Shown: positions 1 to 64,000 of the stretch, in pieces
Layout of the letters: each line of letters starts with the position of its first letter
Numbering within the stretch: position 1 is the first letter of the stretch
Assembly (NCBI GenBank): GCA_000002445.1
Contig: CH464491.1
Coordinates: forward strand, 4,512,001 to 4,576,000
Source: Trypanosoma brucei
Taxonomy: Eukaryota
Direction of reading: 5' to 3'
Length of the DNA stretch: 64,000 bases
The notes under the pieces: generated by a model
What the model was told of the DNA's origin: nothing
Seen by the model: the letters and a program-made list of their open reading frames with translations, nothing else
Database searches by the model: none
Translations under genes and position numbers: made by a program

Positions 1-1023
1 CTATCCAGGCTATATTGGCTTTCTTTGTTGCACCGTCTTTATGGCTTACGCACATGCCCCCGGCCGCTGAGGACTGGCCGCAGCAGCCGCCATTTGCATT
101 GCCTTCGAGGTTTCCTAGAACGAAAAACTTGTCTGCGCCGCTTCCTTTTGGCTTACTGATCATTGAGAGTAGGCTTTGAATTGATCCTGTTATCGCGTCG
201 GTTGAGGCCGCTGCAGGCTTTGAGAAGTTAGCGCATTGCGTTGTGAGGTGCTCGAATATCGCTTTGCCGGTTGTGGCACTGGTCCATTGTACATCTGGCG
301 TCGGAGTGCATGCTTCGCAGCACGTTTTGGGTTTGGCTCAGACTTCGCCTGATTTTGCACAGACACATAGAAAGTCATTTCCGAGAGATGTGCCCGACAG
401 CGTCCCCTTGTTGCCGCTCGCTGCGCCGCATTCGGCGTTTTGGTCGACGGCGTGCCCTACTCCAGCCTCCGCTGTGGCCGCAGGGCCTCCGTAAATGGCC
501 TGCTCGGCTGCTGTTGTGAACGCCGATTTTTTGGTTTGTGGGCCGGTTATCGCTGAGTTCGTGCTATATTAGAATGCCCGTTCCGCTAAAGCTTTAAGGT
601 GTTTTTTGTGCGCTCCAGAATGTTCGCTGCGTTTTTGAGCTCTCTTTCCTTTTGGTTTTTTGCCAGCTGTTGCCTAGATGCCAGCCATAAGTCATAGTAC
701 TTGCCCCAGCTCGCTACAGCATCGGGCGGGTCCTTTGGTCTGTTTGGGTGGTTTTTTTTGGTCTGACTCCCTTCAGGGTCGAACAGGTTTCTAAAGTTCT
801 CCGGGGATGCGGACATATTCAGAGCTCCAACGTCAGCCACTAGTGCTTTCAGTTCCGTAGTTACTTCGGCTGCCTCTGGTGGCGCCGTCAGAGCGTTGTA
901 GAAGCCACAAAGGGTGCTGAACGCTGCCGCATTCGTGCTTTCGCCCGTTGTTGCCGTCTCGCCGATGTCGGTACTCTTTAAGATTGCTACAGTTAGTACA
1001 ATTACCCACTGTAATGCATTCAT
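1..1023 (-). pseudogene. VSG: VSG (A), N-terminal domain, runs off window start; frame broken after codon ~145
   Basis: ORF 586..1023 (-) starts with a signal peptide (MNALQWVIVLTVAIL...) and a VSG-like N-domain. Below 586 the VSG-like translation continues only in other frames (e.g. ...GMCVSHKDGATKKANIAW near the window start, resembling the FCICV region of type-B VSGs). Confidence 0.6.
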
Positions 1024-1192
1024 TTCTTTGGTGTATTTAGTTTTTTAAAAGCTACTATCGCTGTGAGGGTAAGAATAGAATTTAAAGTATTGTTACTTTC
1101 TGACATCAGTACCGTTCCAAAGTTGTGTTGACAACTTTACATTTGTTTTCTTGCTTCCCAAGCAGGTTTAGACCCTTACACCTTCTTGTCTT

Positions 1193-2135
1193 TTACATAC
1201 CACTTTCTTTAAACATCCAACCACAAATTTTACCAAATTCAAAATCCCATTTCTTTCCATCTGTTGCTGAAGCTTGTGTTTTCCCATAATATCTTGTACG
1301 GAACTTCCTTGTATCCAGCATTTTGTACCAAATAGGATTTTTTCCAATCAACTTTGCTTTCTCTTTCCATGCAATTGGTAGACCTTGAAAATGAATGAAT
1401 AGAGCATCTCCAACTTCTACACCATGCGGAATACAAATGAATCTCTCTTTATAATCCAATTATCCCATTAATCAACAAAACATTTTCACCCACAACTTCT
1501 TCCTGAATTGCTCTCCAAATTAATAAGGGTTTATAAATACTTTGCTCTCACCACCATTCATCCCTTTGAATAACTCTTCAAAGGCAAATTCAAATTTCTC
1601 AAAAATCCATACCATTGCTATTAAACCTCCACCAGTAAGATAGGGTTTTACACTTGGAGGTGATTTCAGTAAATGAGGTAACTTCTTGTTCTCTTCTTTC
1701 CTGTGCGCAACATTAAAAAAACAATAATTTCTTTGTACATGCTCTTTGTAATCTGAGTGCAAAATAAAGTCCAACTGAGGTACATAGCAGTCGGATGTTG
1801 CCATGAATAGAATTGTGGAAATCTTTTCTCTTTTAATATATCTTCTTAACTAAACTTATCTTCCATCCCTGCAGTATTTTGTATAAAATACTTTACTGCA
1901 TTCCCATACATTCTCCTGATCATAAACAATGACATCAGATCTATCCAAATGAATTACAATATCCTCATCACTCGCATTCTGCTTCTCTAAAAATTCCATA
2001 ACCCATCTAGGCCTTTTAACATGGCTATATAAACCTCCTATCGAAGTTTTAATAATTTCAACATTGCTTAGTTTCGCACTCAATATTTTTCTATATAATC
2101 CTTGAGTTATTGTCGTTGGAACTACAACTACAATA
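1193..2135 (-). pseudogene. GT31 (beta-1,3-glycosyltransferase/Galactosyl_T)-like subtelomeric pseudogene, copy 1 of 4
   Basis: Three consecutive minus ORFs (1856..2083, 1520..1804, 1193..1459) in different frames. Motifs: VVVVPTTITQGLYRKIL (RxxxRxTW-like region), IVIHLDRSDVIV (DxD-like), KPYLTGGGLIAMVW (PYxxGGGY-like). Paralogous to 17385-18135, 53147-53850 and 60703-61470. Annotators may call these ESAG-like; I could not verify the name. Confidence 0.45.
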
Positions 2136-3074
2136 ATTCTGGATTTTTATTGTCATCATCGGTTATGTTTGTCTTTGTTATATCCTCTTGAAGTGATATA
2201 GCACTTCGACACACTAAATGTAATATAACCAATAAATCTTTCAAGATACATAACTTTATGTCATAAAATACTTTAATGAATGAAAGGAATGTGTAAAACA
2301 TTTTTTGAATGTATATAAACTTGTACACTAAGTTTTTTAGTTGAAGAAACAGTGTTAACAAATATAAACAATATCTTTATATAGTTTAGATATGGGTTTT
2401 GAAAGAAATGCGCGTCGTGTCTAAAACTTATGTTTGAGCACACACTTGCGGTCCCTGTCTTAGAAGTTTGCTTCTGTCACGGCTAGCACCTCACACTATG
2501 ATTCTTTTGCTTTCACTTGCATTTATCGCATTTTTTAATTATGCATTTTTATGGTTATTACAGCAGGTAGGTGCACTATTAGTGGATACATACTGAGAAT
2601 TTTACTAATTTATACTGATAAATATTCTAAACATCGGATTTCATAAGGCCCTGATCGGAGTAGCTGTAATAACTACCGCACTGTTTTTGCTAGCATCATC
2701 TCCACCGCCGCGTCTCTCTATTATATAGTGAATCGTGGAGCACAACATTCTCCTGTATTATTTCTTTCTTTTTTACCTTCTGTCGCTGTTTTTATGGATA
2801 AATTGGAGTCACCAATTTGTCCTGCAATCCCTCTTTCCTTATTGTCCCCTCCATCTTATCTCTGTGTATGATGATTCCCATAGTAATGTTTATGTTTAAA
2901 ACTGAACATCTTTCACATTTTCACTTTCTCCTATTAATTATGTCTTTGTGCGTATCTTTTAATAACACTCTCAGTATTCCCATTCACTCTTTTACTCCAA
3001 CAATACCCTTGCCATTGTTTTAAATTCTTCTCTTTTGTTCAAGCTACATGGTCTTTACAGAACCTCCAATCTTC

Positions 3075-3150
3075 TTATATTAATAGTATGCACAAACTCA
3101 TAACACACTCCTACCACTATCATAATCATCATTATTATTACTGTTATAAC
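3075..3150 (-). repeat. 70-bp repeat element (minus orientation)
   Basis: ...actcataacacactcctaccactatcataatcatcattattattactg... is the reverse complement of the GTGTTGTGAGTGTG...TATTATAATAAGAG core plus TRR triplets. Confidence 0.55.
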
Positions 3151-3371
3151 CCTAAATCACTCCTAATATCCATAAAATTAACAAATGTATAAATTAGAGT
3201 AGCATTCTTTTTTCGCACCGCATCATCATAGTAATTTGCACTGACAAAACACTTCCATATAAATATTTCAAAAATACACATCTTCATCAAAAATTTTTAT
3301 AATATATCAAATTTTAACAAATCTTAATTATTTTCATAAAATTGAGCAAAAATACTTAAAATTATACAAAC

Positions 3372-4892
3372 TTACCGACGCACAAATCGAAGCGAATTTC
3401 TTATTAACAAGAAAGTTGAAATATTTGGAAGAATTATTTCCCATTTGCAGCCGTGATCCTTTCCAGAATCACTTTCTGTTTTCGCTGCACATTTCTTCTT
3501 TTTCTTTTCTTCCCCTTTGCCCTTCTCCACCGCCACGCAATTATCACCTTTTAATTCGTATCCTTCTGTTGTTTTGCATTTGTCCTCGTATGTTATTGCT
3601 TGACACTTGTTGACTTCCGCTGAAGGCGTGATTGTGGGCTTGCTTGTTGATTCCGGCATTGCCGTGTTGATTTTTCCTTCCAAGTAGGCAATAATTTTGG
3701 CAGCCTTTGGCCCGGATGCAAGGTCTGTCAGCTTGCCGTTTATTTTCTCATCTCCTATTTGAAAAGAGTGCTCTTTTGTTTTCGTCTATTCAACGACATC
3801 CTTGGAAAAGGCTTCCACCGTGGGGCCTAGCGCGGCTTTTATCAGGGCTTTGGTTTTGCCTTTATCATTGTCATCTTTTTCAAATGGTTGGTTAAGCTGG
3901 AGTGCTATTAGCGTAGCGATCTCGGAATCAGCTTCTATGTCGCTCTAGCTTCCCTGAAGTATTGACGCGGTGTCTAGTTTTGGCGCGTTCAACGCATTAC
4001 AAACAGCCCGCGCCACTTTTGCGGTTCCGAGTGAATCCCAGGGCAAGCTGTCCGTTTTTGCTTTGCATCCACCGCGTTTAGTTAGTGTGTCAAATATGTC
4101 AATATCCGCTGTCGCTTCTAACAGTGCGCCGGCGCTGCCTAGTTCTCCTAAGTATCTTCCATTTTTGGCGCTGCTGTCGGTGTCGACGAACCCTGGATGG
4201 CCTGAGAGTGCCCTGTGACCTTCTACTGGTGTGCCTTTTACAGCTGCTTTCAGTGTTATACTTGCTTGTTTCAATATTGCGTCGTTTATCATTTTTAGTT
4301 TGTAAATTTCATCCGCCTTGACGTCTGCTTGTTTGACTTTGTGGCCTGCCGTTAGATCGTCAATGTTGCAGTTGGCTCCTGTTTCGACTGTTGTCACGGC
4401 CGCTTTGTTCGTTGTCACTACTGTTGTTGTCGCTGGTGAAGCTTCGCTTGTTTCTTGCGTTGCCGTTCCTGGCTGTAGAGTTTTGATCCGTAGTTTTCGG
4501 CACATGATTAGCCTGTGCACCCTTGTCTTTAGTACCGTTGCCGCTGCTTCCAACTTTTGGTCGTAGTTTGGTAATTGTGTTAGTGCAGCCATTGCATTCG
4601 CTTCTTCGATGCTTGCTAGAGTACGCAGCCCGGCTGCTCTTTCTCTTCCGCCTTCCGCAGTGGCCAGTCTTAGTGCTGCGGCGGTTGCTGACAGCGTCAG
4701 AGCTACTGAAGTTCCTGATGTCGCTTGCTGTCTTGACATAGAATCCAGCGCTAGATCGTACCGGATTTCCCCACAGCTCTCTGTTACTTGTTGGCCGGCA
4801 TCGTGTACGCCATCTGTTGTTGCTGCGGTCGCGCTCCGGTGGAGAACCAATGCAGTCAGTAAAGTTACGTAGAGGGAAATGGATATGAACAT
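3372..4892 (-). pseudogene. VSG: VSG (B); N-domain ORF plus out-of-frame C-domain
   Basis: ORF 3945..4892 (-), 315 aa, has a signal peptide (MFISISLYVTLLTALVLHRSATA) and N-domain. ORF 3372..3683 (-) carries a C-domain (…GCKWE…) in another frame, and the GPI tail is lost. Confidence 0.7.
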
Positions 4893-6559
4893 TTTTGTTC
4901 TTGAGGTTTCTCTAGCGTTGTAGAGCGGTGTAATTTCTGTTAAATGCGATTTAGCTACTTGATTTGGTCGTTTTAAAAGTTTGGCTTTAGTCTACGGCGG
5001 TTTTGGAGCTGGTAGTTGCCGACCGCCGCGAGGTTAGTGATGGATCTGTTTTGCTCAAGATGAGGAAAAAAAAAGCGATTTTGTGAGTGTCCATTACGCT
5101 TCCAGTAGCATTGTTTGGTCAGTTGGCCGCTGCTATACGATGGCACTTGTATGCTTTGTGCGGCCTCTTTTATGCGATGCTGTTTTCTGGAAATGTTTAT
5201 GGTGAACATCCATATGAAGGCACTCATCGTTTGCGAATTTCCCTACAAAAACACTATCGATTCCCTCTTTTCTCCTGTTTCGTTATTAGAACCAGTTGAA
5301 TATCGCATATTAATAATCAGACCGCATTTTCGGTGGTATCTTCGCCGACATTCTGTGTTGTCTTGCTGAAGACTGTCTATACAAAAGTTCAGTTATTATT
5401 TTTTTGTTACTTTTCTTAACCATTTTTCTGTGGAGGCCACCGTTTTTCTTTTTGATTTCGCCATGAATCTCATTTACTTCGCCACAACCACGCATGCTGA
5501 CGCTACTCAGTGGTCTAATAGTGCCTTTTTCGTATAAGATACAGTAAATATGGGTCGCTTTCTGTTGCGCGGTTCCTTGTTTCTTTCAAAGTAATCGGTG
5601 TAGGCCCTGATTGAACTATACTGGGATGTGAATAGTATATTTCGCTGGGCCTCTCTCGTATTTTTGCCCGCCGTTAGTGCCACGCTTAATTTATAACTCC
5701 GCAGAAAACTGTCTGCAGAAGGGGCTGAAATTGTGATCAGTAAAGGCCACGCTTGACAAGTTTCTCTCTATCTTTTTAAAAATAGATTCATTTGCGCTTC
5801 TATTATGCCAACTCCTTCTGATCTACTAAATTTCTCATTGATCTTTAATTTTCATTTCTTCAGTTGGCTATGTTATAGAAAAAAACAAAACACTTATTTC
5901 TAACTAATAACATTTCCAATCTACATGAGTGCGCGGTTCACAGAAACTAACATTTTTTACACTCTCTTATGATGAAATCAATATATTATTACTGCTGTTC
6001 CTCTAGCAATTAGAATAATCCTTGCATCTTCTGCTAGTCTTACTAAATATTGCGTTAGTATATACACTTGCCGAAGAATCGGGTTCAATATTTAGCTGCT
6101 CGTTTCAATTCTCTTCCACACACGTGTGAATAACGAAGATGGACACATTTTTATACACATGAAACTGCATTATTCATTTTTATTCTATGTGGTAGACTGC
6201 TGTACCTCAATTACAGTGCTTTAAGTGATAATAGCGCATTTTCCAAAGAGTTCTAAAAAAATATTCGCAACACTACTTTTAAATATCTTGTACTTACAAT
6301 GCTTCTTTGTGTTAGTTGAAATAAATCCATTTGGCATACACACTGGATTTTCTGTATCCACCTCATTGGTCCCCCCATTATTATTCTTGTGTATGATCAG
6401 TCCATTGCTATGATGTCATTTGTAACTGCTTACATGCTAACTGCTCCTTTTTTAACAATAATTCTCGTGTTATTTCCCCGCCGGAACCACTATCGCACTC
6501 ACTTCTATTGGTCCAATTTCAATCTTTATTTTTTTGCCTCTATTTAGAATTCCAATTTA

Positions 6560-6660
6560 ATGTCAGCATATACTATTATAATATTAGTATATACACACTC
6601 ACAACGCTCTCTTATAATTGTTATAATAATTATTCATTGATATTATTGTCATAACCGTAA
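6560..6660 (-). repeat. 70-bp repeat element (minus orientation)
   Basis: atactattataatattagtatatacacactcacaacgctctcttataattgttataataattatt. Confidence 0.55.
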
Positions 6661-6981
6661 GTAATATTCATGAAATAAGTTAAATTAAAATATTTTCATG
6701 ATATCATTCATTTTGAATACCATGTCACTTTACTTATACTTTTTCCCCGTAAGCCATTACCATATACAATTTACAAATTTCATATTTTTAAAAAATTTTC
6801 ACATTTCCAACGAAAAGTTTTAAAGTCTATATCAAATTTTACAAAACTTTCTCAAAATACTAAATTTTACAAATTTCATAAGATTTAGCAAAAATCCTTA
6901 TAAAGATAGAATGCCACCGCACTCACAAAAGCATTAACCGTATTTACAGCAATTATTTATTTACAAAGAAGTAAAAGAGCG

Positions 6982-8621
6982 TTACTCCGGCTTGGGAAGC
7001 TTTCCAGTATCATCAGCATAATCAATCAAACTACATACTGCTTTCTGACCAGGTTTTACATCTTCGTTTTCCGCTTTACAGGCTTGCTGGGTTTTGTGTT
7101 TACTGCAATCTAACCCCGGTACTTGTCTCTTCTGTTTCTGCTGCGTTTTCTGTTCCTGGTTTAGGTTTGCATTTCTTGCCATCTTCGGCTTTCTCATCAT
7201 AGTCGCAGTGCTCGCTTGGGCATTCTGCGGCGGTTGTGTTTTGTGGCTTGCATTTGCTGCCATGCTATGTTGTTGGCTTGTTGACTGGCTTTGCAGGCGC
7301 CGAAACCATAGCTGCGTTTATTAAATCCTTCATTAACAAAACTTCTTCCATTTGCCTTTCTACGTTTTGTGCCGCTATTACCAGGTTTTCAAGTTTTTGC
7401 CTTTGGTGGTCTAATCTTATTAGGTCTGTTGCAGCTTTCGTTGCTTTTGCGACCCACGGAATTTCTTTTCCTGGTTTTCGTACTGCGGAATAATCAATGC
7501 AGACGCCCATGCCGGCTGCAGACCAGTCGGTTGTTGTGGAAGTGCATGCTGGTGCTGTGCTGCCATACACGAAAACACCGTAAAAATTGCCGACTTTTGC
7601 TGCGCCGTTTGCAGCGCTTGTTACTGTTGCGATTTTTATCATGTTTTTTCCCAGTCTTGCCTTGAAGTCTGCAATTGATGCCAGTATTAAATGAGCCCTC
7701 TGTGCTAGAGTATTACCTACTGGGCTTTCTTTGCAGAGTTTTAGTGTTGCTTTCCAGTCGCTGATGACGACAGAGGTTGGCTTGTTTGTGCTGTGGTCTG
7801 TGCTGGTAAGGGTTGAAGTTTGGCAAAATGTGTGTCCGCCGTTTTTTTTTGGCGAAGCATATGCACAACATGTCCGTTGCAAGTGCCATACCAGCTTTTT
7901 TTGGCGTTTGGTCCGCTTCTGCGCAGTTAGCGTCCCGGTCGGCGGTTCCGTCCCAGGGTAACGTTTCTGCTGTAAGTTCTGCTGCTGGCGAATATGCCGT
8001 CATCGTTTGTGCCGCCATCGCCTTAAGCTGGTCTCCGGTTGCTGCTTGCATGAGCTTGAGTCTGGCTTCCTTTGTGTCTGCGATTAACTCCTCCTCATTT
8101 TCTGTGAACTTTGTGTGAATTTCGAGTAGTTTTTTGTACAGATGTGCTATTGGGTTGCGGAGGGCGTTTTTGGTTCTGGGGCTTAGAGGTGTTTGGTAGG
8201 TTCGGCTGAATCCTTGCTTTCCGCTGTCGGTTCCAAGTACCTCTTTGTAGAGTTGTCGAAGTTTTTTGAGGTCGCCATCATTTTCCAACTTTAAGTATCC
8301 TTTCTTGTCGGCATCGTTATCGACATCTTTTTTCGTTTTGTATTTCTCCGTGTTTCTGAAAACTACGTCCACCGGTTCCTCGGCGACTGTTAGATTTAGC
8401 TTGAGTGCTCTGTTTAGGACTTGAGACATTGTGTCATGTGGCGCCTGGTCTGTCGACGATGCTGATGGTTCCTGAATTTTTTGTTCTGGCAGTGGTTCTG
8501 TTAAAAGCTTGTATATTGTGCACAACTGAGCTATTTCAACCTGATTCTCGTCTGTTGCGTCATTAATTTGACTGTTTAAGGCGACAAAAAGTAGCAGAGC
8601 TACGGCGAAACCTCTATTCAT
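6982..8621 (-). pseudogene. VSG: VSG (C); frameshifted N-domain; C-domain truncated before GPI signal
   Basis: ORFs 7713..8621 and 7265..7882 (-) overlap in different frames (signal peptide MNRGFAVALLLFVALNS). The C-domain ORF 6982..7263 ends ...DYADDTGKLPKPE* with no hydrophobic tail. Confidence 0.7.
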
Positions 8622-9954
8622 CTTCTGGGTATAAGTATCTCAACAATGATTAAAAAGTGAGGAAAATAATGCTGAAAAAACGCAAGGTTATTGGGTGTAG
8701 ATGGATCCAGCTTATGCAATCTGTAGAGGAAAAATTGGAAAACTTTGTCGCTGCATCCTCTTAGTGTATGAGTAAAAAGGAACGGGAATTAGCCGATGAA
8801 TTTCTATTTTTAATTCAAATACAGATTATTCCATATATATATATATATACACTGAATTTAGCTTCGAATATTAATGCATTGCAACGTATCTTTAAAAAAT
8901 AACATACATATTTCTACGATTAAATTTTCAAACCTTGCGCTTAGCTATCATTTTCTGCTGGCGGCAACTCAATACACGCTGTCATAATAACCAAGCAATA
9001 CCACTATATATTCCGGTCATGAATGACTCTTTGTTTCTGAGTATTATCATCTTGCACTTCTTTGGGTCTATAGCGTTTAGCACTGAGCAGTGTAGCTGGT
9101 AAATTACATTTTTGTAGCTTTGGTTTATAAAACCGATCTTTTAGCTGTGCATCAGCATCAAATCTTATGTTAAATAACAGCTTATCGAAGGGCCGTAGTG
9201 TTTGTCAGCATACCTATACGGATTTTGGAAAGTGTAACTATTGATTCTCTATCCTTTGTAAAAATTCTTCATTAGTTCATGTTGGTCATTTCAGGTAGTT
9301 TTCAAGTTTTTACTTTTTTTTCTGTCCAGGGTAATATATTACTAATTCTAGTTTAAAATCAACCTCCAAATAATATTATATTACTTAACTCAAACCTTCA
9401 CGCGTATTGCTGTATATGGTAATAAGAGTTCAATTTCACTTCATACTTGTTCAATCCATTTTTCTGCTTCTGCTTCTTAATTTTCTTGTTTGGAGATGAA
9501 TGCTAAAATTCACAATCACATTAAATATAACAGAAGCAGCATTATCTTCGAAGTTTTTTCTAACCATTCCAGCCCGCAGTACAGTGCATCATCGTGTACC
9601 CTACGCCGTTGTATACTACTTTACTCCCCGCCATTTTGAGTATTCCATTTATTTTTCTCCGTATTCTATTTCCTTTCTGGTCTTCTGTAATAATTGCTTC
9701 GGTTAGTGTTTTGACTTCTTTTTGTCCATAAAATAGACTCTGGTTCTTTCCTGTTGTCTCCTTTTTCTCATTCTTATGATCACGTATTCAATCATTATAT
9801 TTGTATTTGAAACTGCGAATATTTCTTCATTCCCTTCCATTTCCCTCTTTGTGGATTTGCTTGCTTTTAAAAATATTCTTCATGCTGTAATATTTCCTTA
9901 CCCAGCAACTTCCATTATACCATTTTCGTTGGTTAGAGTACATTTGATCGCCAG

Positions 9955-10085
9955 CCATTTAGTCACCACAACCACCGCTCAAAATATTAAAATATTAGTA
10001 TATACACACTTACAACACACTCCTATTATTACTATTATTATTTATTATTTATTATTGATAATACTGTAATAATTCTAATTAATAT
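9955..10085 (-). repeat. 70-bp repeat element(s) (minus orientation)
   Basis: ...aatattagtatatacacacttacaacacactcctattattactattattatttattatttattattgataat... Confidence 0.6.
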
Positions 10086-10243
10086 CCATAGAATAGACAA
10101 AATAAATAAAATTATAATTTAACTTATTTTTCATACTATATCTCCTTACTACTTGATATCGATAGACACTATGATATATATTTTACTGTAATTTTAGATT
10201 TTACAGTTTTTGGTTATCCACATTTTGCAAAGAATTTACAAAA

Positions 10244-10259
10244 GTGTTAAAATATATTA
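10244..10259 (-). promoter_or_regulatory. VSG 3'UTR 16-mer (TAATATATTTTAACAC, 15/16)
   Basis: The plus strand reads gtgttaaaatatatta, about 150 nt downstream of the VSG D stop. Confidence 0.6.
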
Positions 10260-10400
10260 AATTTTATAAATTTTACCGAAGTCTATCAAGCACGAAAATT
10301 TCATATAACTTCATAAATTGAGAAAAAATCCATAAAGTGATAAAATACTGAAATTATACTGGTTTTATAAGGGAAGCAGTAATCAGAGCGAATTTTTTAT

Positions 10401-11931
10401 TTACAAGATAACTGGAGTCAAAGCATTTAATTTTTTTTGCTTTTTCATCCTCTTTATCTTTCCCACACTCCATACACAATGCTTTTTGGCATCCTTGTTT
10501 ACTGCCTCACATTCCGGTTGTGTGGTAATTTTTTCTGCAGTCAGATTTCCCATCTTTCCAGCCTGTTTCTTTATTTGCTTACTCTGCTGCTTTTTGTTTG
10601 TCTTTTTCACTTAGCATGCACCTTTTTTTTCATCATTTTATTCCTTATCCCATATGCAAGGTTTTCACATTTTTTTCCTTTGTTAAGCTTTTTTCATTAT
10701 ACTTTGGCTTCTGAGCTCTGATCACTTGAATCGGTGGACCCTGAATCCCTTCTGTTGTCGGATTCTGCGCTGCTTGGACTGTTAGGGCCGCACGTGGAAC
10801 AGGGTGCGCTCGCTTCTTCAGCGCCTTCATGCTTGCTTCAAGCGCATTGTGCCTTGCGATGGACTACTCTTGCTGATACAGTTCGCTAGGTCTCCTAGAT
10901 CGTCCAGCCCATGGATCTTGTCTGCGTAGTTGCTGGCCGCATGTACCGTATCTGGTGAATTTTCCACATGCGCCACTGCTATTTTGACCATCACGGTCGC
11001 TGCCGTGGATCACGCCATAGTAGCCATGGCTGTTTATGACCTTAATAGCGTTACGTATGTTGTGTGCTAGCTGACTCACCGCTGCCGAGGTTGCTTGGAA
11101 TACCTTGCGGTGAAGACAGTGGCCAAAAACTTCGCCAAACTCCCGTTTCCAGTCCGGGGCTGAAGCGTCTGTCCAGGCGTTGGTCATAGTCTGCTTTCGG
11201 AAGCAAGGTGTGGCTAGGTTGGCTCTGCTGTCCTTGACACATATACAGAACATTACCGCGGCTGCGCTCGTGGCCTTTTGGCCCTCACAGTCTGTGGTTC
11301 GCGAGTTGGTTGCACCATTTAACGCTTTGGTTTCATCAAAGGTGTTATCAGTGGCTTTGGCTCCGTAAAATTTTTGAATTAAGATCGCTTTCACGCTTTG
11401 TTTATTCTGTGTGTTTGCTGTTTCCTGATCAGCTGTTATCTGAGCTCGCAGCTCCACCGCTTCGGCCAGTGCTGTGGTTACGAGTAGCCAAGCCTGGTCA
11501 GCTTGCTCTGCGGTTAGTTTTCCTTGCCTCACGCCTTTTAATTCTGGTATAATGTTGTCTGTAGAGGTAAGCCGTTTGTGTGCCGAAATCCATGCTGTCC
11601 AGTGTGTCTTCCAGCTGTCGTCTATTTCCCCTGGAGTTAGTGAATAGTTTTTGGCCACTTCTGCCCAGTCAGATGTTTCTTTTCCCAGGGCTAGTTTTGT
11701 GAACCATGAAGGTGGTGCGAAGGTTAGATTGAGGTCCTGCAAAGATGCCAAGCTATCGTCCTCGTCGACCGCCCGTTTCGGCAACTCGATGTCCGCATTG
11801 GCTGCTGCGCCTATAGCACACAAATGGTTGAAATAGATATGGTTCTCCGTTGGATCAACGTTTCCAGCGGCGTGCTTTGTTGCTAAAACAGCAATGAACG
11901 TCGCTGCTGCTATCTTATTGAGCGAAATCAT
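10401..11931 (-). pseudogene. VSG: VSG (D), type-B-like N-domain ORF (355 aa) with frameshifted C-domain
   Basis: ORF 10864..11931 (-) has a signal peptide (MISLNKIAAATFIAVLATKHAAG) and the ...AAAVMFCICVKD... motif. C-domain pieces lie in two other frames (10645..10830, 10401..10610). Confidence 0.7.
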
Positions 11932-12639
11932 TCGTGCAGTTTGATTTGTTCCCTGTCTTGTGCTACAAAGAGTTGAACAACGTAGAGAAAGTAACGAAAC
12001 CGCTGACTCTGTATACGCAACATTACCGAAGTATTACCTGCTTGTTAGAAATGGAGCCGGTACTGGAGTGCCACCTCCGTGGTGTCGCTTTAAGTCTTTG
12101 CAGCTTGGGCCTGCCGTTACGCTTGCCTGCTCTCCGATCGCGGTGGTATTTTCCATAAATTTTAAATTCTGTTATCTCTTTTACATTAGTTATTTTCTAT
12201 CCCGGCGTCACGTCTTATGTGTAGAGATTACTTCTTTATCCTCTGAAAAACCGACCGAAAATAAAACTCACTCATATTCTATAAATGAACATTGTATTAT
12301 GAGCTTTCTGCTTATGATTATCATCTTTTTTCTCTATCACATTAAAAACTACAGACAAAACTCTCATCTTTACAGTAGGGTCTATCCTTTTTTAGTGAAA
12401 TGTGTTATACAAATTCCTCCTCTATCTTTTCCTTTTGTGCTGCTTTGGTGCATAATCTGTCATTTCATTCACCATTTTCTCTTCTTTCTTTTCTCGAGTA
12501 CGGCTTTTCCACGCAAGATCTGTCACTAAAAAACTCTTTCATTCCTTTTCGCACACCGATTGATATTCAAACGCAATTCAAACACTTCTGTTGCTTTAAT
12601 TTCAACTTTGATCACGGATTTGCCTCACATACCTTGCAA

Positions 12640-12700
12640 TAATAACCAACACTCATAACACACTTCTCTCATTATCATTATTATCACTATAACAACCTTA
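12640..12700 (-). repeat. 70-bp repeat element (minus orientation)
   Basis: aaccaacactcataacacacttctctcattatcattattatcactataac. Confidence 0.5.
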
Positions 12701-12992
12701 AATAATATCCTTGAAGTCAAAAAAATAAACCAAATCAGAATAGCGCAAATTTTTCACATTATATTACTCTATACCTTTACACTTATAGTGCACTCTTACA
12801 TCAAATTTTCACTTTTAATCGAAAAGTTTTGATTTTATCAAATTTTATCAAACATTCTCAGATTTATCTAATTATCTGAAAAAACAAAATTACATAATTT
12901 TCAAAAAAAGTGAGCAAAATCCTTAAAATAATAAAGCTCTACAGAACTAATATAAGAAAAAATCAGAGAAATTTTTCTTATTGACAAGAATA

Positions 12993-13304
12993 CTACCGTT
13001 TCGGATTTTTTTCTGTAACATCTTCACCATGTTTACCCTTTCCAAATGCACAATTTTGTTTGTCATCTGCTTTGTCATTTTCCCAACTCGTTTTATCACC
13101 ATGTTGCTTACAGTTAGAGTACGTTGCCCCCTCTAGTTGCTCTTCTGCTCCTGCTGCTGCATTTTCTGCTCCTAGTTTATGTTTGCATTCCCCTTTTCCA
13201 TCTTTTTCTTCCAATTTGCAACCTTTGTTTGTGCAGGTCGTGTTTGTTTTGTGGTCATTGCAGCCTGGTCTATGAAGCTCTGTCGCACCTTCCTGTGCGG
13301 TCAT
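12993..13304 (-). pseudogene. VSG: Orphan VSG C-terminal-domain fragment (no N-domain, no GPI tail)
   Basis: ORF (-) encodes ...CKLEEKDGKGECKHK...CKQHGDKTSWENDKADDKQNCAFGKGKHGEDVTEKNPKR*, a Cys/Lys-rich VSG C-domain pattern. Upstream of it is low-complexity sequence, not an N-domain. Confidence 0.5.
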
Positions 13305-13429
13305 TGAAGAGAAGCACCTCGCAAAGCGCAGAGCTGAAATTCACAAAAGAAAAATTATGGTGCTGTGTAACGATGCGTGAGTAAAAACGAATATGAGAAA
13401 AATTCAAGTGAAGATGGCCGGCCGCTAAA

Positions 13430-13920
13430 TAAGGATAAGGATGGGCACCAAAAAACGTTGTATTGCTAAACAAATTAAAAATATATTGTAAATAAACAAT
13501 AAAAAAGAAATTAAATAAAAAGAAATCCAAAAATTTTAAATAGTTAAAAAAACTAAGCACCACTGCAGAACTGTGGTCAAATAAGGGTTAGGGCGAGCAC
13601 CAAAAATGTTCTGCTGTATTACATAAAAAAATTAAAGTCGCGACGTTTCCCGACTGGTAAAAAAAAAACTTATTAGTAATGGGAGAAATAACCCTAACCC
13701 TAACACGCTCTAGAATTAGTTTCTTTTTTATATTTGACCGCAACTTCTGCTCTCTGCAGAGACAATCTCAAAAACCGAAAAAAAACGAAGGTAAGGAATT
13801 TTTTAAAATGCGCGAGATTTTATAAAATTCGCCAAAAGACACAAAAAAATAGAAAATCGATTAAAATATTGAAAAATCCTAACCCTTAAGCCTTTTTTTC
13901 TAAAAACCCAACCCTAAAAG
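13430..13920. repeat. Interstitial telomere-like tract: two copies of a ~150-bp unit plus degenerate TTAGGG/CCCTAA hexamers in both orientations
   Basis: GGGTTAGGG at 13585-13593 and TAACCCTAACCCTAAC at 13689-13704. Degenerate copies sit at ~13877-13887 (cctaaccctta) and ~13907-13918 (cccaaccctaaaa). The units ataagg(a/g)t..ggc..caccaaaaa.gtt recur at ~13430 and ~13580. Confidence 0.6.
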
Positions 13921-14029
13921 TTCAAAAAAATCAACAAAAAAGGAGAAAAATTTTAGCTGCCGGAAAAAACTTACAGAGTCACAATTTTACAAAACCACAC
14001 TATTCCAGAGAACTTAAAGGTGTAAAAAT

Positions 14030-14045
14030 ATATCAGAGTAGCAAG
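14030..14045 (-). promoter_or_regulatory. VSG 3'UTR 16-mer variant (TGATATATTTTTACAC, 15/16)
   Basis: The plus strand reads gtgtaaaaatatatca, directly downstream of the VSG E stop. Confidence 0.55.
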
Positions 14046-14076
14046 AAATTTTTTAAAAAGAGGGAATAAAAATCTT

Positions 14077-15850
14077 TTAAAACAGAAAAACCACAAAGGC
14101 AGCAGCCATGAGAGCGAATTTATTATTTACAAGACAACAGGAATCCTTGCAAGTATTATTTTCCCATTTGCAGCCATCTTTCTCTCCTGTTTCTTGTTTT
14201 GCTTCTTTTCCTGCTTCCTTTTTTGCATTCTCGCCCAATGTGCATTTTCGGCTATTCCTTCCATCCTCTTTAAATATGCACCCCTTACCCTCAAGGTTTT
14301 TGCATTTATTTTGGTCATCTCCTGCTGCACTGCATTCTTTTTCGGCTTCTTGTTGTTTTAGTTTACTTGTGTCCCCCGTTTTTTTCGGTGACTTTGCTGT
14401 ACCGTCCGCGACTGCCGCTGACAGTGCTGTTAGGTGAAGATTCGATTCCAATGTTTCTTTGAATGTTTCTATTCTGGCTTCGGCAGCTACTGTAGCTTGT
14501 GCTTCTTTTTCGTATTTCTCAGCTGCTCCTGCTGCATTTTGGAGCTCTGCTAACCACGTCGGGAATGCTATTGTATTCGCGCCGCTTGTTAATGTTGCGC
14601 AGTCGCCTTTTCCTCCTGTGGCGTCGCCGTCGCAGTTACCTGCACCGGCGTTCGAGTCCGGGTGCCCTATATATCCGATTGTGCCATCGTTTCCTTTGGG
14701 TTCGTATATCAAGCTGTTTAGCTTGTTCGTCAGGTGTCTGAGTTCCTGCGCTGTCGCTGTTTGATGTGGTGCCGCTTCGCTTTTGCAGTTCTTTGCTATG
14801 ACGTCCCAGGCTGTGATAGCTGTGTTTTCGTTCCAGTCTGCTTGCGCGGTTGTTGCGGTCTTGTAGCATGCGGTGTTAGCGTTGTCGGATTTGCTTCCTG
14901 ACGCACACAGACAAGCTATAGTAATGCCGATCGAAAGTTTGGCTGAAGTCCCGCCCGTCGCTTTTGTTCCGCAGTGCGCCTGGCTGTCGCTTCCTGTGCC
15001 TAGTAGTTTCGGTTCTGGGTCTGTCCCTTCACCGCCTTACACTGCCTTTTTTAGGGCTGTAGCTATTTTCTGTTTTTTTGGCTGCAATGCTGCCCGCATC
15101 GAGTAGCTTCGCCTTTGTTGCTAGCAACTTGTTTAGAGTTGTGTTTAAGTTCCGGCTTAGCTGCGTTGGGTCTGTGGCTGCTCTTTTGAGTGCCGTTTGG
15201 CCTGCAGACGGCAAGCTCTTGAGGTAAGTGGATGCCGCTATACATTCTGCGCGACCGCTTCCACGGCACTTTTCCGTTATGTCGGTGTCCGGTGGTTGTT
15301 TCGACTGTTGTTCGGGTGGTGTTACGGCAAGTTTTTTTATTGCCAAGTAGTCACTTAGAATCAAAGATATGTGAGCAGCGGTTTCGGCTGCATTCTTTGC
15401 GTTTTTTTCATGCCTGTGGTAGGTCTTTAATGTTTTCTGAAGAGACAACTGCGGTGCACAATATGCCAAAGTTTTTCCTGTTTAGACCTTTTGCTGGGCC
15501 GGTTGCGGAGGCCGGTCTGAGCGACGACTGCAAGAGCGCTGCCATCGATATGGCTAAAGCAACCGCCGATTTGGCTATATCTCCTGGTTTCATTTTGTCG
15601 TTTCCCGTTGATGTCGTGGATATCCTATTGCTGCGGGTTGCGTGCTGTTGTTGTGCTTCTTGGTAGTGGCTCCCCTTTGATTCTTGAAGGTTGTGAAGTT
15701 TTTGTAATGCCACTTTCAGGTTCTTGTTTGTCGGCTTGCAGATTACCTTTTCTGGCCTTGTGCCCAGTTGCGGCCCCGCTGCCGTCTTTTGTTATCCTTA
15801 GCTTTCCTTCTCCAAGAGGTGTCAGTGGCAAACTCTGTGTATCCGAATCC
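14077..15850 (-). pseudogene. VSG: VSG (E): intact C-domain with GPI signal, badly fragmented N-domain
   Basis: ORF 14077..14712 (-) ends ...DGCKWENNTCKDSCCLVNNKFALMAAAFVVFLF*. N-domain pieces lie in at least 4 frames (15029..15469, 15408..15713, 15625..15831, 14636..14869). No clean signal peptide is present. Confidence 0.65.
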
Positions 15851-16199
15851 TATACTGCTAGTTCCTTTTTATGGAGTAAAGAAAAACTTATTCAGGCATA
15901 TACAATATGAGATTTTATTCACATTTTCTTAGGTGAGTTTTTTAAAATATAGTATTTATGAACATCCTGACACCATTTTTAATAAAAATGTGTTTTCGAC
16001 TTCACATAGCATAACAAATGATATTTAAGGTAAATAATTTTGTATCAACGGAGACAAGTGACTCACACATTAGGAAATGTAAATTATCACTATAAATAAT
16101 TTTGTTTTTCATATTTTCACCTTGAGTAAAGGTTTATGTTGGCATAAAAACCTACGGCCACCATGACCTAAATTTTTTTACAGAAAGATGTTACATACT

Positions 16200-16216
16200 T
16201 ATTCCAATCTATAGAA

Positions 16217-16256
<40 letters not shown>
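16200..16256. repeat. (CT)n(AT)n compound microsatellite
   Basis: ctctctctctctctctctctatatatatatatatat. Confidence 0.9.
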
Positions 16257-16257
<1 letters not shown>

Positions 16258-16699
16258 GCATCCACATACCTCCTCAGATTTGATTCTGTAATTATTACAA
16301 AAATATCACACATATCTTGTGCTTGAAAAATCATGTTGTATGGCTTCTAATCTGCTATATCTGTTGCTGAATACTTTCCTGTATACTCCTTGTTAGTAAC
16401 AACGTAAAGTCTTTGTTTGGCCAGTATACGAGGTGCTGTTCCTGATTCCTTCAAAAAATTGTATTCTGTTTTGTTTCTTTCGCTCACGATTTTTCAATTT
16501 GTAGTTTTCTGGAACTTCCTCTGTGCCCTGCTCTGGTGGTTAAGTAGAGTGCTCGTCGCAGATAGTAAAAGGGTCGATCCCCGTGGGCGGAAAGTGTTTA
16601 GCCTACGCTAAGGATGGATATGCCTCAACGTGGCGCTAGGGTTCAGGAACAGAAAAGAAATAAACTGGGAAGTCAAATGTTCCATCCAAACGGCGGCCG

Positions 16700-17108
16700 C
16701 AACACCGGATATGGAGCGACCGCTCCGTGGGGAGAGAACCATTACTTAGTGTTCCACCACGGTTCAGCACCCTGCTCAAGTGGGGGAACCAAAATCCCTG
16801 ACTTAACCTCCGTCCGGAGAGGAAGATGGATATGGTAAACATGGTTCAGACGCAAAGGAGGAGAGTATGGAATCGAACGGGCACCAAATGGAGAACGCTA
16901 CCCTAAACACGCGCACATGCAGTCGCCCACCGGTGGGTATCAATTCTATGAAAAACAGCGGGTTTTAGTGGGTAGGAACGCCGGTACAGCGTTGAGGCCC
17001 ACACTACCATGCCCTCGTGGTGTGGTGTGCGTAAATGCATTTCCTCCTACCCTCGTGTGGACTGACTGCATGGTCCCGACAGTTGCTCGAGAGAAAATCA
17101 AAAAAAAT
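16700..17108 (+). mobile_element. RIME/DIRE-like degenerate retroposon fragment (~0.4 kb)
   Basis: The 5' end (ggcggccgcaacaccggatatgg...ccgtggggagagaacc...cagcaccctgctcaagtgggggaaccaaaatccctgac) aligns loosely with the 5' end of the ingi at 35866 (gccggccacctcaacgtggtgccagg...cagtaccccgtatcatctggggaagccaag). It ends in an A-run (gagaaaatcaaaaaaaatg, ~17095-17108). It is GC-richer than its surroundings. Confidence 0.35.
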
Positions 17109-17384
17109 GTCTTATGTTTTTGCTACACTTGGAGAACTGCATACCCGTAAAGCTGACACTCAAGTATTACAACTCCTTTGTTTCTAAAAATTAACTTCTA
17201 CACAAGCATTACCACAAAACACTACATAATAAAAATTCCATTTCCAGCTACCAAACGCTTATGTTTTAAGTTCCCCCAAATTGTTACCGTAAATTGTTTT
17301 CTTTCCAAGTATTCATACCAACTAATATTTTTAACAATCAATTTAACTTTATCTTCTCAAGAAATAGTCTGTCCTGGTAAATGA

Positions 17385-18135
17385 ATAAACGAAGCCTTTA
17401 CAGTCACCCAACTATTGGGAATAGTAAAAAATATCTCCTCATAATTTAATCCAATCATTCCTCTCCTCAAAACAAATCTCTATCCAACAGCTTCTTCCAA
17501 CACAGCACTACATATTAGCAACGGTTTGTAAATACTCTGCTCTGACTACCATTCACCACTTCCCTTTAGTAACTCTCCAAATGCATATTCAAACCTTTTA
17601 AATGCCCAAACTCTTGCGATTATATTTCCACCACTAAGATAAGGTTTTCCACTTGGAGTTGATTTCAGTAAATGAGGTAACTCTTTATTCTCTTCTTTCC
17701 TGTCAGCCACATTAAAAAACCAAAAACATCTCTGCACATGCTCCTTATGTTCTGAGTTCATAAGCAAATCCAACTGAGAAACATAACACTCTGATGTTGT
17801 CATGAATATAATAGGGGAAATATGCTTCTCTTTTACTATATCTTCTTAACTAAACTTATCTTCCATCCCTGCAGTATTTTGAATAAAATACTTCACAGCA
17901 TTTCCATATTTTTCACGGTTGGATATTATAACATCACACTTATCAACAGTTATTACAATATCCTCATAACTTGCATTCTGTCTTTCCAAAAACTCCATAA
18001 CCCATCTAGGTCTTTTAACATGGCTATATAAACCTCCCATCGCAATTGTAATAATTTCAACATGGCTTAGTTTCGCAGTAAATATGAGCCTATACTATCC
18101 TTGAGTTGCATGAGTTTTAACTACAACAACGAACA
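17385..18135 (-). pseudogene. GT31-like subtelomeric pseudogene, copy 2 of 4
   Basis: ORFs 17546..17803 and 17846..18040 (-) are paralogous to copy 1 (GGLYSHVKRPRWVMEFLERQNAS..., ...KPYLSGGNIIARVWAFKRFEYAFGELLKG). Flanking nucleotide stretches are identical to copy 1 (ttaactaaacttatcttccatccctgcagtattttg). Confidence 0.45.
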
Positions 18136-18284
18136 CTCTTGGTTTCTTAGTATAATTCACTGACACTTTGTTTATGTTTTTCATCATCTTGATGAGATGC
18201 AGCGCTTAAACCACACTAATAGTAAAACAACAGTATAAGTGTATAAATATCATATTTCCTATTCTAATCTACTTTAAAACATTG

Positions 18285-18345
18285 AGTCTGTTGTGAGTTT
18301 GTGTATACGAATATTATAGCAATAGTGTTTGTGATGAAAACCGAA
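18285..18345 (+). repeat. 70-bp repeat element, degenerate (plus orientation)
   Basis: ctgttgtgagtttgtgtatacgaatattatagcaatagtg. Confidence 0.45.
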
Positions 18346-19189
18346 TTGGGGAAAAGTAGAAGCATTAAAAATAATGGTAAGGGTGATATAAGAGTAAGTG
18401 ATGGAGGAAAAGAAAAGAAATGTGCTAAGGATATTATTAAAGCAAAAGCATAAAGATAAAGAGGGATGGAGTGAGATTGTATACAAGCAGTTTCGAACAG
18501 TAACTTAATGACAGTGGTTCTTAATACAAGGAGATGAAGGAAGGAATATTGAAAGGAAGACAAAGTTTGGTTTACAAGCCAAATTTTGTCACTAGGTGAT
18601 ACGCAACAACACAGCGCAGAAAAAGGAAAGTGATACATTAGAATGAATCACTGATTATTCCTCAAATTTCACGTTGAAATGAATATAAGCCACCGCATAT
18701 ATGATTTTATTCACTTAAAATGTTAATATTCTGGAGAAATAATGTTTAGCTTCACTGAGGTAAGTGTCTGACGATGAAGAAACGTTGATTTTCACTTGAA
18801 GATAACCAGTAATAGAGAAAATGTATGATACATAGGAACCCAAAAGGTCGGTTAGAATTTTGCAACCAGCTCGACCTCACAAAACAGCCTGCGGCAAGGA
18901 GCCAATCAATAATAGGTCGAATTTCACGAAGTGAGGGCAGAAGCAGCATGCGTAAACCTAGGTAATGGACCTAAAAAACAAAGAGTGCAACTGCAAAAAC
19001 TGAGCTGGTGCCAGAGAAGACAACAAACATCTAACAACTAACATAAGAAGAGGTGGCGCACTAGTCATGTCCACTCTGAATGTGTCAACCACTGCATACT
19101 TAGGCATAAGTCACCTTTTCTAAGCCAAACACAGCTCCTTGTTTACTTTCCAACTCCAGAAATAACACAGCAAGGAGCACTGGAAAAAT

Positions 19190-20573
19190 ATGACACTATC
19201 ATGGATACTACTAGCGACTGTAGTGGCGATGCTACCAATCTGGACTATAACAGTGGAGACGGCTGCAGGACAAGGTCTAAAAGACACCTCTTGTAGCCTC
19301 TCTGTCAACTACCCAAACAAAGACTTGGACACTATAAGCAAAAAAGCGACACTCAAACTGAAAACAGCTGTACTTGACACCGACGCCATGATAAAGCTGA
19401 AACTTCAAACGGAAATTTATCTAGCCAAGCTGCCCAACAAACAAGACACGCGCCCATGGGCCGCTCTTGAAGCGGCCCTTGAAAGGGAAATAGGAGGCGT
19501 CTTAACAGCACTTCCAGGTACAGCAAAAGCAGCAATCAAAGCAACACAGCGCGCAGCTCACCTGCAAGAACGCTTAGCCGAATTTCTGTCAATCTTCGCA
19601 AACGCAGCCAAATCCGGCGTGCCGCAACATTGCTGCCTCTCAACAGGTTCAAACCATCAAACAGCAGTTGAAGGTATCACAGGCCTAAAAGGCTGCGTCC
19701 ACAAACCTGGAAATAGCAGCGCCGTTCCGGAAGCGGTGACGACAATCACGGCAGCAACGTACAAAGACATACCGACTCAAACAGCTGACGGGAGAGATGC
19801 GATAGCTGCGGCGTCCAACCTAAACTGCAGCATAGCACTGGGGACAGAAGATGGATCTCTGGGAGCCGGCATACCTAAAAACGGAAACAACAGCAAGAGC
19901 CACGAGCCTTTCACTGCAGCTTATCTCAAGGTAGCCGCCAATGCAATAACAGCAGTTAACCCCAACAACAGCAGCAAGCTACGCTAAGCCAAGTGAATTC
20001 ATGGTAATTTAGGTAGCAGAACTCAAAAAGCAGTGAGTTTACTGCTTCAATCCAAAGCCGAACACGACGACCACACAGAAAAGTTGGTAAAAGACAAATA
20101 AAAAAGAGGAACGAAATTCGAAACAGATTTCTGGGGCAAGGTGCTAAACGAGCAGGTAACAAAGCAAACGGCAGACGGACAAAGCAACCGCATGCTAGGA
20201 CAGATGAACGACATCACTGAGCTGCAACTTACTCTAACGTATTATGAGAGCCTTAACGGCGCGGAACATAAAGATAATTAAGGAGCTGCAGGAAGAAAGC
20301 AAAGCAAATAAAGAAAGTTCAGCAACCACAAAGATTAGTGAAACAGATGAAACTTGCGCGACCAAAGGAGTAGATAATGTGAAAACCCCTGCAAGTTGGT
20401 TGACGAAGAAGGTGGAAAAAAGAAGTGCAAATTGGATAAAGAAGCGGCAAAACAAGCAGCCCAGGCAAGAGAGAAAGATAGTAAAACCGGACCCACAAAC
20501 ACCACAGGAAGCAATTCTTTTGTCATCAACAAGGCCCCTCTTTTGCTTGTATTTTTGATTCTAGCATAAAACT
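19190..20573 (+). pseudogene. VSG: VSG (F): 265-aa N-domain ORF ending in a premature stop; C-domain split over 3 frames
   Basis: ORF 19190..19987 has a signal peptide (MTLSWILLATVVAMLPIWT). C-domain and GPI signal (…GSNSFVINKAPLLLVFLILA*) are recoverable only by frame-hopping between 20000 and 20573. Confidence 0.7.
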
Positions 20574-20647
20574 TTTAAAAATTATTGGTAAAGGATTTTT
20601 TGCTAAATTTTAATAAATATATTAAATTAGTTTTTTTTGAGGGAATT

Positions 20648-20663
20648 AGATATATTTTAACAC
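20648..20663 (+). promoter_or_regulatory. VSG 3'UTR 16-mer (AGATATATTTTAACAC, 15/16)
   Basis: The sequence agatatattttaacac lies ~80 nt after the VSG F stop. Confidence 0.65.
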
Positions 20664-20867
20664 TTTTTGATGAAAATGTGAAAATTAGTGAGAATTTTCG
20701 AAACTTGAAAATTATGAAAATTTTAGTAAAATGTGTATGACAGTGTCCCAGGTGTGTGAAGGTAAAGAAATATAAGGAATGAAGAATGAATACTATTCTC
20801 ATTGGATTATTTTGTTTATTTTTTGTGTTTTATGGATGTTTGTTAGGCTTTAATAACGATAACTACA

Positions 20868-20915
20868 AGATAGTATTGTGAGTGTGTATATACTAATATT
20901 ATGGGAACTATGGTG
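20868..20915 (+). repeat. 70-bp repeat element (plus orientation)
   Basis: gatagtattgtgagtgtgtatatactaatattatgggaac. Confidence 0.5.
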
Positions 20916-22043
20916 CTGAAGACAGATGGACGGGCTAAGTGCAAGCATCTATATCAGTTACAGAGCGCAATGTAAGTAAGTAATTGAGTAACAAAGAATG
21001 GAGAAGAGAAAAGGATAAAAATGTTAGAAAAGAAAACAAAAAGTGTTAGAAGGATTTGATGCACTGTTTAGTAAAAGTCTATAGGACGATATCATCATAC
21101 GGGGAAATGGTTAAGAACAATGAGACAAGAAGTCTACTAACCGATATAAATAGAAATACTTCGGAATTCACAGCAGTAATAGGTACAAAAGCCGCTGTCG
21201 AAAGAATAGGTAAAAGAAGTAACTAAATGATAAGAAACCGCGGATGGACGCGCAAAGAAGAATTTTTTTAGTACAGAACGTTTCAAATGACAATCAACCT
21301 CTCTCTTACTGTCTCAATAAAAAACTGTTGAACCCATTTAGAAAGCGAGCAATTCATAAACGTATACACACTAACACGGTATTGATGGAACTTGTCAAAC
21401 ACATTCACAGTGAAAAATGTATTTGGGACCGCAAATGAGCAATGAGAGACGAAAGAGACAGACATTTACATGATAACAACAAAGATAAGTTGAAGCTGTG
21501 AGTATGGCAGAAACGCTGGCTTAATATTGTTATTGAATAAGTACACACACAACAGAAGTTAACCTCTAATAGAAGCACAAAGATACAATAATAAATATAA
21601 AATTTTTTGATGGAGATTAGACTTCTATAAATTATATCTTTAAGTAGATAATTCTTTTACTTGACTGAGTGATTTTTAAGCAACAATAGCTGACTGGAAA
21701 ACGGCACTCATACAAAACTTTTGTACGCCCCCTCAGACATGAAGAAATATTTATAGCCTTGTATTTTTTAGCAGTTTGTTACTTTCCACTTTCACTGGTA
21801 TTATAACGCGACACATCAAATGATTCATTTAAAAATAACACTCATTATTATTTTTGGCAGGAAAACCTAAGTAAAAAAGCAAACATTGGATAGAGAATTA
21901 AGGGATCTGTGTTTGATTTTCAAACTTATTACTAAGTCCGCTGCTTGGCCCAAAATGCATACCCAAACCGGCATACAGACTGCAAGGACATACTTTTATT
22001 TAAGAACCACATTTTAACGGTAAGGACCAAAGAAGCTCTTTCA

Positions 22044-23560
22044 TGGATGTAAGGAAAAGCAGGATCTTAACGCTCTTAGTAACGCTCTTAGTAACGCTGG
22101 CGCTTTTAAATGACGCCCTCAAAGCCTTAGAAAATGTAGCGGAAGACAGCAACCAGCCAGAACGACAGGCTTTGTGCTCTATAATAGAGCTCGGTGGCGA
22201 AAGATCAAAACTTCTAGACTAGGCACCAGGAGGAACTTCAGACTTGGATGAGTTGCTATCAATCAACATGAAGCTCGCGGAAGACACAAGGCTGCAACAC
22301 TTCAGGGACGCAACCGACCCGACTAAGCCACGAGACACAACCAAACAAGCGCTACCCCCGAATACGAATTGGAATGAACGCTGGCCGGACTGGCAAAAAG
22401 CCGCTAACCCTCTGTTGGAAAAAGGCGAAATCACGGAAAAACTTAAACACTTTACTAGACAAGTTAAATGATAAACAAAAACATGCCGTCCGACTCCACA
22501 TATTCAAACTAGCGGAAGAAGCGTCCAGGGAGGCCAAGCAAGCAGAACAAGAACATCCAGCAGGCGACTTCCTAACAGAAGACGACCTACACAAAGAGCT
22601 AAACAAAGCAATTTACGGTGAAGAAACAGAACCTGCTGACGATTTCAGCAATTGTAAAACGTTTGGCGACAGCCCTGCCAGTGACAGACAAGCGAACTGC
22701 GGCAGTGCCAGCGTAGCAGGCAAAACCAACACGGCATTCGCAGCATTCGTCTGCGTATGCGCCAAAGACAACACCAACGGTGGAAACGAGGGAAAAGCCT
22801 GTGCAGGTTCTGTAACTCTGAGCAGCACCTGGAATCCGGGCACCAACAATAACCCATCACCCGCAACGTTAGCAGAATTAAGAAAGCTATGCAATATAAA
22901 GGCTGAAACACAGCTAACAGTAGCAGATCTTCAAAGAAGGATCGCAGATGTAACTGGATTACTCCGCTACACAACCCAAGCAACGCACCTCGGCACTTTC
23001 CTGACTACAGCCTGCAGCGGCGCCGCAGCCAGAGGAGTGTGTGTCACATACAAGGGCATCCACGGCCACGCTGCGGACCCTAAGAAGGCAATAAACTGGC
23101 TAGCTGAACTAGATGCCACGGCGAAAAAAATACACAAACACGAACAGGCGGTCTAAGCTAGGAATAGGCTAGCTCAGCTACTAGCAGTAAAAAAGCAGCT
23201 TGCTACGGACGTAGACTACCTAACAAGAACAATAGAAACACCGCAGCGACGCCCCGGACTGCAACAGCAAGCGGAAGAACAAAAAAACAAAAACCAAGCA
23301 AGAGCACAATCAATCTGCGACGAACACAAAAAAAGTAAAACTAAATGCGAAAATACAGGTAAATGCAAATGAAAAGGAGAGGATGAGACCAAAGGGGAAT
23401 GCAAATCTAAAGAGGGGAAGGGCAGAAAAGCTAAGGAACAGAGGGAGCTGTGGGAACAGTCGCTAGAGTAAAATGCAAAGTAAAAGTGGAGAAAGATTGC
23501 AAATATCTGGATTTTCAACAGTAAGGAACAGAGTGAAAATATTCCAGTTTTCTCGTCAAT
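22044..23560 (+). pseudogene. VSG: VSG (G), paralogue of VSG H; in-frame stops and frameshifts
   Basis: The ATG at ~22044 encodes MDVRKSRILTLLVTLLVTLALLN...ERSKLLD* (stop TAG at ~22218, where the paralogue has CAG). ORFs 22244..22471 and 22374..23156 continue the N-domain (…FAAFVCVCAKDNT…). The C-domain runs 23160-23560. Confidence 0.7.
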
Positions 23561-23655
23561 AAAAAATTGGCTGTTATGGCTGCTACTTTTATGAGTTTAG
23601 TCGAATTCTAGGATCCAAAGGATATTTGCTTAGTATAATGAAAAATAAGAAATTT

Positions 23656-24780
23656 CCCTGGTGACGCTGGCCACATCATCGTAATGTCAGTGTCTAGTAT
23701 TTCGTCCAGAAGGAATTCAATAGCCCGCATTATACACGATCCAAAAGGGTTGAGGCTGGAAACAGGTTTTCAGCCACCAGAGAAGAAGCAAGAAGCAACA
23801 TCGGCACTCTGTGGTAAATGAGGTTTTACGAATTCTTCCCTGCACGTGCAAACGTGCCTCGATTGGGATAAATAGGCTTCCACTACTACTTAGCAGAGAT
23901 GTTGAGTGTAATCCTGCTCCCCAGATACATGGAACCCAATATAACACTGTGGAGGTACCTCAGAAAAACGACTTGCCTTAGAGAAGAAGCTCCACGAGGA
24001 TATGGTAGTCTTCTGTTTATTGCGGGAGACACACTTGGCAGCAGAAGAGTACTGCATATTAAAAGCAGCGGATACCAACATATGTGGATGTCACGTTCTC
24101 TACATGGTGGTATGGTATCAATTCTAGTCAAATATGGGATGGGAGTGGAACTGGGTCCAAAGCTGGAGGGTCTGCCGGAAAGAGTCTCGGTAACACTGAT
24201 GTTTTTAGCTGATTTAATGTTAACTATAAAATCATTTTACTTCCAACGGAAGAAAAATGTCACTACCTACGCTTGAGTGTCTTGAGAGATCGACTTTACC
24301 AATATTAATAAGATCTGATACAAAAACTCATCATGATTTACGGGATCCGTTATGCTCAAATGATACTGTAAGAGAAGTTTTGTGGACTAGTGTCTACGAA
24401 AAGATATCAAAATTGCAAATGATGGCACTACGAGGAAAAATATGCCTCTCACAGAAACCAGATCATCTCATGATGTTATAACGTACAGAGACTGCGAAGT
24501 CACAAGATGGAAGGCAAGCCTCATCCCAGAGAGTGACAACTAATGGAAAACGTTTGAGATATGTATTGGCATTGGTGTAGAAGTGATCGCCATTACAAAG
24601 CCAATAAGGGTGTTGTATGCTTGGAGTATAGCAAACTAGTTGGAGTTTAGAAAAGTGTGTGGTGTAATAATGGTGAAAAAATTAAGGAAGTCTGGAAAGA
24701 ACGTGGATGCTATGAATGAGGCAGTGACAAAAGTAATTCGCACAGCAGCAAAGGAAACAATACAAAAATGTAAGGGAGTA
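23656..24780 (+). mobile_element. DIRE (degenerate ingi-related element), 5' part, internally deleted; truncated by the assembly gap
   Basis: The 5' end (ccctggtgacgctggccacatcatcgtaatgtcag) aligns to the ingi 5' end at 35866. A decayed 2A motif DVECNPAP sits at 23898-23921, where ingi has DVEENPGP. An APE block VFCLLRETHLAAEEY matches ingi AFCLLSETRMTPEEA. An RT-start block VKKLRKSGKNVDAMNEAV matches ingi IKLLPSGSAAGPDCLYNEAL. Confidence 0.6.
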
Positions 24781-24880
24781 NNNNNNNNNNNNNNNNNNNN
24801 NNNNNNNNNNNNNNNNNNNNNNNNNNNNNNNNNNNNNNNNNNNNNNNNNNNNNNNNNNNNNNNNNNNNNNNNNNNNNNNN
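24781..24880. other. Assembly gap (100 N)
   Basis: A run of n, of the conventional unknown-size gap length. Confidence 1.
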
Positions 24881-26036
24881 TATCTAGCCAAGCTGCCCAA
24901 CAAACAAGACACGCGCCCATGGGCCGCTCTTGAAGCGGCCCTTGAAAGGGAAATAGGAGGCGTCTTAACAGCACTTCCAGGTACAGCAAAAGCAGCAATC
25001 AAAGCAACACAGCGCGCAGCTCACCTGCAAGAACGCTTAGCCGAATTTCTGTCAATCTTCGCAAACGCAGCCAAATCCGGCGTGCCGCAACATTGCTGCC
25101 TCTCAACAGGTTCAAACCATCAAACAGCAGTTGAAGGTATCACAGGCCTAAAAGGCTGCGTCCACAAACCTGGAAATAGCAGCGCCGTTCCGGAAGCGGT
25201 GACGACAATCACGGCAGCAACGTACAAAGACATACCGACTCAAACAGCTGACGGGAGAGATGCGATAGCTGCGGCGTCCAACCTAAACTGCAGCATAGCA
25301 CTGGGGACAGAAGATGGATCTCTGGGAGCCGGCATACCTAAAAACGGAAACAACAGCAAGAGCCACGAGCCTTTCACTGCAGCTTATCTCAAGGTAGCCG
25401 CCAATGCAATAACAGCAGTTAACCCCAACAACAGCATCAAGCTACGCTAAGCCAAGTGAATTCATGGTAATTTAGGTAGCAGAACTCAAAAAGCAGTGAG
25501 TTTACTGCTTCAATCCAAAGCCGAACACGACGACCACACAGAAAAGTTGGTAAAAGACAAATAAAAAAGAGGAACGAAATTCGAAACAGATTTCTGGGGC
25601 AAGGTGCTAAACGAGCAGGTAACAAAGCAAACGGCAGACGGACAAAGCAACCGCATGCTAGGACAGATGAACGACATCACTGAGCTGCAACTTACTCTAA
25701 CGTATTATGAGAGCCTTAACGGCGCGGAACATAAAGATAATTAAGGAGCTGCAGGAAGAAAGCAAAGCAAATAAAGAAAGTTCAGCAACCACAAAGATTA
25801 GTGAAACAGATGAAACTTGCGCGACCAAAGGAGTAGATAATGTGAAAACCCCTGCAAGTTGGTTGACGAAGAAGGTGGAAAAAAGAAGTGCAAATTGGAT
25901 AAAGAAGCGGCAAAACAAGCAGCCCAGGCAAGAGAGAAAGATAGTAAAACCGGACCCACAAACACCACAGGAAGCAATTCTTTTGTCATCAACAAGGCCC
26001 CTCTTTTGCTTGTATTTTTGATTCTAGCATAAAACT
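24881..26036 (+). pseudogene. VSG: VSG (F'), near-identical duplicate of VSG F from its codon ~77 onward; 5' end lies in the gap
   Basis: Positions 24881.. match 19417.. almost base for base. One difference is SSKLR>SIKLR at 25436. ORF 25082..25450 equals the tail of ORF 19190..19987, and ORF 25707..26021 equals ORF 20244..20558. Confidence 0.75.
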
Positions 26037-26110
26037 TTTAAAAATTATTGGTAAAGGATTTTTTGCTAAATTTTAATAAATATATTAAATTAGTTTTTTT
26101 TGAGGGAATT

Positions 26111-26126
26111 AGATATATTTTAACAC
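26111..26126 (+). promoter_or_regulatory. VSG 3'UTR 16-mer (duplicate of 20648-20663)
   Basis: agatatattttaacac. Confidence 0.65.
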
Positions 26127-26330
26127 TTTTTGATGAAAATGTGAAAATTAGTGAGAATTTTCGAAACTTGAAAATTATGAAAATTTTAGTAAAATGTGTA
26201 TGACAGTGTCCCAGGTGTGTGAAGGTAAAGAAATATAAGGAATGAAGAATGAATACTATTCTCATTGGATTATTTTGTTTATTTTTTGTGTTTTATGGAT
26301 GTTTGTTAGGCTTTAATAACGATAACTACA

Positions 26331-26378
26331 AGATAGTATTGTGAGTGTGTATATACTAATATTATGGGAACTATGGTG
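26331..26378 (+). repeat. 70-bp repeat element (duplicate of 20868-20915)
   Basis: gatagtattgtgagtgtgtatatactaatattatgggaac. Confidence 0.5.
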
Positions 26379-27504
26379 CTGAAGACAGATGGACGGGCTA
26401 AGTGCAAGCATCTATATCAGTTACAGAGCGCAATGTAAGTAAGTAATTGAGTAACAAAGAATGGAGAAGAGAAAAGGATAAAAAATGTTAGAAAAGAAAA
26501 CAAAAAGTGTTAGAAGGATTTGATGCACTGTTTAGTAAAAGTCTATAGGACGATATCATCATACGGGGAAATGGTTAAGAACAATGAGACAAGAAGTCTA
26601 CTAATCGATATAAATAGAAATACTTCGGAATTCACAGCAGTAATAGGTACAAAAGCCGCTGTCGAAAGAACAGGTAAAAGAAGTAACTAAATGATAAGAA
26701 ACCGCGGATGGACGCGCAAAGAAGAATTTTTTTAGTACAGAAAGATTCAAATGACAATCCGCCTCACTCTCACTAAATCAATAAAAAACTGTTGAACCCA
26801 TTTAAAGAGCGAGCAATTCACAGACGTATACACACTAATACGGTATTGATAGAGCGTATCAAACACTTCACAGCGAAAAGTGCATTTGGGACTGAAAATG
26901 AACAACGTGAGACGAAAGAGACAGATATTTACATGATAAGGACAAAAATAAGTTGAAGCTGTGAGTATGGTAGAAACGCTGGCTTAATATTGTTATTTAA
27001 TAAGTACACACACAACAGAAGTTAACCTCTAATATAAGCACAAAATACAATAATAAATATAAAAATTTTTGACAGAGATTAGACTTCTATAAATTATATC
27101 TTTAAGTAGATAATTCTTTTACTTGACTGAGTGATTTTTAAGCAACAATAACTGACTGGCAAACAGCACTCATACAAAACTTTTGTACGTCCACTCAGAC
27201 ATGAAAAAATATTTCTAGCTTTATTTTATTTAGAAGTTTGTTACTTTCCACTTTCACTGGTATTATAACGCGACACATCAAATGATTCATTTAAAAATAA
27301 CACTCGTTATTATTTTTGGCAGGAAAATCTAAGTAAAAAAGCAAAAATGGGACAGAGAATTAAGGGATCTGTGTTTTATTTACAAACTTATTACTAAGTC
27401 CGGTGCTTGGCCCAAAATGTATACCCAAACCGGCATACAGACTGCAAGGACATACTTTTATTTGAGAACCACATTTTAACGGTAAGGACCAAAGAAGCTC
27501 TTTC

Positions 27505-29095
27505 ATGGCGGCAGCCAAAGGAAGGATCTTAACTCTCTTAGCGACGCTGCCGCTTTTAAATGGAGCCCTTACAGCCTTAGCAGCTGTAGCGGAAGACAGC
27601 AACCAGCCAGAACGAAGGGCTTTGTGCGCTATAATAGAGCTCGGTGGCGAAAGATCAAAGCTTCTAGACCAGGCACCAGGAGGAACTTCAGACTTGGATG
27701 AGTTGCTATCGTTAAACATGACGCTCGCGGAAGACACATGGCTGCAACACTTCAGGGACGCAACAGACCCGACTAAGCCACGAGACACAACCAAACAAGC
27801 GCTACCCCCGAATACGAATTGGGATAAGCGCTGGGCAGACTGGAAGAAAGCCGCCGACCCTCTGTTGGACAAAGGAAAGATCACGGAAAAACTAAAACAC
27901 TTTAAGCTAGACAAGTTAAACGATGAACAAAAACATGCCGTCCGGCAGAACGTAGCTAAACTGGCGGAAGAACCCTACACGGAGGCGAAGCAAGAGGAGG
28001 AGGACCATCCGACAGCCGATATCCTAACAGAAGAAGACCTGCACAAAGAACTAAACACAGCAATTTACGGAACCCAAACGGAGCCTGCTGACACTTTCGA
28101 TAATTATAAAACGTTCGGCGACACCGCGGGCGCAACCAGGGAAGCAAACTGCGGAACTAACACGCAAGCGAGCAAGGCAGAAACGGCGTTCGCCGCATTC
28201 GTCTGCGTATGTGCCAAAGACAACACACACGCCGGCGACGAAGCAAAAGCCTGTGCAGCTTCTGTAGATCTGACCAACAACTGGGATCCGGGCACCAACA
28301 ATAACCCATTGCCAGCCACGTTAGCACAATTAAGGAAGCTGTGCAATATGAAGGCTGAAACGACGCTAACAGCATCAGAGCTGCAAAGAAGGATCGCGGA
28401 AATCACAGGATTACTCCGTCACACAACACAAGCAACGCACCTCGGAACTTTCCTAACTACAGACTGCAGCGGAGCCGCAGCCAACGGGATGTGTGTCACA
28501 TACAAGGGCATACACAACAACGCAGCAGACCCCAAGAAAGCAATAACCTGGATAGCTCAACTAGATGCCACGGCGAAAAAAATACACAAACACGAACAGG
28601 CGGTCCAAACTAGGAAGAGGCTAGCTCAGCAACTAGCAGTAAAAAAGAAGCTTGCTACGGACGTAGACCACCTAACAAGAACAATAGAAACGCCGCAGCG
28701 ACGGTCCGAACTGCAACAGCAAGCGGAAGAACAAAAAACCAAAAACCAAGCAATAGCACAATCAACCTGCGACCCACAAAGAAAAGTAAAAATAAATGCG
28801 AAAATACAGGTAAATGCAAATGGAAAGGTGAGGATGAGAGCAAACGAAAGTGCGAAGTTAAAGATGGTGGAGAGCAGAACAGCTAAGGAACAGATAGAGA
28901 TGCAGGAACAACTGTAAACTGTAGAAAGTATAAGGGCTAGGAGAGTTGCAAAAACGCGCCTGGAGAAAAAAGCCATGTAAAATGCCGTCTGTGGCTGGAT
29001 TGATTTCATTGAAAGACAAGGCAAAGTAAAACCGGCATGCATGGATTCCAGTTTTCTCTCCAATCAGAAATTGGCTCTGATGGCCGCTGCTTTTG
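27505..29095 (+). pseudogene. VSG: VSG (H): intact signal peptide and ~400-aa N-domain; C-domain and GPI signal scrambled over 3 frames
   Basis: ORF 27505..28917 (470 aa) begins MAAAKGRILTLLATLPLLNGALTALAAVAEDSNQ and carries ...FAAFVCVCAKDNTHAGDEAKACAAS.... After ~28790 the real C-domain (CENTGKCKWKGEDESKRKCEVKDGGEQNS* and later ...DSSFLSNQKLALMAAAFV...) lies in other frames. Confidence 0.7.
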
Positions 29096-29166
29096 TAGAT
29101 TCGTATTATTTTTGCATTCTAAAATTTTAATTATTATTGCTCAAGTTTATGAAACTTGCTGAAATT

Positions 29167-29182
29167 TGATATATTTTAATAT
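29167..29182 (+). promoter_or_regulatory. VSG 3'UTR 16-mer variant (TGATATATTTTAATAT, 14/16)
   Basis: tgatatattttaatat, downstream of the VSG H GPI-signal remnant. Confidence 0.5.
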
Positions 29183-29269
29183 TTTTGTATATCCTTTAAA
29201 ATATTTGAGAATCTAAAATGGTTGTATGACTTTAGCCCATAGGTGGATATAACAATGGTTATAGAGCAT

Positions 29270-29700
<431 letters not shown>

Positions 29701-31425
29701 ACCCTCTATAAGATGCACTTGAAACAATGTACAAGGGTGTAATGGCAGTAAGGTGGTAATACAGTGAGGAAGAAAGTGTAATATTATTAGGTGAAACGCC
29801 GAAATACAAAGAGGGATATGATGAAGGAGATAGAATATGTACAGTTACATGCACAAAAATGATGATGAGCATCATCATACACAATGAGATTAAGGAGTGA
29901 CAGAGTGGAATGTATACATGCCATATGGAGCGGTGATGTTATCCCAAGGTGTGTGAAAGAAAACGGAAGTCAAGGAAAGAAAAAACTAAATAAAAAGACA
30001 GTAGACATGAGAGTCCAGAACTAAGAAGATAATACATGAGGATGAACCTATGATGGCCAACATTTCACACAGAAGTGGATAGATGTTGCTGCAAAAATTG
30101 TGTTGAATGGAAATTTAAGCTGATGTCAGATCCTAATGTACGGTTGTGAAGAAAATTCAATAAATGGAGAAGGAGAAAGAGAATAGGTAAGTGTCAGGTA
30201 AATTTGAAGAAATGTTTTCATCAGATATACTAGTACACAATAAAAGTTGTGGAAAACAATATAATTCTATCGGAAAGAAGAATGTTGAAACCAGTAATTC
30301 TAATCGATTACCATTGAAAAACAAAAAAGTAGAATAAAGACGCGGAAAATGATTAAATTAGCACATGTATGAATCTTCTGGAAAGGGTTGTGAAGTAGAT
30401 ATAGTTGGTATAAAAACTACACTACTTCCATGCTGGTACAGGTCCAAAGATTAACCTGCATAAAATGTTTGTTCGCTAAATATTAAGTTCAAACTGAACC
30501 CATTTAATAACTAGAATAAAGGTTTCGAAGAAGCCAAGGTAGTTGTAAAATTGACCATAATACAACTTGCACAATCAGCCTCGAAACAGTCGTTGTTCGA
30601 AGGAATCCTAGCCTGGACGAACCGCCGGGGACTATGCGCAGACGTTACATTGTAAATGAATTGGCAAGTAACAAGCCAAATTTAAGGACAAATAGACTAC
30701 AGTAGCAACCATAATATTTGAATAACCAAGTTTATATATAAGAATCAGGTTTTATAGCAGAAAAGAATTAGACTTAATCAGCAATAGAAGCAATAGATAT
30801 AGATGCTGAGTGACACACATTGCAATGGAAATTAGCAAAATTGCTATTAAACTGCGTGTTTCTAACAGAAGTCTCGACCGTGGAGGCACCCTCAACGTAG
30901 CTATCAAATTGTCAAGACTGAATCCTTGAGAAATGAAATGGGTGACCGAAAAGGGAAGGTTAAACAGAATCAGAGAAGAATTTTAAAAACTGACGATCAA
31001 AGATTAACAAAATTTTCTATCGAAAATTTCTTCTTTAGAAGAAAAGCAATGGCAGTAGCTAGTAAAGTTAGACAAAAAACATACAACATACAACGACAAC
31101 AAACGAAACTAAAATTTAAACTGACAAGAAAAAGGCAAAGATGCACAGGGCAGGTAGAGGTCAGTTTTCCCGACAATAGATTGAGTCAAATATCCAAGAT
31201 GCAGTACCCAGGAAGCGACACACTCAGCCAGCAAACAAGACCTGAAAAAGTGGCTCCACGAACATATCAGGTGCCTCCGAAAAAGCGTTGGATGTCTGCC
31301 CTACATTTTGGTTCACAGTGGAAATCTGTTTTTTTTTTACGGAAAATGCGGAGAAAACATCGACACTTGGACTAAATCCATAGTTCATTTATTAATTCAT
31401 TTACCATCCAGGTGAAGCTTAACCG

Positions 31426-32943
31426 ATGACCGGCAGAAAAGTCTCTATCACCAGCAAAAGTCTGTTGGCCGCCGTTGCAGCACTACTAACGCTAGTGTAT
31501 GCAACAAAGCCAGCATCAACAGCGGCCATAACCGATGCTGACACCGGCCCAGCACAGATAACAGACGTCTGCAAGGAAGAGTTTTATTTGTCTGAGCTGC
31601 GAAAAGAACTCGCGGCAGGAATCACCAGGCGGCGAACACAGAGACAGGGACTACTGAAGATACAGAAAAAGTACAGGCTGGCAGCGGACTTAGCAAGCAG
31701 CACAGAACAGCGTTGCCTTTACTCCGCTTTAGCTGCCAAGCTTGAGGAAAAAGCGGAGTCAGTACAACAGCAGGCCGACAAAGCCGACGACACAGCCACC
31801 ACAGCAATGGAGCTGATCGACGAACATGTAGGCAAACTCAAGTACGCACAGAAACTACTCAAAACAAAGCCAACCGTAGACGGCAGCGGCTACAGCCGAG
31901 CAAGCAGCGGGGGCAATATCCACCTAGAGTTAACACGGGAGACAATCGCCAGCGGCGGCTGCGCAGCAATTGACAGCTGGGCCAAATTCAGCAACACTCA
32001 CACGGCCATCAACACTGCGAAGTTAACTGAGATTAAAATAACACCGGACACCGAGCTCACCACAAAAATATTCAAAGACAAAATAACCATTGGCGGGTTC
32101 AGTACATGCACAGGATCCGCAGTAGCAAAAACACCGACGTTCTCGAGTGTCCTAAACACCTGCACCGTATCAAACAGTGAAACAGTAACCTATGCACGTA
32201 ACGCCCCAGACTACATATACGGAGGGACAGCACAAGCGGTCTACAAAGATCATGACCCTGACCAAGGCTGCAAAGACGCGGCAGCGGCGGCCGAGCCCGG
32301 CGCAACGGATGACATCAAACTCCGCTATGCAGTATGCGAAGCGCTCAAAATTATACAAACAGACGGGGGCAAGGTGCCACCCTTAAATGGCAAAGCACTG
32401 AAAGGCGACAAACTAGTAACAAATATACTAAGAAACTGCCTACCTGCATACCAAGCAGTAAGTAAGCCGTTGGACTCAGTCGAAGCGAAGAATTTAAACG
32501 ATTTTATAGAATCAGCATATGGTGCAGACGACGGAAAATTCAAAGAGATTTTCGATACCCCACTCGACTCACGACAGATAACCGTCAAACTGAATGACAA
32601 AAGCGAAGACAAAGCACTAACTGCACTATCTACAGCTAGCGAACGCAACGCAGCGACTAGCCATAGCGCTGGCCAGCGGAACAAAAAAGAAATTGAAACA
32701 TCAAAGAAACAACCAGCCGGTGCACCAGTTGCTTCCAAAGAATCAGAAGAAAAATGCAAGGACAAAACACAAAAAGAGTGCAAAGAGGAAGATGGGTGCG
32801 TATTCAAGGGGGGAAAGTGCGAAGCTAAAGTAACCACAACAACAGGGACAGATGGGAAAACAAACACCACAGGAAGCAATTCATTTGTCATTAAGAAGGT
32901 GCATCTTTTGCTTGCATTCTCCCTCGCATTATTAAATTTCTAA
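31426..32943 (+). CDS. VSG: VSG (J), apparently intact, 505 aa
   Basis: A single ORF with a signal peptide (MTGRKVSITSKSLLAAVAALLTLVYA) and an N-domain. Its C-domain reads ...CKDKTQKECKEEDGCVFKGGKCEAKVTTTTGTDGKTNTTGSNSFVIKKVHLLLAFSLALLNF*. Confidence 0.8.
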   Translation: MTGRKVSITSKSLLAAVAALLTLVYATKPASTAAITDADTGPAQITDVCKEEFYLSELRKELAAGITRRRTQRQGLLKIQKKYRLAADLASSTEQRCLYSALAAKLEEKAESVQQQADKADDTATTAMELIDEHVGKLKYAQKLLKTKPTVDGSGYSRASSGGNIHLELTRETIASGGCAAIDSWAKFSNTHTAINTAKLTEIKITPDTELTTKIFKDKITIGGFSTCTGSAVAKTPTFSSVLNTCTVSNSETVTYARNAPDYIYGGTAQAVYKDHDPDQGCKDAAAAAEPGATDDIKLRYAVCEALKIIQTDGGKVPPLNGKALKGDKLVTNILRNCLPAYQAVSKPLDSVEAKNLNDFIESAYGADDGKFKEIFDTPLDSRQITVKLNDKSEDKALTALSTASERNAATSHSAGQRNKKEIETSKKQPAGAPVASKESEEKCKDKTQKECKEEDGCVFKGGKCEAKVTTTTGTDGKTNTTGSNSFVIKKVHLLLAFSLALLNF

Positions 32944-33016
32944 AAGATTATGCTCAATTTTATGAAAATTATGAAACTTTATATTGTGAGAGAATTTGAT
33001 AAGATTTGATATCATT

Positions 33017-33032
33017 TGATATATCATAACTC
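33017..33032 (+). promoter_or_regulatory. Divergent 16-mer-like element (TGATATATCATAACTC, 13/16)
   Basis: It sits ~75 nt after the VSG J stop. No closer match to the canonical 16-mer is visible in this 3'UTR. Confidence 0.3.
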
Positions 33033-33199
33033 TTTTTGATTAAAATTTGTAAACTGTTCAAGCATTCAAATATTTTGAAAACGTAAAAATTTAGCAAAAT
33101 TTATATGAAAGCAACTTACCAGTGTAAAGCAGTAGAGTGATAGGGTATGAAAAATTATTGATATTCTCATTTGGTTTATTTGTTTATTTTATTAATATT

Positions 33200-33290
33200 G
33201 TTTTATGATGATGGTAATAATAACAATAATAATAAGAATGTGTTGTGAGTGTGTTTATAATAATATTATTCTAAGAGTCGTGGTGAAGAC
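33200..33290 (+). repeat. 70-bp repeat element (plus orientation)
   Basis: gatggtaataataacaataataataagaatgtgttgtgagtgtgtttataataatattattctaagag. Confidence 0.6.
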
Positions 33291-34194
33291 TGAATTGATG
33301 AACAAAACACAAGCACTTACAGAAATGACAAGGACGAAATGAGAGTAAGTAAGTTGGTATGAGAGTGTGTGAGGGCACGAGTAATATTATTATTAAAGGG
33401 AAGCAGAAACATAGAGAGGAAAAAGGAGATCGAATGTACGCAGCTTAAGACACAGATATGATAATAGTCATTATCATACACAAGAAGGCAATGAAGGGGC
33501 ATCATGTATAAACCAGAATGCAGTGTACAGAAAAAAAAAGGACTCTCCACCTTATCTTAAGTGAAAGAAGTAGAAATAAAAGTAAAAAATGGAACGAAAA
33601 TAACAGTATGTAATGAAAGAATATGCGACAACGCAGCGGACCACAAAAGGAAATGATGCGTCATTATGAGAAGTAGTAGCTCGTTCTGACCCTATAGTAC
33701 TCAAAAATGAAGATATAATACTGCAAAAATGATAATAGAGACGGTGTTCTTTTTCTTGATGGAGGGACCCTATGTTAGAAACTAAGGTCATGTGACAATA
33801 CTGATTAATAGAATAAATAATATTTATTTGGGATAAGAAGTGGTTGAATTCCAAAAAGGAGTTGAAATGGAGGATTTTTGAAATTAACCTTTTAGTTACA
33901 TAAAAAATAATATATTTCAAACATAGACCTATATGCATGATAGGTTGTAGCTAGCTGTAGCGAAAACTAAGGCGTAGTCAGTGCCGACGAACAACAGCAA
34001 ACCGAAAATCCGAACACGACATAACGGTTTAGAGGCTGTCTGCGGCAAAGAAGCGCAGCCGATGCACAAAGACCATAGTGGTCAGCCGAGAAATGCTATA
34101 GTTAAAAAACCAACATAAGTAGCAACTTAAAATCGACCTAGCCATTTACAAACAAAGATCCCTAAACAAAGCAAAGCACACGTAAGTAAGCGCA

Positions 34195-35627
34195 ATGCGG
34201 TGGATCGGCATTTCCCTCGTCTTTGTCATAATGGCAACAGCAGATTTCGGCGGCTCAACAACGGGGGACGCAGCCCAAGACAAACTTCATACAGCATGCC
34301 AGGAGGTGGTATTCACCGCAGAAGTGGCACATACCTACGAAGAAAGAGCAGTTTAGGCGGAAAGTGCTTATCGGCAAATCGTGAAGCAGGCACTAATTTG
34401 GAACTTAGAGGCACAAACAGAAATAAAACACGAAAGAAGCGTCTTACTAGCAGCACTTTCTGCATCAGCGACGGCACTCGCCTCCGAATCAGAGAAAAAA
34501 GGAAAAGAAAAAGCCGCTAAGCTCAGACAGGCGGCGCAGGCGTTCGCACAGCGAGCGGAGGCTTTGCAAACAGCGTATAAAATGGCTGCACAACTTACGC
34601 AGCAAACAGCAACCCTTTCACAGCTCCAGCGAACACCGGCTACACGATAACGAGCGGCGCTACACAAGAAGGACAAAGTGCTTGTGACGACGATGCGAAA
34701 AAAGTCGACGGCAAGCAGCCGCAGCCAAAAGCGTTCGGGACCACCGCCCTAAAGAAACTAAAGCTGACGAAAGCCTCCGAGCTGCACACGCTGCTAAAAA
34801 AGGCATCCGTCAGCGTAACAGCAGCTGGCAACAACTGCGCCAGAGCCGATTCGGCGACGAACAGCATAACGTCATGCACCGGAAACATAGGTGCCGGTAC
34901 TGCGTTTAAACTGGCTGCGCAGAAGGAACCGCAACCACCCGAGACCAGCATCTTCGACAGCGATGACCGCCAAAAGGGTTGCGCAGAAAAGCTTGCAAGT
35001 GAAGACGACAAAAAAGACACAACAAAAGTTTTTCTGAACACGATCTGCTTGGCGGAACTACATACAACCAAGGACCTGCCCAAACTAGCCGACATCATTC
35101 CAAGCTCGCTGGCAGCAGACGACAGTGTGATAGCAGCAATCCGAAACGCCGATACAGCGTTCAGTAACATCAAAGACGTCAGCGATGGCACGAAAGACAG
35201 CGAGTTAGTAAAATATGTAACCAAGACCTACGGTCAAACCCCTGAAAAATTCACAGATGAGTTTATCACAAAGATGAACAAGCAACCTTTAAAGTATAGA
35301 GCCTCTAAAGAGATGACAACCAGTACCCTTGAGGAATTAGCAACAAAAAAAGAAGCAGGAACAGCAATCAGTTTTTATCATGCACAGCAACAAAGAAAGA
35401 GAACAGAAGAAGATTCAACTAAGGAAAAAGAAGCAACAGACAAAAAAGAAGAAAAGAAAGACGGGAATAGTAAAGCCAAAGTTGTAAATTGCACCAGTCA
35501 TGCCACTCACGATGGGTGCTCAAAGGGAAAGAATTGTAAATGAGAAAATAATGCTTGCAAAAATTCAAGTTTCCTTGTAAATTAATTTTTTCTATGATTG
35601 CTGCGGATTTTGTGGGACTTCTATTTT
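34195..35627 (+). pseudogene. VSG: VSG (I); early stop and multiple frameshifts
   Basis: The ATG at 34195 encodes MRWIGISLVFVIMATADFGG...ERAV*, a signal peptide followed by a stop. N-domain pieces are ORFs 34200..34520 and 34381..34650. The C-domain ORF 35049..35543 ends ...HDGCSKGKNCK*, and the GPI tail (IAADFVGLLF) is in another frame. Confidence 0.65.
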
Positions 35628-35874
35628 AAGAATTTTTGCTCCATTTCACAAAATTTACCATTAACAGAGAGTTACCTATATTTGGAAAAATATGATATAT
35701 TTGAAAAGCATTTAATTAAAATGCATAAACTACAGAAATTATTAAGAATTTTACGTATAACATTTTGTTATGAAAGTGGCATATTTTTTCAAAGTAATGG
35801 GCAAATAGGGTATGAAAATGAATCATATTATTAAACTGTCATAACTATGTTAACTAGTAATAGTACCCCTAGAG

Positions 35875-37023
35875 ATGCCGGCCACCTCAACGTGGTGCCA
35901 GGGTCCAGTACCCCGTATCATCTGGGGAAGCCAAGAGCCAGCAGCGTTCCCTTCATGGGGAACACTGCTGTGCTCCGGCTACGGCATCATACAGCACAGG
36001 GATCAGCAGCGTCTTGCTGGGACACCGTCTTTCATTTGTCGGTCCCTGGGCACGTGCCAGTGTGCCATCAGCAGTATCATCCGCACTAAGATGCTGCTGT
36101 CCGGTGATGTGGAAGAGAATCCCGGCCCGTCTTTGCGCGGGATGCAGTGGAACTGCGCCGGGCTATCTCAAGGAAAGAGATTAGCACTCCACAAAACCCT
36201 TGTTGATGAGCGGATCGCCTTTTGTCTGTTGAGCGAGACAAGGATGACGCCTGAAGAGGCGGCTTGCTTTAGCGTTGCTGGCTACCAACATCACGAAATA
36301 GCTCGTAACTGCAAAGGAGGTGGTGTATCAATACAAGTGAGGGAGGACCTGCCAGTCGAGACCGGTATGCCCGTTATTGGTCGCATTGAACAAGTGCATG
36401 CAACAATTCACCTTGCACGTGGAACGGCGCTGACTGTCACGTCGGCATACATCCCACCAAAACACACCTTCACGGCAACTGACCTAGATACGCTTCTGAC
36501 GACTGACGGTGCCCAGCTCATCGGTGCAGACGCTAACGCACACGCGTTGGCATGGGATCGCGCGAGCCCACCAAATACCAAGGGTGAAACCCTCACACAG
36601 TGGTGCATTGACAACCAGTTTCTGGTCTGCAACACTGATGAGTGCACCAGGTACGCGCGCCACCACGGGGAGTCCACCCCTGACGTGACACTGTCAAGGA
36701 ATTGCACAGTGTACACGTGGACATCGCTGTATTCTCCCGATAGCGATCACCATCACATATTTTTCGACGTTATCGTTGGAGACGACACAGATGCACTGAG
36801 TTGCCCGCGGCTTCGAAAGCCCATGTACGGATGGCTAAAAGCTAACTGGAGGAATTTCCGTCTCAAGGTTGACGAGCTCTGCAGGAAAATTGGTAGAAAG
36901 AAGAACGTCAACACCCTGAAACAGAAATTGAGCTCCGCCATCCGCATTGGACACCTGAGCTCGCGAAACTCGATGAAGAGATCGCTGGATGCGGACCCTC
37001 CCACCGAAGGAAAAAATTGGTAG
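35875..37023 (+). pseudogene. ingi ORF segment: 2A peptide (DVEENPGP at 36106-36129) plus APE endonuclease domain
   Basis: ...KMLLSGDVEENPGPSLRGMQWNCAGL...IAFCLLSETRMTPEE...SAYIPPKH... Confidence 0.75.
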
Positions 37024-37464
37024 CCACGCGTAAGCAAATCCTGGACCGTACCACAAAGAAGAGATGGAGCACGCTATGCTCCAGACTTGCGGTGTCGGAC
37101 CGCTGCAGTTGGCACATTGTCAAGAAGGTATATGCGCCACGACCACTAACCACACCGGCTGTACTTGTTGATAACGCGGCCATCACGGACTACCGTCAAG
37201 CTGAGAGGTTCAGTAAACTGTACTCGTCCCGCGCAAGAAGGCACCCCAACTCACACCCACCGGCACCAATAAAGACGATAGCGAGTGAGTTCAGTCCCAT
37301 CACGATGGCTGAACTACGGAGATCGATCAAACTGCTACCGAGTGGATCCGCAGCCGGACCTGATTGCTTATACAACGAGGCACTGAACATCTCGGTAAAA
37401 CAGCGCTGAATGTTGTTCTGAGGCTATTCAATGAGAGCCTACGAACGGGAGTCGTGCCGCCTGC

Positions 37465-38829
37465 ATGGAAGACTGGTGTTATCATCCCCATCCTGAAGGC
37501 CGGAAAAACGCGGAGGACCTCGATTCTTACAGGCCTGTGACACTCAGGAGCTGTCTCTGCAAAGTCATGGAGCGCATAATTGCGGCGAGGCTTAGAGACA
37601 CTGTTGAGTCCCAGCTGACGCCACAGCAATCAGGCTTTCGCCCCGGATGCTCAACGCTCGAACAACTCCTGCACATCCGCGCTGCCCTCTGCCGTCCCAC
37701 GCACCAATCTCGTACGGGTACTGTATTTGTCGACTACGAGAAGGCATTCGATACAGCAGACCACGACAAAATTGCGAGGGAAATGCACAGAATGAAGGTA
37801 TCACCCCACATTGTGAAGTGGTGCGTATCATTTCTGAGTAACCGAACTGGCAGAGTGAGATTCAAGGAGAAGCTTTCCAGAAGCAGAACATTTGAGCGAG
37901 GAGTGCCACAAGGAACTGTCCTTGGCCCAATGATATTCATTATTGTCATGAACTCGTTGAGCCAACGCCTTGCAGAAGTGCCGTTACTGCAGCACGGATT
38001 CTTTGCAGACGACCTAACGCCACTTGCGAGGCACACAGAGAGGGATGTCATCAACCACACGCTACAATGCGGCCTCAACGTGGTGTTACAGTGGTCAAAA
38101 GAGTACTTCATGTCTGTCAACGTAGCGAAAACAGAGTGCACACTCTTCGGGTGTATAGAGCGCCACCCCCTTACATTACAACTGTACGGCGAAAGAATAG
38201 GAGCCGACAGGACACCGAAGCTTCTAGGAGTAACATTCCAGTGTCTGCAGGGGATGGCAACACATGCGGCCGAAACGAGACGCAAGATGGACTTCAGACT
38301 ACTGCAGATAGCAGCCATCTCAGCTTCTACATGGGGGCCAAGACGACAAGTACTGAGAGCTTTTTATCTAGCACTCGTACAGGCACACACCATGTATGGC
38401 ATTGAGGTATGGTACTGGGACGCTTCGGAACGAAGTCGCAACCTCCTTGCAGCAGCACAACACAAAGCCAGTCGCATCATAGCTGGCATACCGCATGGGA
38501 CGCGCAAAGAGGACTCTCTGCTGGAAGCAAACCTCCTGCCACTCAAGACGGCCACTCTTGTGCGCAGAATGAAATTCATGCTGATGTGTGAGTCACGAGG
38601 CGGATGTTTGCGGCGTAGTGCTGAGGAAGTATACCACAGCAAACACCCAGTCAGAGCCCTGCATTCCCGTATCATGCGGTCCTACCCCCACCTCCGCATT
38701 GAGCCACGCGAGCACCCACTAGAGACATCGACGCTCCGCCACAGCTGCCGACCGCTATTTCACACGCAGATAAAGCCTGTGTGCGCTGATGACCCTGACG
38801 ATGTAAAAACAAAGGGTTCCAAAAAGTGA
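37465..38829 (+). pseudogene. ingi ORF segment: reverse transcriptase (FADD box)
   Basis: ...YRPVTLRSCLCKVMERIIAARL...GVPQGTVLGPMIFIIVMNSL...GFFADDLT... Confidence 0.75.
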
Positions 38830-39088
38830 ATTGCACGGCATTTTGCACGGAGGGGGATAGGAGCCACCGCGGCGAGAGCACTACGAATTGTAGACTGATG
38901 GATCCGTCTCCCTCGGTGAGAAGCCCGGAGCAGCTGCACTGCTCTATAGAAACAACACGCTGATTTGTGCACCCAAAACTGGAGCAGGGGAACTCTCATG
39001 CAGTTAAAGAGCGGAATGCGTAGCATTAGAGATAGGACTGCAACGGCTGCTGAAATGGCTTCCGGCATACAGAAGCACACCGAGCAGG

Positions 39089-40912
39089 TTGTCCATCTTC
39101 TCTGACTCGCTGTCAATGTTAACAGCACTGCAGACAGGCTTTCTAATAGTGTCGGACCCAATTCTAAGACGACTATGGAGGCTTCTGCTTCAAGTTCAGA
39201 GAAGGAAGATGCGTATCCGACTGCAATTTGTATTTGGCCATTGTGGCGTGAAACGGAATGAGGTTTGTGATGACATGGCCAAAAAGGCCGCTGATTTACC
39301 ACAGTTGCGAGACACATGGATAACGGACATCATTGCTTACGCGAAGCGAGTGCTTAGGTCGGAAGAAGTCCATGAGAACACTCATAGGTTTGGTATTACA
39401 GGCAACCACTTTCCAACAAAAAATAAGGAAGAACTGACGAGGGAAGAAGAAACGGCACTGGCACGCTTTCGGGTTGGGTCTTCAAGACACTATGGATGGA
39501 TGTTGCGAAAGATCAACCCGAGTGTGCCTCCACAGTGCCGATGGTGTAACCCGCAACATGCAGCGATAGGGCCAACAATACAAACAACCACACCTGTTGC
39601 GACACGCACTCTTCAGAGAACCTCCGAATCCACCAAATGTACGGAATGTGATGCCACATACCAATGCCGCTCGAGTGCTGTAACGCACATGGTAAACAAA
39701 CATGGCTTTGTGCGAGCTGATGCCCTCCGGAGGATCAAATACGGCGATGCAAGACCTGCAGTGGACATCCCCCCGGAGCCCCTTCCAGTGGTGGCGATCG
39801 TTCCTCTACCATCGAGCACACGAGTCCCGATGAGACCGCAGGTGCTTCATTGTACCCTCTGTGCCTACAAATTCGCAGTGCCAGGCCGACTATTACACCA
39901 CCTTAGAACAATACATGGCATAGGCAGCGGTAGTTGCCGCGTGAAAAGGGGGCGAGAAAACGAAGACTCAGTGCAAGGAGATGGTAGAGCCCCAGCAGCG
40001 CCAGCCTCTCAGGATACACGGAAGCTGCCGTTTCAATGTGACCTGTGCGAGGCGAGCTTCGGTACACGCTCTTCCCTGTCACTACACAAGAAATTCAAAC
40101 ATAAGAGCATAGTGACGGAGGACGGTACCGTGGTGGTGGTGCAAATCCCTCGTAAGCGTGCCCGTGAGGGAAACGTTGACGCCCCGGGGAAAGGCGAGGT
40201 GCAGTGTGGTGTGTGCCAAAAAGTGCTCAGTTGCAGGGACTCCCTCATCCGACACTGTAAGGCTTTCCACAAAGGTGAGGGAGTCGAGCTTAAATGCAGC
40301 AATAACACAAAATTGTGTGCCACTGATTCCCCGCATACAAACACATCCATGTTGGTTTGCCCGACATGCGGAAGGCAGTGTGCTAGCAAAACTGGCCTCA
40401 CCCTACATCAAAAGAAGATGCACGGTATGAGAGTAGAGCGCGCTGTTACCAGCCAACGCGGCAACTGCGAAGAAACGTCGCTGCACTTGATGAGCTGTCC
40501 CGGTTTGAAGGAGTTACGTGTCAGGTTTGCGGTAGAAGGTGTGTGTGTGCAGGATGTATGTTTCTTTAAAAGGCTGGCGCAATTTCTCATTGCGGTTGAA
40601 CGGAGCCGGCCGCAGGTGAAGTCTTCCCCTAATGTAACAGTCATACAACCCACTCTCCCTTCTGCAACTTCCCCCCTTATTGCCGACTGTGGAGCTAGCA
40701 GGAAAAGCACCGGACGCAGGAATAGTCCAGACACCCTCAGAGACAGAGGGGGTATGCAATCAACAAGCAAAAAAACAGAAAGAGGGGGAGAGAATAATAA
40801 ACGAATAACAAAAATCAAAACAAAAGAATTGCTAATTGACATCTTTGGGAGAGTCCAGGGTGGGGGGCTTCTCGCCCCATCTGCTGTATTCCGTTCAAAT
40901 GCGGAGCTATAA
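39089..40912 (+). pseudogene. ingi ORF segment: RNaseH-like/C-terminal domain with 5 C2H2 zinc fingers
   Basis: CTECDATYQCRSSAVTHMVNKHG, HCTLCAYKFAVPGRLLHHLRTIHG, QCDLCEASFGTRSSLSLHKKFKHK, QCGVCQKVLSCRDSLIRHCKAFHK, CPTCGRQCASKTGLTLHQKKMHG. Confidence 0.7.
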
Positions 40913-42019
40913 CAAAAATTATAGAGAGTGTGTTAGGCTTAATAAAAGAAGGAGACTCTGCCACAGTCGCCAGAACGATAGCATCTCAGGGCTCTACGGT
41001 GATGGCTGATGGCCGCGCCAGGGGGAGGGGAAACTCTCACGAAAGCAAAAATTTTTTTTTTTTAAAAATCCTGTTGTGCCTATGCATCTTCAGTAACATT
41101 ATAACGCTGAAACGTTTGCAGCACATGTGACCTCGGAAATTTTGCACCGTGATCCTGGTTAATTGTAATTCCTTTCGCATTTGTGTTGCAATTTTGGTCC
41201 TCTCTGCATTTGTGCTTTGTGTTTATTTTATCCGCCCAAAGAGCGCCGGGTCAGCCTGTATTCTCATGTGAATTATTCGTTCCTTGAATGGTCTTAACGT
41301 CTGTCCTGTCTACTAATAAATAATTAGAAAAATATTTTTACTGATTCTTTTTGCTTTATAATGCTCGACAATAAGTTTATACATACGTTACTTTAACAAA
41401 TGTTTGTTCTTATATTCCTATTGCTGTCCACGTTGATCCAGAAATAATCATAGTATTTATAGTATTTGACAACACAATATTATACTGTTGGGAACAAACA
41501 TTGGCACTTATTATTATGTTTAATATAAAAATTCTTCGATATTAACTCGGATGTGACCAATATTTTCTTTCTTATTATTCTTTTTCTCCACAGGTGGATA
41601 TTAGTAAATCCCATCATATTAAAAACCAGAATCATTACCATCTCTGAAGTTTTATATGTCCATATTTAAGTGAAATATGGTGCTAATATCCCCTTGTATT
41701 ACTTGCGTTTGTGATGCAATGCCGGTCATTCGGGTTTTTACTATGTATTTTATTCTTTTCCTTTTCGTCTACCATTTTTACCCCTTCATAACACGTGGTG
41801 TTTTTATTTTACCAGCACACTGGATTGTGCTTCACCATCATTTTCTTCGCCATCATATACTTTCGGATAATTATTCCCTGCATTTTTTGTATAAAACTGC
41901 GCAATTTCCATTTTTTGCATGTATAACTCACCTACTCCCATTGCACCCTTCCAATTGATTTAAGTGCTTCTACTTCGGACGTATGTTTAGTCATTAAGAC
42001 AACTCCTACTGCAAAATTA

Positions 42020-42100
42020 GTATATATACACTTACAATACACTTCTATCTTCGCCATTATTATTACTATCATTGCTATTATAATATCAATAAAACAATCC
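42020..42100 (-). repeat. 70-bp repeat element (minus orientation), orphan: no VSG on its downstream side
   Basis: gcaaaattagtatatatacacttacaatacacttctatcttcgccattattattactatcattgctattataat. Confidence 0.5.
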
Positions 42101-42309
42101 AAAATAAACAAAGTTAGCAAATTAAAATATCACACATTTTTTATAACTTATCACACTACTACTTTATAACCATTGGCCGCTTTCATGCTAAAATTTTTAT
42201 AATTTCAATAATCTTCCATATTGCAAATGATTGACAGACAGTGTTTAATTATATCAAATTTTAAACATTTTTATAAATTTCATAGAGCTGAGAAAATATC
42301 TTTAGAATT

Positions 42310-43840
42310 CTCAAAATGCTACAAAACTTACAAAAGCACAAGCCATCAAAGCCAATTTCTTATTGAGAAAAATAGAGGGATATTTTCAAGTTTCGCCCTC
42401 CCATTTGCAATCCGGAGATTTGCATTCTTTCTCTACTTTCCCTTTGCATTTCTCTGTTGTTGTTTTCTCTCCTTTTTCTGTTGCTCGTTCTCCCTCTACT
42501 GATTTTATTGGATTGTATTTGTTTGTCTTTTTATCGTATGTGCATGTTTTATCTTGGCACTCCTTGGCCTTGTTGTGAAACTGTTCGCATATTTTTTTGT
42601 TTGTGTAATCATCCTTTGGTGCTGCCGTTTCTGTTGGGAATGCAGTTTCTGCAACATCAGGTTCTGGTTGGCTAGTGTAGTATAGTAGTAATTTGGAATA
42701 TTGGTCGCTGCCTCCGTCTAGGTTTTTCAGTTTATTATCCTTGACGTTTATTCCCCACTCATTGTCGCTTACTATCGTTGTCTGCCGGATGTTTTTTAAG
42801 TAAGTGTTAACAAAGTCGTCGGGTGTTTTGCCCAAAATTTCCCTCAACTGATCCTTCTCACTGTTTGAAGTGGCGAAAGCTGCTGTTTTTAATGTCTTGT
42901 TGAGTTGTATTTGCGCGGTCGCTTGTATAAAGGTGACGTCGTCGAAAAGCTGATTGTAGATCGCCTTGTCGGCTGCTGTTGGTTCGTCAATGTTAATGCT
43001 GTCCAATGCTGTTTGGGCTGCCTCTGCCTCTTTGTACGTCGGTTGGTTTGTGGAGGCTTGTAGGTTGTTCATGCCCGGCACCGCTAGTGTGGGGCCGGCC
43101 GCCATGGTTATTGCGCCGCCACCATAGTAAATTGTCCCTCCGGTCACGGCGTTATTGGCTGGCATCTCTCCTTTTGTTGTGGGTGTGCCGAAGAAAGTAC
43201 AGTCTGCTTTGGTGTACGTGGCTGGGTCGTCTATACTGGATTTGGCGGTTACCGCCTTGAAATTTACGGGTGCTGCTCCTGCGTCTGCGTACCGTTGGAG
43301 CTGCTCTGGCGTTGTCTGGTCGCATCCTGGGACGTTGTCGTTTAGGCCCGTCCACGATGCAACGGAAGCTCCTGTGGCTGCTGTTATAATGCAGCCGCTG
43401 CCGCTTGAAGTTGCTCCGGAAAATTGGCTCAGCAACGACAGAAATTCCGTTGCATGCCCAGCAGCTAGACCTGCACGGACAGAAAAAGTTAGCCCTGCCG
43501 TTGCTGCGCCGTGGAAGGTTGTTGTTTTTGTTCTTTAAATATATCGACGTTGGTAGCAACTGCTGAAGCTAACTTGCCGACGCGTTGCATTTTGTTCATT
43601 TCTGCATAAATAGCCAGCTGGTTTCGTGTAATGGTCAGCTGCTTGATGAACGCTTGAGCTGCCGTCAGCTCCGAGTTGGCATATTGGTGCGATTCTTTTA
43701 GTTCTCCATCCAGCGTGCAGATTGATGTGAACTCAGAGGCCGCAACTGCATACGTTGCGTTGCGAGCCTCAGAAACCGTCAGCATTGCGCTCAAAAGTAG
43801 AAGACGTAGGAGGGCACGCTGCGCCATGTGTTTCTGCATC
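42310..43840 (-). pseudogene. VSG: VSG (K): one frameshift near the N-terminus and a nonsense codon 23 codons before the C-terminus
   Basis: ORF 43489..43935 (-) carries the signal peptide (MAQRALLRLLLLSAMLTVSEA). ORF 42386..43435 (-), 349 aa, ends ...CKSPDCKWEGET* with TGA where Cys is expected. The GPI tail (KKLALMACAFVSFVAF*) follows in frame. Confidence 0.7.
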
Positions 43841-44794
43841 CTTTGTTGTTTTACTACTTGAAAGGTGACTTCCGTTTTGACCCTTAGGTGAACACAACCC
43901 AGTCGGCTGGGTAAAACTCGCGTTTGCGAAAACACGTATAAATTAAATCAAACTTGGTTAAAGATAATCACTCCAATATTTCGTCTTTGTCATATGTTCA
44001 ACTTATGAAAAAAATTGGTTTGATAAAAGAAACCAACGATTATCAAGACCGAAAAATATTTTGACACGTTTTCACATTATGTCCTAGTTTATCTATATAT
44101 ATATCTGTCTAAAGCCTTTACCATTTTATGTTCTTGTGCGCTTCTATTGCGGTAAAACTCGTGTTGTGGGAGTGAGTCTGAAATAACGACATGACAGTGC
44201 AGTTTAATTCGTAAACATGCTCTTTCGTATTTTTCACTGTTGTCATATCTTATTGCTGTTCTATTTTGACTATTTGCTGGCAGCTGCGATATTTCTGCAC
44301 TCTTTTGCTTTGACGTTCTCTGATATTTTACATACATGTCAGGACACTGTGCATTCATACACAAATAATACGTTCCGTGAAAGCTGTAAACGTCTTACAA
44401 GCGTAGAAATACATAATTGGAGGAAGATGGTCATCGATTCTCTATACTTCACTAAGATCCTCCATTGGTTTATATACACGGTTTATTCACAGTGGTTTCC
44501 TCCGTGCTTTAGTCAGCACCGTCTGCTGTAGATATCGCTGCGAATATTTTACTTGTCGGATCTGAGTCAATCGTTAGAATCCTAATTTTCATGGACACAG
44601 CTTGTACTTTTTTTTGCTACGAAGATCTCTTGTTTATTGCTGGGTTTGGAGGTGCCAAGAATTTGTTTATTCTCTGTGTTTTTTTTTATAACAACAATAC
44701 TATCAGCTCCTAAACGTTATTTTACAAATCCTTACCACCACTTCACCATTTTAATTATCTTACTTGTTTCTATTGTTTGACTACATATAGTCTT

Positions 44795-44885
44795 CAGCAC
44801 AACTCGTGTTATAATATTCGTATATACACACACTCACAACACTCTCCTATCATTATTATTATGATTATTATAATCAGAACTAATA
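44795..44885 (-). repeat. 70-bp repeat element (minus orientation)
   Basis: tgttataatattcgtatatacacacactcacaacactctcctatcattattattatgattattataatc. Confidence 0.65.
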
Positions 44886-45089
44886 TCCATAAAATAAACA
44901 AATTTAGAGTAGCATTTTTTAAATACTACATCTCTTTACAATTTCAAACTCACAGGTCACTATGATCACAAATTTAGTGTTTTTAAAATTTTTTTATTTT
45001 TATATTTACACATATAAATCGAAAAGTATATAAATAAATCAAACTCTCACAAAATAGCTTATTTAATAAAATTGGGCAATAATCCTTTT

Positions 45090-46582
45090 TAAATTTTAAT
45101 TCTAGAAGCAAAAATGCAAGCAAAAGAAGAGGCTTATGAAGGACAAAAGAATTGTTTCCTGTGGTGTTTGTGGGTTTTCCATCTGTTCCTGTTGCTGTGG
45201 TTACTTTAGCTACACACTTTCCCCCCTTGAATACGCAGCCATCTTCATCTTTGCACTCCCCCTGTGGTTTATCCTTGCATTTTTCTTCTTCTTTTTTGGA
45301 ATCAGTTGCTTCACCGACTGCTGTATTCTTTGCTCCTTCAAGTTCCTTTTTATTTTTTTGCCCTCTCAAGTAGCTTAGAGTCGCTACCATGCTGAAGGGT
45401 GTAGTCAAGTCACTTATCTTCTTATGCTCGGTGGTTTTCTCGCTCCTTGACATAATGTTTTCTGTTTCAAGTTTAGTGATGAAATTTTTGACAAAGTCAT
45501 TGTTAGTGCTGCCATAAGCTCTTTTAATGTATTCTGTTAAGGGCTTGGATTGTTCTGTGTCGTCGAGGTCAGTTTTTTTTTTGAAATTCCGGTACACAGT
45601 TGCGCAGAAACGTTTGGATTGTCTTCCTGTTGCTGAGAGTCTCACCTGTTGCTGTCCGGAGCGTTTTCCCCTCCCCTGCTTTTGCTTTTATCGCCTCACA
45701 GATGGCCTTGGCTAGTTTTTGCGCTGGGCTCATAGCTTCCGCTGATAGACCGCTGACTTCGCCGCAGTTCGTTGTCCTGCTCTCCTCTTTGAATACAGGT
45801 ACTGAACTTTGAGCGTTTCCTGTGGTCGCGGCTGCTGTTGTGAATTCGTATTCTGCAGAGCCGCCGAGGTTGCAGCTCCCTAGCGCTTCTTTGATGCCGG
45901 TTTTGCCGGTGGAGTCGCTCGGACAGTTGCTGCTTGCTGAGCGTATGGATATCGCTGTTTCCTTCAGGCTTTTTACTACATCAGTTGCGGCTGTTAGTTT
46001 TAAGTTTAGTATGTTTTGCTCATTTAAAGGGTCGTCTGCAAAAGGATTGCCTTCTCCTGCCTTTGTCAGGCTGCAGCCGGCATTATTGCCTCTGGCTATT
46101 TTGAGTGACAGCTTGGCTGTGTTTGCGCTGCTGTCTGCATTCACTGGTGTTGTAGAATCTACGATTTTGTAGCTGCTTGCCTCTACCGCCATCTCCAGCA
46201 TACCAAGATGCTTGGCTATCGCCAGCTGTGCCTCTTTTGCCTTTGCCTGTGCTGCCGCTTGTCTGCTGTTCAGTTCGGCCAGTTGCTCTCCGGCCTCGGC
46301 TGCTAGTGCCAGTAGCAGGCACTGTTTGTCAGCTGTCGGTGCCGCTTCACCGTGCAAAGTCCACATATGTTTTAAGTGTTTCAGGTCGGTTAGTGCGGGC
46401 GTCGCAGTGCTCGCCGATTGCCACAGCTTGATGCTTAGCTGTGTTAGGTATTCGTGTTCTTTGCAGTTGTCTGAAATTTTGTTTTCTTCCTTTGTGTGAT
46501 CAGGCCCCGCTTGGACTGCCTGCAATTGCAGGACCGTTGACACTACTACCAACCGAATGCTTGTCTTGATCGCTGCCGCCAT
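45090..46582 (-). pseudogene. VSG: VSG (L): N-domain ORF 337 aa; frameshift at the N/C-domain boundary
   Basis: ORF 45569..46582 (-) has the signal peptide MAAAIKTSIRLVVVSTVLQLQAVQA. ORF 44983..45645 (-) carries the C-domain (...CKDEDGCVFKGGKCVAKVTTATGTDGKPTNTTGNNSFVLHKPLLLLAFLLL) in another frame and reads past the natural stop. Confidence 0.7.
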
Positions 46583-47374
46583 TGTTTTTAGGTGTAAGCA
46601 AGGCTTGTCGGTCTGATGGCTTTCCGGTCGTTACTGGGCAGATCTCTGTGGGTTTCTGACGCCAGCCTACGCTTCGACGGAATAAAATTATTTACGTGGC
46701 TTTCTCTCCCCTAAAAGGATTCAGAACTGGTTGAGAGGGAAACTAGTGGTTTTATCTTTGGACTGAGAAATCTAATTTTCTTCTTCTACAACTCATTCTC
46801 GCTCCTAACATATCAACAGCACTCGTCATCCTTTGTATTCTTTCACTAAGCCAAATACCTTATTTGCATTAAAAGATATATCCCCATGAACTTTATGCCT
46901 AACATCAGGAGTATCCATTGGGTTAAAAAACACGGTCGCCACCACTATTTCTGCGGTACGATCTGCATAGTTTTGTTAGGAATGTAGGAAAACATTTTCC
47001 TGTATCATTGCATTCTGTGACACCATACATCATATCACCTTTTTTAGTAAATATTTTCTTTTCCTATTTTTCCTCTTCTGTTATTTTTTCCGACGCTACT
47101 GATAACACAACGAATGAATTTCGCTTATACACCAGACTCTGTCTGTCCTTCTCTATTGCCTCCCTTATAATCTTACGTATTACAATGCATATCGTCACTT
47201 TTATGTTCAAAACTGTGCGTAATCGACATCCTTCTCTCTCTTTGTGTCTCCTTAAATAATACACTTCTTGCTCTTGCTCTTTCTCTCTCTCCCTCTATCA
47301 CTTAGAAAAATAGTATCATCACCATTACTACGAAGAATTTTACATTAGCAAATCGGTTGGTCTCCATTTAATTT

Positions 47375-47465
47375 TATAAAATAATATTCGTATATACACA
47401 CACTTACAAAACTCTCCTATCATTATCATTATAACTATCATTATTATCATGGCTGTTATCCTAAC
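47375..47465 (-). repeat. 70-bp repeat element (minus orientation)
   Basis: taatattcgtatatacacacacttacaaaactctcctatcattatcattataactatcattattatc. Confidence 0.6.
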
Positions 47466-47612
47466 TAATATCTATAAAATAAGCAAAGTAAAAAATTAGG
47501 ATATTTTTATAATGACACTCAATTTTTATATAGCCCTACTATTTTACACCCAAAAGTCAAGGTCATGCACATTATACTAAAATTACACCAATTTGCACAT
47601 TTTCATTAAAAA

Positions 47613-47628
47613 GTGTTAAAATATATTA
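47613..47628 (-). promoter_or_regulatory. VSG 3'UTR 16-mer (TAATATATTTTAACAC, 15/16)
   Basis: The plus strand reads gtgttaaaatatatta, ~90 nt below the VSG M C-terminus. Confidence 0.6.
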
Positions 47629-47713
47629 AATTTCAGAAATTTTATCAAACTATCTCAAAATAGAAAAATTTATGAACCTTACACTTATGAGTAAATTTAT
47701 TTTAGAATCATAA

Positions 47714-49163
47714 TTATCGAAACAAAAATTCAAGCAAAAGAGGAGCCTTATTAATCACAATAGAATTTCTCTCTGTTGTGTTTGTAGTTTTGCCATCATT
47801 TTTAACTTTCATGTTATCTTTTTCTACCCATTTATCCCCTTTTAACTCGCAGTTGTCGCTGTTGAAATCATTCTTTTCCATGTTCGCATTATTTTTTGTC
47901 GTTACTTTCGGGAATATTTTGGACATTTGTGGACTTCTGTTTGTCAACCTGATGTCCAAAGGTTATCGAGAGGCCCCCTCTTACATCCGCCACTGTGCTG
48001 AGTAAAGCCTCGGTTAGCTCTTTTTTGTCCCCTGACATTTCGTAACTCAACTTGCTTTGCTACAGTGGTTGTATTAAAGATGCTTGTGGGTTAGTCCTTT
48101 ATTTTCCAAGAGGCGTCCTAACTGCGGCTTTAAGAGAATTTTCATCAACTCCGGCTTTCATATCAAGGTGTACTATTAACTGCGCGTATGTTTGTGCTAT
48201 GGTATCGTTTATTAGCTCCTCTGTGCTTAGTTGTGTGTGCCTCCATTCCTGTATGAGCTCAACTTTCCTGGCCTCGCACACCGCGTGTCCGATGCTCTTT
48301 GCGGTTATGATGAGGTGTGGGTTTGCTGTTTTGTCGACGCATTTTCCTCCCACGTTGTCATTCTGCGTTATCGGTGTTTTTGTGGGTGCTGTTATTGGTG
48401 GTATTACCGGGGGCATTGGGACTCTGAAGCCGTTTGTTGCGCCGCTGAACTCTTCTGCGTTGTTTATACGAGCGCCTTTGCCAATGACTGCACCGTCGTT
48501 GTTACCCGAATTACCTGCAACGTGCACTGCCACTGGTATCGGGTTGTTTGTGAATGCAGCCGTTGCTGTCGTCTTCAGCTTTGTTAGTTTGTCGACTTCT
48601 TCGCCTGCCTTTCCTAGGTTAGTGTTTGTGATCGCCGCTTTGTCGCATTTGACAGCGTCGTCAGTAGTGAGTTTTAGAGTGACTGCGCAAGTCTTGTCTG
48701 CTGATGTTGAAATGCAGTCTGGGTCCGCATCGGTATTGAAGGCTGCATTGCCTACTGCTAGACTTTTTACTCTAGGTTGCTTTACTGCTGTGAGCAGTTC
48801 TGCTCTCTTTTTGAGCACGTATATAGCACGCTGAAGGTTTTTCGTCTTTCCATGCATCTGAGCCCTTTGCTTTAAGCGAACATCAGCTGTGACTGCAGCC
48901 AGCAGTGCATAGCCTCCGGCTTTGGGTATCCATAAGTTTTGCTCGTAAGCTGCTGTTAGCATGGTCAAATCCTCGTTAAGGTCGGATAGCCTCTTCCTCG
49001 TGTCTTTTAGCTGACTGTCAAAATAAGATGCTATGCTTCCGTTGTAGACTACTTCATCGCACAGAGTTGTTATCACCGTTGTTGACTCCTTCTGTTCGGC
49101 GTTTATTCTCGACTGCGTTGTGACTGATATTACGAATGCTAGCGCCAGAGGTCTTGGTAGCAT
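47714..49163 (-). pseudogene. VSG: VSG (M): N-domain ORF 354 aa; C-domain out of frame
   Basis: ORF 48099..49163 (-) has a signal peptide (MLPRPLALAFVISVTTQSRINA). ORF 47714..47959 (-) is a C-domain with GPI-like tail ...TTNTTERNSIVINKAPLLLEFLF. A frame break lies between 47959 and 48099. Confidence 0.7.
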
Positions 49164-50864
49164 TTTCAGCTTTGATGTACCTTTTGCACGTCCTTGTAAA
49201 TCGCTTCAGTTAGATCTTCCTTAGCCTGAGCTGCTTGCTATGTTCTAGCAAGAAACAGCTTGCAGTTTCAACAAAGGTGGAGGACACTTGAAAGCTCTTT
49301 TACGATAATAACAAGCTTGTCGACTTCGGGAATTTTTACCTTAGTGAAGCGGCTCACATCGGCTTTTGTTACGTACTTTACCCCTTAGCTGTCCATAGTT
49401 ACAATTTTCGCCGTTTACCCTTCTTTGTGACTATGATTTCTCCACAGTTTCTTCCTTGTGGGTTGCTTGTGTTCGGCGGTTATTTTTCTTGAATTCTCCG
49501 TTACTGCTTGTCAGCTGTATGGAGGTGACGTTCCTTTGTTTTACGCTGTTATTTGCGAAATTACCCTCGATCCCTTTTCACCCCTTGATCCCTTTTTACA
49601 TTCTTCTAGTTCAAATAATCCACAGCAACTCAATTAATTGCTTTGGTGTGCACTTAGTCCTTAACATTAGGAGCAGGAGGAAGGTTCAAAAGCCAGTTGT
49701 GCGAGTTGGTATTGGCTCTCATCTACTCATTCTTGTGTAAAATATAGGTTTTAAAGTTTCTCTGCCGTTTGGTAATGCTGAATTCGCAATGGTCTATCAG
49801 TTAGAGCGCTTGGCCACGAAGATATTTTAGGTTCGTCTGTGTGGTTTGGTCTTCTTACGTGTAGACATTTTGCTTGTTGGGGTGGAGATGCCCCTAATAT
49901 TTGACTATAAATGCCTCTGATTTAGAACTTTAATATCGTCTTTTCTTCCTTTTGTGTCTCTTATCCCTATGCCTCTCTTCTTTTTATCGCTTTCTTTTAA
50001 ACTTGAAAACGCAGAAATCTGTAACGGTAATTGAAATCTCATGAAACGTGGCTGCATTTTTCTAGTTTATGTTTTATAAGGTAAATTCAATTGCATCATT
50101 GTAATTTACGTTGTTTATAATCTGCTAAATCTTCCATTTAAAGTGCATCGCCGCTCCTTTCATGCCTGACCCTTTAACACAACTAAATGTTTGTTTTTTT
50201 CTGTAAATTATATAATTCACCTTAATGTATTAGTCATTAAGGTTCATTGTTTAGACTCTGTCTTTTGATGCAATAAAAAGTTTACTAGCGCTTTACGTGT
50301 TTGTTTTGTTACGTTATTCTTCTTCTCTGTGGAAATTCGTCTAATTTGAATGCTGCTTTCTGATTTTTCTGAAATGTTGGATACAATCCTTAGTTGATTG
50401 CATTAGGTTTTTGTCTTTCTCCGCTTCATTATAGAGATAAACGTAATTTCAGGAAATTTTTAAGGGTAATATCAGCCACATTCTTTCTGTTTGGTTATTG
50501 TATAACTATCATAGTACTTTCAGTGTAAAAAATGCATTATTCAAAGAGATATTGTGCCCATATAAACAATATTTCCCTTGGTATCTTTACACACGTAGTC
50601 TCACGTTTCTATAGTTAAATCGACTGCATTTGGAATATACAATGCACTCTCTTTCTCACATCGTCCGCTCCCCAACCTTTTTTGTGTATGATTGTGTTAA
50701 TCGTTATGTTTGTGCATTAAGCTACACAAATTCCATTTCCTTCGCTTCCTCACTGCTTTTCTGCATTTTCTTAAACTATATTCATCGCACACCGCCTTTC
50801 ACTTATCTAATCCTGTTGCATTTCCGCTGTTTTTAATGGGTCTATTTTGGTCTTCCGTTTAATA

Positions 50865-50965
50865 TATACCACAGTTATTATAATAATAGTATACTTACAC
50901 ATTTACAACATTCTCCTATTATTATTATTGTTATTATCATTATTCTAATTATTATTATTATAGCC
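50865..50965 (-). repeat. 70-bp repeat element (minus orientation)
   Basis: ttataataatagtatacttacacatttacaacattctcctattattattattgttattatcattattct. Confidence 0.55.
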
Positions 50966-51118
50966 ACTTCTACCCATAAAACAAACTAATTAAACCCAAC
51001 TATATTATCAACAATTTTCACGCCTTGTTTTCATAATAATTTACGTTCACAGGCTACTATTATACTTGTTTACTAAAAATTTCAAGATTTTTACTAGTTT
51101 GTATATTTCCATAGAAAA

Positions 51119-51134
51119 GTATTAAAATATATTA
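51119..51134 (-). promoter_or_regulatory. VSG 3'UTR 16-mer variant (TAATATATTTTAATAC, 14/16)
   Basis: The plus strand reads gtattaaaatatatta, ~70 nt below the VSG N stop. Confidence 0.5.
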
Positions 51135-51204
51135 AATTTTAGAAAGTTACATAAGTTCATAAAACTAAGCAAAACTCCTTCATAATTTCAAAAAATCAAA
51201 ATGC

Positions 51205-52715
51205 TTAGAATGCTACCGAACTCATAAAATCAGCAGCCATACTCAGACCAAATTTCTTCTTGACTAGAAAACTGGAAGAGAGGCATTCTGGTGGGTCAAG
51301 TTTACCTTTGCCGTCAACATAATCTATCCATCCACATACTGCTTTTTCACCCGGTTTTACATCCTTGTTTTCCGCTTCACATGCTTGCTTAGTTTGGTGT
51401 TTACTGCAATCTACCCCGTTACTTGTCTCTCCTGTTGCTGCTGCTGTGTTTTCTGTTCCTTGTTTAGGTTTGCATTCCTTTTTTAGCTGTCGTAGTCGCA
51501 GTGATCTTTTGGGCATTGTGCAGAAGTTTGGTTTTTCGTTACGCACTGCTCCTGTTTGCCTAAACCATTGTAATTACCGTGTTCCCCTTTTGGTGCATTG
51601 AGCTCAGCACTGACAGCTTGTTTGTAAATCGCCCATGTAGTCGTTTGGAGGGTCTGAAGTTGTATTTTTTATGCATGTTCCCGTGCCTGGGCTGCTGCAC
51701 TGTTGCGTAGTTTGTTCGCAGCATCGACTAGTCTGTTTACCCATGGTATGCCGCCGCCGGTGGTTTCCAGCTGCATTTTGTAATTTATGCACATACCTTG
51801 TCCAGAGCTAGTGTCGCAGCCGCCGTCAGTGTGCGGGCGGCCAAATGTTGATGTTGCTGTCCCCGATGCGCTCGCCTTGGCCGCTTGGTTACATAGCAGA
51901 GCTTCGAACGCCGCTACCTTGGTGTCCAATATGCTGGCCGTGATTAGCTTCCTTTTTTTGTCCGTTTTGCAGGCTGTGATTAAAGCGTCGTACGCTGTTT
52001 TTGCACCTGTACGCCTTGACCCCGAGGCAACGCTGGTCGGCGTTAACCCGGCTCGGCATGTGCCGTCACTGTCTTGTGCATCCTGTGGTACGCACAAGCA
52101 AAGTAAGTCTAATGCTACATACTTGCCGACGTCGGCATGACCGGCTGTTGTCCCGCAGTTGTTTCCGACGGTGGTGGCATCTAGCCCGTTGGCGTCGAAT
52201 TCAGTCTCGTCTTTACCGAAAAGAGCGTTTTTAATTAAGGTTTTTGCCTCTGCTGTTGTTTCTTCCGCTTCTTTGTTTGTGGTTCTGTATTCTTGTGCTA
52301 GTTCAGTCGCTTTCGTGAGCAATGTTTTGATGTTTTCATTGGCTGGCGTTCGGACGTTTTTGTTCTTAAGTCTTTGATACTTGACGGTTGGCGGCGTGCC
52401 CTCTGGTTTGTCCAGCTTTGCTAATGTTGCCTTCGACGCCGCGATTTCGGCTTTCTTTTCACCCGCTTTTGCTTCCGTCAGCTCGCCGTCTTTGTGTTGT
52501 ATGTAGCTGTCCGTGGCTGTTGATATGTTTAGCATTGTTATTTCCGCTACCACTGCGTCCGCCGTTGAATTTTCTGTCGTGACAGCTATTGACGAAACAG
52601 AGTCCTTCAGAGCCAGTATGTCGCACAAAACCCTGAATTCTGCGCCGTTGTCATTTTTTGCACTGTAAATTGTGCCACACAGACCTATCAGTGCCAATAT
52701 GAATTTGTAGATCAT
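51205..52715 (-). pseudogene. VSG: VSG (N): type-B-like N-domain (348 aa) and complete C-domain/GPI signal separated by a frameshift
   Basis: ORF 51669..52715 (-) begins MIYKFILALIGLCGTIYSA and carries ...LDLLCLCVPQD.... ORF 51205..51546 (-) reads ...DCSKHQTKQACEAENKDVKPGEKAVCGWIDYVDGKGKLDPPECLSSSFLVKKKFGLSMAADFMSSVAF*. Confidence 0.7.
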
Positions 52716-53146
52716 CAGGTGCTATTACTTCTTTTGTATTCCTTAATTTGTTAAGCATTGAAAGGTATGGAGTTCTGACTGTTTCCTGATTCTGCCTATT
52801 TTTTCAAAAGTTCTGAATTTATTTGACCTCTCTGATGATTGATAACATTATTTATAGTGCTTATAGCTGATGATTTTAAACGATATATGTATTGGTTCTT
52901 CTACTGTCAACAGCTGTCTGGCGGCACTGAGACGGTGGTTCCTTTGTTTGCAGCTGCCACACTTTTTTGATTTAAATAATTCCCCCTTATTAAACGGTTT
53001 ACCACGTACTTCCAGATCCTCAAAATCTTATTCCTTCCGCCTATAGAATATATTTTAATTTTTACAAAATCACTGGTTATAAATTTCTATTTTAAAAGTT
53101 CTTTATACCAAGTAAAATTTCTTACAATCAATTCCACCCCTTCTTG

Positions 53147-53850
53147 TCATGCAATATGCTGCCCAGGAAAATGAATGAATGGCGCCTTTTCGACTTCTCC
53201 ACTATGTGGAATAGAAAAAAATCTCTCCTCGTAATCTAGCTCAATCATTCCTCTCTTCAAAACAAATCTCTGTCCAACAGCTTCTTCTGTAATCGCACTC
53301 CATATTAGCAATGGTTTGTAAATACTCTGCTCTGACCACCATTCCCCACTCCCCTTTAGTAACTCTCCAAATGCATATTCAAACCTTCTAAATGCCCAAA
53401 TTCTGGCTATCAAACCGACACCACTAAGATAAGGCTTTCCACTTGGAGGCGATATTGGTAAGTGGTGTAACTTTTTATCTTTTTTTTCTGCGTCAAACAT
53501 TGACAAACCAGTAGCATCTCTCCACATGATCTTTTACTATATACTCCTCGCTAAATTTTTCCTCATTAGCTGCACTATTCTGTATAAAATATTACACACC
53601 AGTATTATACTTCTGTTCATCAGTAACAATAACATTAGACCCATCTACAGTTATTAAAATATCCTCATCACTTGCATTCTGACTTTCTAAAAATTCCATA
53701 ACTCATCTAGGCATTTTAACATGGCTATACAAACCCCCCATTGTAATTGTAATAATTTCAACATGGCTTAGTTTAGCATTCAATATGGTCTTACACCATT
53801 GTTGAGTTGCATGAGTTTGAACTGCAACCAGAAACAATTTAGTCTTCTTA
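53147..53850 (-). pseudogene. GT31-like subtelomeric pseudogene, copy 3 of 4
   Basis: ORF 53147..53527 (-) reads ...PPSGKPYLSGVGLIARIWAFRRFEYAFGELLKGSGEWWSEQSIYKPLLIWSAITEEAVGQRF.... Upstream pieces (…VAVQTHATQQWCKTILNAKLSHVEIITITMGGLYSHV…) lie in other frames. Confidence 0.45.
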
Positions 53851-54809
53851 GCATCACTCTCTGTTAAAATTCCCGTTGTATCTCCTCAAAGTGATATTAG
53901 GCATGAAAACAATGGGTATAACAGTAGCTGTTATAGAAAAGTTGTGGAGATAAAAAATTTCATTTACTAATATATGTTTAAAATTTGAAAGGGTTATAAT
54001 TAAAATTACTAACTTTAATAAAATTAATCAGTTATATCACTGGGGTTGTGGCAAAAAAAAGATATTTATATATAAGTAATTCCTTCTTATTGTTATGATA
54101 TCTCTGTTTAGTGGTTTATACTTAGTTTCTGCAGCTTATCTTTTAACGGGCATATTGTTCTATTGGTTTGTAAATTAGCTTTACCCATAGGAGCTTCCAT
54201 ATACTACGTGCATTACGCTGTTCGTTGCATTCATATTTCCCTTCCGTGCATTGTTTTAAGAGTTGCAGTAGTTAGGTGAACCGACTATTTCAAATATACT
54301 AATAGTCACAGGTTTCCTGTTATAACACCCCATCGACCATGTTTCACCATAAGACCCTGCCACCTCAGATTTATTAGCAACCGCTGCTGAAGTTAATACC
54401 ATTATCTATGCAGTAGCAGCTATCCACTTTTGGTAGCAGTGTATGGCACAAAATTCTGCTGTGTCATTTCTTCCTGAGTGTCACTTACACTGTCATTTAA
54501 CTCTATTTTTTATTTATCTCGTGTTTTGCACCTTCCTTTGCTGTTAATAGAGCATTGACTCTAATTGGATTCTACATTAAACTCTGTTTTTTCCTCATTG
54601 TCCATTCTATCATATCCTCGTGTTAGAAGTTGCGCATATGGCATACTCATTTCTTTCTCTATTTTTCATCGAATTTTCTTTAATAATATTCCTTTTCAAA
54701 TCTTGCACTCTTACACACCTAATCTGCCTCACTCACTCACTCCCATTACATTCTCATAATTGTTAAAATTTCTTTTATTTTGAGTGTCCATTTAGCCTTC
54801 ACAGATATA

Positions 54810-54890
54810 CTCATTATAACATTAATGTATACACACTCACAACACTCTTCTGTTGTTATTATTATTTCTATCACTCTTGTAGTCATGATA
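54810..54890 (-). repeat. 70-bp repeat element (minus orientation)
   Basis: cattaatgtatacacactcacaacactcttctgttgttattattatttctatcac. Confidence 0.55.
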
Positions 54891-55189
54891 TTCATAAAAT
54901 GGTCAAAATTATCTATATTGGAATAGCGCTCTTTTATCAAACCCTTTCTCCATACTAATATACACCCATAGGCCACAATCATGCAAATGTCCTATATTCT
55001 CTGAATTTAAATTTTTCACCAGTTTTAAAAAGTTTTATAAAAGGAGTTAAAGCTTATCAAATTTTAGGAAATATATCAATCCTCTCAAAGTAGCAAGTTT
55101 CATAAATTTCATAAAATTTACCCAAGATATTTAAAATTCTACAAAAATTAGCCCAGAAAATACCTGAGGAGCAGAAACTCTCAAATTGC

Positions 55190-56700
55190 TAGAAAACGAC
55201 TTTTCATTTTTTTTTTCGGTTTCAGGTTTAGGAAATAATTTTGGGTCTTTTTTCTCATCAAAATCACAACATTTTTCATCTTTTCACGGTTTAGCTGTTG
55301 TATGCTTTTCGTATTCGTCTGCTGTTTTGGTCGAATCTGTTGTCTTGTTTGTTTTGGTGGGATAAAAAGGATTTGCTTGTGTTTTTTTGTTCCTGTTGCT
55401 CAATAAAGTGACGATCAGTGCAATATGTTGTTGCATCTGTAGTGTCTTATGGTGCTGTTATTGCTTTCATTTGTCTGTCACCATTTCAACAAACGGCGGC
55501 TTTGGGTGGTGTCAGTTCGTTAACCGATTTCCCTACTGTGTTTTAAGTTTTTCGGCACTTTCGCCAATTGGTGCCTTTAGTAAATTGTCCACTTTAGTTT
55601 TTGTCGCTCCGCTGTACTTGGTTTGTTCACCTTCTATTGTTTGAGACATCCGCTATTTAAGTCTGTTACTTGCTATTATGGTTGAAATTCTGCGCTGACG
55701 GTGAGTGTAGAAAGGTCTGACATCACCTTTTCTAGTGCCATGATGCTGGAGAGTTCTCTTTTTATTGTTGCTGGCGATGGTATGGCGCAGGTTTCGCTTG
55801 ACGTTGAGTAGTCGGAGCTGCCGTCGGTGGATTTGCGGCTGAGTTTCAAATTTTTTGGTTCGAAGACGCTGCCGTCTACCATAGCTACCTTGGTGGTTTG
55901 TGCTGAGACGCACGCGTGGGTTCGTGATCTTTTGCCTGTGCAGGTGGTACAGCCGCAGACAGTTAGTGGGCTGGTTGTTGCGTCTTTTGCGACAATCGAG
56001 GGTTTGAATGCTATTACAGTTATGGATCTTGTGCCTGCCGGTGATGCATTTGTTTTGGATGCTTCTTGTTACCTGTTTGACTCGCCTTTCATGCAGAAGC
56101 CGTGTTTCGTCGGTGTTACTGCTGGTTTTATCTTGGAGTAGTTTTTGTATTGGTACGCGCTTGATGTTTTAAGGTACTCTGAGTCTTGGATAGCCGCGGT
56201 GGATAGGTCGTGAATTGCTTCTATTTTACCGAAAATTCTGTAAGCGGCCGCTGCCGCTTCGAATATAGTTTGCCTGTGTTAGTTTATTTTTTCCAACAGT
56301 TTACTTGAGTCTGCTGAGATTGCCGGAGCCAGCAGGCATGTTGTTGCCGATCGCGCGCCGTTTTTTTCAGCTTCCAATAGCTGCAGCTTTGCAATTTTGT
56401 CAGTTTCTTGTTGCGCCTGCTTTGATGCTGTTGTTATCATCTGCAGTGCGTTGGCTGCAAGTTCTCTTAGATAATCTGCTGTGTGTCATGGTGCCATAAC
56501 GGTCGGTTTGTTCTGGTGCAGTGCCGAAGATCGCTTTACATTTGTAACGACCAATGTCACTAATAAAAGAGATACAGGTGCCTTAGCATACGATAAAGTT
56601 GCATCTATGCATCCAAAAGAGCTATCTCGTATTTCTGTGATATGTGCTTCCTTCCCGAATGGCATGCTGCGCGTTAGTTTCCTTTTCTTAGTGCTTTTGG
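55190..56700 (-). pseudogene. VSG: VSG (O), heavily degenerate relic
   Basis: Only short ORFs are present (55653..55913, 55676..55882 on the minus strand). Minus-strand translations show a VSG N-domain-like alpha-helical Ala/Lys/Gln-rich sequence with many stops, and a Lys/Asp/Glu/Cys-rich C-domain relic near 55200-55400. Confidence 0.4.
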
Positions 56701-57534
56701 CCGGATATTGTGTCTGAAAGGGGTGAAATGATCACTGCTTCTCTAGAAAGCAGTTATAAGTAAAATAGTATGCCACGTAAAAAACAATATCGGCTTTAAG
56801 ATATTATCTATAGCATTCTACACATATACATATCTGTACGTTCTATTATTTATTGTCGTTGTTTTCTTCTATTGCAGGATGACTGTCTTGTCTGAATGAA
56901 TCTTTGATGACGATATAACACTGTCGGTTCGCACTGCTATCCTGGTTTATTGCCGAAAATTCCCTCTTTTCTTGAAACTGTGGCACTGACTGTGAACTTT
57001 TTCTTTGAAGTTTCTTGATGAGATCCATCAATGGTTTGTCTTTGTATATACTCTTACGAATGAACCGTCACCTGAATTTGTGTGAAAGTTTGCCTCTTAG
57101 ACATTATGGGGGGAAGGAGTATTATTATAAAATTTCTGTACTTAATAAAACTCTTCTTCATGCTTTCATCACAGGTCTCTTATTCTCTTTTTATAATTCT
57201 CCGTTTCTTTTCTTTTGACGTCAGTAACTTCTCCTTTTTATACCACTGTGTACAACATGGCTGCTACATTTCCTATGTAACTGCGCCGCGTCTTTTTGAT
57301 ATTCTTTGTTTACATATTCTTTCCCACGAAACTACATTGGTCATTTCTGCGTTTACTGTTGCGTATATTCCATCTTCATCATCCTCTATTTTTCTACATT
57401 TCCTTTTATAAGAATATTCTTGTACCCACTGTGTCACTAACTTACTTCCATTCCACACCTAACTTTGTTTTAGAACCTTCAAATTCGGTTGTAAATTTAT
57501 TCTCCACCACCGCTTTTATTATAATATTACTATT

Positions 57535-57600
57535 TTTACACCACAACGGAACTCTCCACTATCACTATCATTACTATTAGTGTTATTATGTTAACCCTAA
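57535..57600 (-). repeat. 70-bp repeat element, degenerate (minus orientation)
   Basis: tattataatattactatttttacaccacaacggaactctccactatcactatcattactattag. Confidence 0.4.
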
Positions 57601-57740
57601 CTATTTTTTACAAAACAAACAAAAGCAGAAAAGCACTAATTATTCATACCCTCTCAACCTAATGTTTTACATATATAAACCGTTATTATAAAAAACTTAA
57701 TACTTTAGAATTTTTCACATTTCGCATAGGTTTTACAAGA

Positions 57741-57756
57741 GTGTTAAAATATATCG
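57741..57756 (-). promoter_or_regulatory. VSG 3'UTR 16-mer (CGATATATTTTAACAC, 15/16)
   Basis: The plus strand reads gtgttaaaatatatcg, ~70 nt below the VSG P stop. Confidence 0.65.
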
Positions 57757-57822
57757 AATATTTTAGATTTGTTAAATTCTCTATAAAAATTCACAAAATT
57801 AAGAAAAATTCTTCAATTTTTA

Positions 57823-59256
57823 TCATAGAAGCAAAAATGCAAACAAAAGGGGTGCCTTATGAATGACAAAACAATTGTTTCCTGTGATGATTGTGGTTTT
57901 TCCAACTTTTTCAGCATGACTTTCTGCTTCTTTCGCTGCTTGTTTACCCTTGTCACTCAATACGCATTGCGGTTCTTCTTTTTTTGTCTCGTCATATTTG
58001 CAGTTTTTGTCAGCTTTGCAGGTATCGGCATCTTTTTTTTCGTTGCAAATTTGTTCCCGGGTTTTTGATTTCTTCTTGGTAGTTTCTTGTAACTCCGTCA
58101 GCTGCTTTTGAAGTTTTTCTAGTTGCTGGTCTTTTAGAGCTTCATAATACCCCGTAACCCGTGTTAATTCTTGGAAGCTGTTGATGCTACCTAGTTTTCT
58201 GTCCGAAGCCTCTGGTAAAGCTTCTTTTGCGACCTCTAATTTTTCCACTACATGCCACAACGCTTGGTTAATTTTGCTGCCTGCGTCGCCAAATTCCTGG
58301 GTTTTGAGTTCTGCGCCTTCGCTGTCTTTTTTTTCTTGTGATGCTGCTGCGCGGCTCGCTAGGGTCGACAGTGTTGCAAGTTGTTCCGTACTTTTGTTGC
58401 CCGCGGCTGCACCCGCTTTGCCTTCGATCGCGTTTAGTGTTTGCAGTGCCGTTTTTTCCGTGAAAAGAGCAAGGTGGGTTGCCTCTTGTGCCGTAGAAGG
58501 GTCAAAGGCCTTGGTTTTTAGCCCGTCCTTTTTTAAACCCACTAGGCCGTCCAGGAAATCGATCGTCCTTGTATTGACATGGCCGCTGTGAAAAAGACAG
58601 TCACTTTGCGTGCTTGTTAGTGCACAGGTCTGGTGGTTGGTCGATGTTAGCGCTGTTCCGCTGCGTGGTGCCAGTCTTACGTTTGCTGCTGTTGGCTTCT
58701 TCGCTGGGTTGTGTGGTCGGTCTGCTTTGTAGCGTTCCGTGCACGCCGCATTTAGCTGTGACTTTGTTTTTGCTGTTGACGATGTAGCGTCGCCTGTCCG
58801 AGTGCACGCGCCGTTGGCGCCTGCTGCGCCCGCCTCCGCTCCGATTAGAAGATCCATTACCGCGTCTACACCAGCTGCGACGTAATTTGTTGCTGCCGTG
58901 TACCCCAGAGCCGTTTGACAGTTGTTGACTGTGTCCGTAAATTCCGCTATGCAGTAGTCTATGTACGCGTTGGCCAGGGTCCTCAGCTTGGTTCGTTGTG
59001 TTGCAGTAGACAGTGTTTCGGCATATATCTTGAGTCTTAGTGCCTGGTTGATTCCTACTGAAGCCGCCGCGTCAAGTTCTGATATTAGATGTTTAGCGTA
59101 ACCTTCTGATTTTTTTAGCTCGTCTGATACAGCACACAAAGGATTAAAATCTTCTTCGTGTATGCCCTGACCTGCCGCTGCCTCCGCTTTCTGTATCGCT
59201 GCTCCTGCCACGAGAGAAGCCGCCACAGTTAAGAATATTTGAAGTAAAGAACGCAT
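57823..59256 (-). CDS. VSG: VSG (P), apparently intact, 477 aa
   Basis: A single ORF with a signal peptide (MRSLLQIFLTVAASLVAGAA), an N-domain, and a C-domain reading ...CKADKNCKYDETKKEEPQCVLSDKGKQ...GKTTIITGNNCFVIHKAPLLFAFLLL*. Confidence 0.8.
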   Translation of the reverse strand: MRSLLQIFLTVAASLVAGAAIQKAEAAAGQGIHEEDFNPLCAVSDELKKSEGYAKHLISELDAAASVGINQALRLKIYAETLSTATQRTKLRTLANAYIDYCIAEFTDTVNNCQTALGYTAATNYVAAGVDAVMDLLIGAEAGAAGANGACTRTGDATSSTAKTKSQLNAACTERYKADRPHNPAKKPTAANVRLAPRSGTALTSTNHQTCALTSTQSDCLFHSGHVNTRTIDFLDGLVGLKKDGLKTKAFDPSTAQEATHLALFTEKTALQTLNAIEGKAGAAAGNKSTEQLATLSTLASRAAASQEKKDSEGAELKTQEFGDAGSKINQALWHVVEKLEVAKEALPEASDRKLGSINSFQELTRVTGYYEALKDQQLEKLQKQLTELQETTKKKSKTREQICNEKKDADTCKADKNCKYDETKKEEPQCVLSDKGKQAAKEAESHAEKVGKTTIITGNNCFVIHKAPLLFAFLLL

Positions 59257-60589
59257 CAGTCGCTATTTGCTAGCTTGGTGTGAGTTAGCAAAAAGAGAAA
59301 AGACTGTAGTGATATCTTCGACTGTAGCTGCGCTCCTTTTAAGTATTAACGGATCCAAAAGCCACGGTTGTATGTTTATCACAAATAACATTTATATGAA
59401 GCTTTATGGTCGCCGTGTTACAGACAGAGTCGCTCGAAAAGTGTCGTTTGCAAAGCATAAAAATTTTATGAAACCAACTTTCAAGAAGATGTAAATGTTA
59501 TTTTTCAAGAGCACTGCCACATTATTTTAAATCCGTAACGGTCTGTATCTATTGTATATATACTCCTCCTCCACACGTCCAGTCCTTCACTCCTTTAAAA
59601 ACAGCGTACATTTCTATACCTAAAAGTACAAACTTCATGACTTGTCGGTGATGCTGCTTGGTGGTAATTATATATTACATACGGGTGAAACAACCCGGTA
59701 CAGCTGCTGTTTCTCGCTGGTGCGGTTAGTTTTCCGTTTCTTCTATTTATTATGGCTGACTTGTGGTCTTGATTCAGCTTCCTTTCATGCTGCGACATTT
59801 TAATACCCTACTTTAAATGAGGTTGACTCTTGATCTTTAGATGTGGCATTCGATCACTGAATAGTGTTAACTTCTCCTCTGTACAACAGTATGGAATTAG
59901 TGGAGTTTTGCTTTCAATTCTTTTAACTTCATCAAAATTCTCACTAAGTTTATGTTAGCGAGACTTTAGATTTATTTTACTTCTTTATTCTTTTGCATCC
60001 TCGGTCATTCAATAATAATCATTGTTTTAAATTCTCCTCCCAATAATATAATATTGTTCACCACCAAGTGTTGGTCATTATTATTATATCCTAGAAAAAG
60101 AAGAACTTGGTGTTGCATCAATTTAATAAATCCATCCCTCCCACTTCTACTGTATCTGCTTATATATTTTGTGGTTTTTCACAGCTGAATATTAGGATTC
60201 ACTATCATATTGAAAAATGCAAACTAATATTTCCACTGTAAAAACTATTTTACAGTGAGCTATAGAGAATCATCTTCTTATCATGATGTATTTTTTTGTT
60301 CTTTTGCTATCATGTACTCTTTTTTTATTATTTATTTTCTTTTTTTGTTTTCATATACTGCTTTACTTCCTGCAGCTACATCAGCGATGATATGTGTCCT
60401 GTGCACTGGACTCTGCCTTTCCGTGATTGCTTTCCCCACCTTTTTGTGTATATTTATGACAGTCTTAGTATTTGTATAAAAAACTACGCATATTACATAT
60501 CTTCTCCCCATATCTTACTTCATTTAACATCCCAATTCACTCACTTATTCCCATTAAGCTTCGTCAATTTTTTAACTACCTTTATTTGA

Positions 60590-60660
60590 GTTATGCCTTT
60601 ACTTTCCACTGCTCTTATTATAATATAAGTATATACTCACAACACATTCAACGTTTCATA
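60590..60660 (-). repeat. 70-bp repeat element, short (minus orientation)
   Basis: ctcttattataatataagtatatactcacaacacattcaacg. Confidence 0.4.
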
Positions 60661-60702
60661 TTAGATTAGAATATTAAATATGATATTAAAAAACTTATAC
60701 TG

Positions 60703-61470
60703 TTGTTACTAAATTTAGAGTGTTTATGCTCAATATCTATTCATGAGGACACAAAGGGAAATATAACAGAAAATGAGCCTACGAATCCCAAAGTGTTTCT
60801 GGTTGCAGTTCAAACTCATGCAACTCAAGGATGGTGTAAGACCATATTGAATGCTAAACTAAGCCATGTTGAAATTATTACAATTACAATGGGGGGTTTG
60901 TATAGCCATGTTACGAGACCGACATGAGTTATGGAATTTTTAGAAAGTCAGAATGCAAGTGATGAGGATATTGTTATTCATTTGTATGTATTTGATGTTA
61001 TTGTTAGTGACGGAGAGAATTTTGGGACTACTGTGGAACACTTTTTAAAAAAGACTGCAGAAAATGAAGAGAAGTTTAGTAAAGAGGATATAGTAAAAGA
61101 TCATGTGAAGAGATGCTATTGGGTTCTTTAAAGTCGGTTAAAGGAAAGAAGAGAATAAAGAGTTACCTCATTTACTAAAGCCATCCCCTAGTAGAAAACC
61201 TTATCTTAGTGGTGGTGAATTAATTGCAAGAGTCTGGGAATTTTAGGAATTTGAATATGCATTTGAAGACTTATTGAAAGGGAATGAAGAATTTTTGTCA
61301 GAACAGAGCATCCACAAACCTTTACCAATATGGAGTGCGATTAAAGAAGAAGCTGTTGGACAAAGATTTTTTTGAAGAGAGGAATGATGGAACTAGATGA
61401 TGAGGAGATATTCTCTTATATTCCTAGTAGTTGTTGAGTTGGAAAGGCTACATTTATTTATTTTCCTTAA
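60703..61470 (+). pseudogene. GT31-like subtelomeric pseudogene, copy 4 of 4 (plus strand)
   Basis: ORF 60703..60927 (…KVFLVAVQTHATQGWCKTILNAKLSHVEIITITMGGLYSHVTRP) and ORF 60931..61131 (MEFLESQNASDEDIVIHLYVFDVIVSDGENF…). It then reads ...RKPYLSGGELIARVWEF.EFEYAFEDLLKGNEEFLSEQSIHKPLPIWSAIKEEAVGQRF in another frame. Confidence 0.45.
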
Positions 61471-61851
61471 AAAACCGAATTTTTGGATAGAAAAAGCGAA
61501 ATTTATTGTGAAAAAACTTACTTGTTATGATGAATTGTGGAGGAGACAATTTAGTACAAGAGAGATCGGCATAATTAAAAGTTACGCTGCTGATAGAAGA
61601 AAATGTGTTTTTAAATACACTCAAGGTTGTGGTTATGCGTCTTAATATGATGACTTATTTAAGGCTATAAAGTTTGAAAGAGAACAAGAGGGGAATTCAT
61701 CCCAACTCAGAAATAAAAGACAACGGTGTTAAATACAAACCAAAATGCCAACAGGCTAACACCAATGAGGTACCAAACATTTTCCATAACATGAACACCA
61801 TCGACTACAGCTCTAAATAAAATTCAACTGAAGTAAACAAAAAAAGACGGT

Positions 61852-63403
61852 ATGCAGCTGGAAGCTAAAGCGAAAGCACTTGTAACTGAACTGCGAGGAG
61901 TACTTTCAGTGGCGCCAGCTAGCGCCGTCGTGGCAGCAGGTGAAAATTCCGACGTTTTTTTCAGCCTCTGCAGCCTGATAAGAATAGCGAAACAAACCAT
62001 CAAGGTGCGGCAACACACGAGAGCGAAACTGTGGCTTACACCAAAATGCAGCAACTAAACAGAAGCCTAAGTCCGGCAAGCTGGGGGGGGAGCAAACTTT
62101 GCAAAGAAAGGATCAGACAACAAACGCCCGGACTACGACGAAGATACCGTGACCGTGAAAGAAATCAGGAAGCGCCGCTGGCCTCACTGGAAAGATGCAG
62201 AAGACAAATTAGAACCGAACGACGCGGAAGCTAACAAGCTCAAATCGGCGGGCCTAATAAAGGGATCTGACGAAAGCAAAGAAAGACTGCGCGTCGCGAT
62301 CCAGCCTCTACTAGAAGAGGCTGACAGTATAGTCCACAAGCTGGAGAACCCTACACCCGACCTGGAGATAATAAAACCAGATTCGATCAAAAAGATACTA
62401 ACTGACGCCGCCTTCGGCAGCGGCATAACAGACGCTGAAAAACTTGCAGACAATGTAATCGCGGGTACAACGGCAAACTCAGCAAACAGAGACGACCTTT
62501 GCGGCAAAGCAGCTGCGTCGGCAACAGCTAACACCGCAGCGGCGTTTATGTACTGCATTTGCGCAGCGGAGGGGAGCGAGAACTCAGGAAACCTGAAAAT
62601 CTGCCACAGTCAACAAGCCGACACAGGGATTCGAAAAACAACAATGACTGACAGCGCAACCTGGCTAAAGGCGTTGATAAAACAATGTCCAGAAGGCAGC
62701 CAGGAGGAGCTGGAGCCAGAAAGCCTAGAAGCAGCGGTTAACCAACTGCAGACAAAACTCAAACCAGGGGCTAGCGGTTTGTACTACGGCAAATTCGCGG
62801 CCAACGGATGCACGGGGGAATCCAACAGCGGTGCCTGTGTTTTCAACAAGGACTCAGCGGCCGGGGACATAGGTAAGATAAAGGAATCAGCGTGGATTAC
62901 GCAAATGAAACTAGCAGCAAAACAACTAAGAGCCAACGACAACGCAATACGCAACCGACAGGTCCTCACAGCACGTCTTGAGGAATTGCGCAGACAGGCC
63001 TTCCGCACGCAGGCGCAGCTTACGCTGACAGAAAAAAAAAAGTCAGCAGCAAGGTCGTTTAAAAGCAAGTGGTGCAGACACAAAAACAACATAAACCATC
63101 AAAAACCAATGCGAGGCGATAGAAAAAGCAACACTTTGCAAAGAAAAGGAAGAATGCAAATGGGAAGGCGGTGAAGCGTCTGAGGGAAAACACTGCAAAC
63201 TGAAAGAAAAAAAAGTGGAAAGAGAAACCCAAGCAGGAACAGAAGACAAGAAGGAGGAGAAATGCAAGGGGAAAGGACTGAAAGAGGGCGGAAAAGCTAC
63301 TGCTTGCAAATGGGAGGGTGAAACTTGCAAAGATTCCAGTTTCCCCGTCAATAAGAGATTGCCTCTGATTGTTTCCGCTTTTATAGGTTTGGTAGAATTT
63401 TAG
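61852..63403 (+). pseudogene. VSG: VSG (Q): fragmented N-terminus; 341-aa N-domain ORF; intact C-domain/GPI signal in another frame
   Basis: ORF 62149..63174 carries ...AAAFMYCICAAEGSENSGNLKICHS.... ORF 63215..63403 reads ...[46 protein letters not shown]. The N-terminal ~100 codons are spread over ORFs 61852..62058 and 62031..62234. Confidence 0.7.
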
Positions 63404-63559
63404 AATTCTAAGGATATGTGCTCAATTTCACTCAATTTCTTAAAATTATGAAATTAAAGTAAAATATGTATAATAGTGGTATATGGGTGCAAAGTAATAG
63501 AGTAATAGTGTATGAAAAATAAGTGCTGTTCTAACTTGGTTATTTTTTTTATTTAATGA

Positions 63560-63628
63560 ATGCTGGTTAGGAATATAATTATTATCACTATTATTATTAT
63601 TATGATAATTATGATGATGATGATGATG

Positions 63629-63692
<64 letters not shown>

Positions 63693-63800
63693 GAGGAGAG
63701 TGTTGTGAGTGTGTATATACGAATATTATAATAAGAGCAGTAATGATAATAATAATGATAATTATAGATGAATGTTATGGGTGTGTATCTAGTAATGTTA
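63560..63800 (+). repeat. 70-bp repeat array with (ATG)n/(ATA)n tracts (plus orientation), presumably preceding a VSG beyond the window end
   Basis: …tgatgatgatgatgatgataataataata…aagaggagagtgttgtgagtgtgtatatacgaatattataataagagcagtaatgataataataatgataatt…. Confidence 0.8.
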
Positions 63801-64000
63801 TAATACTTTCACAAAAGTGGGGAAGACTAAATGCACGCTAGAAATATGAGCAGTTCAAGGACGGTGATTGTGATTTTCGAGAAAATAATGTAAGGTGAAC
63901 GAAAAAGATAAATATTATTACAGGAAACGGTAAAAAAAAGATGAAAAAAGGCAATATGCAGAATTTGAAGCATAAACATAACGATAGATATAAAGCTATA

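Follow-up and report, generated by a model that had tools for sequence, protein, structure and literature searches.

ESAG3 pseudogenes in a silent VSG array

The window, a stretch of 64,000 nucleotides of Trypanosoma brucei DNA analysed in full, includes four diverged copies of one pseudogene family, each adjoining a VSG. They lie among silent VSGs in a subtelomeric array of a T. brucei-group genome. The original prediction of a single repeated family beside VSGs was correct, as pairwise blastn among the copies gives 70-79% nucleotide identity with E values of 1e-45 to 1e-180. The sites had been placed rightly, but the true extents are somewhat larger. The copies, numbered c1 to c4, are as follows:

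1181-2235, minus strand: ESAG3 pseudogene c1, ESAG3 residues 11-367; five frameshifts; stops at residues 142, 243 and 363
17190-18239, minus strand: ESAG3 pseudogene c2, residues 11-360; two frameshifts, seven stops including G142* and W305*
52962-53885, minus strand: ESAG3 pseudogene c3, residues 31-367, extended by tblastn to 53963; two frameshifts, four stops
60673-61672, plus strand: ESAG3 pseudogene c4, residues 1-367; three frameshifts, five stops

A consensus protein derived from c1-c4 is 83% identical to ESAG3 at 100% coverage (E 7.7e-167), and the protein cluster that it matches has members carrying the name ESAG3. Taken singly, the copies are 60-70% identical to the ESAG3 protein. 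When ESAG3 was used as a tblastn query, residues 1-368 were covered at all four sites, with per-copy E values of 1e-40 to 1e-150. These matches identify the family as ESAG3 (Fam53 of the cell-surface phylome, ESAG3 sensu stricto), of which all four elements are pseudogenes, and the caveat originally attached to the family, that it might be annotated elsewhere as ESAG-like, was well placed. An HMM scan in six frames found no fifth ESAG3 copy in the window. One candidate, at 34581-35540 (tblastn E 0.29, HMM E 0.028), was rejected as an ordinary VSG fragment after inspection of its translation and an hhalign probability of 1.3%.

Pseudogenes of ESAG3 in the VSG arrays of T. brucei have been annotated from the genome project onward. 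The family is not new: ESAG3 has been reported to be present in VSG arrays also (PMC3607257), and subtelomeric loci contain it throughout, with pseudogenes making up most of the copies (PMC6152948). The ESAG3 genes of the bloodstream expression sites (e.g. CAQ57304, AAA63784) belong to the same family, are colinear over their full length with the window copies, and have the DXXD, glycine-loop, E/Q and His positions in the same places. Unlike these genes, the window copies are all disabled and lie in silent arrays beside VSGs. In expression sites, ESAG3 lies between ESAG5/4/8/2 and precedes the 70-bp repeat block (PMC2567434), whereas the window copies are not so placed. A more distant homologue is GRESAG3, the chromosome-internal part of Fam53 that is conserved across trypanosomatids, which shares 31-35% identity with ESAG3 over approximately 300 residues; the window copies are far nearer to expression-site ESAG3.

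That all four copies are frameshifted had been predicted and is the case, each carrying 2-5 frameshifts and 3-7 in-frame stops (5-9 disabling lesions in total). The catalytic residues D110, D113, G215, G216, W242, E244/Q245 and H297 are all still encoded in c1. Changes at these positions are G216N and W242* in c2, D113N and G215V in c3, and D110Y, G216E, W242L and H297Y in c4. Such uneven loss of the catalytic set is the pattern expected of decaying pseudogenes; with their disrupted reading frames the window copies cannot encode a working ESAG3 enzyme, and they belong to the family as pseudogenes rather than as functional members.

Several lesions are held in common: G142* by c1 and c2, W305* by c2 and c3, W90* by c3 and c4, and an 82-nt deletion (approximately residues 148-175) by c3 and c4, the last also being present in an independent copy on chromosome 7 of T. 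b. equiperdum. Because inactivating lesions are common to several copies, these were dead before they spread; the common TGG-to-TGA stops could have arisen independently. The independent T. equiperdum OVI assembly contains c4 with 100% identity and matches c3 without a difference over the stretches that align, so that the lesions of c4, at least, are not sequencing errors. The retention of every listed catalytic residue by c1 is the one point in favour of functional ESAG3 or GRESAG3 genes broken only through assembly errors, an explanation to which we give practically no credence in view of this base-for-base identity, the number of lesions in each copy, their occurrence in more than one paralogue and the loss of 82 nt from c3 and c4.

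Glycosyltransferase class of ESAG3

The family had originally been described as GT31-like on the basis of short peptide motifs. All of the quoted peptide strings are found in the translations, and the DxD-like and PYxxGGG-like segments are true catalytic motifs, namely the DXXD pair D110/D113 and the glycine loop G215-G216 (10.64898/2026.01.27.701950). According to this preprint, ESAG3 is a UDP-glucose-specific, Mn2+-dependent, retaining GT-A enzyme that O-glucosylates VSG at Ser/Thr and assembles as an 18-mer; the preprint also lists E244/Q245 and H297, and the active site was superposed residue by residue on that of LH3.

A Pfam scan of the four-copy consensus, which had been proposed as a check, revealed no match to Galactosyl_T (PF01762) or to any other family at E<=10, nor was Galactosyl_T matched by any of 39 Fam53 members at E<=0.01. 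The sole Pfam family matched is GT_PLOD (PF25342), by 12 of the 39 members with a best E value of 3.2e-10; ESAG3 alone matches it at E 0.005 and 16.5 bits, which is under the Pfam cut-off of 27 bits. A Fam53 profile run against the PDB identified LH3 at 7e-10, in an alignment that pairs the DxxD and YLNxGG blocks. This match needed a profile search, phmmer with the consensus as query returning only noise from the PDB sequences. With an AF2 model (pLDDT 90.1) as Foldseek query against the PDB, LH3 chains occupy ranks 1-10 (E 5e-9 to 8e-8); LH3/PLOD3 and mimivirus R699 are followed by generic GT-A and nucleotidyltransferase folds, and none of the top 50 entries carries a GT31 description.

As modelled, ESAG3 is a GT-A enzyme nearest to the glycosyltransferase domain of LH3/PLOD3, not a GT31 enzyme. 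The human LH3/PLOD3 domain (PDB 6FXR, 6WFV; PF25342) and mimivirus R699 share the GT-A fold with ESAG3, and the DXXD Mn2+ site, YLNxGG glycine loop, D/E-Q pair and C-terminal His align, although sequence identity is merely about 15% and the window copies are dead. GT31 (PF01762) and the beta3GT-like GT67 enzymes of T. brucei resemble ESAG3 in having a GT-A fold, metal dependence and an Asp-based motif, but no relationship by sequence or by nearest fold was found, and the DXXD motif of ESAG3 is not of the GT31 type. The glycosyltransferase half of the original assignment stands. The further idea of a previously unrecognised GT31 (beta-1,3-glycosyltransferase, Galactosyl_T) pseudogene family draws on the DxD-like and glycine-rich segments present in all copies of what is truly a GT-A protein; against the Pfam and Foldseek results, a metal motif as in LH3 and the 83% identity to ESAG3, it is very improbable.

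70-bp repeats and VSG neighbours

The 70-bp elements and VSGs adjoining the copies are:

589-1044, minus strand: VSG A, B-type, N-terminal part; ATG at approximately 1021; 159 nt downstream of c1, the remainder lying beyond the window
3070-3147, minus strand: degenerate 70-bp repeat, co-oriented with c1 and approximately 830 nt upstream of it
14080-15593, minus strand: VSG E, B-type, a pseudogene in several frames; approximately 1.6 kb (about 1596 nt) downstream of c2
18289-18325, plus strand: 70-bp core, inverted with respect to c2, approximately 30-40 nt from the ESAG3 start; serves VSG F (19190, plus strand)
51208-52715, minus strand: VSG N, B-type, N-terminal and C-terminal domains; 246 nt downstream of c3
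54810-54873, minus strand: 70-bp repeat, co-oriented with c3 and approximately 850 nt upstream of it
60608-60648, minus strand: 70-bp core, inverted with respect to c4, approximately 28 nt from the ESAG3 start; serves VSG P (59256, minus strand)
61852-63171, plus strand: VSG Q, B-type, frameshifted; approximately 179 nt downstream of c4

A co-oriented 70-bp repeat is found upstream of c1 and c3 only, and not of three copies as had been claimed. The proposed wiring of all four into cassettes, in the order 70-bp repeat, copy, VSG, holds for these two and fails for c2 and c4, where the core is inverted. Both of the latter mark divergent strand switches, the only two in the window, and their junctions of inverted 70-bp core and ESAG3 pseudogene are homologous to each other; no inverted core is present upstream of c1 or c3 (p ~0.6-0.7). 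Since they are located just 5′ of a co-oriented VSG, c1 and c3 fall within the interval from 70-bp repeat to VSG that is copied into expression sites by gene conversion, and by position these two may be carried there.

The same order of 70-bp repeat, ESAG3 pseudogene and VSG is known from two expression sites: in BES7 an ESAG3 pseudogene is located 3′ of the 70-bp repeat, and in BES15 ESAG3 pseudogenes occur among additional sequence lying between 70-bp array and telomere (PMC2567434; Hertz-Fowler et al. 2008). Those pseudogenes are telomeric and reside in expression sites, and the likeness to c1 and c3 is one of arrangement.

All four copies are upstream of a co-oriented B-type VSG. They had been described as immediately upstream, which is apt for three of them (159-246 nt) but not for c2, with its gap of about 1.6 kb. 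At an independent T. brucei-group locus (L002) an ESAG3 copy also precedes a co-oriented VSG, with a gap of approximately 175 nt, and the spacing is 159-246 nt in four of the five cases (four in the window plus L002). Co-orientation at four of four is marginally non-random at most, with a binomial p of ~0.06, or ~0.03 when L002 is added. In a head-to-tail VSG array nearly any intergenic element has a 70-bp repeat on one side and the next VSG on the other. The independent samples comprised this locus and one T. congolense contig, the latter uninformative.

Mosaicism and origin of the copies

Similarity between the copies ends at the ESAG3 borders, and homology is found in neither the 5′ nor the 3′ flanks. 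A stretch near 1850 and 17860 that had been taken for conserved non-coding flank lies inside the ESAG3 frame (QNTAGMEDKFS*, approximately residues 131-142), while the true flanks are unrelated. Within the borders, identity between c3 and c4 swings from 95% to 68% between adjacent 150-nt segments. The three alternative quartet topologies are favored by 28, 24 and 25 informative sites, which are spatially clustered (39 runs observed, 52.2 expected; p=0.002). This patchwork of the aligned copies points to gene conversion, the copies being mosaics of one another; identity along the gene may vary in part through uneven past selective constraint, which does not account for the rank reversals between pairs. 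Spread by retroposition was considered and dropped, there being no poly(A) tail at the 3′ end of c1 or in the spacers after c2-c4. Rfam and tRNA scans of the whole window were empty.

We favor, with a probability of roughly 0.9, the explanation that these are ESAG3 pseudogenes which were already dead, were carried along as passengers of recombination, and are reshuffled by segmental gene conversion in the silent VSG array. The array copies had been inactivated by the time they spread, and would have been left behind by recombination between expression site and array. Segmental conversion among them would keep them similar and reshuffled. On this view each copy would be a separate block of homology, with recombination breakpoints at its borders, and would not duplicate as a unit with the VSG beside it. 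This picture of passengers and homology blocks is drawn from five copies rather than from a genome-wide survey.

The pseudogenes might instead be kept because they are useful, as upstream homology tracts that offer an alternative to the 70-bp repeats, steering VSG gene conversion and seeding inversions of the array. The sharp end of homology at both borders, the mosaic structure, the identical junction at both divergent strand switches and the coincidence of BES recombination breakpoints with ESAG3 loci (PMC2567434) are what such a role would lead one to expect. The same pattern would be expected, however, if they were neutral relics in a region of frequent recombination; the junctions seen number only two, and such a block stands before merely four of the approximately 18 VSGs of the window. 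We regard retention for use as unlikely. More doubtful still is the fuller proposal of working recombination substrates, in which blocks of approximately 1 kb, 160-250 nt before some VSGs, would exchange stretches of sequence, both among themselves and with expression-site ESAG3, offer an alternative to the 70-bp repeat as upstream conversion boundary, and, where joined to an inverted 70-bp core, either mark the divergent strand switches or give rise to them. If this were true, ESAG3 pseudogenes could bias the choice of the silent VSGs that are activated.

It is similarly doubtful that pseudogene and downstream VSG form one cassette unit that duplicates whole, with the pseudogene a true component of the co-transposed region. 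Such a unit would fit the position of all four copies and of that at L002 directly upstream of a co-oriented VSG with a spacing that is close in four of five cases, the B-type of VSGs A, E, N and Q, and the ESAG3 pseudogenes between 70-bp repeats and telomere in BES7 and BES15. Yet the ESAG3-to-VSG spacers have no detectable mutual homology (p 0.13-0.85) despite the 70-79% identity of the pseudogenes, the upstream spacers likewise have none, and the copies are themselves mosaic. The four VSGs show no significant pairwise similarity, while VSG G and VSG I, a comparison pair from the same window, reach 73% identity. With homology stopping at the borders, and no relationship among the downstream spacers or among the VSGs, the data do not support co-duplication of an ESAG3 pseudogene with its VSG, and the original suggestion to that effect is contradicted.

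The finding is real but ordinary, as both ESAG3 pseudogenes in VSG arrays and the glycosyltransferase activity of ESAG3 are already known. The family assignment is corrected from GT31 to an LH3/PLOD-like GT-A, and the cassette wiring is looser than earlier claimed. Small regularities are placed on record, namely the spacing of 160-250 nt to the VSG start, the mosaic copies and the identical junction at both divergent strand switches; should these hold genome-wide, they would have a bearing on how the silent VSG archive is rearranged.

Four ESAG3 pseudogenes in the array

Comparison of the window with itself bore out the four related copies of the original prediction, revealing segments with a pairwise identity of 70-79% across 0.4-0.9 kb (E 1e-45 to 1e-180), the existence of which is far beyond chance. 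All of the peptide strings originally quoted were found in the frame translations. When a large protein collection was searched, the consensus translation matched one cluster (83% identity, 100% coverage, E 7.7e-167), whose members carry the name ESAG3 (expression site-associated gene 3) and come from T. brucei brucei and T. b. gambiense. This match identifies the four elements (c1 to c4), at the level of sequence, as ESAG3 pseudogenes, and the earlier caveat that the family might be ESAG-like was thus correct. Protein-to-DNA alignment with frameshifts allowed provided the extents and lesion counts listed here, the predicted frameshifts being present in every copy (2-5 each).

ESAG3 pseudogenes in the window
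1181-2235 (-): c1, five frameshifts, three in-frame stops
17190-18239 (-): c2, two frameshifts, seven in-frame stops
52962-53885 (-): c3, two frameshifts, four in-frame stops
60673-61672 (+): c4, three frameshifts, five in-frame stops

No fifth copy was found in the window by a six-frame HMM scan; a weak candidate at 34581-35540 proved to be a VSG fragment. In the independent assembly of T. equiperdum OVI (L001), c4 is 100% identical, as are those parts of c3 that align, so that the lesions of c4, at least, are not sequencing errors. Within c3, ~53272-53401 of the window spans 129 nt vs 78 nt in L001 (15812-15890), with both sides 100% identical, a discrepancy due either to an indel in the pseudogene or to a difference in assembly.

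Glycosyltransferase class

The original assignment to a glycosyltransferase stands at the level of the fold, but not at that of the family, GT31. The Pfam scan of the consensus translation gave no match whatever, even at E<=10, and hence no Galactosyl_T/GT31 signal. An exhaustive HMMER search with ESAG3 yielded 46 relatives; 12 of the 39 aligned members match Pfam GT_PLOD (best E 3.2e-10), ESAG3 by itself scoring 16.5 bits, which is below the 27-bit cut-off. Against the PDB, the family profile matched the glycosyltransferase domain of human LH3/PLOD3 (E 7e-10), and the aligned blocks (...DGsDt.F vs LH3 ...DSYDVIL; rYLNaGG vs RFLNSGG) coincide exactly with two motifs of the prediction. For the AlphaFold2 model of ESAG3 (mean pLDDT 90.1), the top ten Foldseek matches in the PDB are LH3 chains (E 5e-9 to 8e-8), followed by mimivirus R699 and then by generic GT-A and nucleotidyltransferase folds, with no GT31 enzyme, by entry description, among the top 50. 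According to the experiments of a 2026 preprint (10.64898/2026.01.27.701950), ESAG3 acts on VSG as a retaining GT-A O-glucosyltransferase that depends on Mn2+ and is specific for UDP-glucose; its key residues (DXXD site D110/D113, glycine loop G215-G216, E244/Q245 and H297) superpose on LH3.

Position relative to VSGs and 70-bp repeats

Using Pfam scans of long ORFs, the VSG 3'-UTR 16-mer and the 70-bp repeat core, we find that the window is a typical silent VSG array, in which ~18 VSGs, genes and pseudogenes together, are arranged as four directional arms.

Array arms and co-oriented 70-bp repeats
1 to ~18.27 kb (-): minus arm
18.29 to ~41 kb (+): plus arm, ending in an ingi retrotransposon (35854-40909)
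~42 to 60.65 kb (-): minus arm
60.67 kb onward (+): plus arm
3070-3147 (-): 70-bp repeat co-oriented with c1, ~830-850 nt upstream
54810-54873 (-): 70-bp repeat co-oriented with c3, ~830-850 nt upstream

The ingi-type non-LTR retrotransposon (+) is near-complete and has ORFs for endonuclease, reverse transcriptase and RNase H/zinc finger; it truncates VSG K (34131-35540), and the convergent strand switch (~41-42 kb) follows shortly after it.

As predicted, a co-oriented VSG, of the B-type, lies downstream of every ESAG3 pseudogene (4/4), the gap between ESAG3 end and VSG ATG being 159 nt for c1 (VSG A), ~1.6 kb for c2 (VSG E), 246 nt for c3 (VSG N) and ~179 nt for c4 (VSG Q). The long c2-VSG E interval contains a 660-bp GC-rich block (16480-17140; 51% GC vs ~38% around it) which occurs once in the window, is adjoined by a (TA)n(GA)n microsatellite (~16215-16260) and gave no tRNA or Rfam match. 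Its sole similarity, 24 nt at 87% to the ingi 5' end (E 0.035), suggests that it may be a degenerate retroposon.

Three copies had been placed downstream of a 70-bp repeat in the same orientation; this is true of two, c1 and c3. At c2 and c4 a 70-bp core lies ~30-40 nt from the ESAG3 start but is inverted, being the upstream repeat of an opposite-strand VSG (F and P, respectively). Inverted core followed by ESAG3 pseudogene thus forms a homologous junction at both divergent strand switches (18254-18325 and 60608-60672), and since the 70-bp repeat has lost its (TAA)n portion at this junction, the breakpoint lies inside it. Our literature search found no mention of such an inverted-repeat junction at array strand switches, though it may appear in Marcello & Barry 2007 or Berriman et al. 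2005. Upstream of VSG J, a 70-bp repeat carries a perfect (TAA)77 tract of 230 nt (29409-29638), which exceeds every other triplet run of the window by a wide margin; elsewhere in the array each 70-bp repeat is a single degenerate unit.

The independent T. brucei-group sample for this arrangement is one locus (L002), on T. b. equiperdum chromosome 7, which is arranged as at c1 and c3: a 70-bp repeat (+), a small VSG fragment, an ESAG3 pseudogene (+) truncated at aa 74, and a VSG (+) ~175 nt on.

ESAG3 pseudogene at the independent locus
9989-10784 (+): T. b. equiperdum IVM-t1 chr7, CM010678.1 ~237.9 kb

A 95-aa ORF of this pseudogene is annotated as a hypothetical protein (DPX39_070011900). 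In T. congolense IL3000 (CAEQ01000364.1, 9968-10912), on a 12.6 kb contig without an ORF of at least 200 aa, we noted a sequence resembling ESAG3 (40% identity over aa 52-360), consistent with the published ESAG3-like copies in T. congolense subtelomeres.

Co-orientation in 4/4 copies has a binomial p of ~0.06 (~0.03 with L002 included). In a head-to-tail array most intergenic space lies between a 70-bp repeat and the VSG that follows it, so that an intergenic element of whatever kind would probably be located there; as regards chance, the positional claim is weaker than the existence of the repeats. More striking, with n=5 copies, is the tight spacing of 160-250 nt between ESAG3 and VSG in c1, c3, c4 and L002 (4/5). 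No genome-wide count of ESAG3 spacing or orientation relative to VSGs was found in the literature search; the same two papers may contain one.

Spread of the copies

The unit had been proposed to duplicate together with its VSG. Homology between copies ends at the ESAG3 borders: no similarity to one another or to the rest of the window was detectable in the spacers upstream, in those between ESAG3 and VSG, or in the remaining flanks, and VSGs A, E, N and Q gave no significant pairwise matches, which argues against joint duplication. The non-coding flank thought to be conserved at ~1850 and ~17860 codes for part of ESAG3 (QNTAGMEDKFS*). VSG G (pseudogene, 22272-23153) and VSG I (intact, 470 aa, 27466-28914), 73% identical over 233 aa, stem from a recent local duplication, and neither has an upstream ESAG3 pseudogene.

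Inactivating lesions are common to different, cross-cutting pairs of copies.

Features common to pairs of copies
G142*: c1 and c2
W90* and, by multiple alignment, loss of an 82-nt stretch present in c1 and c2: c3 and c4 (the deletion also in L002)
W305*: c2 and c3
Inverted-repeat junction: c2 and c4

Identity between c3 and c4 falls from 95% to 68% between adjacent 150-nt segments, and informative sites for the three quartet topologies (28, 24 and 25) are spatially clustered (39 runs vs 52.2 expected; permutation p=0.002). From these shared lesions and the mosaic signal we conclude that the copies were dead before they spread and have exchanged segments, a pattern that indicates gene conversion among them.

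ESAG3 "is also in VSG arrays" (PMC3607257), and pseudogenic ESAG copies are prevalent in the subtelomeric arrays (PMC4766357). According to Hertz-Fowler et al. (PMC2567434), BES7 has an ESAG3 pseudogene 3' of its 70-bp repeat, and the extra sequences of BES15 include ESAG3 pseudogenes; for BESs 2, 4, 7 and 15 they count an ESAG3 pseudogene among the sequences from 70-bp array to telomere. Earlier work has therefore already recorded the family and the fact that it is pseudogenic, as well as its occurrence in arrays and, on occasion, its location between a 70-bp repeat and a VSG. Overall, the original observation is real and its interpretation partly right (a glycosyltransferase-like ESAG, VSG-adjacent and co-oriented), the GT31 family and the three-copy 70-bp claim (2/4) being wrong and co-duplication with the VSG unsupported. 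ESAG3 loci coincide with BES recombination breakpoints (Hertz-Fowler et al., PMC2567434). The reading we favour, by inference, is that the ESAG3 pseudogenes of the array are passenger relics that behave as discrete blocks of homology in a highly recombining region.

Follow-up and report, generated by a model that had tools for sequence, protein, structure and literature searches.

TTAGGG-like repeats lying 3' of telomere-proximal VSGs were described by Aline & Stuart (1989, Exp Parasitol 68:57), whose work is taken here as it is reported by Hall, Wang & Barry (2013, PMC3708902). Just downstream of VSG221, within bloodstream expression site 1 (AJ271641, nt 211-322), there is a T2AG3-like tract of ~100 bp, in which 46 bp of T1-2AG1-6 precede 10.5 degenerate T2AG(G/A)(G/A/C) repeats; it seeds new telomeres, every mapped healing event after telomere deletion having occurred inside the tract (Glover, Alsford, Beattie & Horn 2007, PMC1807955). 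Beyond these two sources (PMC1807955, PMC3708902), little was found in the literature on T. brucei arrays with interstitial telomeric repeats, on 29-bp subtelomeric repeats or on AJ271641. In the variant-antigen gene islands of Plasmodium knowlesi telomere-like repeats are dispersed internally, as they are at the locus presented below, and suggest that the genes moved together with chromosome-end sequence; the organism, the repeat and the gene family differ, and the case serves as an analogy only (PMC9131526).

The window, i.e., the whole 64-kb stretch of Trypanosoma brucei DNA analyzed, carries the pseudogene VSG E with telomere-like motifs in its 3' flank. Like the flanks of Aline & Stuart (1989), so far as the source reports them, this flank has a conserved organization, with G-strand hexamer-like repeats downstream of the VSG 3'UTR at a distance of a few hundred bp. 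Those flanks are telomere-proximal, whereas VSG E is internal to the array with VSG cassettes on both sides; where the terminal telomere repeats would follow a telomere-proximal VSG directly, VSG E is followed by further genes. The description of the VSG221 tract is closely fitted, likewise by description, by two related loci, L003b (6040-6120) and L008 (20540-20640); compared in the same way, the tracts of the window are much shorter (~40 nt degenerate plus 16 nt exact) and split in two. As the literature places TTAGGG-like repeats 3' of telomere-proximal VSGs, it is reasonable to link the VSG E flank with telomeric VSGs and to state, on the strength of the verbal descriptions in these papers, that VSG E, though internal to its array, has a 3' flank of the telomere-proximal type. 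The flank type is already known from chromosome-end VSGs, and the locus in the window adds an internal-array copy.

VSG E and the telomere-like motifs in its 3' flank

VSG E (14077..15713, minus strand) was delineated with the use of open reading frames, three-frame translation, Pfam and a homologue of the stitched protein. The signal peptide, N-domain, C-domain and GPI signal (...CKWENNTCKDSCCLVNNKFALMAAAFVVFLF) were all recognized, and according to the three-frame translation the read-through requires two frameshifts and the passage of one in-frame stop. The Pfam domain Trypan_glycop_C matched 14077-14712 (minus strand) with an E value of 2.6e-9. T. brucei VSG 1415 was the best of four VSG matches to the stitched protein (73% identity), and a homologue search with the C-terminal 211 aa gave no match at E<=1e-10. 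No contig is recorded for any of the four homologues. The 3'UTR (14020..14076, minus strand) contains the 16-mer variant TGATATATTTTTACAC at 14020-14035. The earlier note put this variant at 14030-14045, a position that contains the neighbouring TTGCTACT-like octamer, immediately 5' of the 16-mer.

Two T2AG3-like tracts follow on the minus strand within a few hundred bp of the 16-mer. With offsets counted from the 16-mer start at 14035, the proximal degenerate tract (13877..13918, sense TTTAGGGTTGGGTTTTTAG...CTTAAGGGTTAGGA) is placed at +117 to +160 and contains CCCTAA-type hexamers, CCTAACCCTTAA at 13878-13889 and AACCCAACCCTAA at 13905-13917; the distal exact tract GTTAGGGTTAGGGTTA (13689-13704, 2.5 repeats), which reads TAACCCTAACCCTAAC on the plus strand, is placed at +329 to +347. 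The G-rich strand is the sense strand of VSG E in both (GTTAGGGTTAGGGTTA and TTTAGGGTTGGG...AAGGGTTAGGA), the orientation being that of a chromosome end. The opposite orientation is represented by GGGTTAGGG at 13585-13593 on the plus strand, within TAAGGGTTAGGG at 13582-13593. All the motifs listed in the earlier note (GGGTTAGGG at 13585-13593, TAACCCTAACCCTAAC at 13689-13704 and the hexamers at 13877-13918) are thus present.

The telomere-like content of 13380-14080 was compared with 2000 dinucleotide-preserving shuffles of the same segment. No shuffle reached the observed number of 12-mers with at most two mismatches to the telomere repeat (25 vs. 0.27 expected), of exact telomere-like 9-mers (11 vs. 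0.03) or of telomere hexamers in any register (23 vs. 2.1). The segment ranked first in telomere-like content among all 701-bp windows of the 64 kb, in which (TTAGGG)2 with at most one mismatch occurs in only two places, both among the motifs described here. The count of hexamers allowing one mismatch, proposed earlier as the check, was uninformative (9 vs. 7.3 expected, with 591 of the 2000 shuffles reaching 9). The reservation that the similarity might be due to chance, with no excess over shuffled sequence, does not stand against the clear excess of 9-mers and 12-mers. The telomere-like motifs are real and non-random.

Layout of the flank and its relatives

Twelve of the 13 VSG 3' flanks in the window have the ordinary layout of the 16-mer, ~150 nt and a 70-bp repeat, are mutually alignable and enter the 70-bp repeat ~150-250 nt past the 16-mer. 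The flank of VSG E is the only one without this layout and has no second copy in the window; the nearest 70-bp-type repeat 3' of VSG E is ~1.3 kb away, past a truncated C-domain. TTAGGGTTA, occurring at +150 in the flanks at 3147 and 57592, was considered as a shared telomere relic and rejected, as the alignment placed both sites in the ordinary pre-70-bp element GGATATTAGTTAGGnTTAATAACAG, unrelated to the VSG E flank. A plus-strand 70-bp-like match at 13379-13399, with five substitutions, was judged to be due to chance.

Segment 12650-14076 (minus strand) is likely to be one copy of a conserved multi-copy VSG 3' flank module of the Trypanosoma brucei group. The order of the module is: VSG stop, 3'UTR with the 16-mer, T-rich flank, one or two short G-strand T2AG3-like tracts, a T-rich spacer formed by a repeated ~55-nt element with the inverted CCCTAACCCTTAT, conserved junction elements, a 5'-truncated VSG C-domain, an ordinary 3'UTR and the 70-bp repeat. 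Homologous sequence in the same collinear order was found at six further internal loci, drawn from two strains. Five of these copies are in T. equiperdum OVI contigs: L003 1756-3330 and L003 5876-6885 (L003b), both with blastn homology, L004 1223-2470, with visible homology, L005 3745->2985 on the minus strand, with 78% identity over 646 aligned nt, and L005 13921-15330 on the plus strand. The sixth (L008 20400-21458) is located inside a 2.27-Mb chromosome of T. b. equiperdum IVM-t1. The sample of related loci was small (~110 kb) and partly biased, since three copies adjoin VSGs picked by a C-domain query that included the C-domain of VSG E itself. Loci L006 and L007 showed ordinary flanks only.

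The T-rich proximal flank (13919..14019, minus strand, sense ...GTGGTTTTGTAAAATTGTGACTCTGTAAG..GGCAGCTAAAATTTTTCTCC...) is common to other module copies and in blastn matched both L003 copies as well as L005 13936-14032 (80.6%). Where the window has its proximal tract, L003 and L008 have (TTAGGG)5 and T1-2AG1-6 tracts; of the two L003 copies, the first shows (TTAGGG)5 in perfect form and the second T1-2AG1-6 together with a degenerate tract. The L005 minus-strand copy is without a G tract at the proximal position and has AGGGTTAGGGTTAG at the position homologous to the distal tract of the window (+303). In the relatives, the tracts lie at +137, +171, +207 and +303 from the 16-mer. The T-rich segment between the two tracts (13705..13876, minus strand), aligned pairwise with L005 3587->3440, occurs only in the window and in the minus-strand copy of L005, which together form a subfamily.

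The first copy of the ~55-nt spacer element (13565..13640, minus strand, sense ...ATACAGCAGAACATTTTTGGTGCTCGCCCTAACCCTTATTTGACCACAG) carries the reverse-oriented telomere-like motif, TAAGGGTTAGGG on the plus strand at 13582-13593. The element could be aligned over seven copies and gave the consensus AGTGATGCAGCGGCTCTTTTTTTATGCGGACCCTAACCCTTAT, with ...GCAGCGGCTC...GCGGACCCTAACCCTTAT; blastn of 13704->13581 also matched L003 1960-2078. The alignments revealed a second, degenerate copy at 13412..13492 (minus strand, sense ...AATACAACGTTTTTTGGTGCCCATCCTTATCCTTATTTAGCGGCC). The resulting 152-bp duplication is specific to the window, the L005 minus-strand copy having a single element. The ~150-bp unit proposed earlier is correct as to the spacing of the repeat (152 bp), but the similarity extends only over ~28-58 nt (82% over 28 nt, 74% over 58 nt). 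The junction elements GCCGGCCATCTTCA...ATATTCGTT and TTTTGTGAATTTCAGCTCTGCGCTTTGCGA (13319..13411, minus strand) lie immediately 5' of the truncated VSG and were matched by blastn in L003 (13349->13321 vs. 6297-6325, 86%) and L005 (13354->13319, 86%), with visible homology to L004 1740-1860.

The 5'-truncated VSG (12947..13304, minus strand), defined by Pfam, translations and DNA homology, consists of a C-terminal domain only. Trypan_glycop_C matched it at 12993-13304 (minus strand, E 7.5e-9) and the N-domain is absent, which confirmed the C-domain-only fragment of the earlier note. A frameshift precedes the GPI signal, GSILVNKK being in another frame, and the DNA is homologous to a C-domain fragment at L003 2685-2962. 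The ordinary array-type 3'UTR and flank of the fragment (12647..12946, minus strand), recognized by blastn to the L003 70-bp region 3098-3324, end with a pre-70-bp element and a 70-bp-type repeat (GGATATTATTTAAGGTTGTTATAGTGATAATAATGATAATGAGAGAAGTGTGTTATGAGTGT). Downstream of the module in the window come the truncated VSG and the 70-bp repeat, after which there are additional VSGs as far as coordinate 1; the truncated VSG, the 70-bp repeat and more VSGs are also found 3' of the module copies in L003, L004, L005 and L008. Wherever the sequence of a copy extends far enough, a normal 3'UTR and the 70-bp repeat come after the truncated C-domain. These comparisons show that the motif pair and the orphan C-domain are inherited as a unit with the rest of the arrangement.

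Exact-protein look-ups of the ORFs 10864-11931, 12993-13304, 14077-14712 and 19190-19987 gave no match in other assemblies. The recorded proteins are intact VSGs only, and none of them is within 10 kb of the region.

Origin of the opposed motifs

The human 2q13-q14 site is a head-to-head interstitial telomeric sequence that arose from a telomere-telomere fusion, and in it, as in the window, TTAGGG-type repeats are followed by CCCTAA-type repeats on one strand. The earlier note proposed a scar made at this very site, either by an end fusion or by a broken array that healed on telomeric or minichromosomal sequence. In favour of it are opposite telomere-like motifs that lie not more than 110 bp apart between a VSG and a truncated VSG. 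Such a local event is very improbable. The homologous spacer, the inverted motif, the junction elements and the truncated C-domain recur at six other loci, so the structure predates the window locus, and the copy in the window has nothing of its own but the 152-bp internal duplication. In contrast to the human site, the window has only 2.5 and 1.5 repeats in the two orientations, 95 bp apart, and non-mirror flanks, and its structure is multi-copy; the separating DNA (13594-13688) is non-telomeric and conserved in the paralogues. AT skew keeps the same sign throughout 13300-14100 and in all copies, the T-rich bias not being mirrored at the supposed junction, and GC skew changes its sign weakly near 13600 on small counts. 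The truncated VSG past the supposed junction is oriented as VSG E, and no reverse-strand VSG was found in the spacer by blastx. With the same junction at six other loci and no mirror symmetry, a telomere-telomere junction at this locus is not supported. As for the relic of a telomere-proximal VSG captured internally, the link with the telomere-proximal type of flank is supported, the local fusion or healing is not. The alternative that the tract is a common spacer of VSG 3' flanks unrelated to telomeres holds insofar as the tract recurs in other flanks, but the literature links this flank type to telomeres. It is hardly conceivable that the motifs go back to an assembly artefact or to a chance resemblance in low-complexity A/T-rich DNA. 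In favour of this are the shortness of the tracts and the lack of enrichment of one-mismatch hexamers; but none of the 2000 shuffles reached the 9-mer or 12-mer counts, longer, perfect tracts occupy the same position in homologous copies from independent contigs and from another strain, and 16 perfect bases are too few for a mis-join.

Two further readings refer to the module as a family. In one of them, which we consider unlikely, the end of a telomere-proximal VSG was joined head-to-head in an ancient founder to a chromosome end that came from a break in an array VSG healed with telomere repeats; most repeats would then have been lost, spacer DNA gained and the composite amplified through the arrays. 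A single step would account for the G-strand tract, the inverted C-strand motif and the same-orientation 5'-truncated VSG after it. In the consensus of the family the inverted motif is conserved as CCCTAACCCTTAT, which agrees with CCCTAACCCTAA at 11 of 12 positions, and in the L005 plus-strand copy it runs into a C-run (CCCTAGCCCTCCTCCCCCCCCCC), the complement of a T1-2AG1-6-type tract. That motif is, however, only ~12 nt long, and in every copy 60-130 bp of conserved non-telomeric DNA separate the two orientations. Another 100-500 bp of T-rich spacer precede the truncated VSG, which a healed break should abut directly; moreover, the sense strand is T-rich on both sides, without mirror symmetry, and a reverse-strand VSG remnant is absent. 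Concerning the origin of the family, this reading is compatible with the conserved-module explanation. The other reading, that the inverted pair is functional as a hairpin/cruciform or a candidate two-orientation binding site for a telomere-repeat-binding protein, which could mark or guard the 3' boundary of the VSG cassette in recombination, is quite improbable. Both motifs are conserved at roughly constant spacing across copies diverged elsewhere (~70-78% identity), and in the DNA fold of minimum free energy TTAGGGTTAGG is paired with the inverted motif. The stability of this fold was nevertheless not significant (z -1.57, 16 of 200 shuffles being as stable), several copies have a degraded form of the motif (CCATACCCCTTAT, CCATCCTTATCCTTAT) and the proximal G tract is missing in the L005 minus-strand copy.

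Proposed spread of the module and its possible meaning for silent VSGs

The conserved flank module, our preferred explanation, may have been carried to new sites when VSG cassettes were segmentally duplicated or underwent gene conversion, a process that probably started from telomere-proximal copies or took place between them. Since every copy found is internal, the module may not be tied to telomeres in particular. The G-strand tract could act as a built-in telomerase seed after a chromosome break distal to the VSG, in which case seeding at the tract would keep the VSG and make it telomere-proximal. Seeding by the VSG221 tract was shown by experiment, whereas for the window it is inferred from VSG221, and the capacity of its short tracts (2.5 exact repeats plus the degenerate ones) is putative. 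A bolder and rather doubtful extension sees in the module a dispersed 'telomere-ready' cassette end, a family-wide relic of the ancestral joining of a telomeric VSG end to a healed array break, which would have been kept or re-homogenized for its G-strand tract. Were it true, a distal subtelomeric break would convert a module-bearing array VSG into a telomere-proximal, more readily activated one, and the truncated C-domain together with the inverted motif would be hallmarks for genome-wide tracing.

Short head-to-head telomere motifs beside a VSG ought not to be taken for a fusion scar until the paralogous flanks have been compared. The position and flanks of a silent VSG influence how and how soon it is activated in antigenic variation. 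If the flank type described here is common in subtelomeric arrays, it would offer a simple route for the interconversion of array and telomeric VSGs and would explain the placement of many orphan C-domain fragments.

The VSG array around VSG E

The window is a VSG array of subtelomeric type from the Trypanosoma brucei group, containing 13 VSG 3′ ends, each marked by the conserved 16-mer, together with 70-bp-type repeats and one ingi retrotransposon. Two of its intact VSGs have identical proteins encoded in T. equiperdum OVI contigs, which match the window at 99.7–100% identity across kilobases. VSG E (14077-15713, minus strand) is a pseudogene whose read-through requires two frameshifts and one stop. 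Both VSG E and, as proposed in the earlier note, the 5′-truncated fragment at 12993-13304 carry a VSG C-domain (Pfam Trypan_glycop_C); the fragment has an ordinary 3′UTR and 70-bp-repeat flank of its own.

VSG E opens a minus-strand VSG run (1-16 kb) and has no recognisable 70-bp repeat upstream. This run meets a plus-strand run (18-36 kb) at a strand-switch region (15713-18300) with a (CT)9(TA)10 microsatellite (16220-16255) and a GC-rich, degenerate-retroposon-like block (16.4-17.15 kb). In the plus-strand run, a VSG cassette is duplicated in tandem (18046-23458 versus ~23500-28900, overall identity ~94.7%, rising to 99.75% for the two 3′ flanks, at 20648 and 26111); the copies are apparently collapsed into one in L001, a short-read contig of T. 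equiperdum OVI. The VSG at 27505-28917 (plus strand, 470 aa), an annotated gene in T. equiperdum OVI, ends in ...KEQIEMQEQL without a GPI-anchor signal, probably through a C-terminal frameshift. A perfect (TAA)77 tract (29409-29638) lies within a 70-bp-repeat region. The ingi-type non-LTR retrotransposon (35750-41000, plus strand) has ORFs matching endonuclease (35875-37023), reverse transcriptase (37465-38829) and RNase H/C2H2 zinc finger (39089-40912), and its 5′ end adjoins the 3′ flank of a VSG with the 16-mer at 35693.

The VSG E flank and its telomere-like motifs

When all 13 VSG 3′ ends were anchored on the 16-mer (in VSG E at 14020-14035, not at 14030-14045 as noted earlier), 12 flanks were mutually alignable and reached the 70-bp repeat ~150-250 nt past it. 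The VSG E flank aligned with none of these 12, and no second copy of it was found within the 64-kb window. Between the stop codon and the truncated C-domain, its sense strand is rich in T throughout.

Every telomere-like motif listed in the earlier note was found in the sequence: GGGTTAGGG at 13585-13593 (plus strand), TAACCCTAACCCTAAC at 13689-13704, and, at 13878-13889 and 13905-13917, degenerate hexamers of CCCTAA type. When up to one mismatch was allowed, (TTAGGG)2 had just two matches in the 64 kb, both among these motifs. The region 13380-14080 ranked first among 701-bp windows for telomere-like content. It contained 25 telomere-like 12-mers (0.27 expected), 11 exact 9-mers (0.03 expected) and 23 any-register hexamers (2.1 expected), none of which was reached in 2000 dinucleotide-preserving shuffles. 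The single-mismatch hexamer count that had been suggested as a check proved uninformative (9 observed versus 7.3 expected).

The motif TTAGGGTTA in two ordinary flanks (3147 and 57592) was considered as kin of the VSG E flank and ruled out by alignment, its site being a conserved element directly 5′ of the 70-bp repeat. In these flanks TAACCCTAA(C) occupies 3147-3155 and 57592-57601, ~150 nt 3′ of two minus-strand VSG 16-mers, within the conserved 'GGATATTAGTTAGGnTTAATAACAG' element of ordinary array flanks, copies of which differ in telomere-likeness (TTAGGGTTA, TTAGGATAA, TTAGAGTTA, TTAGGCTTTA).

Copies of the module at related loci

Since exact-protein look-ups of ORFs near VSG E gave no match, a chimeric VSG C-domain query was used to find VSG proteins with contigs on record, and six loci were taken (~110 kb of related sequence). 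They yielded six further copies of the arrangement, demonstrating that the VSG E flank is a conserved, multi-copy module with G-strand tracts oriented as at a telomere. In T. equiperdum OVI contig L003, the copy at 1756-3330 comprises a VSG, the 16-mer, a T-rich flank and a perfect (TTAGGG)5 at +137, followed by ...GCGTCGCGACTT...TTTGGTGCGAACTCTAACCCTTATCG..., a truncated C-domain, a 3′UTR and 70-bp repeats. The second L003 copy (5876-6885) has a T1-2AG1-6 run, then degenerate and perfect repeats (+130 to +213). Blastn aligned the window with L003 in five collinear blocks: the 3′UTR with its flank, the tract with the spacer, the junction element, the C-domain fragment and the 70-bp region. Another copy lies in L004 (1223-2470). 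The minus-strand copy in L005 (3745->2985) is 78% identical to the window over 646 nt in global alignment and has AGGGTTAGGGTTAG in place of the window's distal tract; in the other L005 copy (13921-15330), the initial 96 nt past the 16-mer are 80.6% identical to those of VSG E. The sixth copy (L008, 20400-21458), inside a 2.27-Mb T. b. equiperdum IVM-t1 chromosome, combines a long tract of T1-2AG1-6 plus T2AG3 with CACTAACCCTTAT ~130 nt beyond. Of the 13 flanks in the window, one had the module, as did 2 of ~5 among unselected neighbours in L005; these figures are rough because three copies adjoin VSGs picked with a query including the VSG E C-domain type.

Perfect (TTAGGG)3-5 runs follow G-runs (T1-2AG1-6) at L003 1945-1976, L003 6040-6120 and L008 20540-20640. 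These internal-flank tracts are far better preserved than the window's copy, which may reflect recent exchange with telomeric copies, or selection.

TTAGGG-like repeats have been described 3′ of telomere-proximal VSGs (Aline & Stuart 1989, cited in PMC3708902). Downstream of VSG221, every mapped healing event after I-SceI telomere removal fell inside the tract, in ~10% of cells (Glover et al., PMC1807955). The description of that tract (46 bp of T1-2AG1-6, then 10.5 degenerate repeats; PMC1807955) is matched by the tracts of the second L003 copy and L008; the window's copy is a shorter, decayed version. From the published descriptions, we infer that the module is the flank type of telomere-proximal VSGs. 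Unlike telomere-proximal VSGs, which are last before the telomere, the window's module and all six relatives are internal.

The inverted motif and the fusion question

The reverse-oriented motif lies inside a ~55-nt element alignable across seven copies (consensus AGTGATGCAGCGGCTCTTTTTTTATGCGGACCCTAACCCTTAT). Both '150-bp units' of the earlier note correspond to copies of this element, with 28-58 nt of similarity repeated at 152-bp spacing rather than a full ~150-bp unit. The second copy, absent from L005, is a window-specific duplication. At L005 14195-14245 the inverted motif extends into a long stretch of C (CCCTAGCCCTCCTCCCCCCCCCCGCACACGCACAACCCCCGCACCACC), complementary to a G-rich tract of T1-2AG1-6 type. 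Of the hints that the inverted element descends from a telomere-like tract in inverse orientation, this is the best.

The pair of motifs in G-then-C orientation is real, and it is ancestral to the module family. The earlier note had read it as the signature of a telomere-telomere junction, and the arrangement as the relic of a telomere-proximal VSG captured internally, for example by fusion or healing. This reading is partly supported: the flank is of telomere type, but the evidence speaks against such an event at this locus. In every copy, 60-130 bp of conserved non-telomeric DNA separates the two orientations, and the sense strand keeps its excess of T on both sides of the motifs as well as between them (AT skew -0.22 to -0.58), with a weak GC skew shift across them. 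Blastx revealed no reverse-strand VSG in the spacer, the truncated VSG past the motifs points the same way as the VSG upstream of them, and the tract/inverted-motif hairpin is no stabler than shuffles (z -1.57). The data therefore do not support a telomere-telomere fusion or healing event specific to the VSG E locus. The family as a whole could go back to an ancient event of this kind; it would account neatly for the truncated VSG but would leave the intervening spacers unexplained.

Altogether, the VSG E locus probably adds another case of a known telomere-type VSG flank rather than a local fusion. The module would have spread alongside VSG cassettes, through duplication or gene conversion. 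By analogy with VSG221, where this was demonstrated, its tract might serve as a telomere seed once the chromosome has broken distally, and an array VSG would then become telomere-proximal.

Follow-up and report, generated by a model that had tools for sequence, protein, structure and literature searches.

What event placed two almost indistinguishable copies of a dead VSG gene upstream of two clearly different VSG genes, one on each side of an assembly gap? The question is raised by a stretch of 64,000 nucleotides (the window), in which an initial annotation had proposed an old tandem duplication of a two-VSG unit of about 5.46 kb, with the upstream VSG recently homogenised. The pattern is probably due to recent homologous recombination (gene conversion or duplicative transposition) superimposed on an older background of VSG paralogues with patchy conversion. 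An assembly contribution keeps a small probability.

The window is a silent VSG array of a T. brucei-group parasite. Its genes encode VSG N-terminal domains of type A or B (Pfam; the neighbouring ORFs are VSGs too). The conserved VSG 3'-UTR 16-mer TGATATATTTTAACAC has 9 matches in the window against 0.11 expected by chance, including those at 20648 and 26111 (1 mismatch each) and 29167 (2 mismatches). Repeats of the 70-bp type are located upstream of VSGs at 20851-20921 and 26314-26384, with a weaker one at 18266-18336; the canonical 70-bp core motif is present elsewhere in the window, and a (TAA)76 run lies within 29318-29700. Strand switches are frequent across the window. Close relatives are found in T. 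brucei and T. equiperdum collections (VSG H, the ORF of VSG G, and contig L002, which is >99.9% identical to the window), and the T. equiperdum OVI strain differs from the window by about 0.03%.

Self-BLAST of the 64-kb window detected one repeat pair above 80% identity, 19418-23458 and 24881-28910, which are 92.83% identical over 4045 columns (BLASTN) and share orientation. The repetition described previously from 19417 and 24881 onward is real, with a matching start at 19418. Its identity is stepped and not uniform (99.8%, then 92%, then 80-90%). In a global alignment, 19418-21278 and 24881-26742 are 99.8% identical and differ by 3 substitutions and a single indel in a homopolymer: G>T at 19974/25437 (AGC>ATC, Ser>Ile), an additional A in a run of A near 26480, C>T at 21141/26605 and T>C at 21207/26671. 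The near-identity reported for ~19417-~21260 is borne out with these four sites; the first two had been named, the AGC>ATC change one nucleotide too low (25436), and the last two are new. The identity then falls abruptly from 21279, as in a recent recombination tract, and does not decay gradually over ~21260-21900 as had been suggested: 4 differences in 1862 core columns are followed by 60 in the next 764 (Fisher's exact test, p = 5e-74). The intergenic flank before G (21279-22042, plus strand) is 92.2% identical to its counterpart before H (26743-27504, plus strand). The G and H genes are 84% identical with gaps counted, 87-90% at their ends and 80-83% in the N-domain centre, and similarity is lost past about 23460/28910 except for an 84% identical 50-nt patch (23541-23590 and 29045-29094).

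The cassette order is the same in both copies: dispersed repeat R, 70-bp repeat, A-type pseudogene F, 3'-UTR 16-mer, 70-bp repeat, intergenic sequence and B-type VSG (G or H). VSG F (19190-20569, plus strand) is 459 codons long; its frame is interrupted by 9 stops but not shifted, and its tail resembles a GPI signal. Its ORF (19190-19987) matches Pfam PF00913 (E 5.7e-22); a protein-database search for homologues of this ORF returned no match at E<=1e-20. The 16-mer of F, found by a 3' UTR motif scan, occupies 20648-20663 (plus strand, 1 mismatch), and the 70-bp-type repeat between F and G (20851-20921, plus strand) belongs to repeat family D7. The visible part of copy B (24881-26742, plus strand), delimited by alignment, begins at codon 77 of F' (which ends at 26032) and continues through the 16-mer (26111-26126) and the 70-bp repeat (26314-26384) into intergenic sequence. 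The 16-mers and 70-bp-type repeats of the initial annotation are thus present in both copies, but the VSG portion of the block is larger than the 3' half, lacking only the first 76 codons of F. The visible F' is identical to F save for one Ser>Ile change, and every stop of F from codon 77 on is common to F'. Since the stops are shared, the identity does not result from purifying selection and reflects recency.

The full extent of the tract becomes apparent from a T. equiperdum OVI contig (L001) of a k=33 Velvet/SSAKE assembly of 2x150 reads. Positions 3027-7577 of this contig correspond to window 24881-29431 with 0 mismatches, and L001 matches copy B at every site distinguishing A from B (e.g., Ile in the F' ORF). 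The 2.09 kb left of the gap edge in L001 is the sequence found upstream of F: L001 1023-3026 aligns to window 17329-19417 with a single mismatch, leaving aside 95 nt for which L001 has N10. Because L001 carries upstream-of-F sequence left of the gap edge, the near-identical core measures about 3.95 kb. Copy A of it (17329-21278, plus strand) includes part of R, a weak 70-bp-like repeat, pseudogene F, the 16-mer, the 70-bp repeat and 357 nt of intergenic sequence, and so extends well beyond F, the 16-mer and the 70-bp repeat, to which near-identity had been confined. The left part of copy B is absent from the window and is taken from the assembly of a very close strain, which weakens the preferred reading to some degree.

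The left edge at 17329 falls about 100 nt inside R, and the flanks beyond it are unrelated. R is a dispersed non-coding repeat of about 1 kb (17223-18318, plus strand), defined by self-BLAST and a five-way alignment. Further copies occur at 1241-2252 (+), 53022-53910 (+) and 61616-60619 (-), with 64-79% identity; neither a Pfam match in three minus frames nor a protein homologue was found for R. A degenerate 70-bp-type repeat of family D7 (18266-18336, plus strand, 61% identical to the reference copy) lies between R and F. The region before F represents a divergent strand-switch beside a minus-strand VSG (14077-15713), followed by non-coding R; a plus-strand VSG 'E' upstream of F was considered and rejected, since stops fill all plus frames of 15900-18300. 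Positions 1-1022 of L001 are unrelated to window 16300-17328, except 916-1022, which is R at about 60-65% identity. Both tract ends are located in sequence homologous between donor and recipient, the right one in 92% homology and the left one in R, about 100 nt into the repeat. Just left of that edge, however, the R copies share about 60-65% identity, which is weak homology for a classical two-ended conversion. Two left junctions were observed, one of flank X with the core in the window and one of flank Y with the core in OVI, along with two right junctions, core-G and core-H.

The downstream genes have a different history. VSG G (22043-23611, plus strand) is a B-type pseudogene (Pfam PF13206, E 5.7e-40) whose ATG is at 22043, the gene having been placed at 22044. 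In-frame stops reported for G are seen in the codon alignment at codons 56 and 368 (H frame), together with several indels that shift the frame and, in the signal peptide, a tandem duplication of 12 nt (22068-22098). The G ORF at 22374-23156 is 100% identical to T. brucei ARB50874.1. VSG H (27505-29130, plus strand) is also of type B (Pfam PF13206, E 2.5e-61). The N-domain of its 470-aa ORF (27505-28917) is intact, as had been stated, but the C-terminal domain is frameshifted near 28780 and degenerate, as is the GPI-like tail ending at 29130. H matches T. equiperdum SCU69153.1 at 100% identity and T. brucei ARB50661.1 at 98%. The lesions of G and H differ, and the two genes have decayed independently since the older layers formed.

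In the codon alignment, G-H dS runs from 0.09 to 0.62 depending on the position in the gene, a variation of about 5-7 fold. In the N-domain centre G, H, P0002 and P0003 are roughly equidistant, with G no closer to H than to P0002 or P0003. Residues 1-30 of H are identical to those of P0002, yet only 67% identical to those of P0001, the 98% relative of H. These sequence comparisons point to repeated patchy conversion in the G/H/P0002/P0003 subfamily. G and H are distinct paralogues, as annotated, but not simply copies of one old duplication that diverged by 10-15%: the uneven dS and the equidistance of G from H, P0002 and P0003 make the old G/H layer itself a mosaic.

The gap separating the copies is the only run of N in the 64-kb window (24781-24880, 100 N). 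If the contigs on its two sides, A and B, are truly adjacent, this placeholder stands in for 3,026 nt or more of copy B, which L001 shows to the left of 24881; this sequence is absent from the window and has no overlap with the end of contig A. The 5,463-nt period is consequently an artefact of window coordinates and not a property of the genome, since the spacing counts the 100-N placeholder and leaves out 3 kb or more of copy B. The spacing of the copies becomes at least 8.4 kb, and the head-to-tail spacing of a 5.46-kb tandem unit has no sequence support. The assembly caveat attached to the original claim was justified: contig B begins inside the repeat directly after the gap, a classic site of assembly trouble that also counts against the preferred reading. 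Nothing obvious in the way of a restriction-site or clone-end cause was found for its start at 24881. Hidden in the gap are the start of F' (76 codons), the 70-bp repeat that precedes it, the greater part of an R element and a differing left flank. VSG counts and tandem-unit sizes derived from the scaffold would therefore be wrong.

Directly before the gap lies the 5' part of a DIRE (degenerate ingi-related retroelement; about 23640 to 24780, plus strand), which runs into the gap. Its identification in the initial annotation is supported by tblastx: 23844-24702 and 36052-36912 share 27-45% amino-acid identity on the same strand, in multiple frames and with stops. The fragment is colinear with the endonuclease region of an ingi-like element at 35875-40912 with endonuclease, RT, RNase H and zinc-finger domains (Pfam), while Pfam gave no match on the fragment itself. 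A window scan detected no 16-mer after G, where the DIRE interrupts the 3' UTR.

The similarity between the two copies has at least three layers of age. The most recent probably arose by homologous recombination, which would account for the tract of about 3.95 kb (17329-21278 and its partner) at about 99.9% identity. This event would be either gene conversion, with both paralogues already present, or duplicative copying primed by homology on the G/H side; its right end lies within pre-existing homology of about 92% and its left end about 100 nt inside R. The second layer would take in the intergenic sequence plus both ends of G and H (88-92% identical). The third would be the N-domain centre (80-83% identical, dS about 0.4-0.6), apparently part of a reticulate B-type VSG subfamily. 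Recombination of the upstream part, as proposed initially, is the best explanation of near-identity, although an F' that was homogenised and one that was newly copied would not be distinguished by it.

A new duplicative transposition instead of homogenisation, with one F before the event, is a possible though tentative alternative and corresponds to the second option of the initial annotation, a recent partial re-duplication. Such an event could proceed by one-ended repair (break-induced replication or synthesis-dependent strand annealing). Invasion via the homology of about 92% upstream of G/H would be followed by leftward copying over the 70-bp repeat, F and most of R, and by resolution in R, producing a new F before the other G/H paralogue. 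The right edge within good homology agrees with this route, as do the unrelated left flanks, where just about 100 nt of R at about 60-65% past the edge make a poor substrate for two-ended conversion, and the lack of detectable protein-database relatives of the F ORF, which gives no sign of an older F family. The R element at the left edge of both copies argues for some earlier shared architecture, and the conversion of a diverged F paralogue would leave the same sequence, since the tract overwrote the prior state.

Mis-scaffolding, in which both copies are real but not tandem, is doubtful. Contig B would then derive from another array or from the other homologue's subtelomere, and scaffolding guided by a reference or by homology would have set it behind contig A with the default spacer of 100 N. 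The gap is indeed a conventional placeholder, and the end of contig A, in the DIRE endonuclease region, does not overlap the 3 kb before copy B in L001. Comparison of L001 1-1022 with the end of contig A and flank X gave no overlap or likeness, except for the R portion and a piece of 80 nt at the start of L001. Flank Y contains the apparent 5' end of a minus-strand B-type VSG (a weak match, E 1.6e-4, below the Pfam cut-off), which could reflect a change of orientation inside the gap, but strand switches are common in this array anyway. Moreover, the 80-nt piece is 91% identical to the tail of the ingi 3' ORF in the orientation of the DIRE entering the gap, which fits one retroelement bridging it. 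Adjacency of the two copies is inferred, as are the relative ages and recombination as the cause, whereas the stepped identity, the tract boundaries, the lesions shared in F and the structure of copy B in a second assembly are direct observations.

L001 lends indirect support to two separate loci in one genome, but it is ambiguous in this respect: it crosses both core edges unbroken, which is unexpected for two copies of 3.95 kb at 99.9% identity in OVI and counts against the preferred reading; OVI may have a single core copy or a differing copy A. Look-ups of exact proteins, which sought contigs bearing copy A or bridging the gap, matched only H and the 477-aa VSG at 57823, both in T. equiperdum OVI, and had no match on record for the F ORF, the G ORF, the 505-aa VSG at 31426 or the 355-aa ORF at 10864. 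It is conceivable, though unlikely, that the recombination was very recent and possibly strain-specific, proceeding from silent copy to silent copy with ends that ignore canonical boundaries and R as the upstream homology, and that OVI is without the second copy. If OVI does lack a second near-identical copy, the event postdates the split of two almost identical strains, which would provide a natural 'before/after' pair for studies of archive evolution.

An assembly artefact, with a single copy of 17329-21278 and a chimeric join of core-G (contig A) or core-H (contig B, L001), would suit the start of contig B in a repeat after the sole gap, the unbroken passage of the OVI Velvet contig as through single-copy sequence, and the failure of the look-ups and the F ORF homologue search to find independent sequence for copy A, but it is very unlikely: the 4 core differences, two of them (21141, 21207) just before the dense divergence from 21279, look like two loci, divergence amounts to 8-20% between the right flanks, while the left flanks are unrelated, another T. 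brucei data set shows both G and H to be real genes (ARB50874.1, 100%; ARB50661.1, 98%), their upstream sequences are about 92% identical over 760 nt, so that each needs its own upstream continuation, and X-core-G and Y-core-H come from two assemblies built with different methods.

With regard to known systems, the locus resembles a repeat-induced assembly gap or collapse in that a contig ends inside a near-identical repeat abutting an N placeholder. It differs in that the copies have diagnostic differences and distinct flanks on both sides, and copy B recurs in a second assembly, where it has a left flank of its own. Segmental and tandem duplications in T. brucei with identical and diverged members were described by Jackson et al. 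2010 (Table 1, Figure 2, PMC2854126), who warned that assemblies mis-count such repeats. Units of several kb, identical genes beside strongly diverged ones and an adjacent ingi-type element are common to those duplications and this locus; those involve non-VSG genes in chromosome cores, whereas here a VSG array is affected, and the unit length and tandem arrangement are masked by the gap.

In duplicative conversion into expression sites during antigenic switching, a VSG cassette is likewise copied by homologous recombination, with 70-bp repeats and the 3' UTR within the transferred stretch or close to it. In canonical switching a telomeric expression site is the target, and the tract spans from the 70-bp repeats to the 3' end or UTR of the VSG. 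At this locus, by contrast, the two partners both belong to the silent array; the tract has its left edge in R, ahead of the 70-bp repeat, continues for 357 nt beyond the next 70-bp repeat, and carries a pseudogene with 9 stops.

The pattern is an ordinary footprint of VSG-array recombination, and thus of known biology, the birth-and-death evolution of the VSG archive. Current understanding is left unchanged, and the practical value concerns mainly annotation and assembly. The locus is also a clean worked example of silent-archive remodelling, with a long recent tract containing a dead gene over older patchy conversions. This mode of evolution of the silent archive combines duplication, point mutation and gene conversion of short or segmental tracts (Hall et al. 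2013, PMC3708902; Jackson et al. 2010, PMC2854126). Marcello and Barry reportedly described it in 2007. Evolution of the archive proceeds by duplication and short conversions (PMC3708902), and 63% of TREU927 VSGs have a nearer relative among other T. b. brucei VSGs than among T. b. gambiense reads (PMC2854126). The present array shares with this system (PMC3708902, PMC2854126) the paralogous cassettes, the subtelomeric-type array, identity blocks of mixed age, independent pseudogenisation of copies and a patchwork subfamily (G, H, P0002, P0003). There is no fundamental difference; compared with the archive in general, the tract here is unusually clean, long (~3.95 kb) and very recent, and it covers a whole dead VSG together with both flanking 70-bp repeats.

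The only run of N in the window (24781-24880) separates two copies of a repeat, copy A to its left and copy B, which starts at 24881, to its right. BLASTN comparison of the sequence on either side of the gap gave one long match, 19418-23458 against 24881-28910 (92.83% over 4045 columns); no other repeat pair of the entire 64-kb window exceeds 80% identity. In a global alignment, the identity profile of this pair steps sharply. The visible part of a near-identical core (19418-21278) shows just four differences, in the direction from A to B: the substitutions G>T at 19974/25437, C>T at 21141 and T>C at 21207, and an additional A within an A-run at about 26480. Identity is 92.2% in the adjoining intergenic sequence (21279-22042) and, within the B-type VSGs G (copy A) and H (copy B), 87-90% in the 5' part (22043-22400), 80-83% in the centre (22401-23100) and 88-90% in the 3' part (23101-23458). 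Similarity ends at about 23460/28910, except for a 50-nt patch at 84%. Core and flank differ strongly in identity (p = 5e-74, Fisher's exact test). The initial annotation described the repeat accurately, its coordinates being off by 1-3 nt, and its gradual decay of identity past the core is replaced by a step at 21279, since differences crowd in within a few bases of this position.

The sequence concealed by the gap could be approached through contig CZPT02001161.1 of T. equiperdum OVI (7,577 nt), which was retrieved by exact look-up of H. Its positions 3027-7577 match 24881-29431 of the window and 1655-3026 match 18046-19417, both without mismatches, and 1023-1644 match 17329-17950 with one mismatch; the 95 nt of the window between the latter two matches (17951-18045) are replaced in the contig by an N10 at 1645-1654. 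Positions 1-1022 are unrelated to 16300-17328, except for 916-1022, the left ~100 nt of a copy of the dispersed repeat R, about 60-65% identical to the R of copy A. According to this comparison, copy B runs at least 2.09 kb past the gap edge with the sequence found in copy A, the near-identical core extends over about 3.95 kb (17329-21278), and its left boundary lies inside the dispersed repeat, the flanks differing beyond it. In the OVI flank, the tail of the ingi 3' ORF (plus strand) is recognisable at positions 3-82, with 91% identity, and ~90-730 resemble the 5' part of a B-type VSG on the minus strand, a weak similarity (E 1.6e-4) below the Pfam cut-off. A second OVI contig shows just ~3 real differences from the window in 10.4 kb, so the OVI sequence stems from another assembly, made for an almost identical strain; the cluster to which OVI belongs is known to lie close to TREU927 (PMC5566637).

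VSG F of copy A (19190-20569, plus strand) is a full-length pseudogene: a single frame of 459 codons with nine in-frame stops and a GPI-signal-like tail, whose ORF at 19190-19987 encodes an A-type VSG N-domain (Pfam, E 5.7e-22). F', its counterpart in copy B, is identical apart from a single Ser>Ile change. G (22043-23611) contains a plus-strand B-type VSG ORF (22374-23156, Pfam E 5.7e-40); the in-frame stops reported for it were found again, as two stops in the H frame, together with several frameshifting indels. The region coding for its signal peptide carries a perfect 12-nt tandem duplication (22068-22098, TAACGCTCTTAG x2.6), which accounts for the 12-nt G/H indel. The plus-strand ORF of H (27505-28917, B-type VSG, Pfam E 2.5e-61) keeps the complete N-domain attributed to it; its C-terminal domain, however, is frameshifted at about 28780 and degenerate up to 29130. 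H is 100% identical to SCU69153.1 of T. equiperdum OVI and 98% identical to ARB50661.1 of T. brucei, and ARB50874.1 of T. brucei matches the G ORF at 100% identity.

The 99.9% identity of the core reflects recency and not constraint, because the core carries a dead gene. Its right edge falls within older homology of ~92% and its left edge within the dispersed repeat, and no terminal repeats or target duplications pointing to transposition were found in the core. Taken together, these features bear the signature of homologous recombination. Such recombination could be realized as conversion between paralogues already present, or as one-ended copying primed in the homology on the G/H side and resolved in R. 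The two forms are inseparable, since the tract overwrote the prior state.

Mis-scaffolding of two genuine but non-adjacent copies is a serious possibility, the 100-N gap being a default spacer. No overlap was detected between positions 1-3026 of the OVI contig and the end of the left-hand contig, so the gap would hide more than 3 kb if the contigs are adjacent; a size of about 6.6 kb, with a single ingi-length element as the bridge, is speculative. The ~5464-bp period proposed for the pair (5,463 nt as measured) is thus an artefact of the 100-N convention. The caution about assembly was justified, as the right-hand contig starts within the repeat next to the gap; nevertheless, a pure artefact with one core copy in the genome is unlikely, for although this contig start and the lack of a second source for copy A (exact-protein look-ups, homologue search with the F ORF) would suit it, the core contains diagnostic differences, two of them just before the dense right-hand divergence, the copies have diverged flanks on the right and unrelated ones on the left, and another T. 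brucei data set includes both G and H. The OVI assembly was built from 2x150 reads with Velvet (k=33) and SSAKE (PMC5278650). Its contig spans both core edges unbroken, which would be unexpected were OVI to hold two 3.95-kb copies of 99.9% identity. OVI may hold the copy with H alone, or may have a copy A of greater divergence.

The older layer of G/H divergence is mosaic itself. Between the two genes, dS amounts to 0.09 in codons 31-100, 0.39-0.62 in codons 101-330 and 0.16 in codons 331-400, and in the middle of the N-domain G and H are related no more closely than G and the family members P0002 or P0003. Residues 1-30 of H share 100% identity with T. brucei VSG P0002 and 67% with P0001, the 98% relative of H, which is identical to H across the other 440 residues. 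Strains therefore differ in a short 5' conversion patch, and the same codons (27505-27600) form a local dip of A/B identity to 76%.

The matches of H and G to T. equiperdum and T. brucei proteins show that the window is a T. brucei-group array of silent VSGs. The coding strand flips several times across 1-64000: VSGs and the conserved 16-mer of their 3'-UTR lie on the minus strand at 1-15.7 kb, on the plus strand at 19-33 kb (followed by ingi), on the minus strand at 42-59 kb and on the plus strand from ~62 kb. Around the pair, the 16-mer occurs at 20648, 26111 and 29167, and 70-bp-type repeats at 20851-20921 and 26314-26384. A larger 70-bp repeat block (29318-29700) includes (TAA)76, an uninterrupted run downstream of H (29409-29638) inside which the OVI contig terminates, at 29431. 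A plus-strand VSG upstream of F is absent; between F and a minus-strand VSG, whose end is at ~15713, the coding strand switches divergently, and this region (15713-19190) contains R (17223-18318). R is a non-coding element of ~1 kb upstream of some VSG cassettes, for which searches gave neither a Pfam match nor a protein homologue. Its copies (1241-2252, 17223-18318 and 53022-53910, plus strand; 61616-60619, minus strand) are 64-79% identical to each other, and the second OVI contig ends inside the 53-kb copy.

The degenerate retroelement (DIRE) placed before the gap was confirmed at 23640-24780, where 23844-24702 is colinear with the ingi endonuclease region at 27-45% protein identity. The reference was an element at 35875-40912 (plus strand), a near full-length ingi-type non-LTR retrotransposon split into three ORFs, with Pfam matches to endonuclease (PF14529), reverse transcriptase (PF00078, E 5.5e-42), and RNase H with C2H2 zinc fingers. 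A 505-aa ORF at 31426-32943 (plus strand) resembles a complete VSG, since it has a signal peptide, its C-terminal domain is rich in cysteine and its tail (GSNSFVIKKVHLLLAFSLALLNF) is of the GPI-signal type; it gave no Pfam match even at E<=1 and no exact protein in the contig collection. Four minus-strand ORFs of 315-354 aa (42386-43435, 45569-46582, 48099-49163 and 3945-4892), without Pfam matches at E<=0.001, are probably divergent VSG fragments missed by the Pfam models, like the 505-aa ORF.

Of the interpretation offered by the initial annotation, stepped identity produced by recent recombination is retained and the 5.46-kb two-VSG tandem unit is abandoned. The pair is an ordinary, well-understood type of feature in trypanosome VSG arrays, a tidy example beside an assembly gap. 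In contrast to canonical switching conversions, the boundaries here are non-canonical: the tract begins upstream of the 70-bp repeat of F and stops 357 nt past the next 70-bp repeat. The VSG archive evolves through duplication and mutation combined with short conversions (PMC3708902; PMC2854126), and the G/H mosaic together with the core tract agrees with this published mode of archive evolution.

Follow-up and report, generated by a model that had tools for sequence, protein, structure and literature searches.

The window, the whole 64,000-nucleotide stretch of Trypanosoma brucei DNA that we analyzed, almost certainly contains one full-length, long-dead copy of the T. brucei-group non-LTR retrotransposon ingi, on the plus strand at 35867-41051 with a tail reaching 41068. 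We found that this copy sits exactly at the convergence of a plus and a minus block of silent VSG cassettes. The sequences on its two sides are neither contiguous nor the halves of one site, because the 5' flank is the stub of a plus-oriented 70-bp repeat and the 3' flank is the upstream region of a minus cassette. From these flanks and the absence of a target-site duplication (TSD), we infer, at what we regard as a little short of an even bet, that the junction did not come from one target-primed insertion and was made by homologous (ectopic) recombination or gene conversion between ingi copies.

Identity and coding content of the ingi copy

The element comprises the following features.

35867..41068, plus strand: defective full-length ingi (Tbingi type)
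35867..36113, plus strand: RIME 5' half, including the 77-79-nt ingi-clade 5' signature (93.9% identity to RIME L002 13442-13199)
35867-35943, plus strand: Pr77 5' signature (aligned 5' ends)
36070..36129, plus strand: 2A-like ribosome-skipping peptide SSIIRTKMLLSGDVEENPGP
~36433..36759, plus strand: APE domain (Pfam PF14529, E=2.9e-13)
36945, plus strand: site of a 49-bp deletion that shifts frame 1 to frame 3
~37519..38238, plus strand: reverse transcriptase (RT) domain (Pfam PF00078, E=5.8e-42)
38002-38013, plus strand: FADD box of the RT (translation)
38827..39007, plus strand: disabling cluster (TGG>TGA at 38827, 1-bp insertion at 38858, TGG>TAG at 38891, TAC>TAA at 39005)
~39080..39292, plus strand: partial RNase H (Pfam PF00075, E=2.3e-5, 25.0 bits against a cutoff of 25.8)
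39638..40423, plus strand: five C2H2 zinc fingers, CX2CX12HX4H (frame-2 regex; Pfam zf-C2H2_4 and zf-C2H2)
40817..41047, plus strand: RIME 3' half (90.5% identity to RIME L002 13191-12965)
41047..41068, plus strand: atypical tail A5-T12-A5 (3' ends compared across copies)

We aligned window positions 35867-41047 pairwise with a full-length T. equiperdum ingi (L004, 4513-9745) and found the two collinear at 95.2% identity; the only breaks are small indels and, at 36945, the 49-bp deletion. At the nucleotide level the window copy is 93-95% identical to copies from T. b. gambiense and T. equiperdum and to those in L001-L003. The first base is 35867 (CCCTAGAGATGCCGG...), and from this base onward the sequence aligns with the ingi/RIME 5' ends of L002, L003, and L004, so that the Pr77 signature is present from base 1. 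Because the pattern for our Pr77 search of the window had been taken from the window's own sequence, that search adds no independent support for the signature. The first 247 bp correspond to one half of RIME L002 13442-12965 and the last 231 bp to the other. The span of 5185-5202 bp, to which the 49-bp deletion is additional, fits the ~5.2 kb of a 4.7-kb core plus two RIME halves. Its closest protein matches are reverse transcriptases of T. b. gambiense and T. equiperdum and a "Tbingi protein"; RT identity to protein relatives outside the T. brucei group is only about 35-55%. We identify the element as ingi from the collinear 95% alignment, a RIME half at each end, Pfam matches for APE, RT, RNase H, and C2H2, the 2A peptide, and these closest proteins; such features cannot arise by chance. 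An earlier note on this DNA had described a single ingi, not a composite of unrelated fragments, and the full-length alignment and Pfam domain order bear this out. Its start (~35866) and length (5.2 kb) agree with ours, and all the features that it named are present, offset by at most about 20 bp.

The 2A-like peptide, of the D(V/I)ExNPGP type, is in frame with an ATG at 35875, is identical to that of the T. equiperdum copy L003, and occupies residues 66-85 of that frame. The activity of the ingi 2A has been published, as has its position 40-80 amino acids from the N terminus (PMC3708506), which this position fits. The DVEENPGP motif had been placed exactly, at 36106-36129, and rightly called established knowledge for ingi (PMC3708506).

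Compared with the nearly open frame of L004, the copy is dead: besides the 49-bp deletion, three codons have become stops and several 1-bp indels are present. L002 and L003 show the same break at 36945. Single-base deletions at 37386 and 37504 lie just 5' of the RT domain, and the nonsense changes were called by codon-wise comparison with L004. The ORF is thus divided into at least six frame segments (coding path by frame, 1, 3, 2, 1, 3, 2), where at least three frames had been noted, and contains three nonsense codons. In ingi, one long ORF without an ORF1 codes for APE, RT, RNase H, and C-terminal C2H2 fingers. The domain content and order of ingi are present: Pfam and regex searches recovered 2A, APE, RT with a FADD box, and five fingers (39638-39703, 39851-39916, 40037-40102, 40205-40270, and 40358-40423), the order reported earlier. 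The partial RNase H had been overlooked; the homologous T. equiperdum ORF P0132 also carries PF00075. An Rfam search of the copy gave no match to the HDV-like ribozyme family. Judged by its sequence, the element is a pseudo-element, ingi by descent and not a functional member, and it can no longer specify its protein.

The 3' end reads ...CACGAAAGC-A5 (41047-41051)-T12 (41052-41063)-A5 (41064-41068)-TCC. The last base that aligns with other ingi copies is 41047, close to the end at ~41050 in a short A-run proposed earlier, but the exact boundary is ambiguous within 41051-41068. Comparison of 3' ends showed that the canonical ending ...GGCACGAAGAAAATT(T)C(T) plus A9-12 is absent; the window copy has A5, T12, and A5 only, whereas the canonical copies examined carry A9-A12. 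A tail of similar kind, A3-T10-A3, occurs in one T. equiperdum ingi (L002).

Compared with Tbingi/RIME, then, the window copy shares the 5.2-kb length, the RIME halves at both ends, the 77-79-nt 5' signature, and the 2A-APE-RT-RNase H-C2H2 layout. It differs in its destroyed ORF, its lack of a 12-bp TSD, and the replacement of the canonical GAAGAAAATTTC plus poly(A) by A5-T12-A5. L1Tc of T. cruzi, in the ingi clade, has the same domain order and an N-terminal 2A-like peptide just before APE (PMC3708506) and the Pr77 hallmark at its 5' end (PMC1874656), although it belongs to another species and subclade.

Flanks of the element and the strand switch

The features on either side of the element are listed below.

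35049..35629, plus strand: 3' part of VSG I, an A-type VSG pseudogene (Pfam PF00913, E=4.9e-6; translation)
35693..35708, plus strand: degenerate VSG 3'UTR 16-mer TGATATATTTGAAAAG, 3 mismatches to consensus (aligned with the 16-mers of 9 other cassettes)
35842..35866, plus strand: 70-bp repeat stub, ...AACTAGTAATAGTA, cut by the ingi 5' end (aligned with 9 other 16-mer-to-70-bp spacers)
41069..42009, minus strand: VSG cassette stub, VSG-upstream (post-70-bp) region (nhmmer homology; skew)
42010..42110, minus strand: single-unit 70-bp repeat with no VSG downstream (homologous to >12 other 70-bp repeats in the window)
42241..42256, minus strand: 16-mer of the first minus-strand VSG (16-mer search)
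42386..43935, minus strand: first minus-strand VSG, a frameshifted pseudogene (ORFs; PF00913 in the N-terminal part, weak PF10659 in the C-terminal part)

Strand polarity flips across the ingi in 16-mer orientation, 70-bp repeat orientation, and AT skew, which confirms the convergent strand switch of the earlier note. We recognized 70-bp repeats by a 70-76-bp unit, a TRR (TAA/TGA) tract, a GT-rich ...GAGTGTTGTGAGTGTGTATATAC end, and a position ~120-170 bp after the 16-mer of the preceding VSG.

On the 5' side, VSG I has a premature TGA at 35541-35543, and its GPI-signal tail (SMIAADFVGLLF, followed by a stop) lies out of frame at 35591-35629. The ingi begins about 237 bp past these codons (~240 bp in the earlier description), and the partial 16-mer said to lie between them is found at 35693-35708. 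In the other cassettes of the window the 70-bp repeat begins 120-170 bp past the 16-mer. The 5' flank is the spacer that normally separates 16-mer and 70-bp repeat in a plus cassette, and the cut falls within the first third of that repeat. The stub consists of the unit start and the first TRR triplets; we did not find the remainder of the repeat anywhere in 41052-42010. The ingi 5' junction thus holds a second, truncated, plus-oriented 70-bp repeat remnant.

On the 3' side, nhmmer showed that 41069..42009 is homologous, in the same register and orientation, to 44150-44503, 9137-9597, and 59839-60503 and, inverted, to 30014-30444 and 33429-33765. Its AT and GC skew resemble those of other minus cassettes. 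This stub, ~950 bp long, ends ~200-500 bp short of the expected VSG ATG, and a tblastn search of 41052-42385 with 8 VSG proteins found no VSG coding remnant. The minus-oriented repeat, previously placed at 42020-42100, is real; it aligns along its whole length with >12 units in the window and lies 131 bp past the 16-mer at 42241-42256. The VSG expected downstream of it in a cassette is missing, and with no coding remnant beyond the ~950 bp of upstream-type sequence, the term orphan is justified. The repeat is not bare, as ~950 bp of its cassette is retained. Minus-strand VSGs had been reported from ~42300; the first of them is the pseudogene at 42386-43935, with its 16-mer at 42241-42256.

Origin of the junction

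A 12-bp TSD is a constant of Tbingi/TbRIME (PMC3820030). We looked for one at the window ingi, as had been proposed, and found none: the flanks share no k-mer of 6 or more, and their best 12-mer match at any offset, 7/12, is at chance level (reached by 99.5% of shuffles), with 4/12 at the expected positions. A RIME control gave a perfect 12/12 TSD (TTATTTTCCCTA). The missing TSD leaves ingi family membership intact and argues against a simple insertion in situ. The main wording of the earlier note amounts to an ordinary insertion into a pre-existing convergent junction, with the TSD later lost by point mutation. The full-length element and its canonical 5' end speak for this, as does a TSD-like match of 9/12 (p about 0.09) at the L004 ingi, which lies in surroundings of the same kind. 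We consider it very improbable, given the chance-level flanks and a 5' flank that stops mid-repeat with its continuation missing; moreover, at ~5% divergence from other copies, a TSD should still match at about 11/12 positions. With no TSD and with flanks from different cassettes, the earlier wording, which implies that a single retrotransposition here left an orphan repeat, is not supported. Insertion and rearrangement had both been offered for the loss of the repeat's cassette; rearrangement is the better reading.

According to the recombination model, the window ingi would have recombined, or undergone gene conversion, with an ingi copy elsewhere. With the 5.2-kb repeat as the region of homology, two oppositely oriented array blocks would have been brought together, and the outcome would be a convergent switch with a gene-less 70-bp repeat stranded on each side. 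The expected partners would be an ingi with TAGTAATAGTAC and the remainder of a plus 70-bp repeat in its 3' flank and an ingi whose 5' flank matches T12 or TCCTGTTGTGCC. Previous work found that ingi/RIME copies are recombination substrates giving indels and rearrangements between T. b. brucei 927 and T. b. gambiense DAL972 (PMC2854126), the same mechanism as favored here. Those cases came from a two-genome comparison and lie in chromosome cores, whereas in ours a single assembly supplies all the evidence, the lack of a TSD and two flanks that are not contiguous. The L004 ingi, from an independent T. equiperdum assembly, lies in the order plus 70-bp repeat, upstream stub, ingi, upstream stub, minus 70-bp repeat, with no VSG on either side.

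Within the 64-kb window we found no partner ingi or reciprocal junction; there is a single Pr77 match, and tblastn finds no ingi at divergent switches. With no second ingi in the window, there is no support for a local inversion between two copies whose far breakpoint would lie at 59-62 kb. Sliding identity to four other copies, a small sample, showed no clear change of nearest relative along the ingi and no direct sign of a chimera. Two further observations count against recombination. The A5-T12-A5 tail without the canonical terminus would also fit an abnormal insertion, and the 9/12 match of L004, if real, would mean that ingi can insert into a pre-existing convergent junction.

A single abnormal retrotransposition would be either a target-primed insertion with a multikilobase target deletion or the capture of ingi cDNA in double-strand-break repair, for instance at the fragile 70-bp repeat. 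The tail-to-tail VSGs of a convergent junction that already existed would have been lost in the process, and no TSD would have formed, as observed. We consider this unlikely, although the atypical 3' terminus, with its short A-runs only, would agree with it, and both adjoining cassettes lack exactly their VSG-proximal parts. The 5' junction also falls in a 70-bp repeat, a sequence widely seen as recombination and break prone. Against it, the ingi is complete and has a precise canonical 5' end; in L1 biology, insertions that arise by break capture or with a deletion are often 5' truncated. The A3-T10-A3 tail of the unrelated L002 copy suggests that such tails characterize a subfamily and were not left by this event.

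Somewhat less likely again is an assembly artifact, in which the junctions of two ingis were joined through a collapsed 5.2-kb repeat; the flanks would then be chimeric, the TSD missing for that reason, and perhaps the strand switch itself unreal. Ingi is a high-copy repeat; target sites of the ingi clade number about 470 in T. brucei (PMC12975129). In the window, a 100-N scaffold gap (24781-24880) separates two 4-kb copies with a suspicious 93% identity, which counts against the recombination reading as a sign of a possible mis-join through a repeat. An independent T. equiperdum OVI contig joins the gap region otherwise, and no independent contig across either ingi junction was retrieved. Against an artifact, the ingi is uninterrupted, its similarity profile has no abrupt change, and it carries many private lesions along its length, unlike a consensus-like collapse. 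The chromosome-scale T. equiperdum assembly with L004, made independently, shows the same architecture.

Place of the copy among ingi elements in VSG arrays

A dead ingi at VSG arrays is a known kind of feature, ordinary for these genomes, and the 2A peptide, the domain order, and the association with VSG regions are textbook for ingi; the exception here is the mismatched flanks. Alone, the copy is of little consequence, one more dead ingi in a T. brucei-group subtelomere. With no TSD and non-contiguous flanks, it marks a point of rearrangement or assembly risk in the array.

Both full-length copies examined (the window copy and that of T. equiperdum CM010675.1 at ~2.17 Mb) lie between VSG-less stubs bordered by a plus 70-bp repeat and a minus 70-bp repeat. 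It is doubtful that ingi copies are recurrent joints of convergent switches in silent VSG arrays. If this were general, ingi-ingi recombination would be a main route for inverting array blocks or swapping them between subtelomeres; alternatively, ingi might be retained preferentially at convergent junctions. Were either true, ingi would be a structural organizer of the VSG archive, not a passive passenger.

The ingi in Lister 427 BES2 (VSG 427-9/VO2) likewise directly adjoins 70-bp repeats in a VSG cassette (PMC2567434). That copy is part of a telomeric expression site, where it separates the repeats from an intact VSG, whereas the window ingi lies in a silent array and cuts its repeat, with no VSG after it. 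The two VSG-less 70-bp repeats beside the window ingi may be potential recombination entry points that lead nowhere.

A single, dead ingi copy in a subtelomeric VSG array

The sequence comes from the T. brucei group and forms a subtelomeric VSG array. Among its intact VSGs, the one at 31426-32943 shares 96% identity with T. b. gambiense LiTat 1.5, and two others, of 470 and 477 aa, have exact counterparts among T. equiperdum OVI proteins. T. equiperdum OVI contigs match the window at 99.7 to 100%, and neither contig extends to the ingi. Exact-protein look-ups with the intact VSG closest to the ingi (505 aa), the TREU927 homologue of that VSG, three ingi ORFs, and a 337-aa fragment of a minus-strand VSG gave no match. 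Polarity was read from 16-mers, 70-bp repeats, VSG ORFs, and AT skew, which all agreed: the array is minus up to ~14.7 kb, plus between ~19 and 35.7 kb, minus between 41.07 and ~59.3 kb, and plus again beyond ~62 kb. The ingi lies at the sole convergent switch of the window.

We aligned the element at 35867-41047 (plus strand) with a full-length ingi from T. equiperdum (L004; CM010675.1, 2166844-2181747, with the ingi at 4513-9745). The two are collinear and 95.2% identical (4954/5203 aligned positions); the window copy lacks 49 bp at 36945, and a few indels of 1 to 3 bp separate the two. Its identity to copies of T. b. gambiense DAL972 and T. equiperdum ranges from 93 to 95%, and the two halves of a RIME make up its initial 247 bp and its final 231 bp. 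The following features were identified.

Features of the ingi (window coordinates where placed)
36070-36129, plus strand: 2A peptide SSIIRTKMLLSGDVEENPGP, identical in another ingi copy
38002-38013, plus strand: FADD, by regular expression
39638-40423, plus strand: exactly five C2H2 fingers, CX2CX12HX4H, by regular expression; Pfam also finds C2H2 fingers
within the ingi, plus strand: APE, Pfam E=2.9e-13
within the ingi, plus strand: RT, Pfam E=5.8e-42
within the ingi, plus strand: partial RNase H, Pfam E=2.3e-5, slightly below cutoff

The collinear alignment, the RIME halves, and the domain set together show that this is one ingi and not a composite of unrelated fragments. The 2A peptide presumably also agrees with the published T. 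brucei ingi 2A. An active 2A about 40 to 80 aa from the N terminus of ingi, directly upstream of APE, is established (PMC3708506). The element itself holds nothing new: its family, 2A peptide, domain order, and position beside 70-bp repeats are all known biology. As in the window, an ingi adjoins 70-bp repeats in Lister 427 BES2 (PMC2567434). Scanning 35500-42300 against Rfam at E<=1 yielded no match, so the search detected no HDV-like ribozyme family in the region of Pr77, the 5' signature of the ingi clade.

This copy is dead. Its reading path has five frame changes, and compared with the nearly open L004 ingi it lacks the 49 bp at 36945 and single bases at 37386 and 37504, has gained one base at 38858, and shows nonsense changes at 38827 (TGG>TGA), 38891 (TGG>TAG), and 39005 (TAC>TAA). 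In the L004 copy the frame shifts once, near 5590, and meets a single stop, at 8902; a regular expression for NPGP found no match in this copy.

At the C terminus (39536-40500, plus strand), a CRWC pair (39536) and an ...EETSLH-LMS-C motif (40484) flank the five fingers. We take this pair to resemble a split form of the CX2C...HX4C knuckle that non-LTR ORF2 proteins typically carry at the C terminus, with the finger array in between.

Flanks of the ingi and the missing target-site duplication

Upstream, 35544-35866 is an ordinary VSG 3' region, comprising the end of VSG I (a plus-strand A-type VSG pseudogene that neighbors the LiTat 1.5-like VSG), a degenerate 16-mer at 35693-35708, and a conserved spacer, which in nine other cassettes is followed by a 70-bp repeat after 120 to 170 bp. 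The ingi interrupts the start of this plus-oriented repeat (...AACTAGTAATAGTA followed by CCCT). We looked for the remainder of the repeat 3' of the ingi and did not find it.

Downstream, the base skews of 41069-42009 match those of minus-strand cassettes. This segment has weak but significant homology, in the same register and orientation, to the regions that run from the 70-bp repeat to the VSG in other cassettes.

Regions homologous to 41069-42009
44150-44503: E=2e-13
59839-60503: E=4e-12
9137-9597: E=8e-11

From these alignments, 41069-42009 ends ~200 to 500 bp before the expected VSG ATG, and no VSG coding remnant was found between the ingi and the minus-oriented 70-bp repeat (42010-42110) that heads this stub. 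That repeat follows, at a distance of 131 bp, the 16-mer belonging to the first minus VSG. Thus the ingi links two cassettes that are both truncated and point in opposite directions, each with a VSG-less 70-bp repeat or stub.

A constant 12-bp duplication flanks Tbingi and TbRIME insertions (PMC3820030). As a positive control we used a complete RIME from T. equiperdum CM010677.1 (L002, 12965-13442, minus strand), which has a perfect 12-bp duplication, TTATTTTCCCTA, and an A12 tail. This RIME lies 1.2 kb from a 5'-truncated ingi.

The window ingi begins with the canonical CCCT... start. The two canonical 3' ends that we compared, one from the L004 ingi and one from the L002 RIME, have the form ...GGCACGAAGAAAATT(T)C(T) and then A9 to A12, and that of the window ingi reads ...CACGAAAGC-A5-T12-A5-TCC. 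Because of this A5-T12-A5 tail, the exact 3' boundary can be placed only within 41051-41068. A comparable tail, A3-T10-A3, occurs in one other T. equiperdum ingi. We rejected the idea that the T12 run represents the poly(A) of another RIME or ingi lying inverted, tail to tail, as local alignment of 41064-41200 with reverse-complemented 3' ends scored at shuffle level.

We found no target-site duplication of the window ingi at any boundary. The flanks share no k-mers of at least 6, and their best 12-mer match is 7/12, a value reached by 99.5% of shuffles. Judged from its ~5% divergence from other copies, decay of a duplication cannot account for this absence. A single ordinary insertion is therefore not supported. 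The earlier note had described a defective ingi inserted just after VSG I at a convergent switch, leaving an orphan 70-bp repeat. Its description was accurate, but with no duplication and with two truncated cassettes of opposite polarity as flanks, "inserted" is better replaced by "sits at a rearranged junction."

Origin and probable recurrence of the junction

We favor recombination between ingi copies, at close to an even chance, because it accounts for an element that is precise and full length and has swapped flanks. Such recombination is documented behavior of ingi and RIME (PMC2854126). According to this model, one reciprocal junction would carry TAGTAATAGTAC and the rest of the plus 70-bp repeat after an ingi 3' end. 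The other would have TTTTTTTTTTTT or TCCTGTTGTGCC before an ingi 5' end, beside the missing 200 to 500 bp and VSG of the minus cassette. By blastn and tblastn, no partner ingi was found at the divergent switches (14.7 to 19.2 kb and 59.3 to 62.1 kb). A local inversion between two ingi copies is not supported, as the window holds no second ingi. Sliding identity against five other copies gave no clear change of nearest relative along the body that would mark a chimera. Insertion with deletion of the target, or capture of the element at a break, is unlikely.

An assembly mis-join through the ingi repeat appears slightly less likely again. The window does contain a 100-N gap adjoining a 93% duplication, a region that an independent OVI contig joins differently, but an independent chromosome-scale T. 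equiperdum assembly shows an ingi in a like architecture. There, in L004, the order is the same as in the window: plus VSG, plus 70-bp repeat, upstream stub, ingi, upstream stub, minus 70-bp repeat, and minus VSG, with both stubs lacking a VSG. Therefore, ingi-bearing convergent junctions are probably real and recurrent. The L004 flanks show a match resembling a target-site duplication, at 9/12 at the best offset (p about 0.09) and at 8/12 at the expected positions (TTTTCCAGTGCA and TTTTACTGTGTC). Only one question is of broader interest, namely whether convergent switches in VSG arrays are systematically marked by ingi copies.

Other features of the window

The 100-N gap (24781-24880) separates two ~4-kb copies of a VSG with its flanks, 19418-23458 and 24881-28910, which are 93% identical. 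OVI contig CZPT02001161.1 is 100% identical to 24881-29431, and upstream of this match a segment like 17329-19417 replaces 23459-24780. Because the contig joins the region differently, the apparent tandem duplication may be a scaffold or haplotype join.

A second, far older element of the ingi clade, DIRE-like, lies at 23656-24780 (plus strand) and is cut off by the gap. From 23656 it shows a 77-nt signature resembling Pr77 (score 25; shuffle maximum, 16), together with a decayed 2A motif, LLLSRDVECNPAP, in an ORF at 23811-23981, and an APE-like tblastn match at 24067-24708 (24% identity, E=7e-15). Its 5' junction falls directly before the 16-mer position of a VSG 3' UTR.

A ~1-kb non-coding repeat (76 to 80% identity) occurs at 17312-18298, 60635-61530 (inverted), 53102-53882, and 1489-2108, that is, at both divergent strand-switch regions and twice within minus arrays; OVI contig CZPT02001055.1 has a break at the 53.1-kb copy. 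Finally, long simple TRR-type tracts at 29385-29638 and 63572-63802 (both plus strand) lie in the 70-bp repeat regions of two plus cassettes. They match themselves at 6-bp offsets and are far longer than the single-unit repeats of other cassettes.
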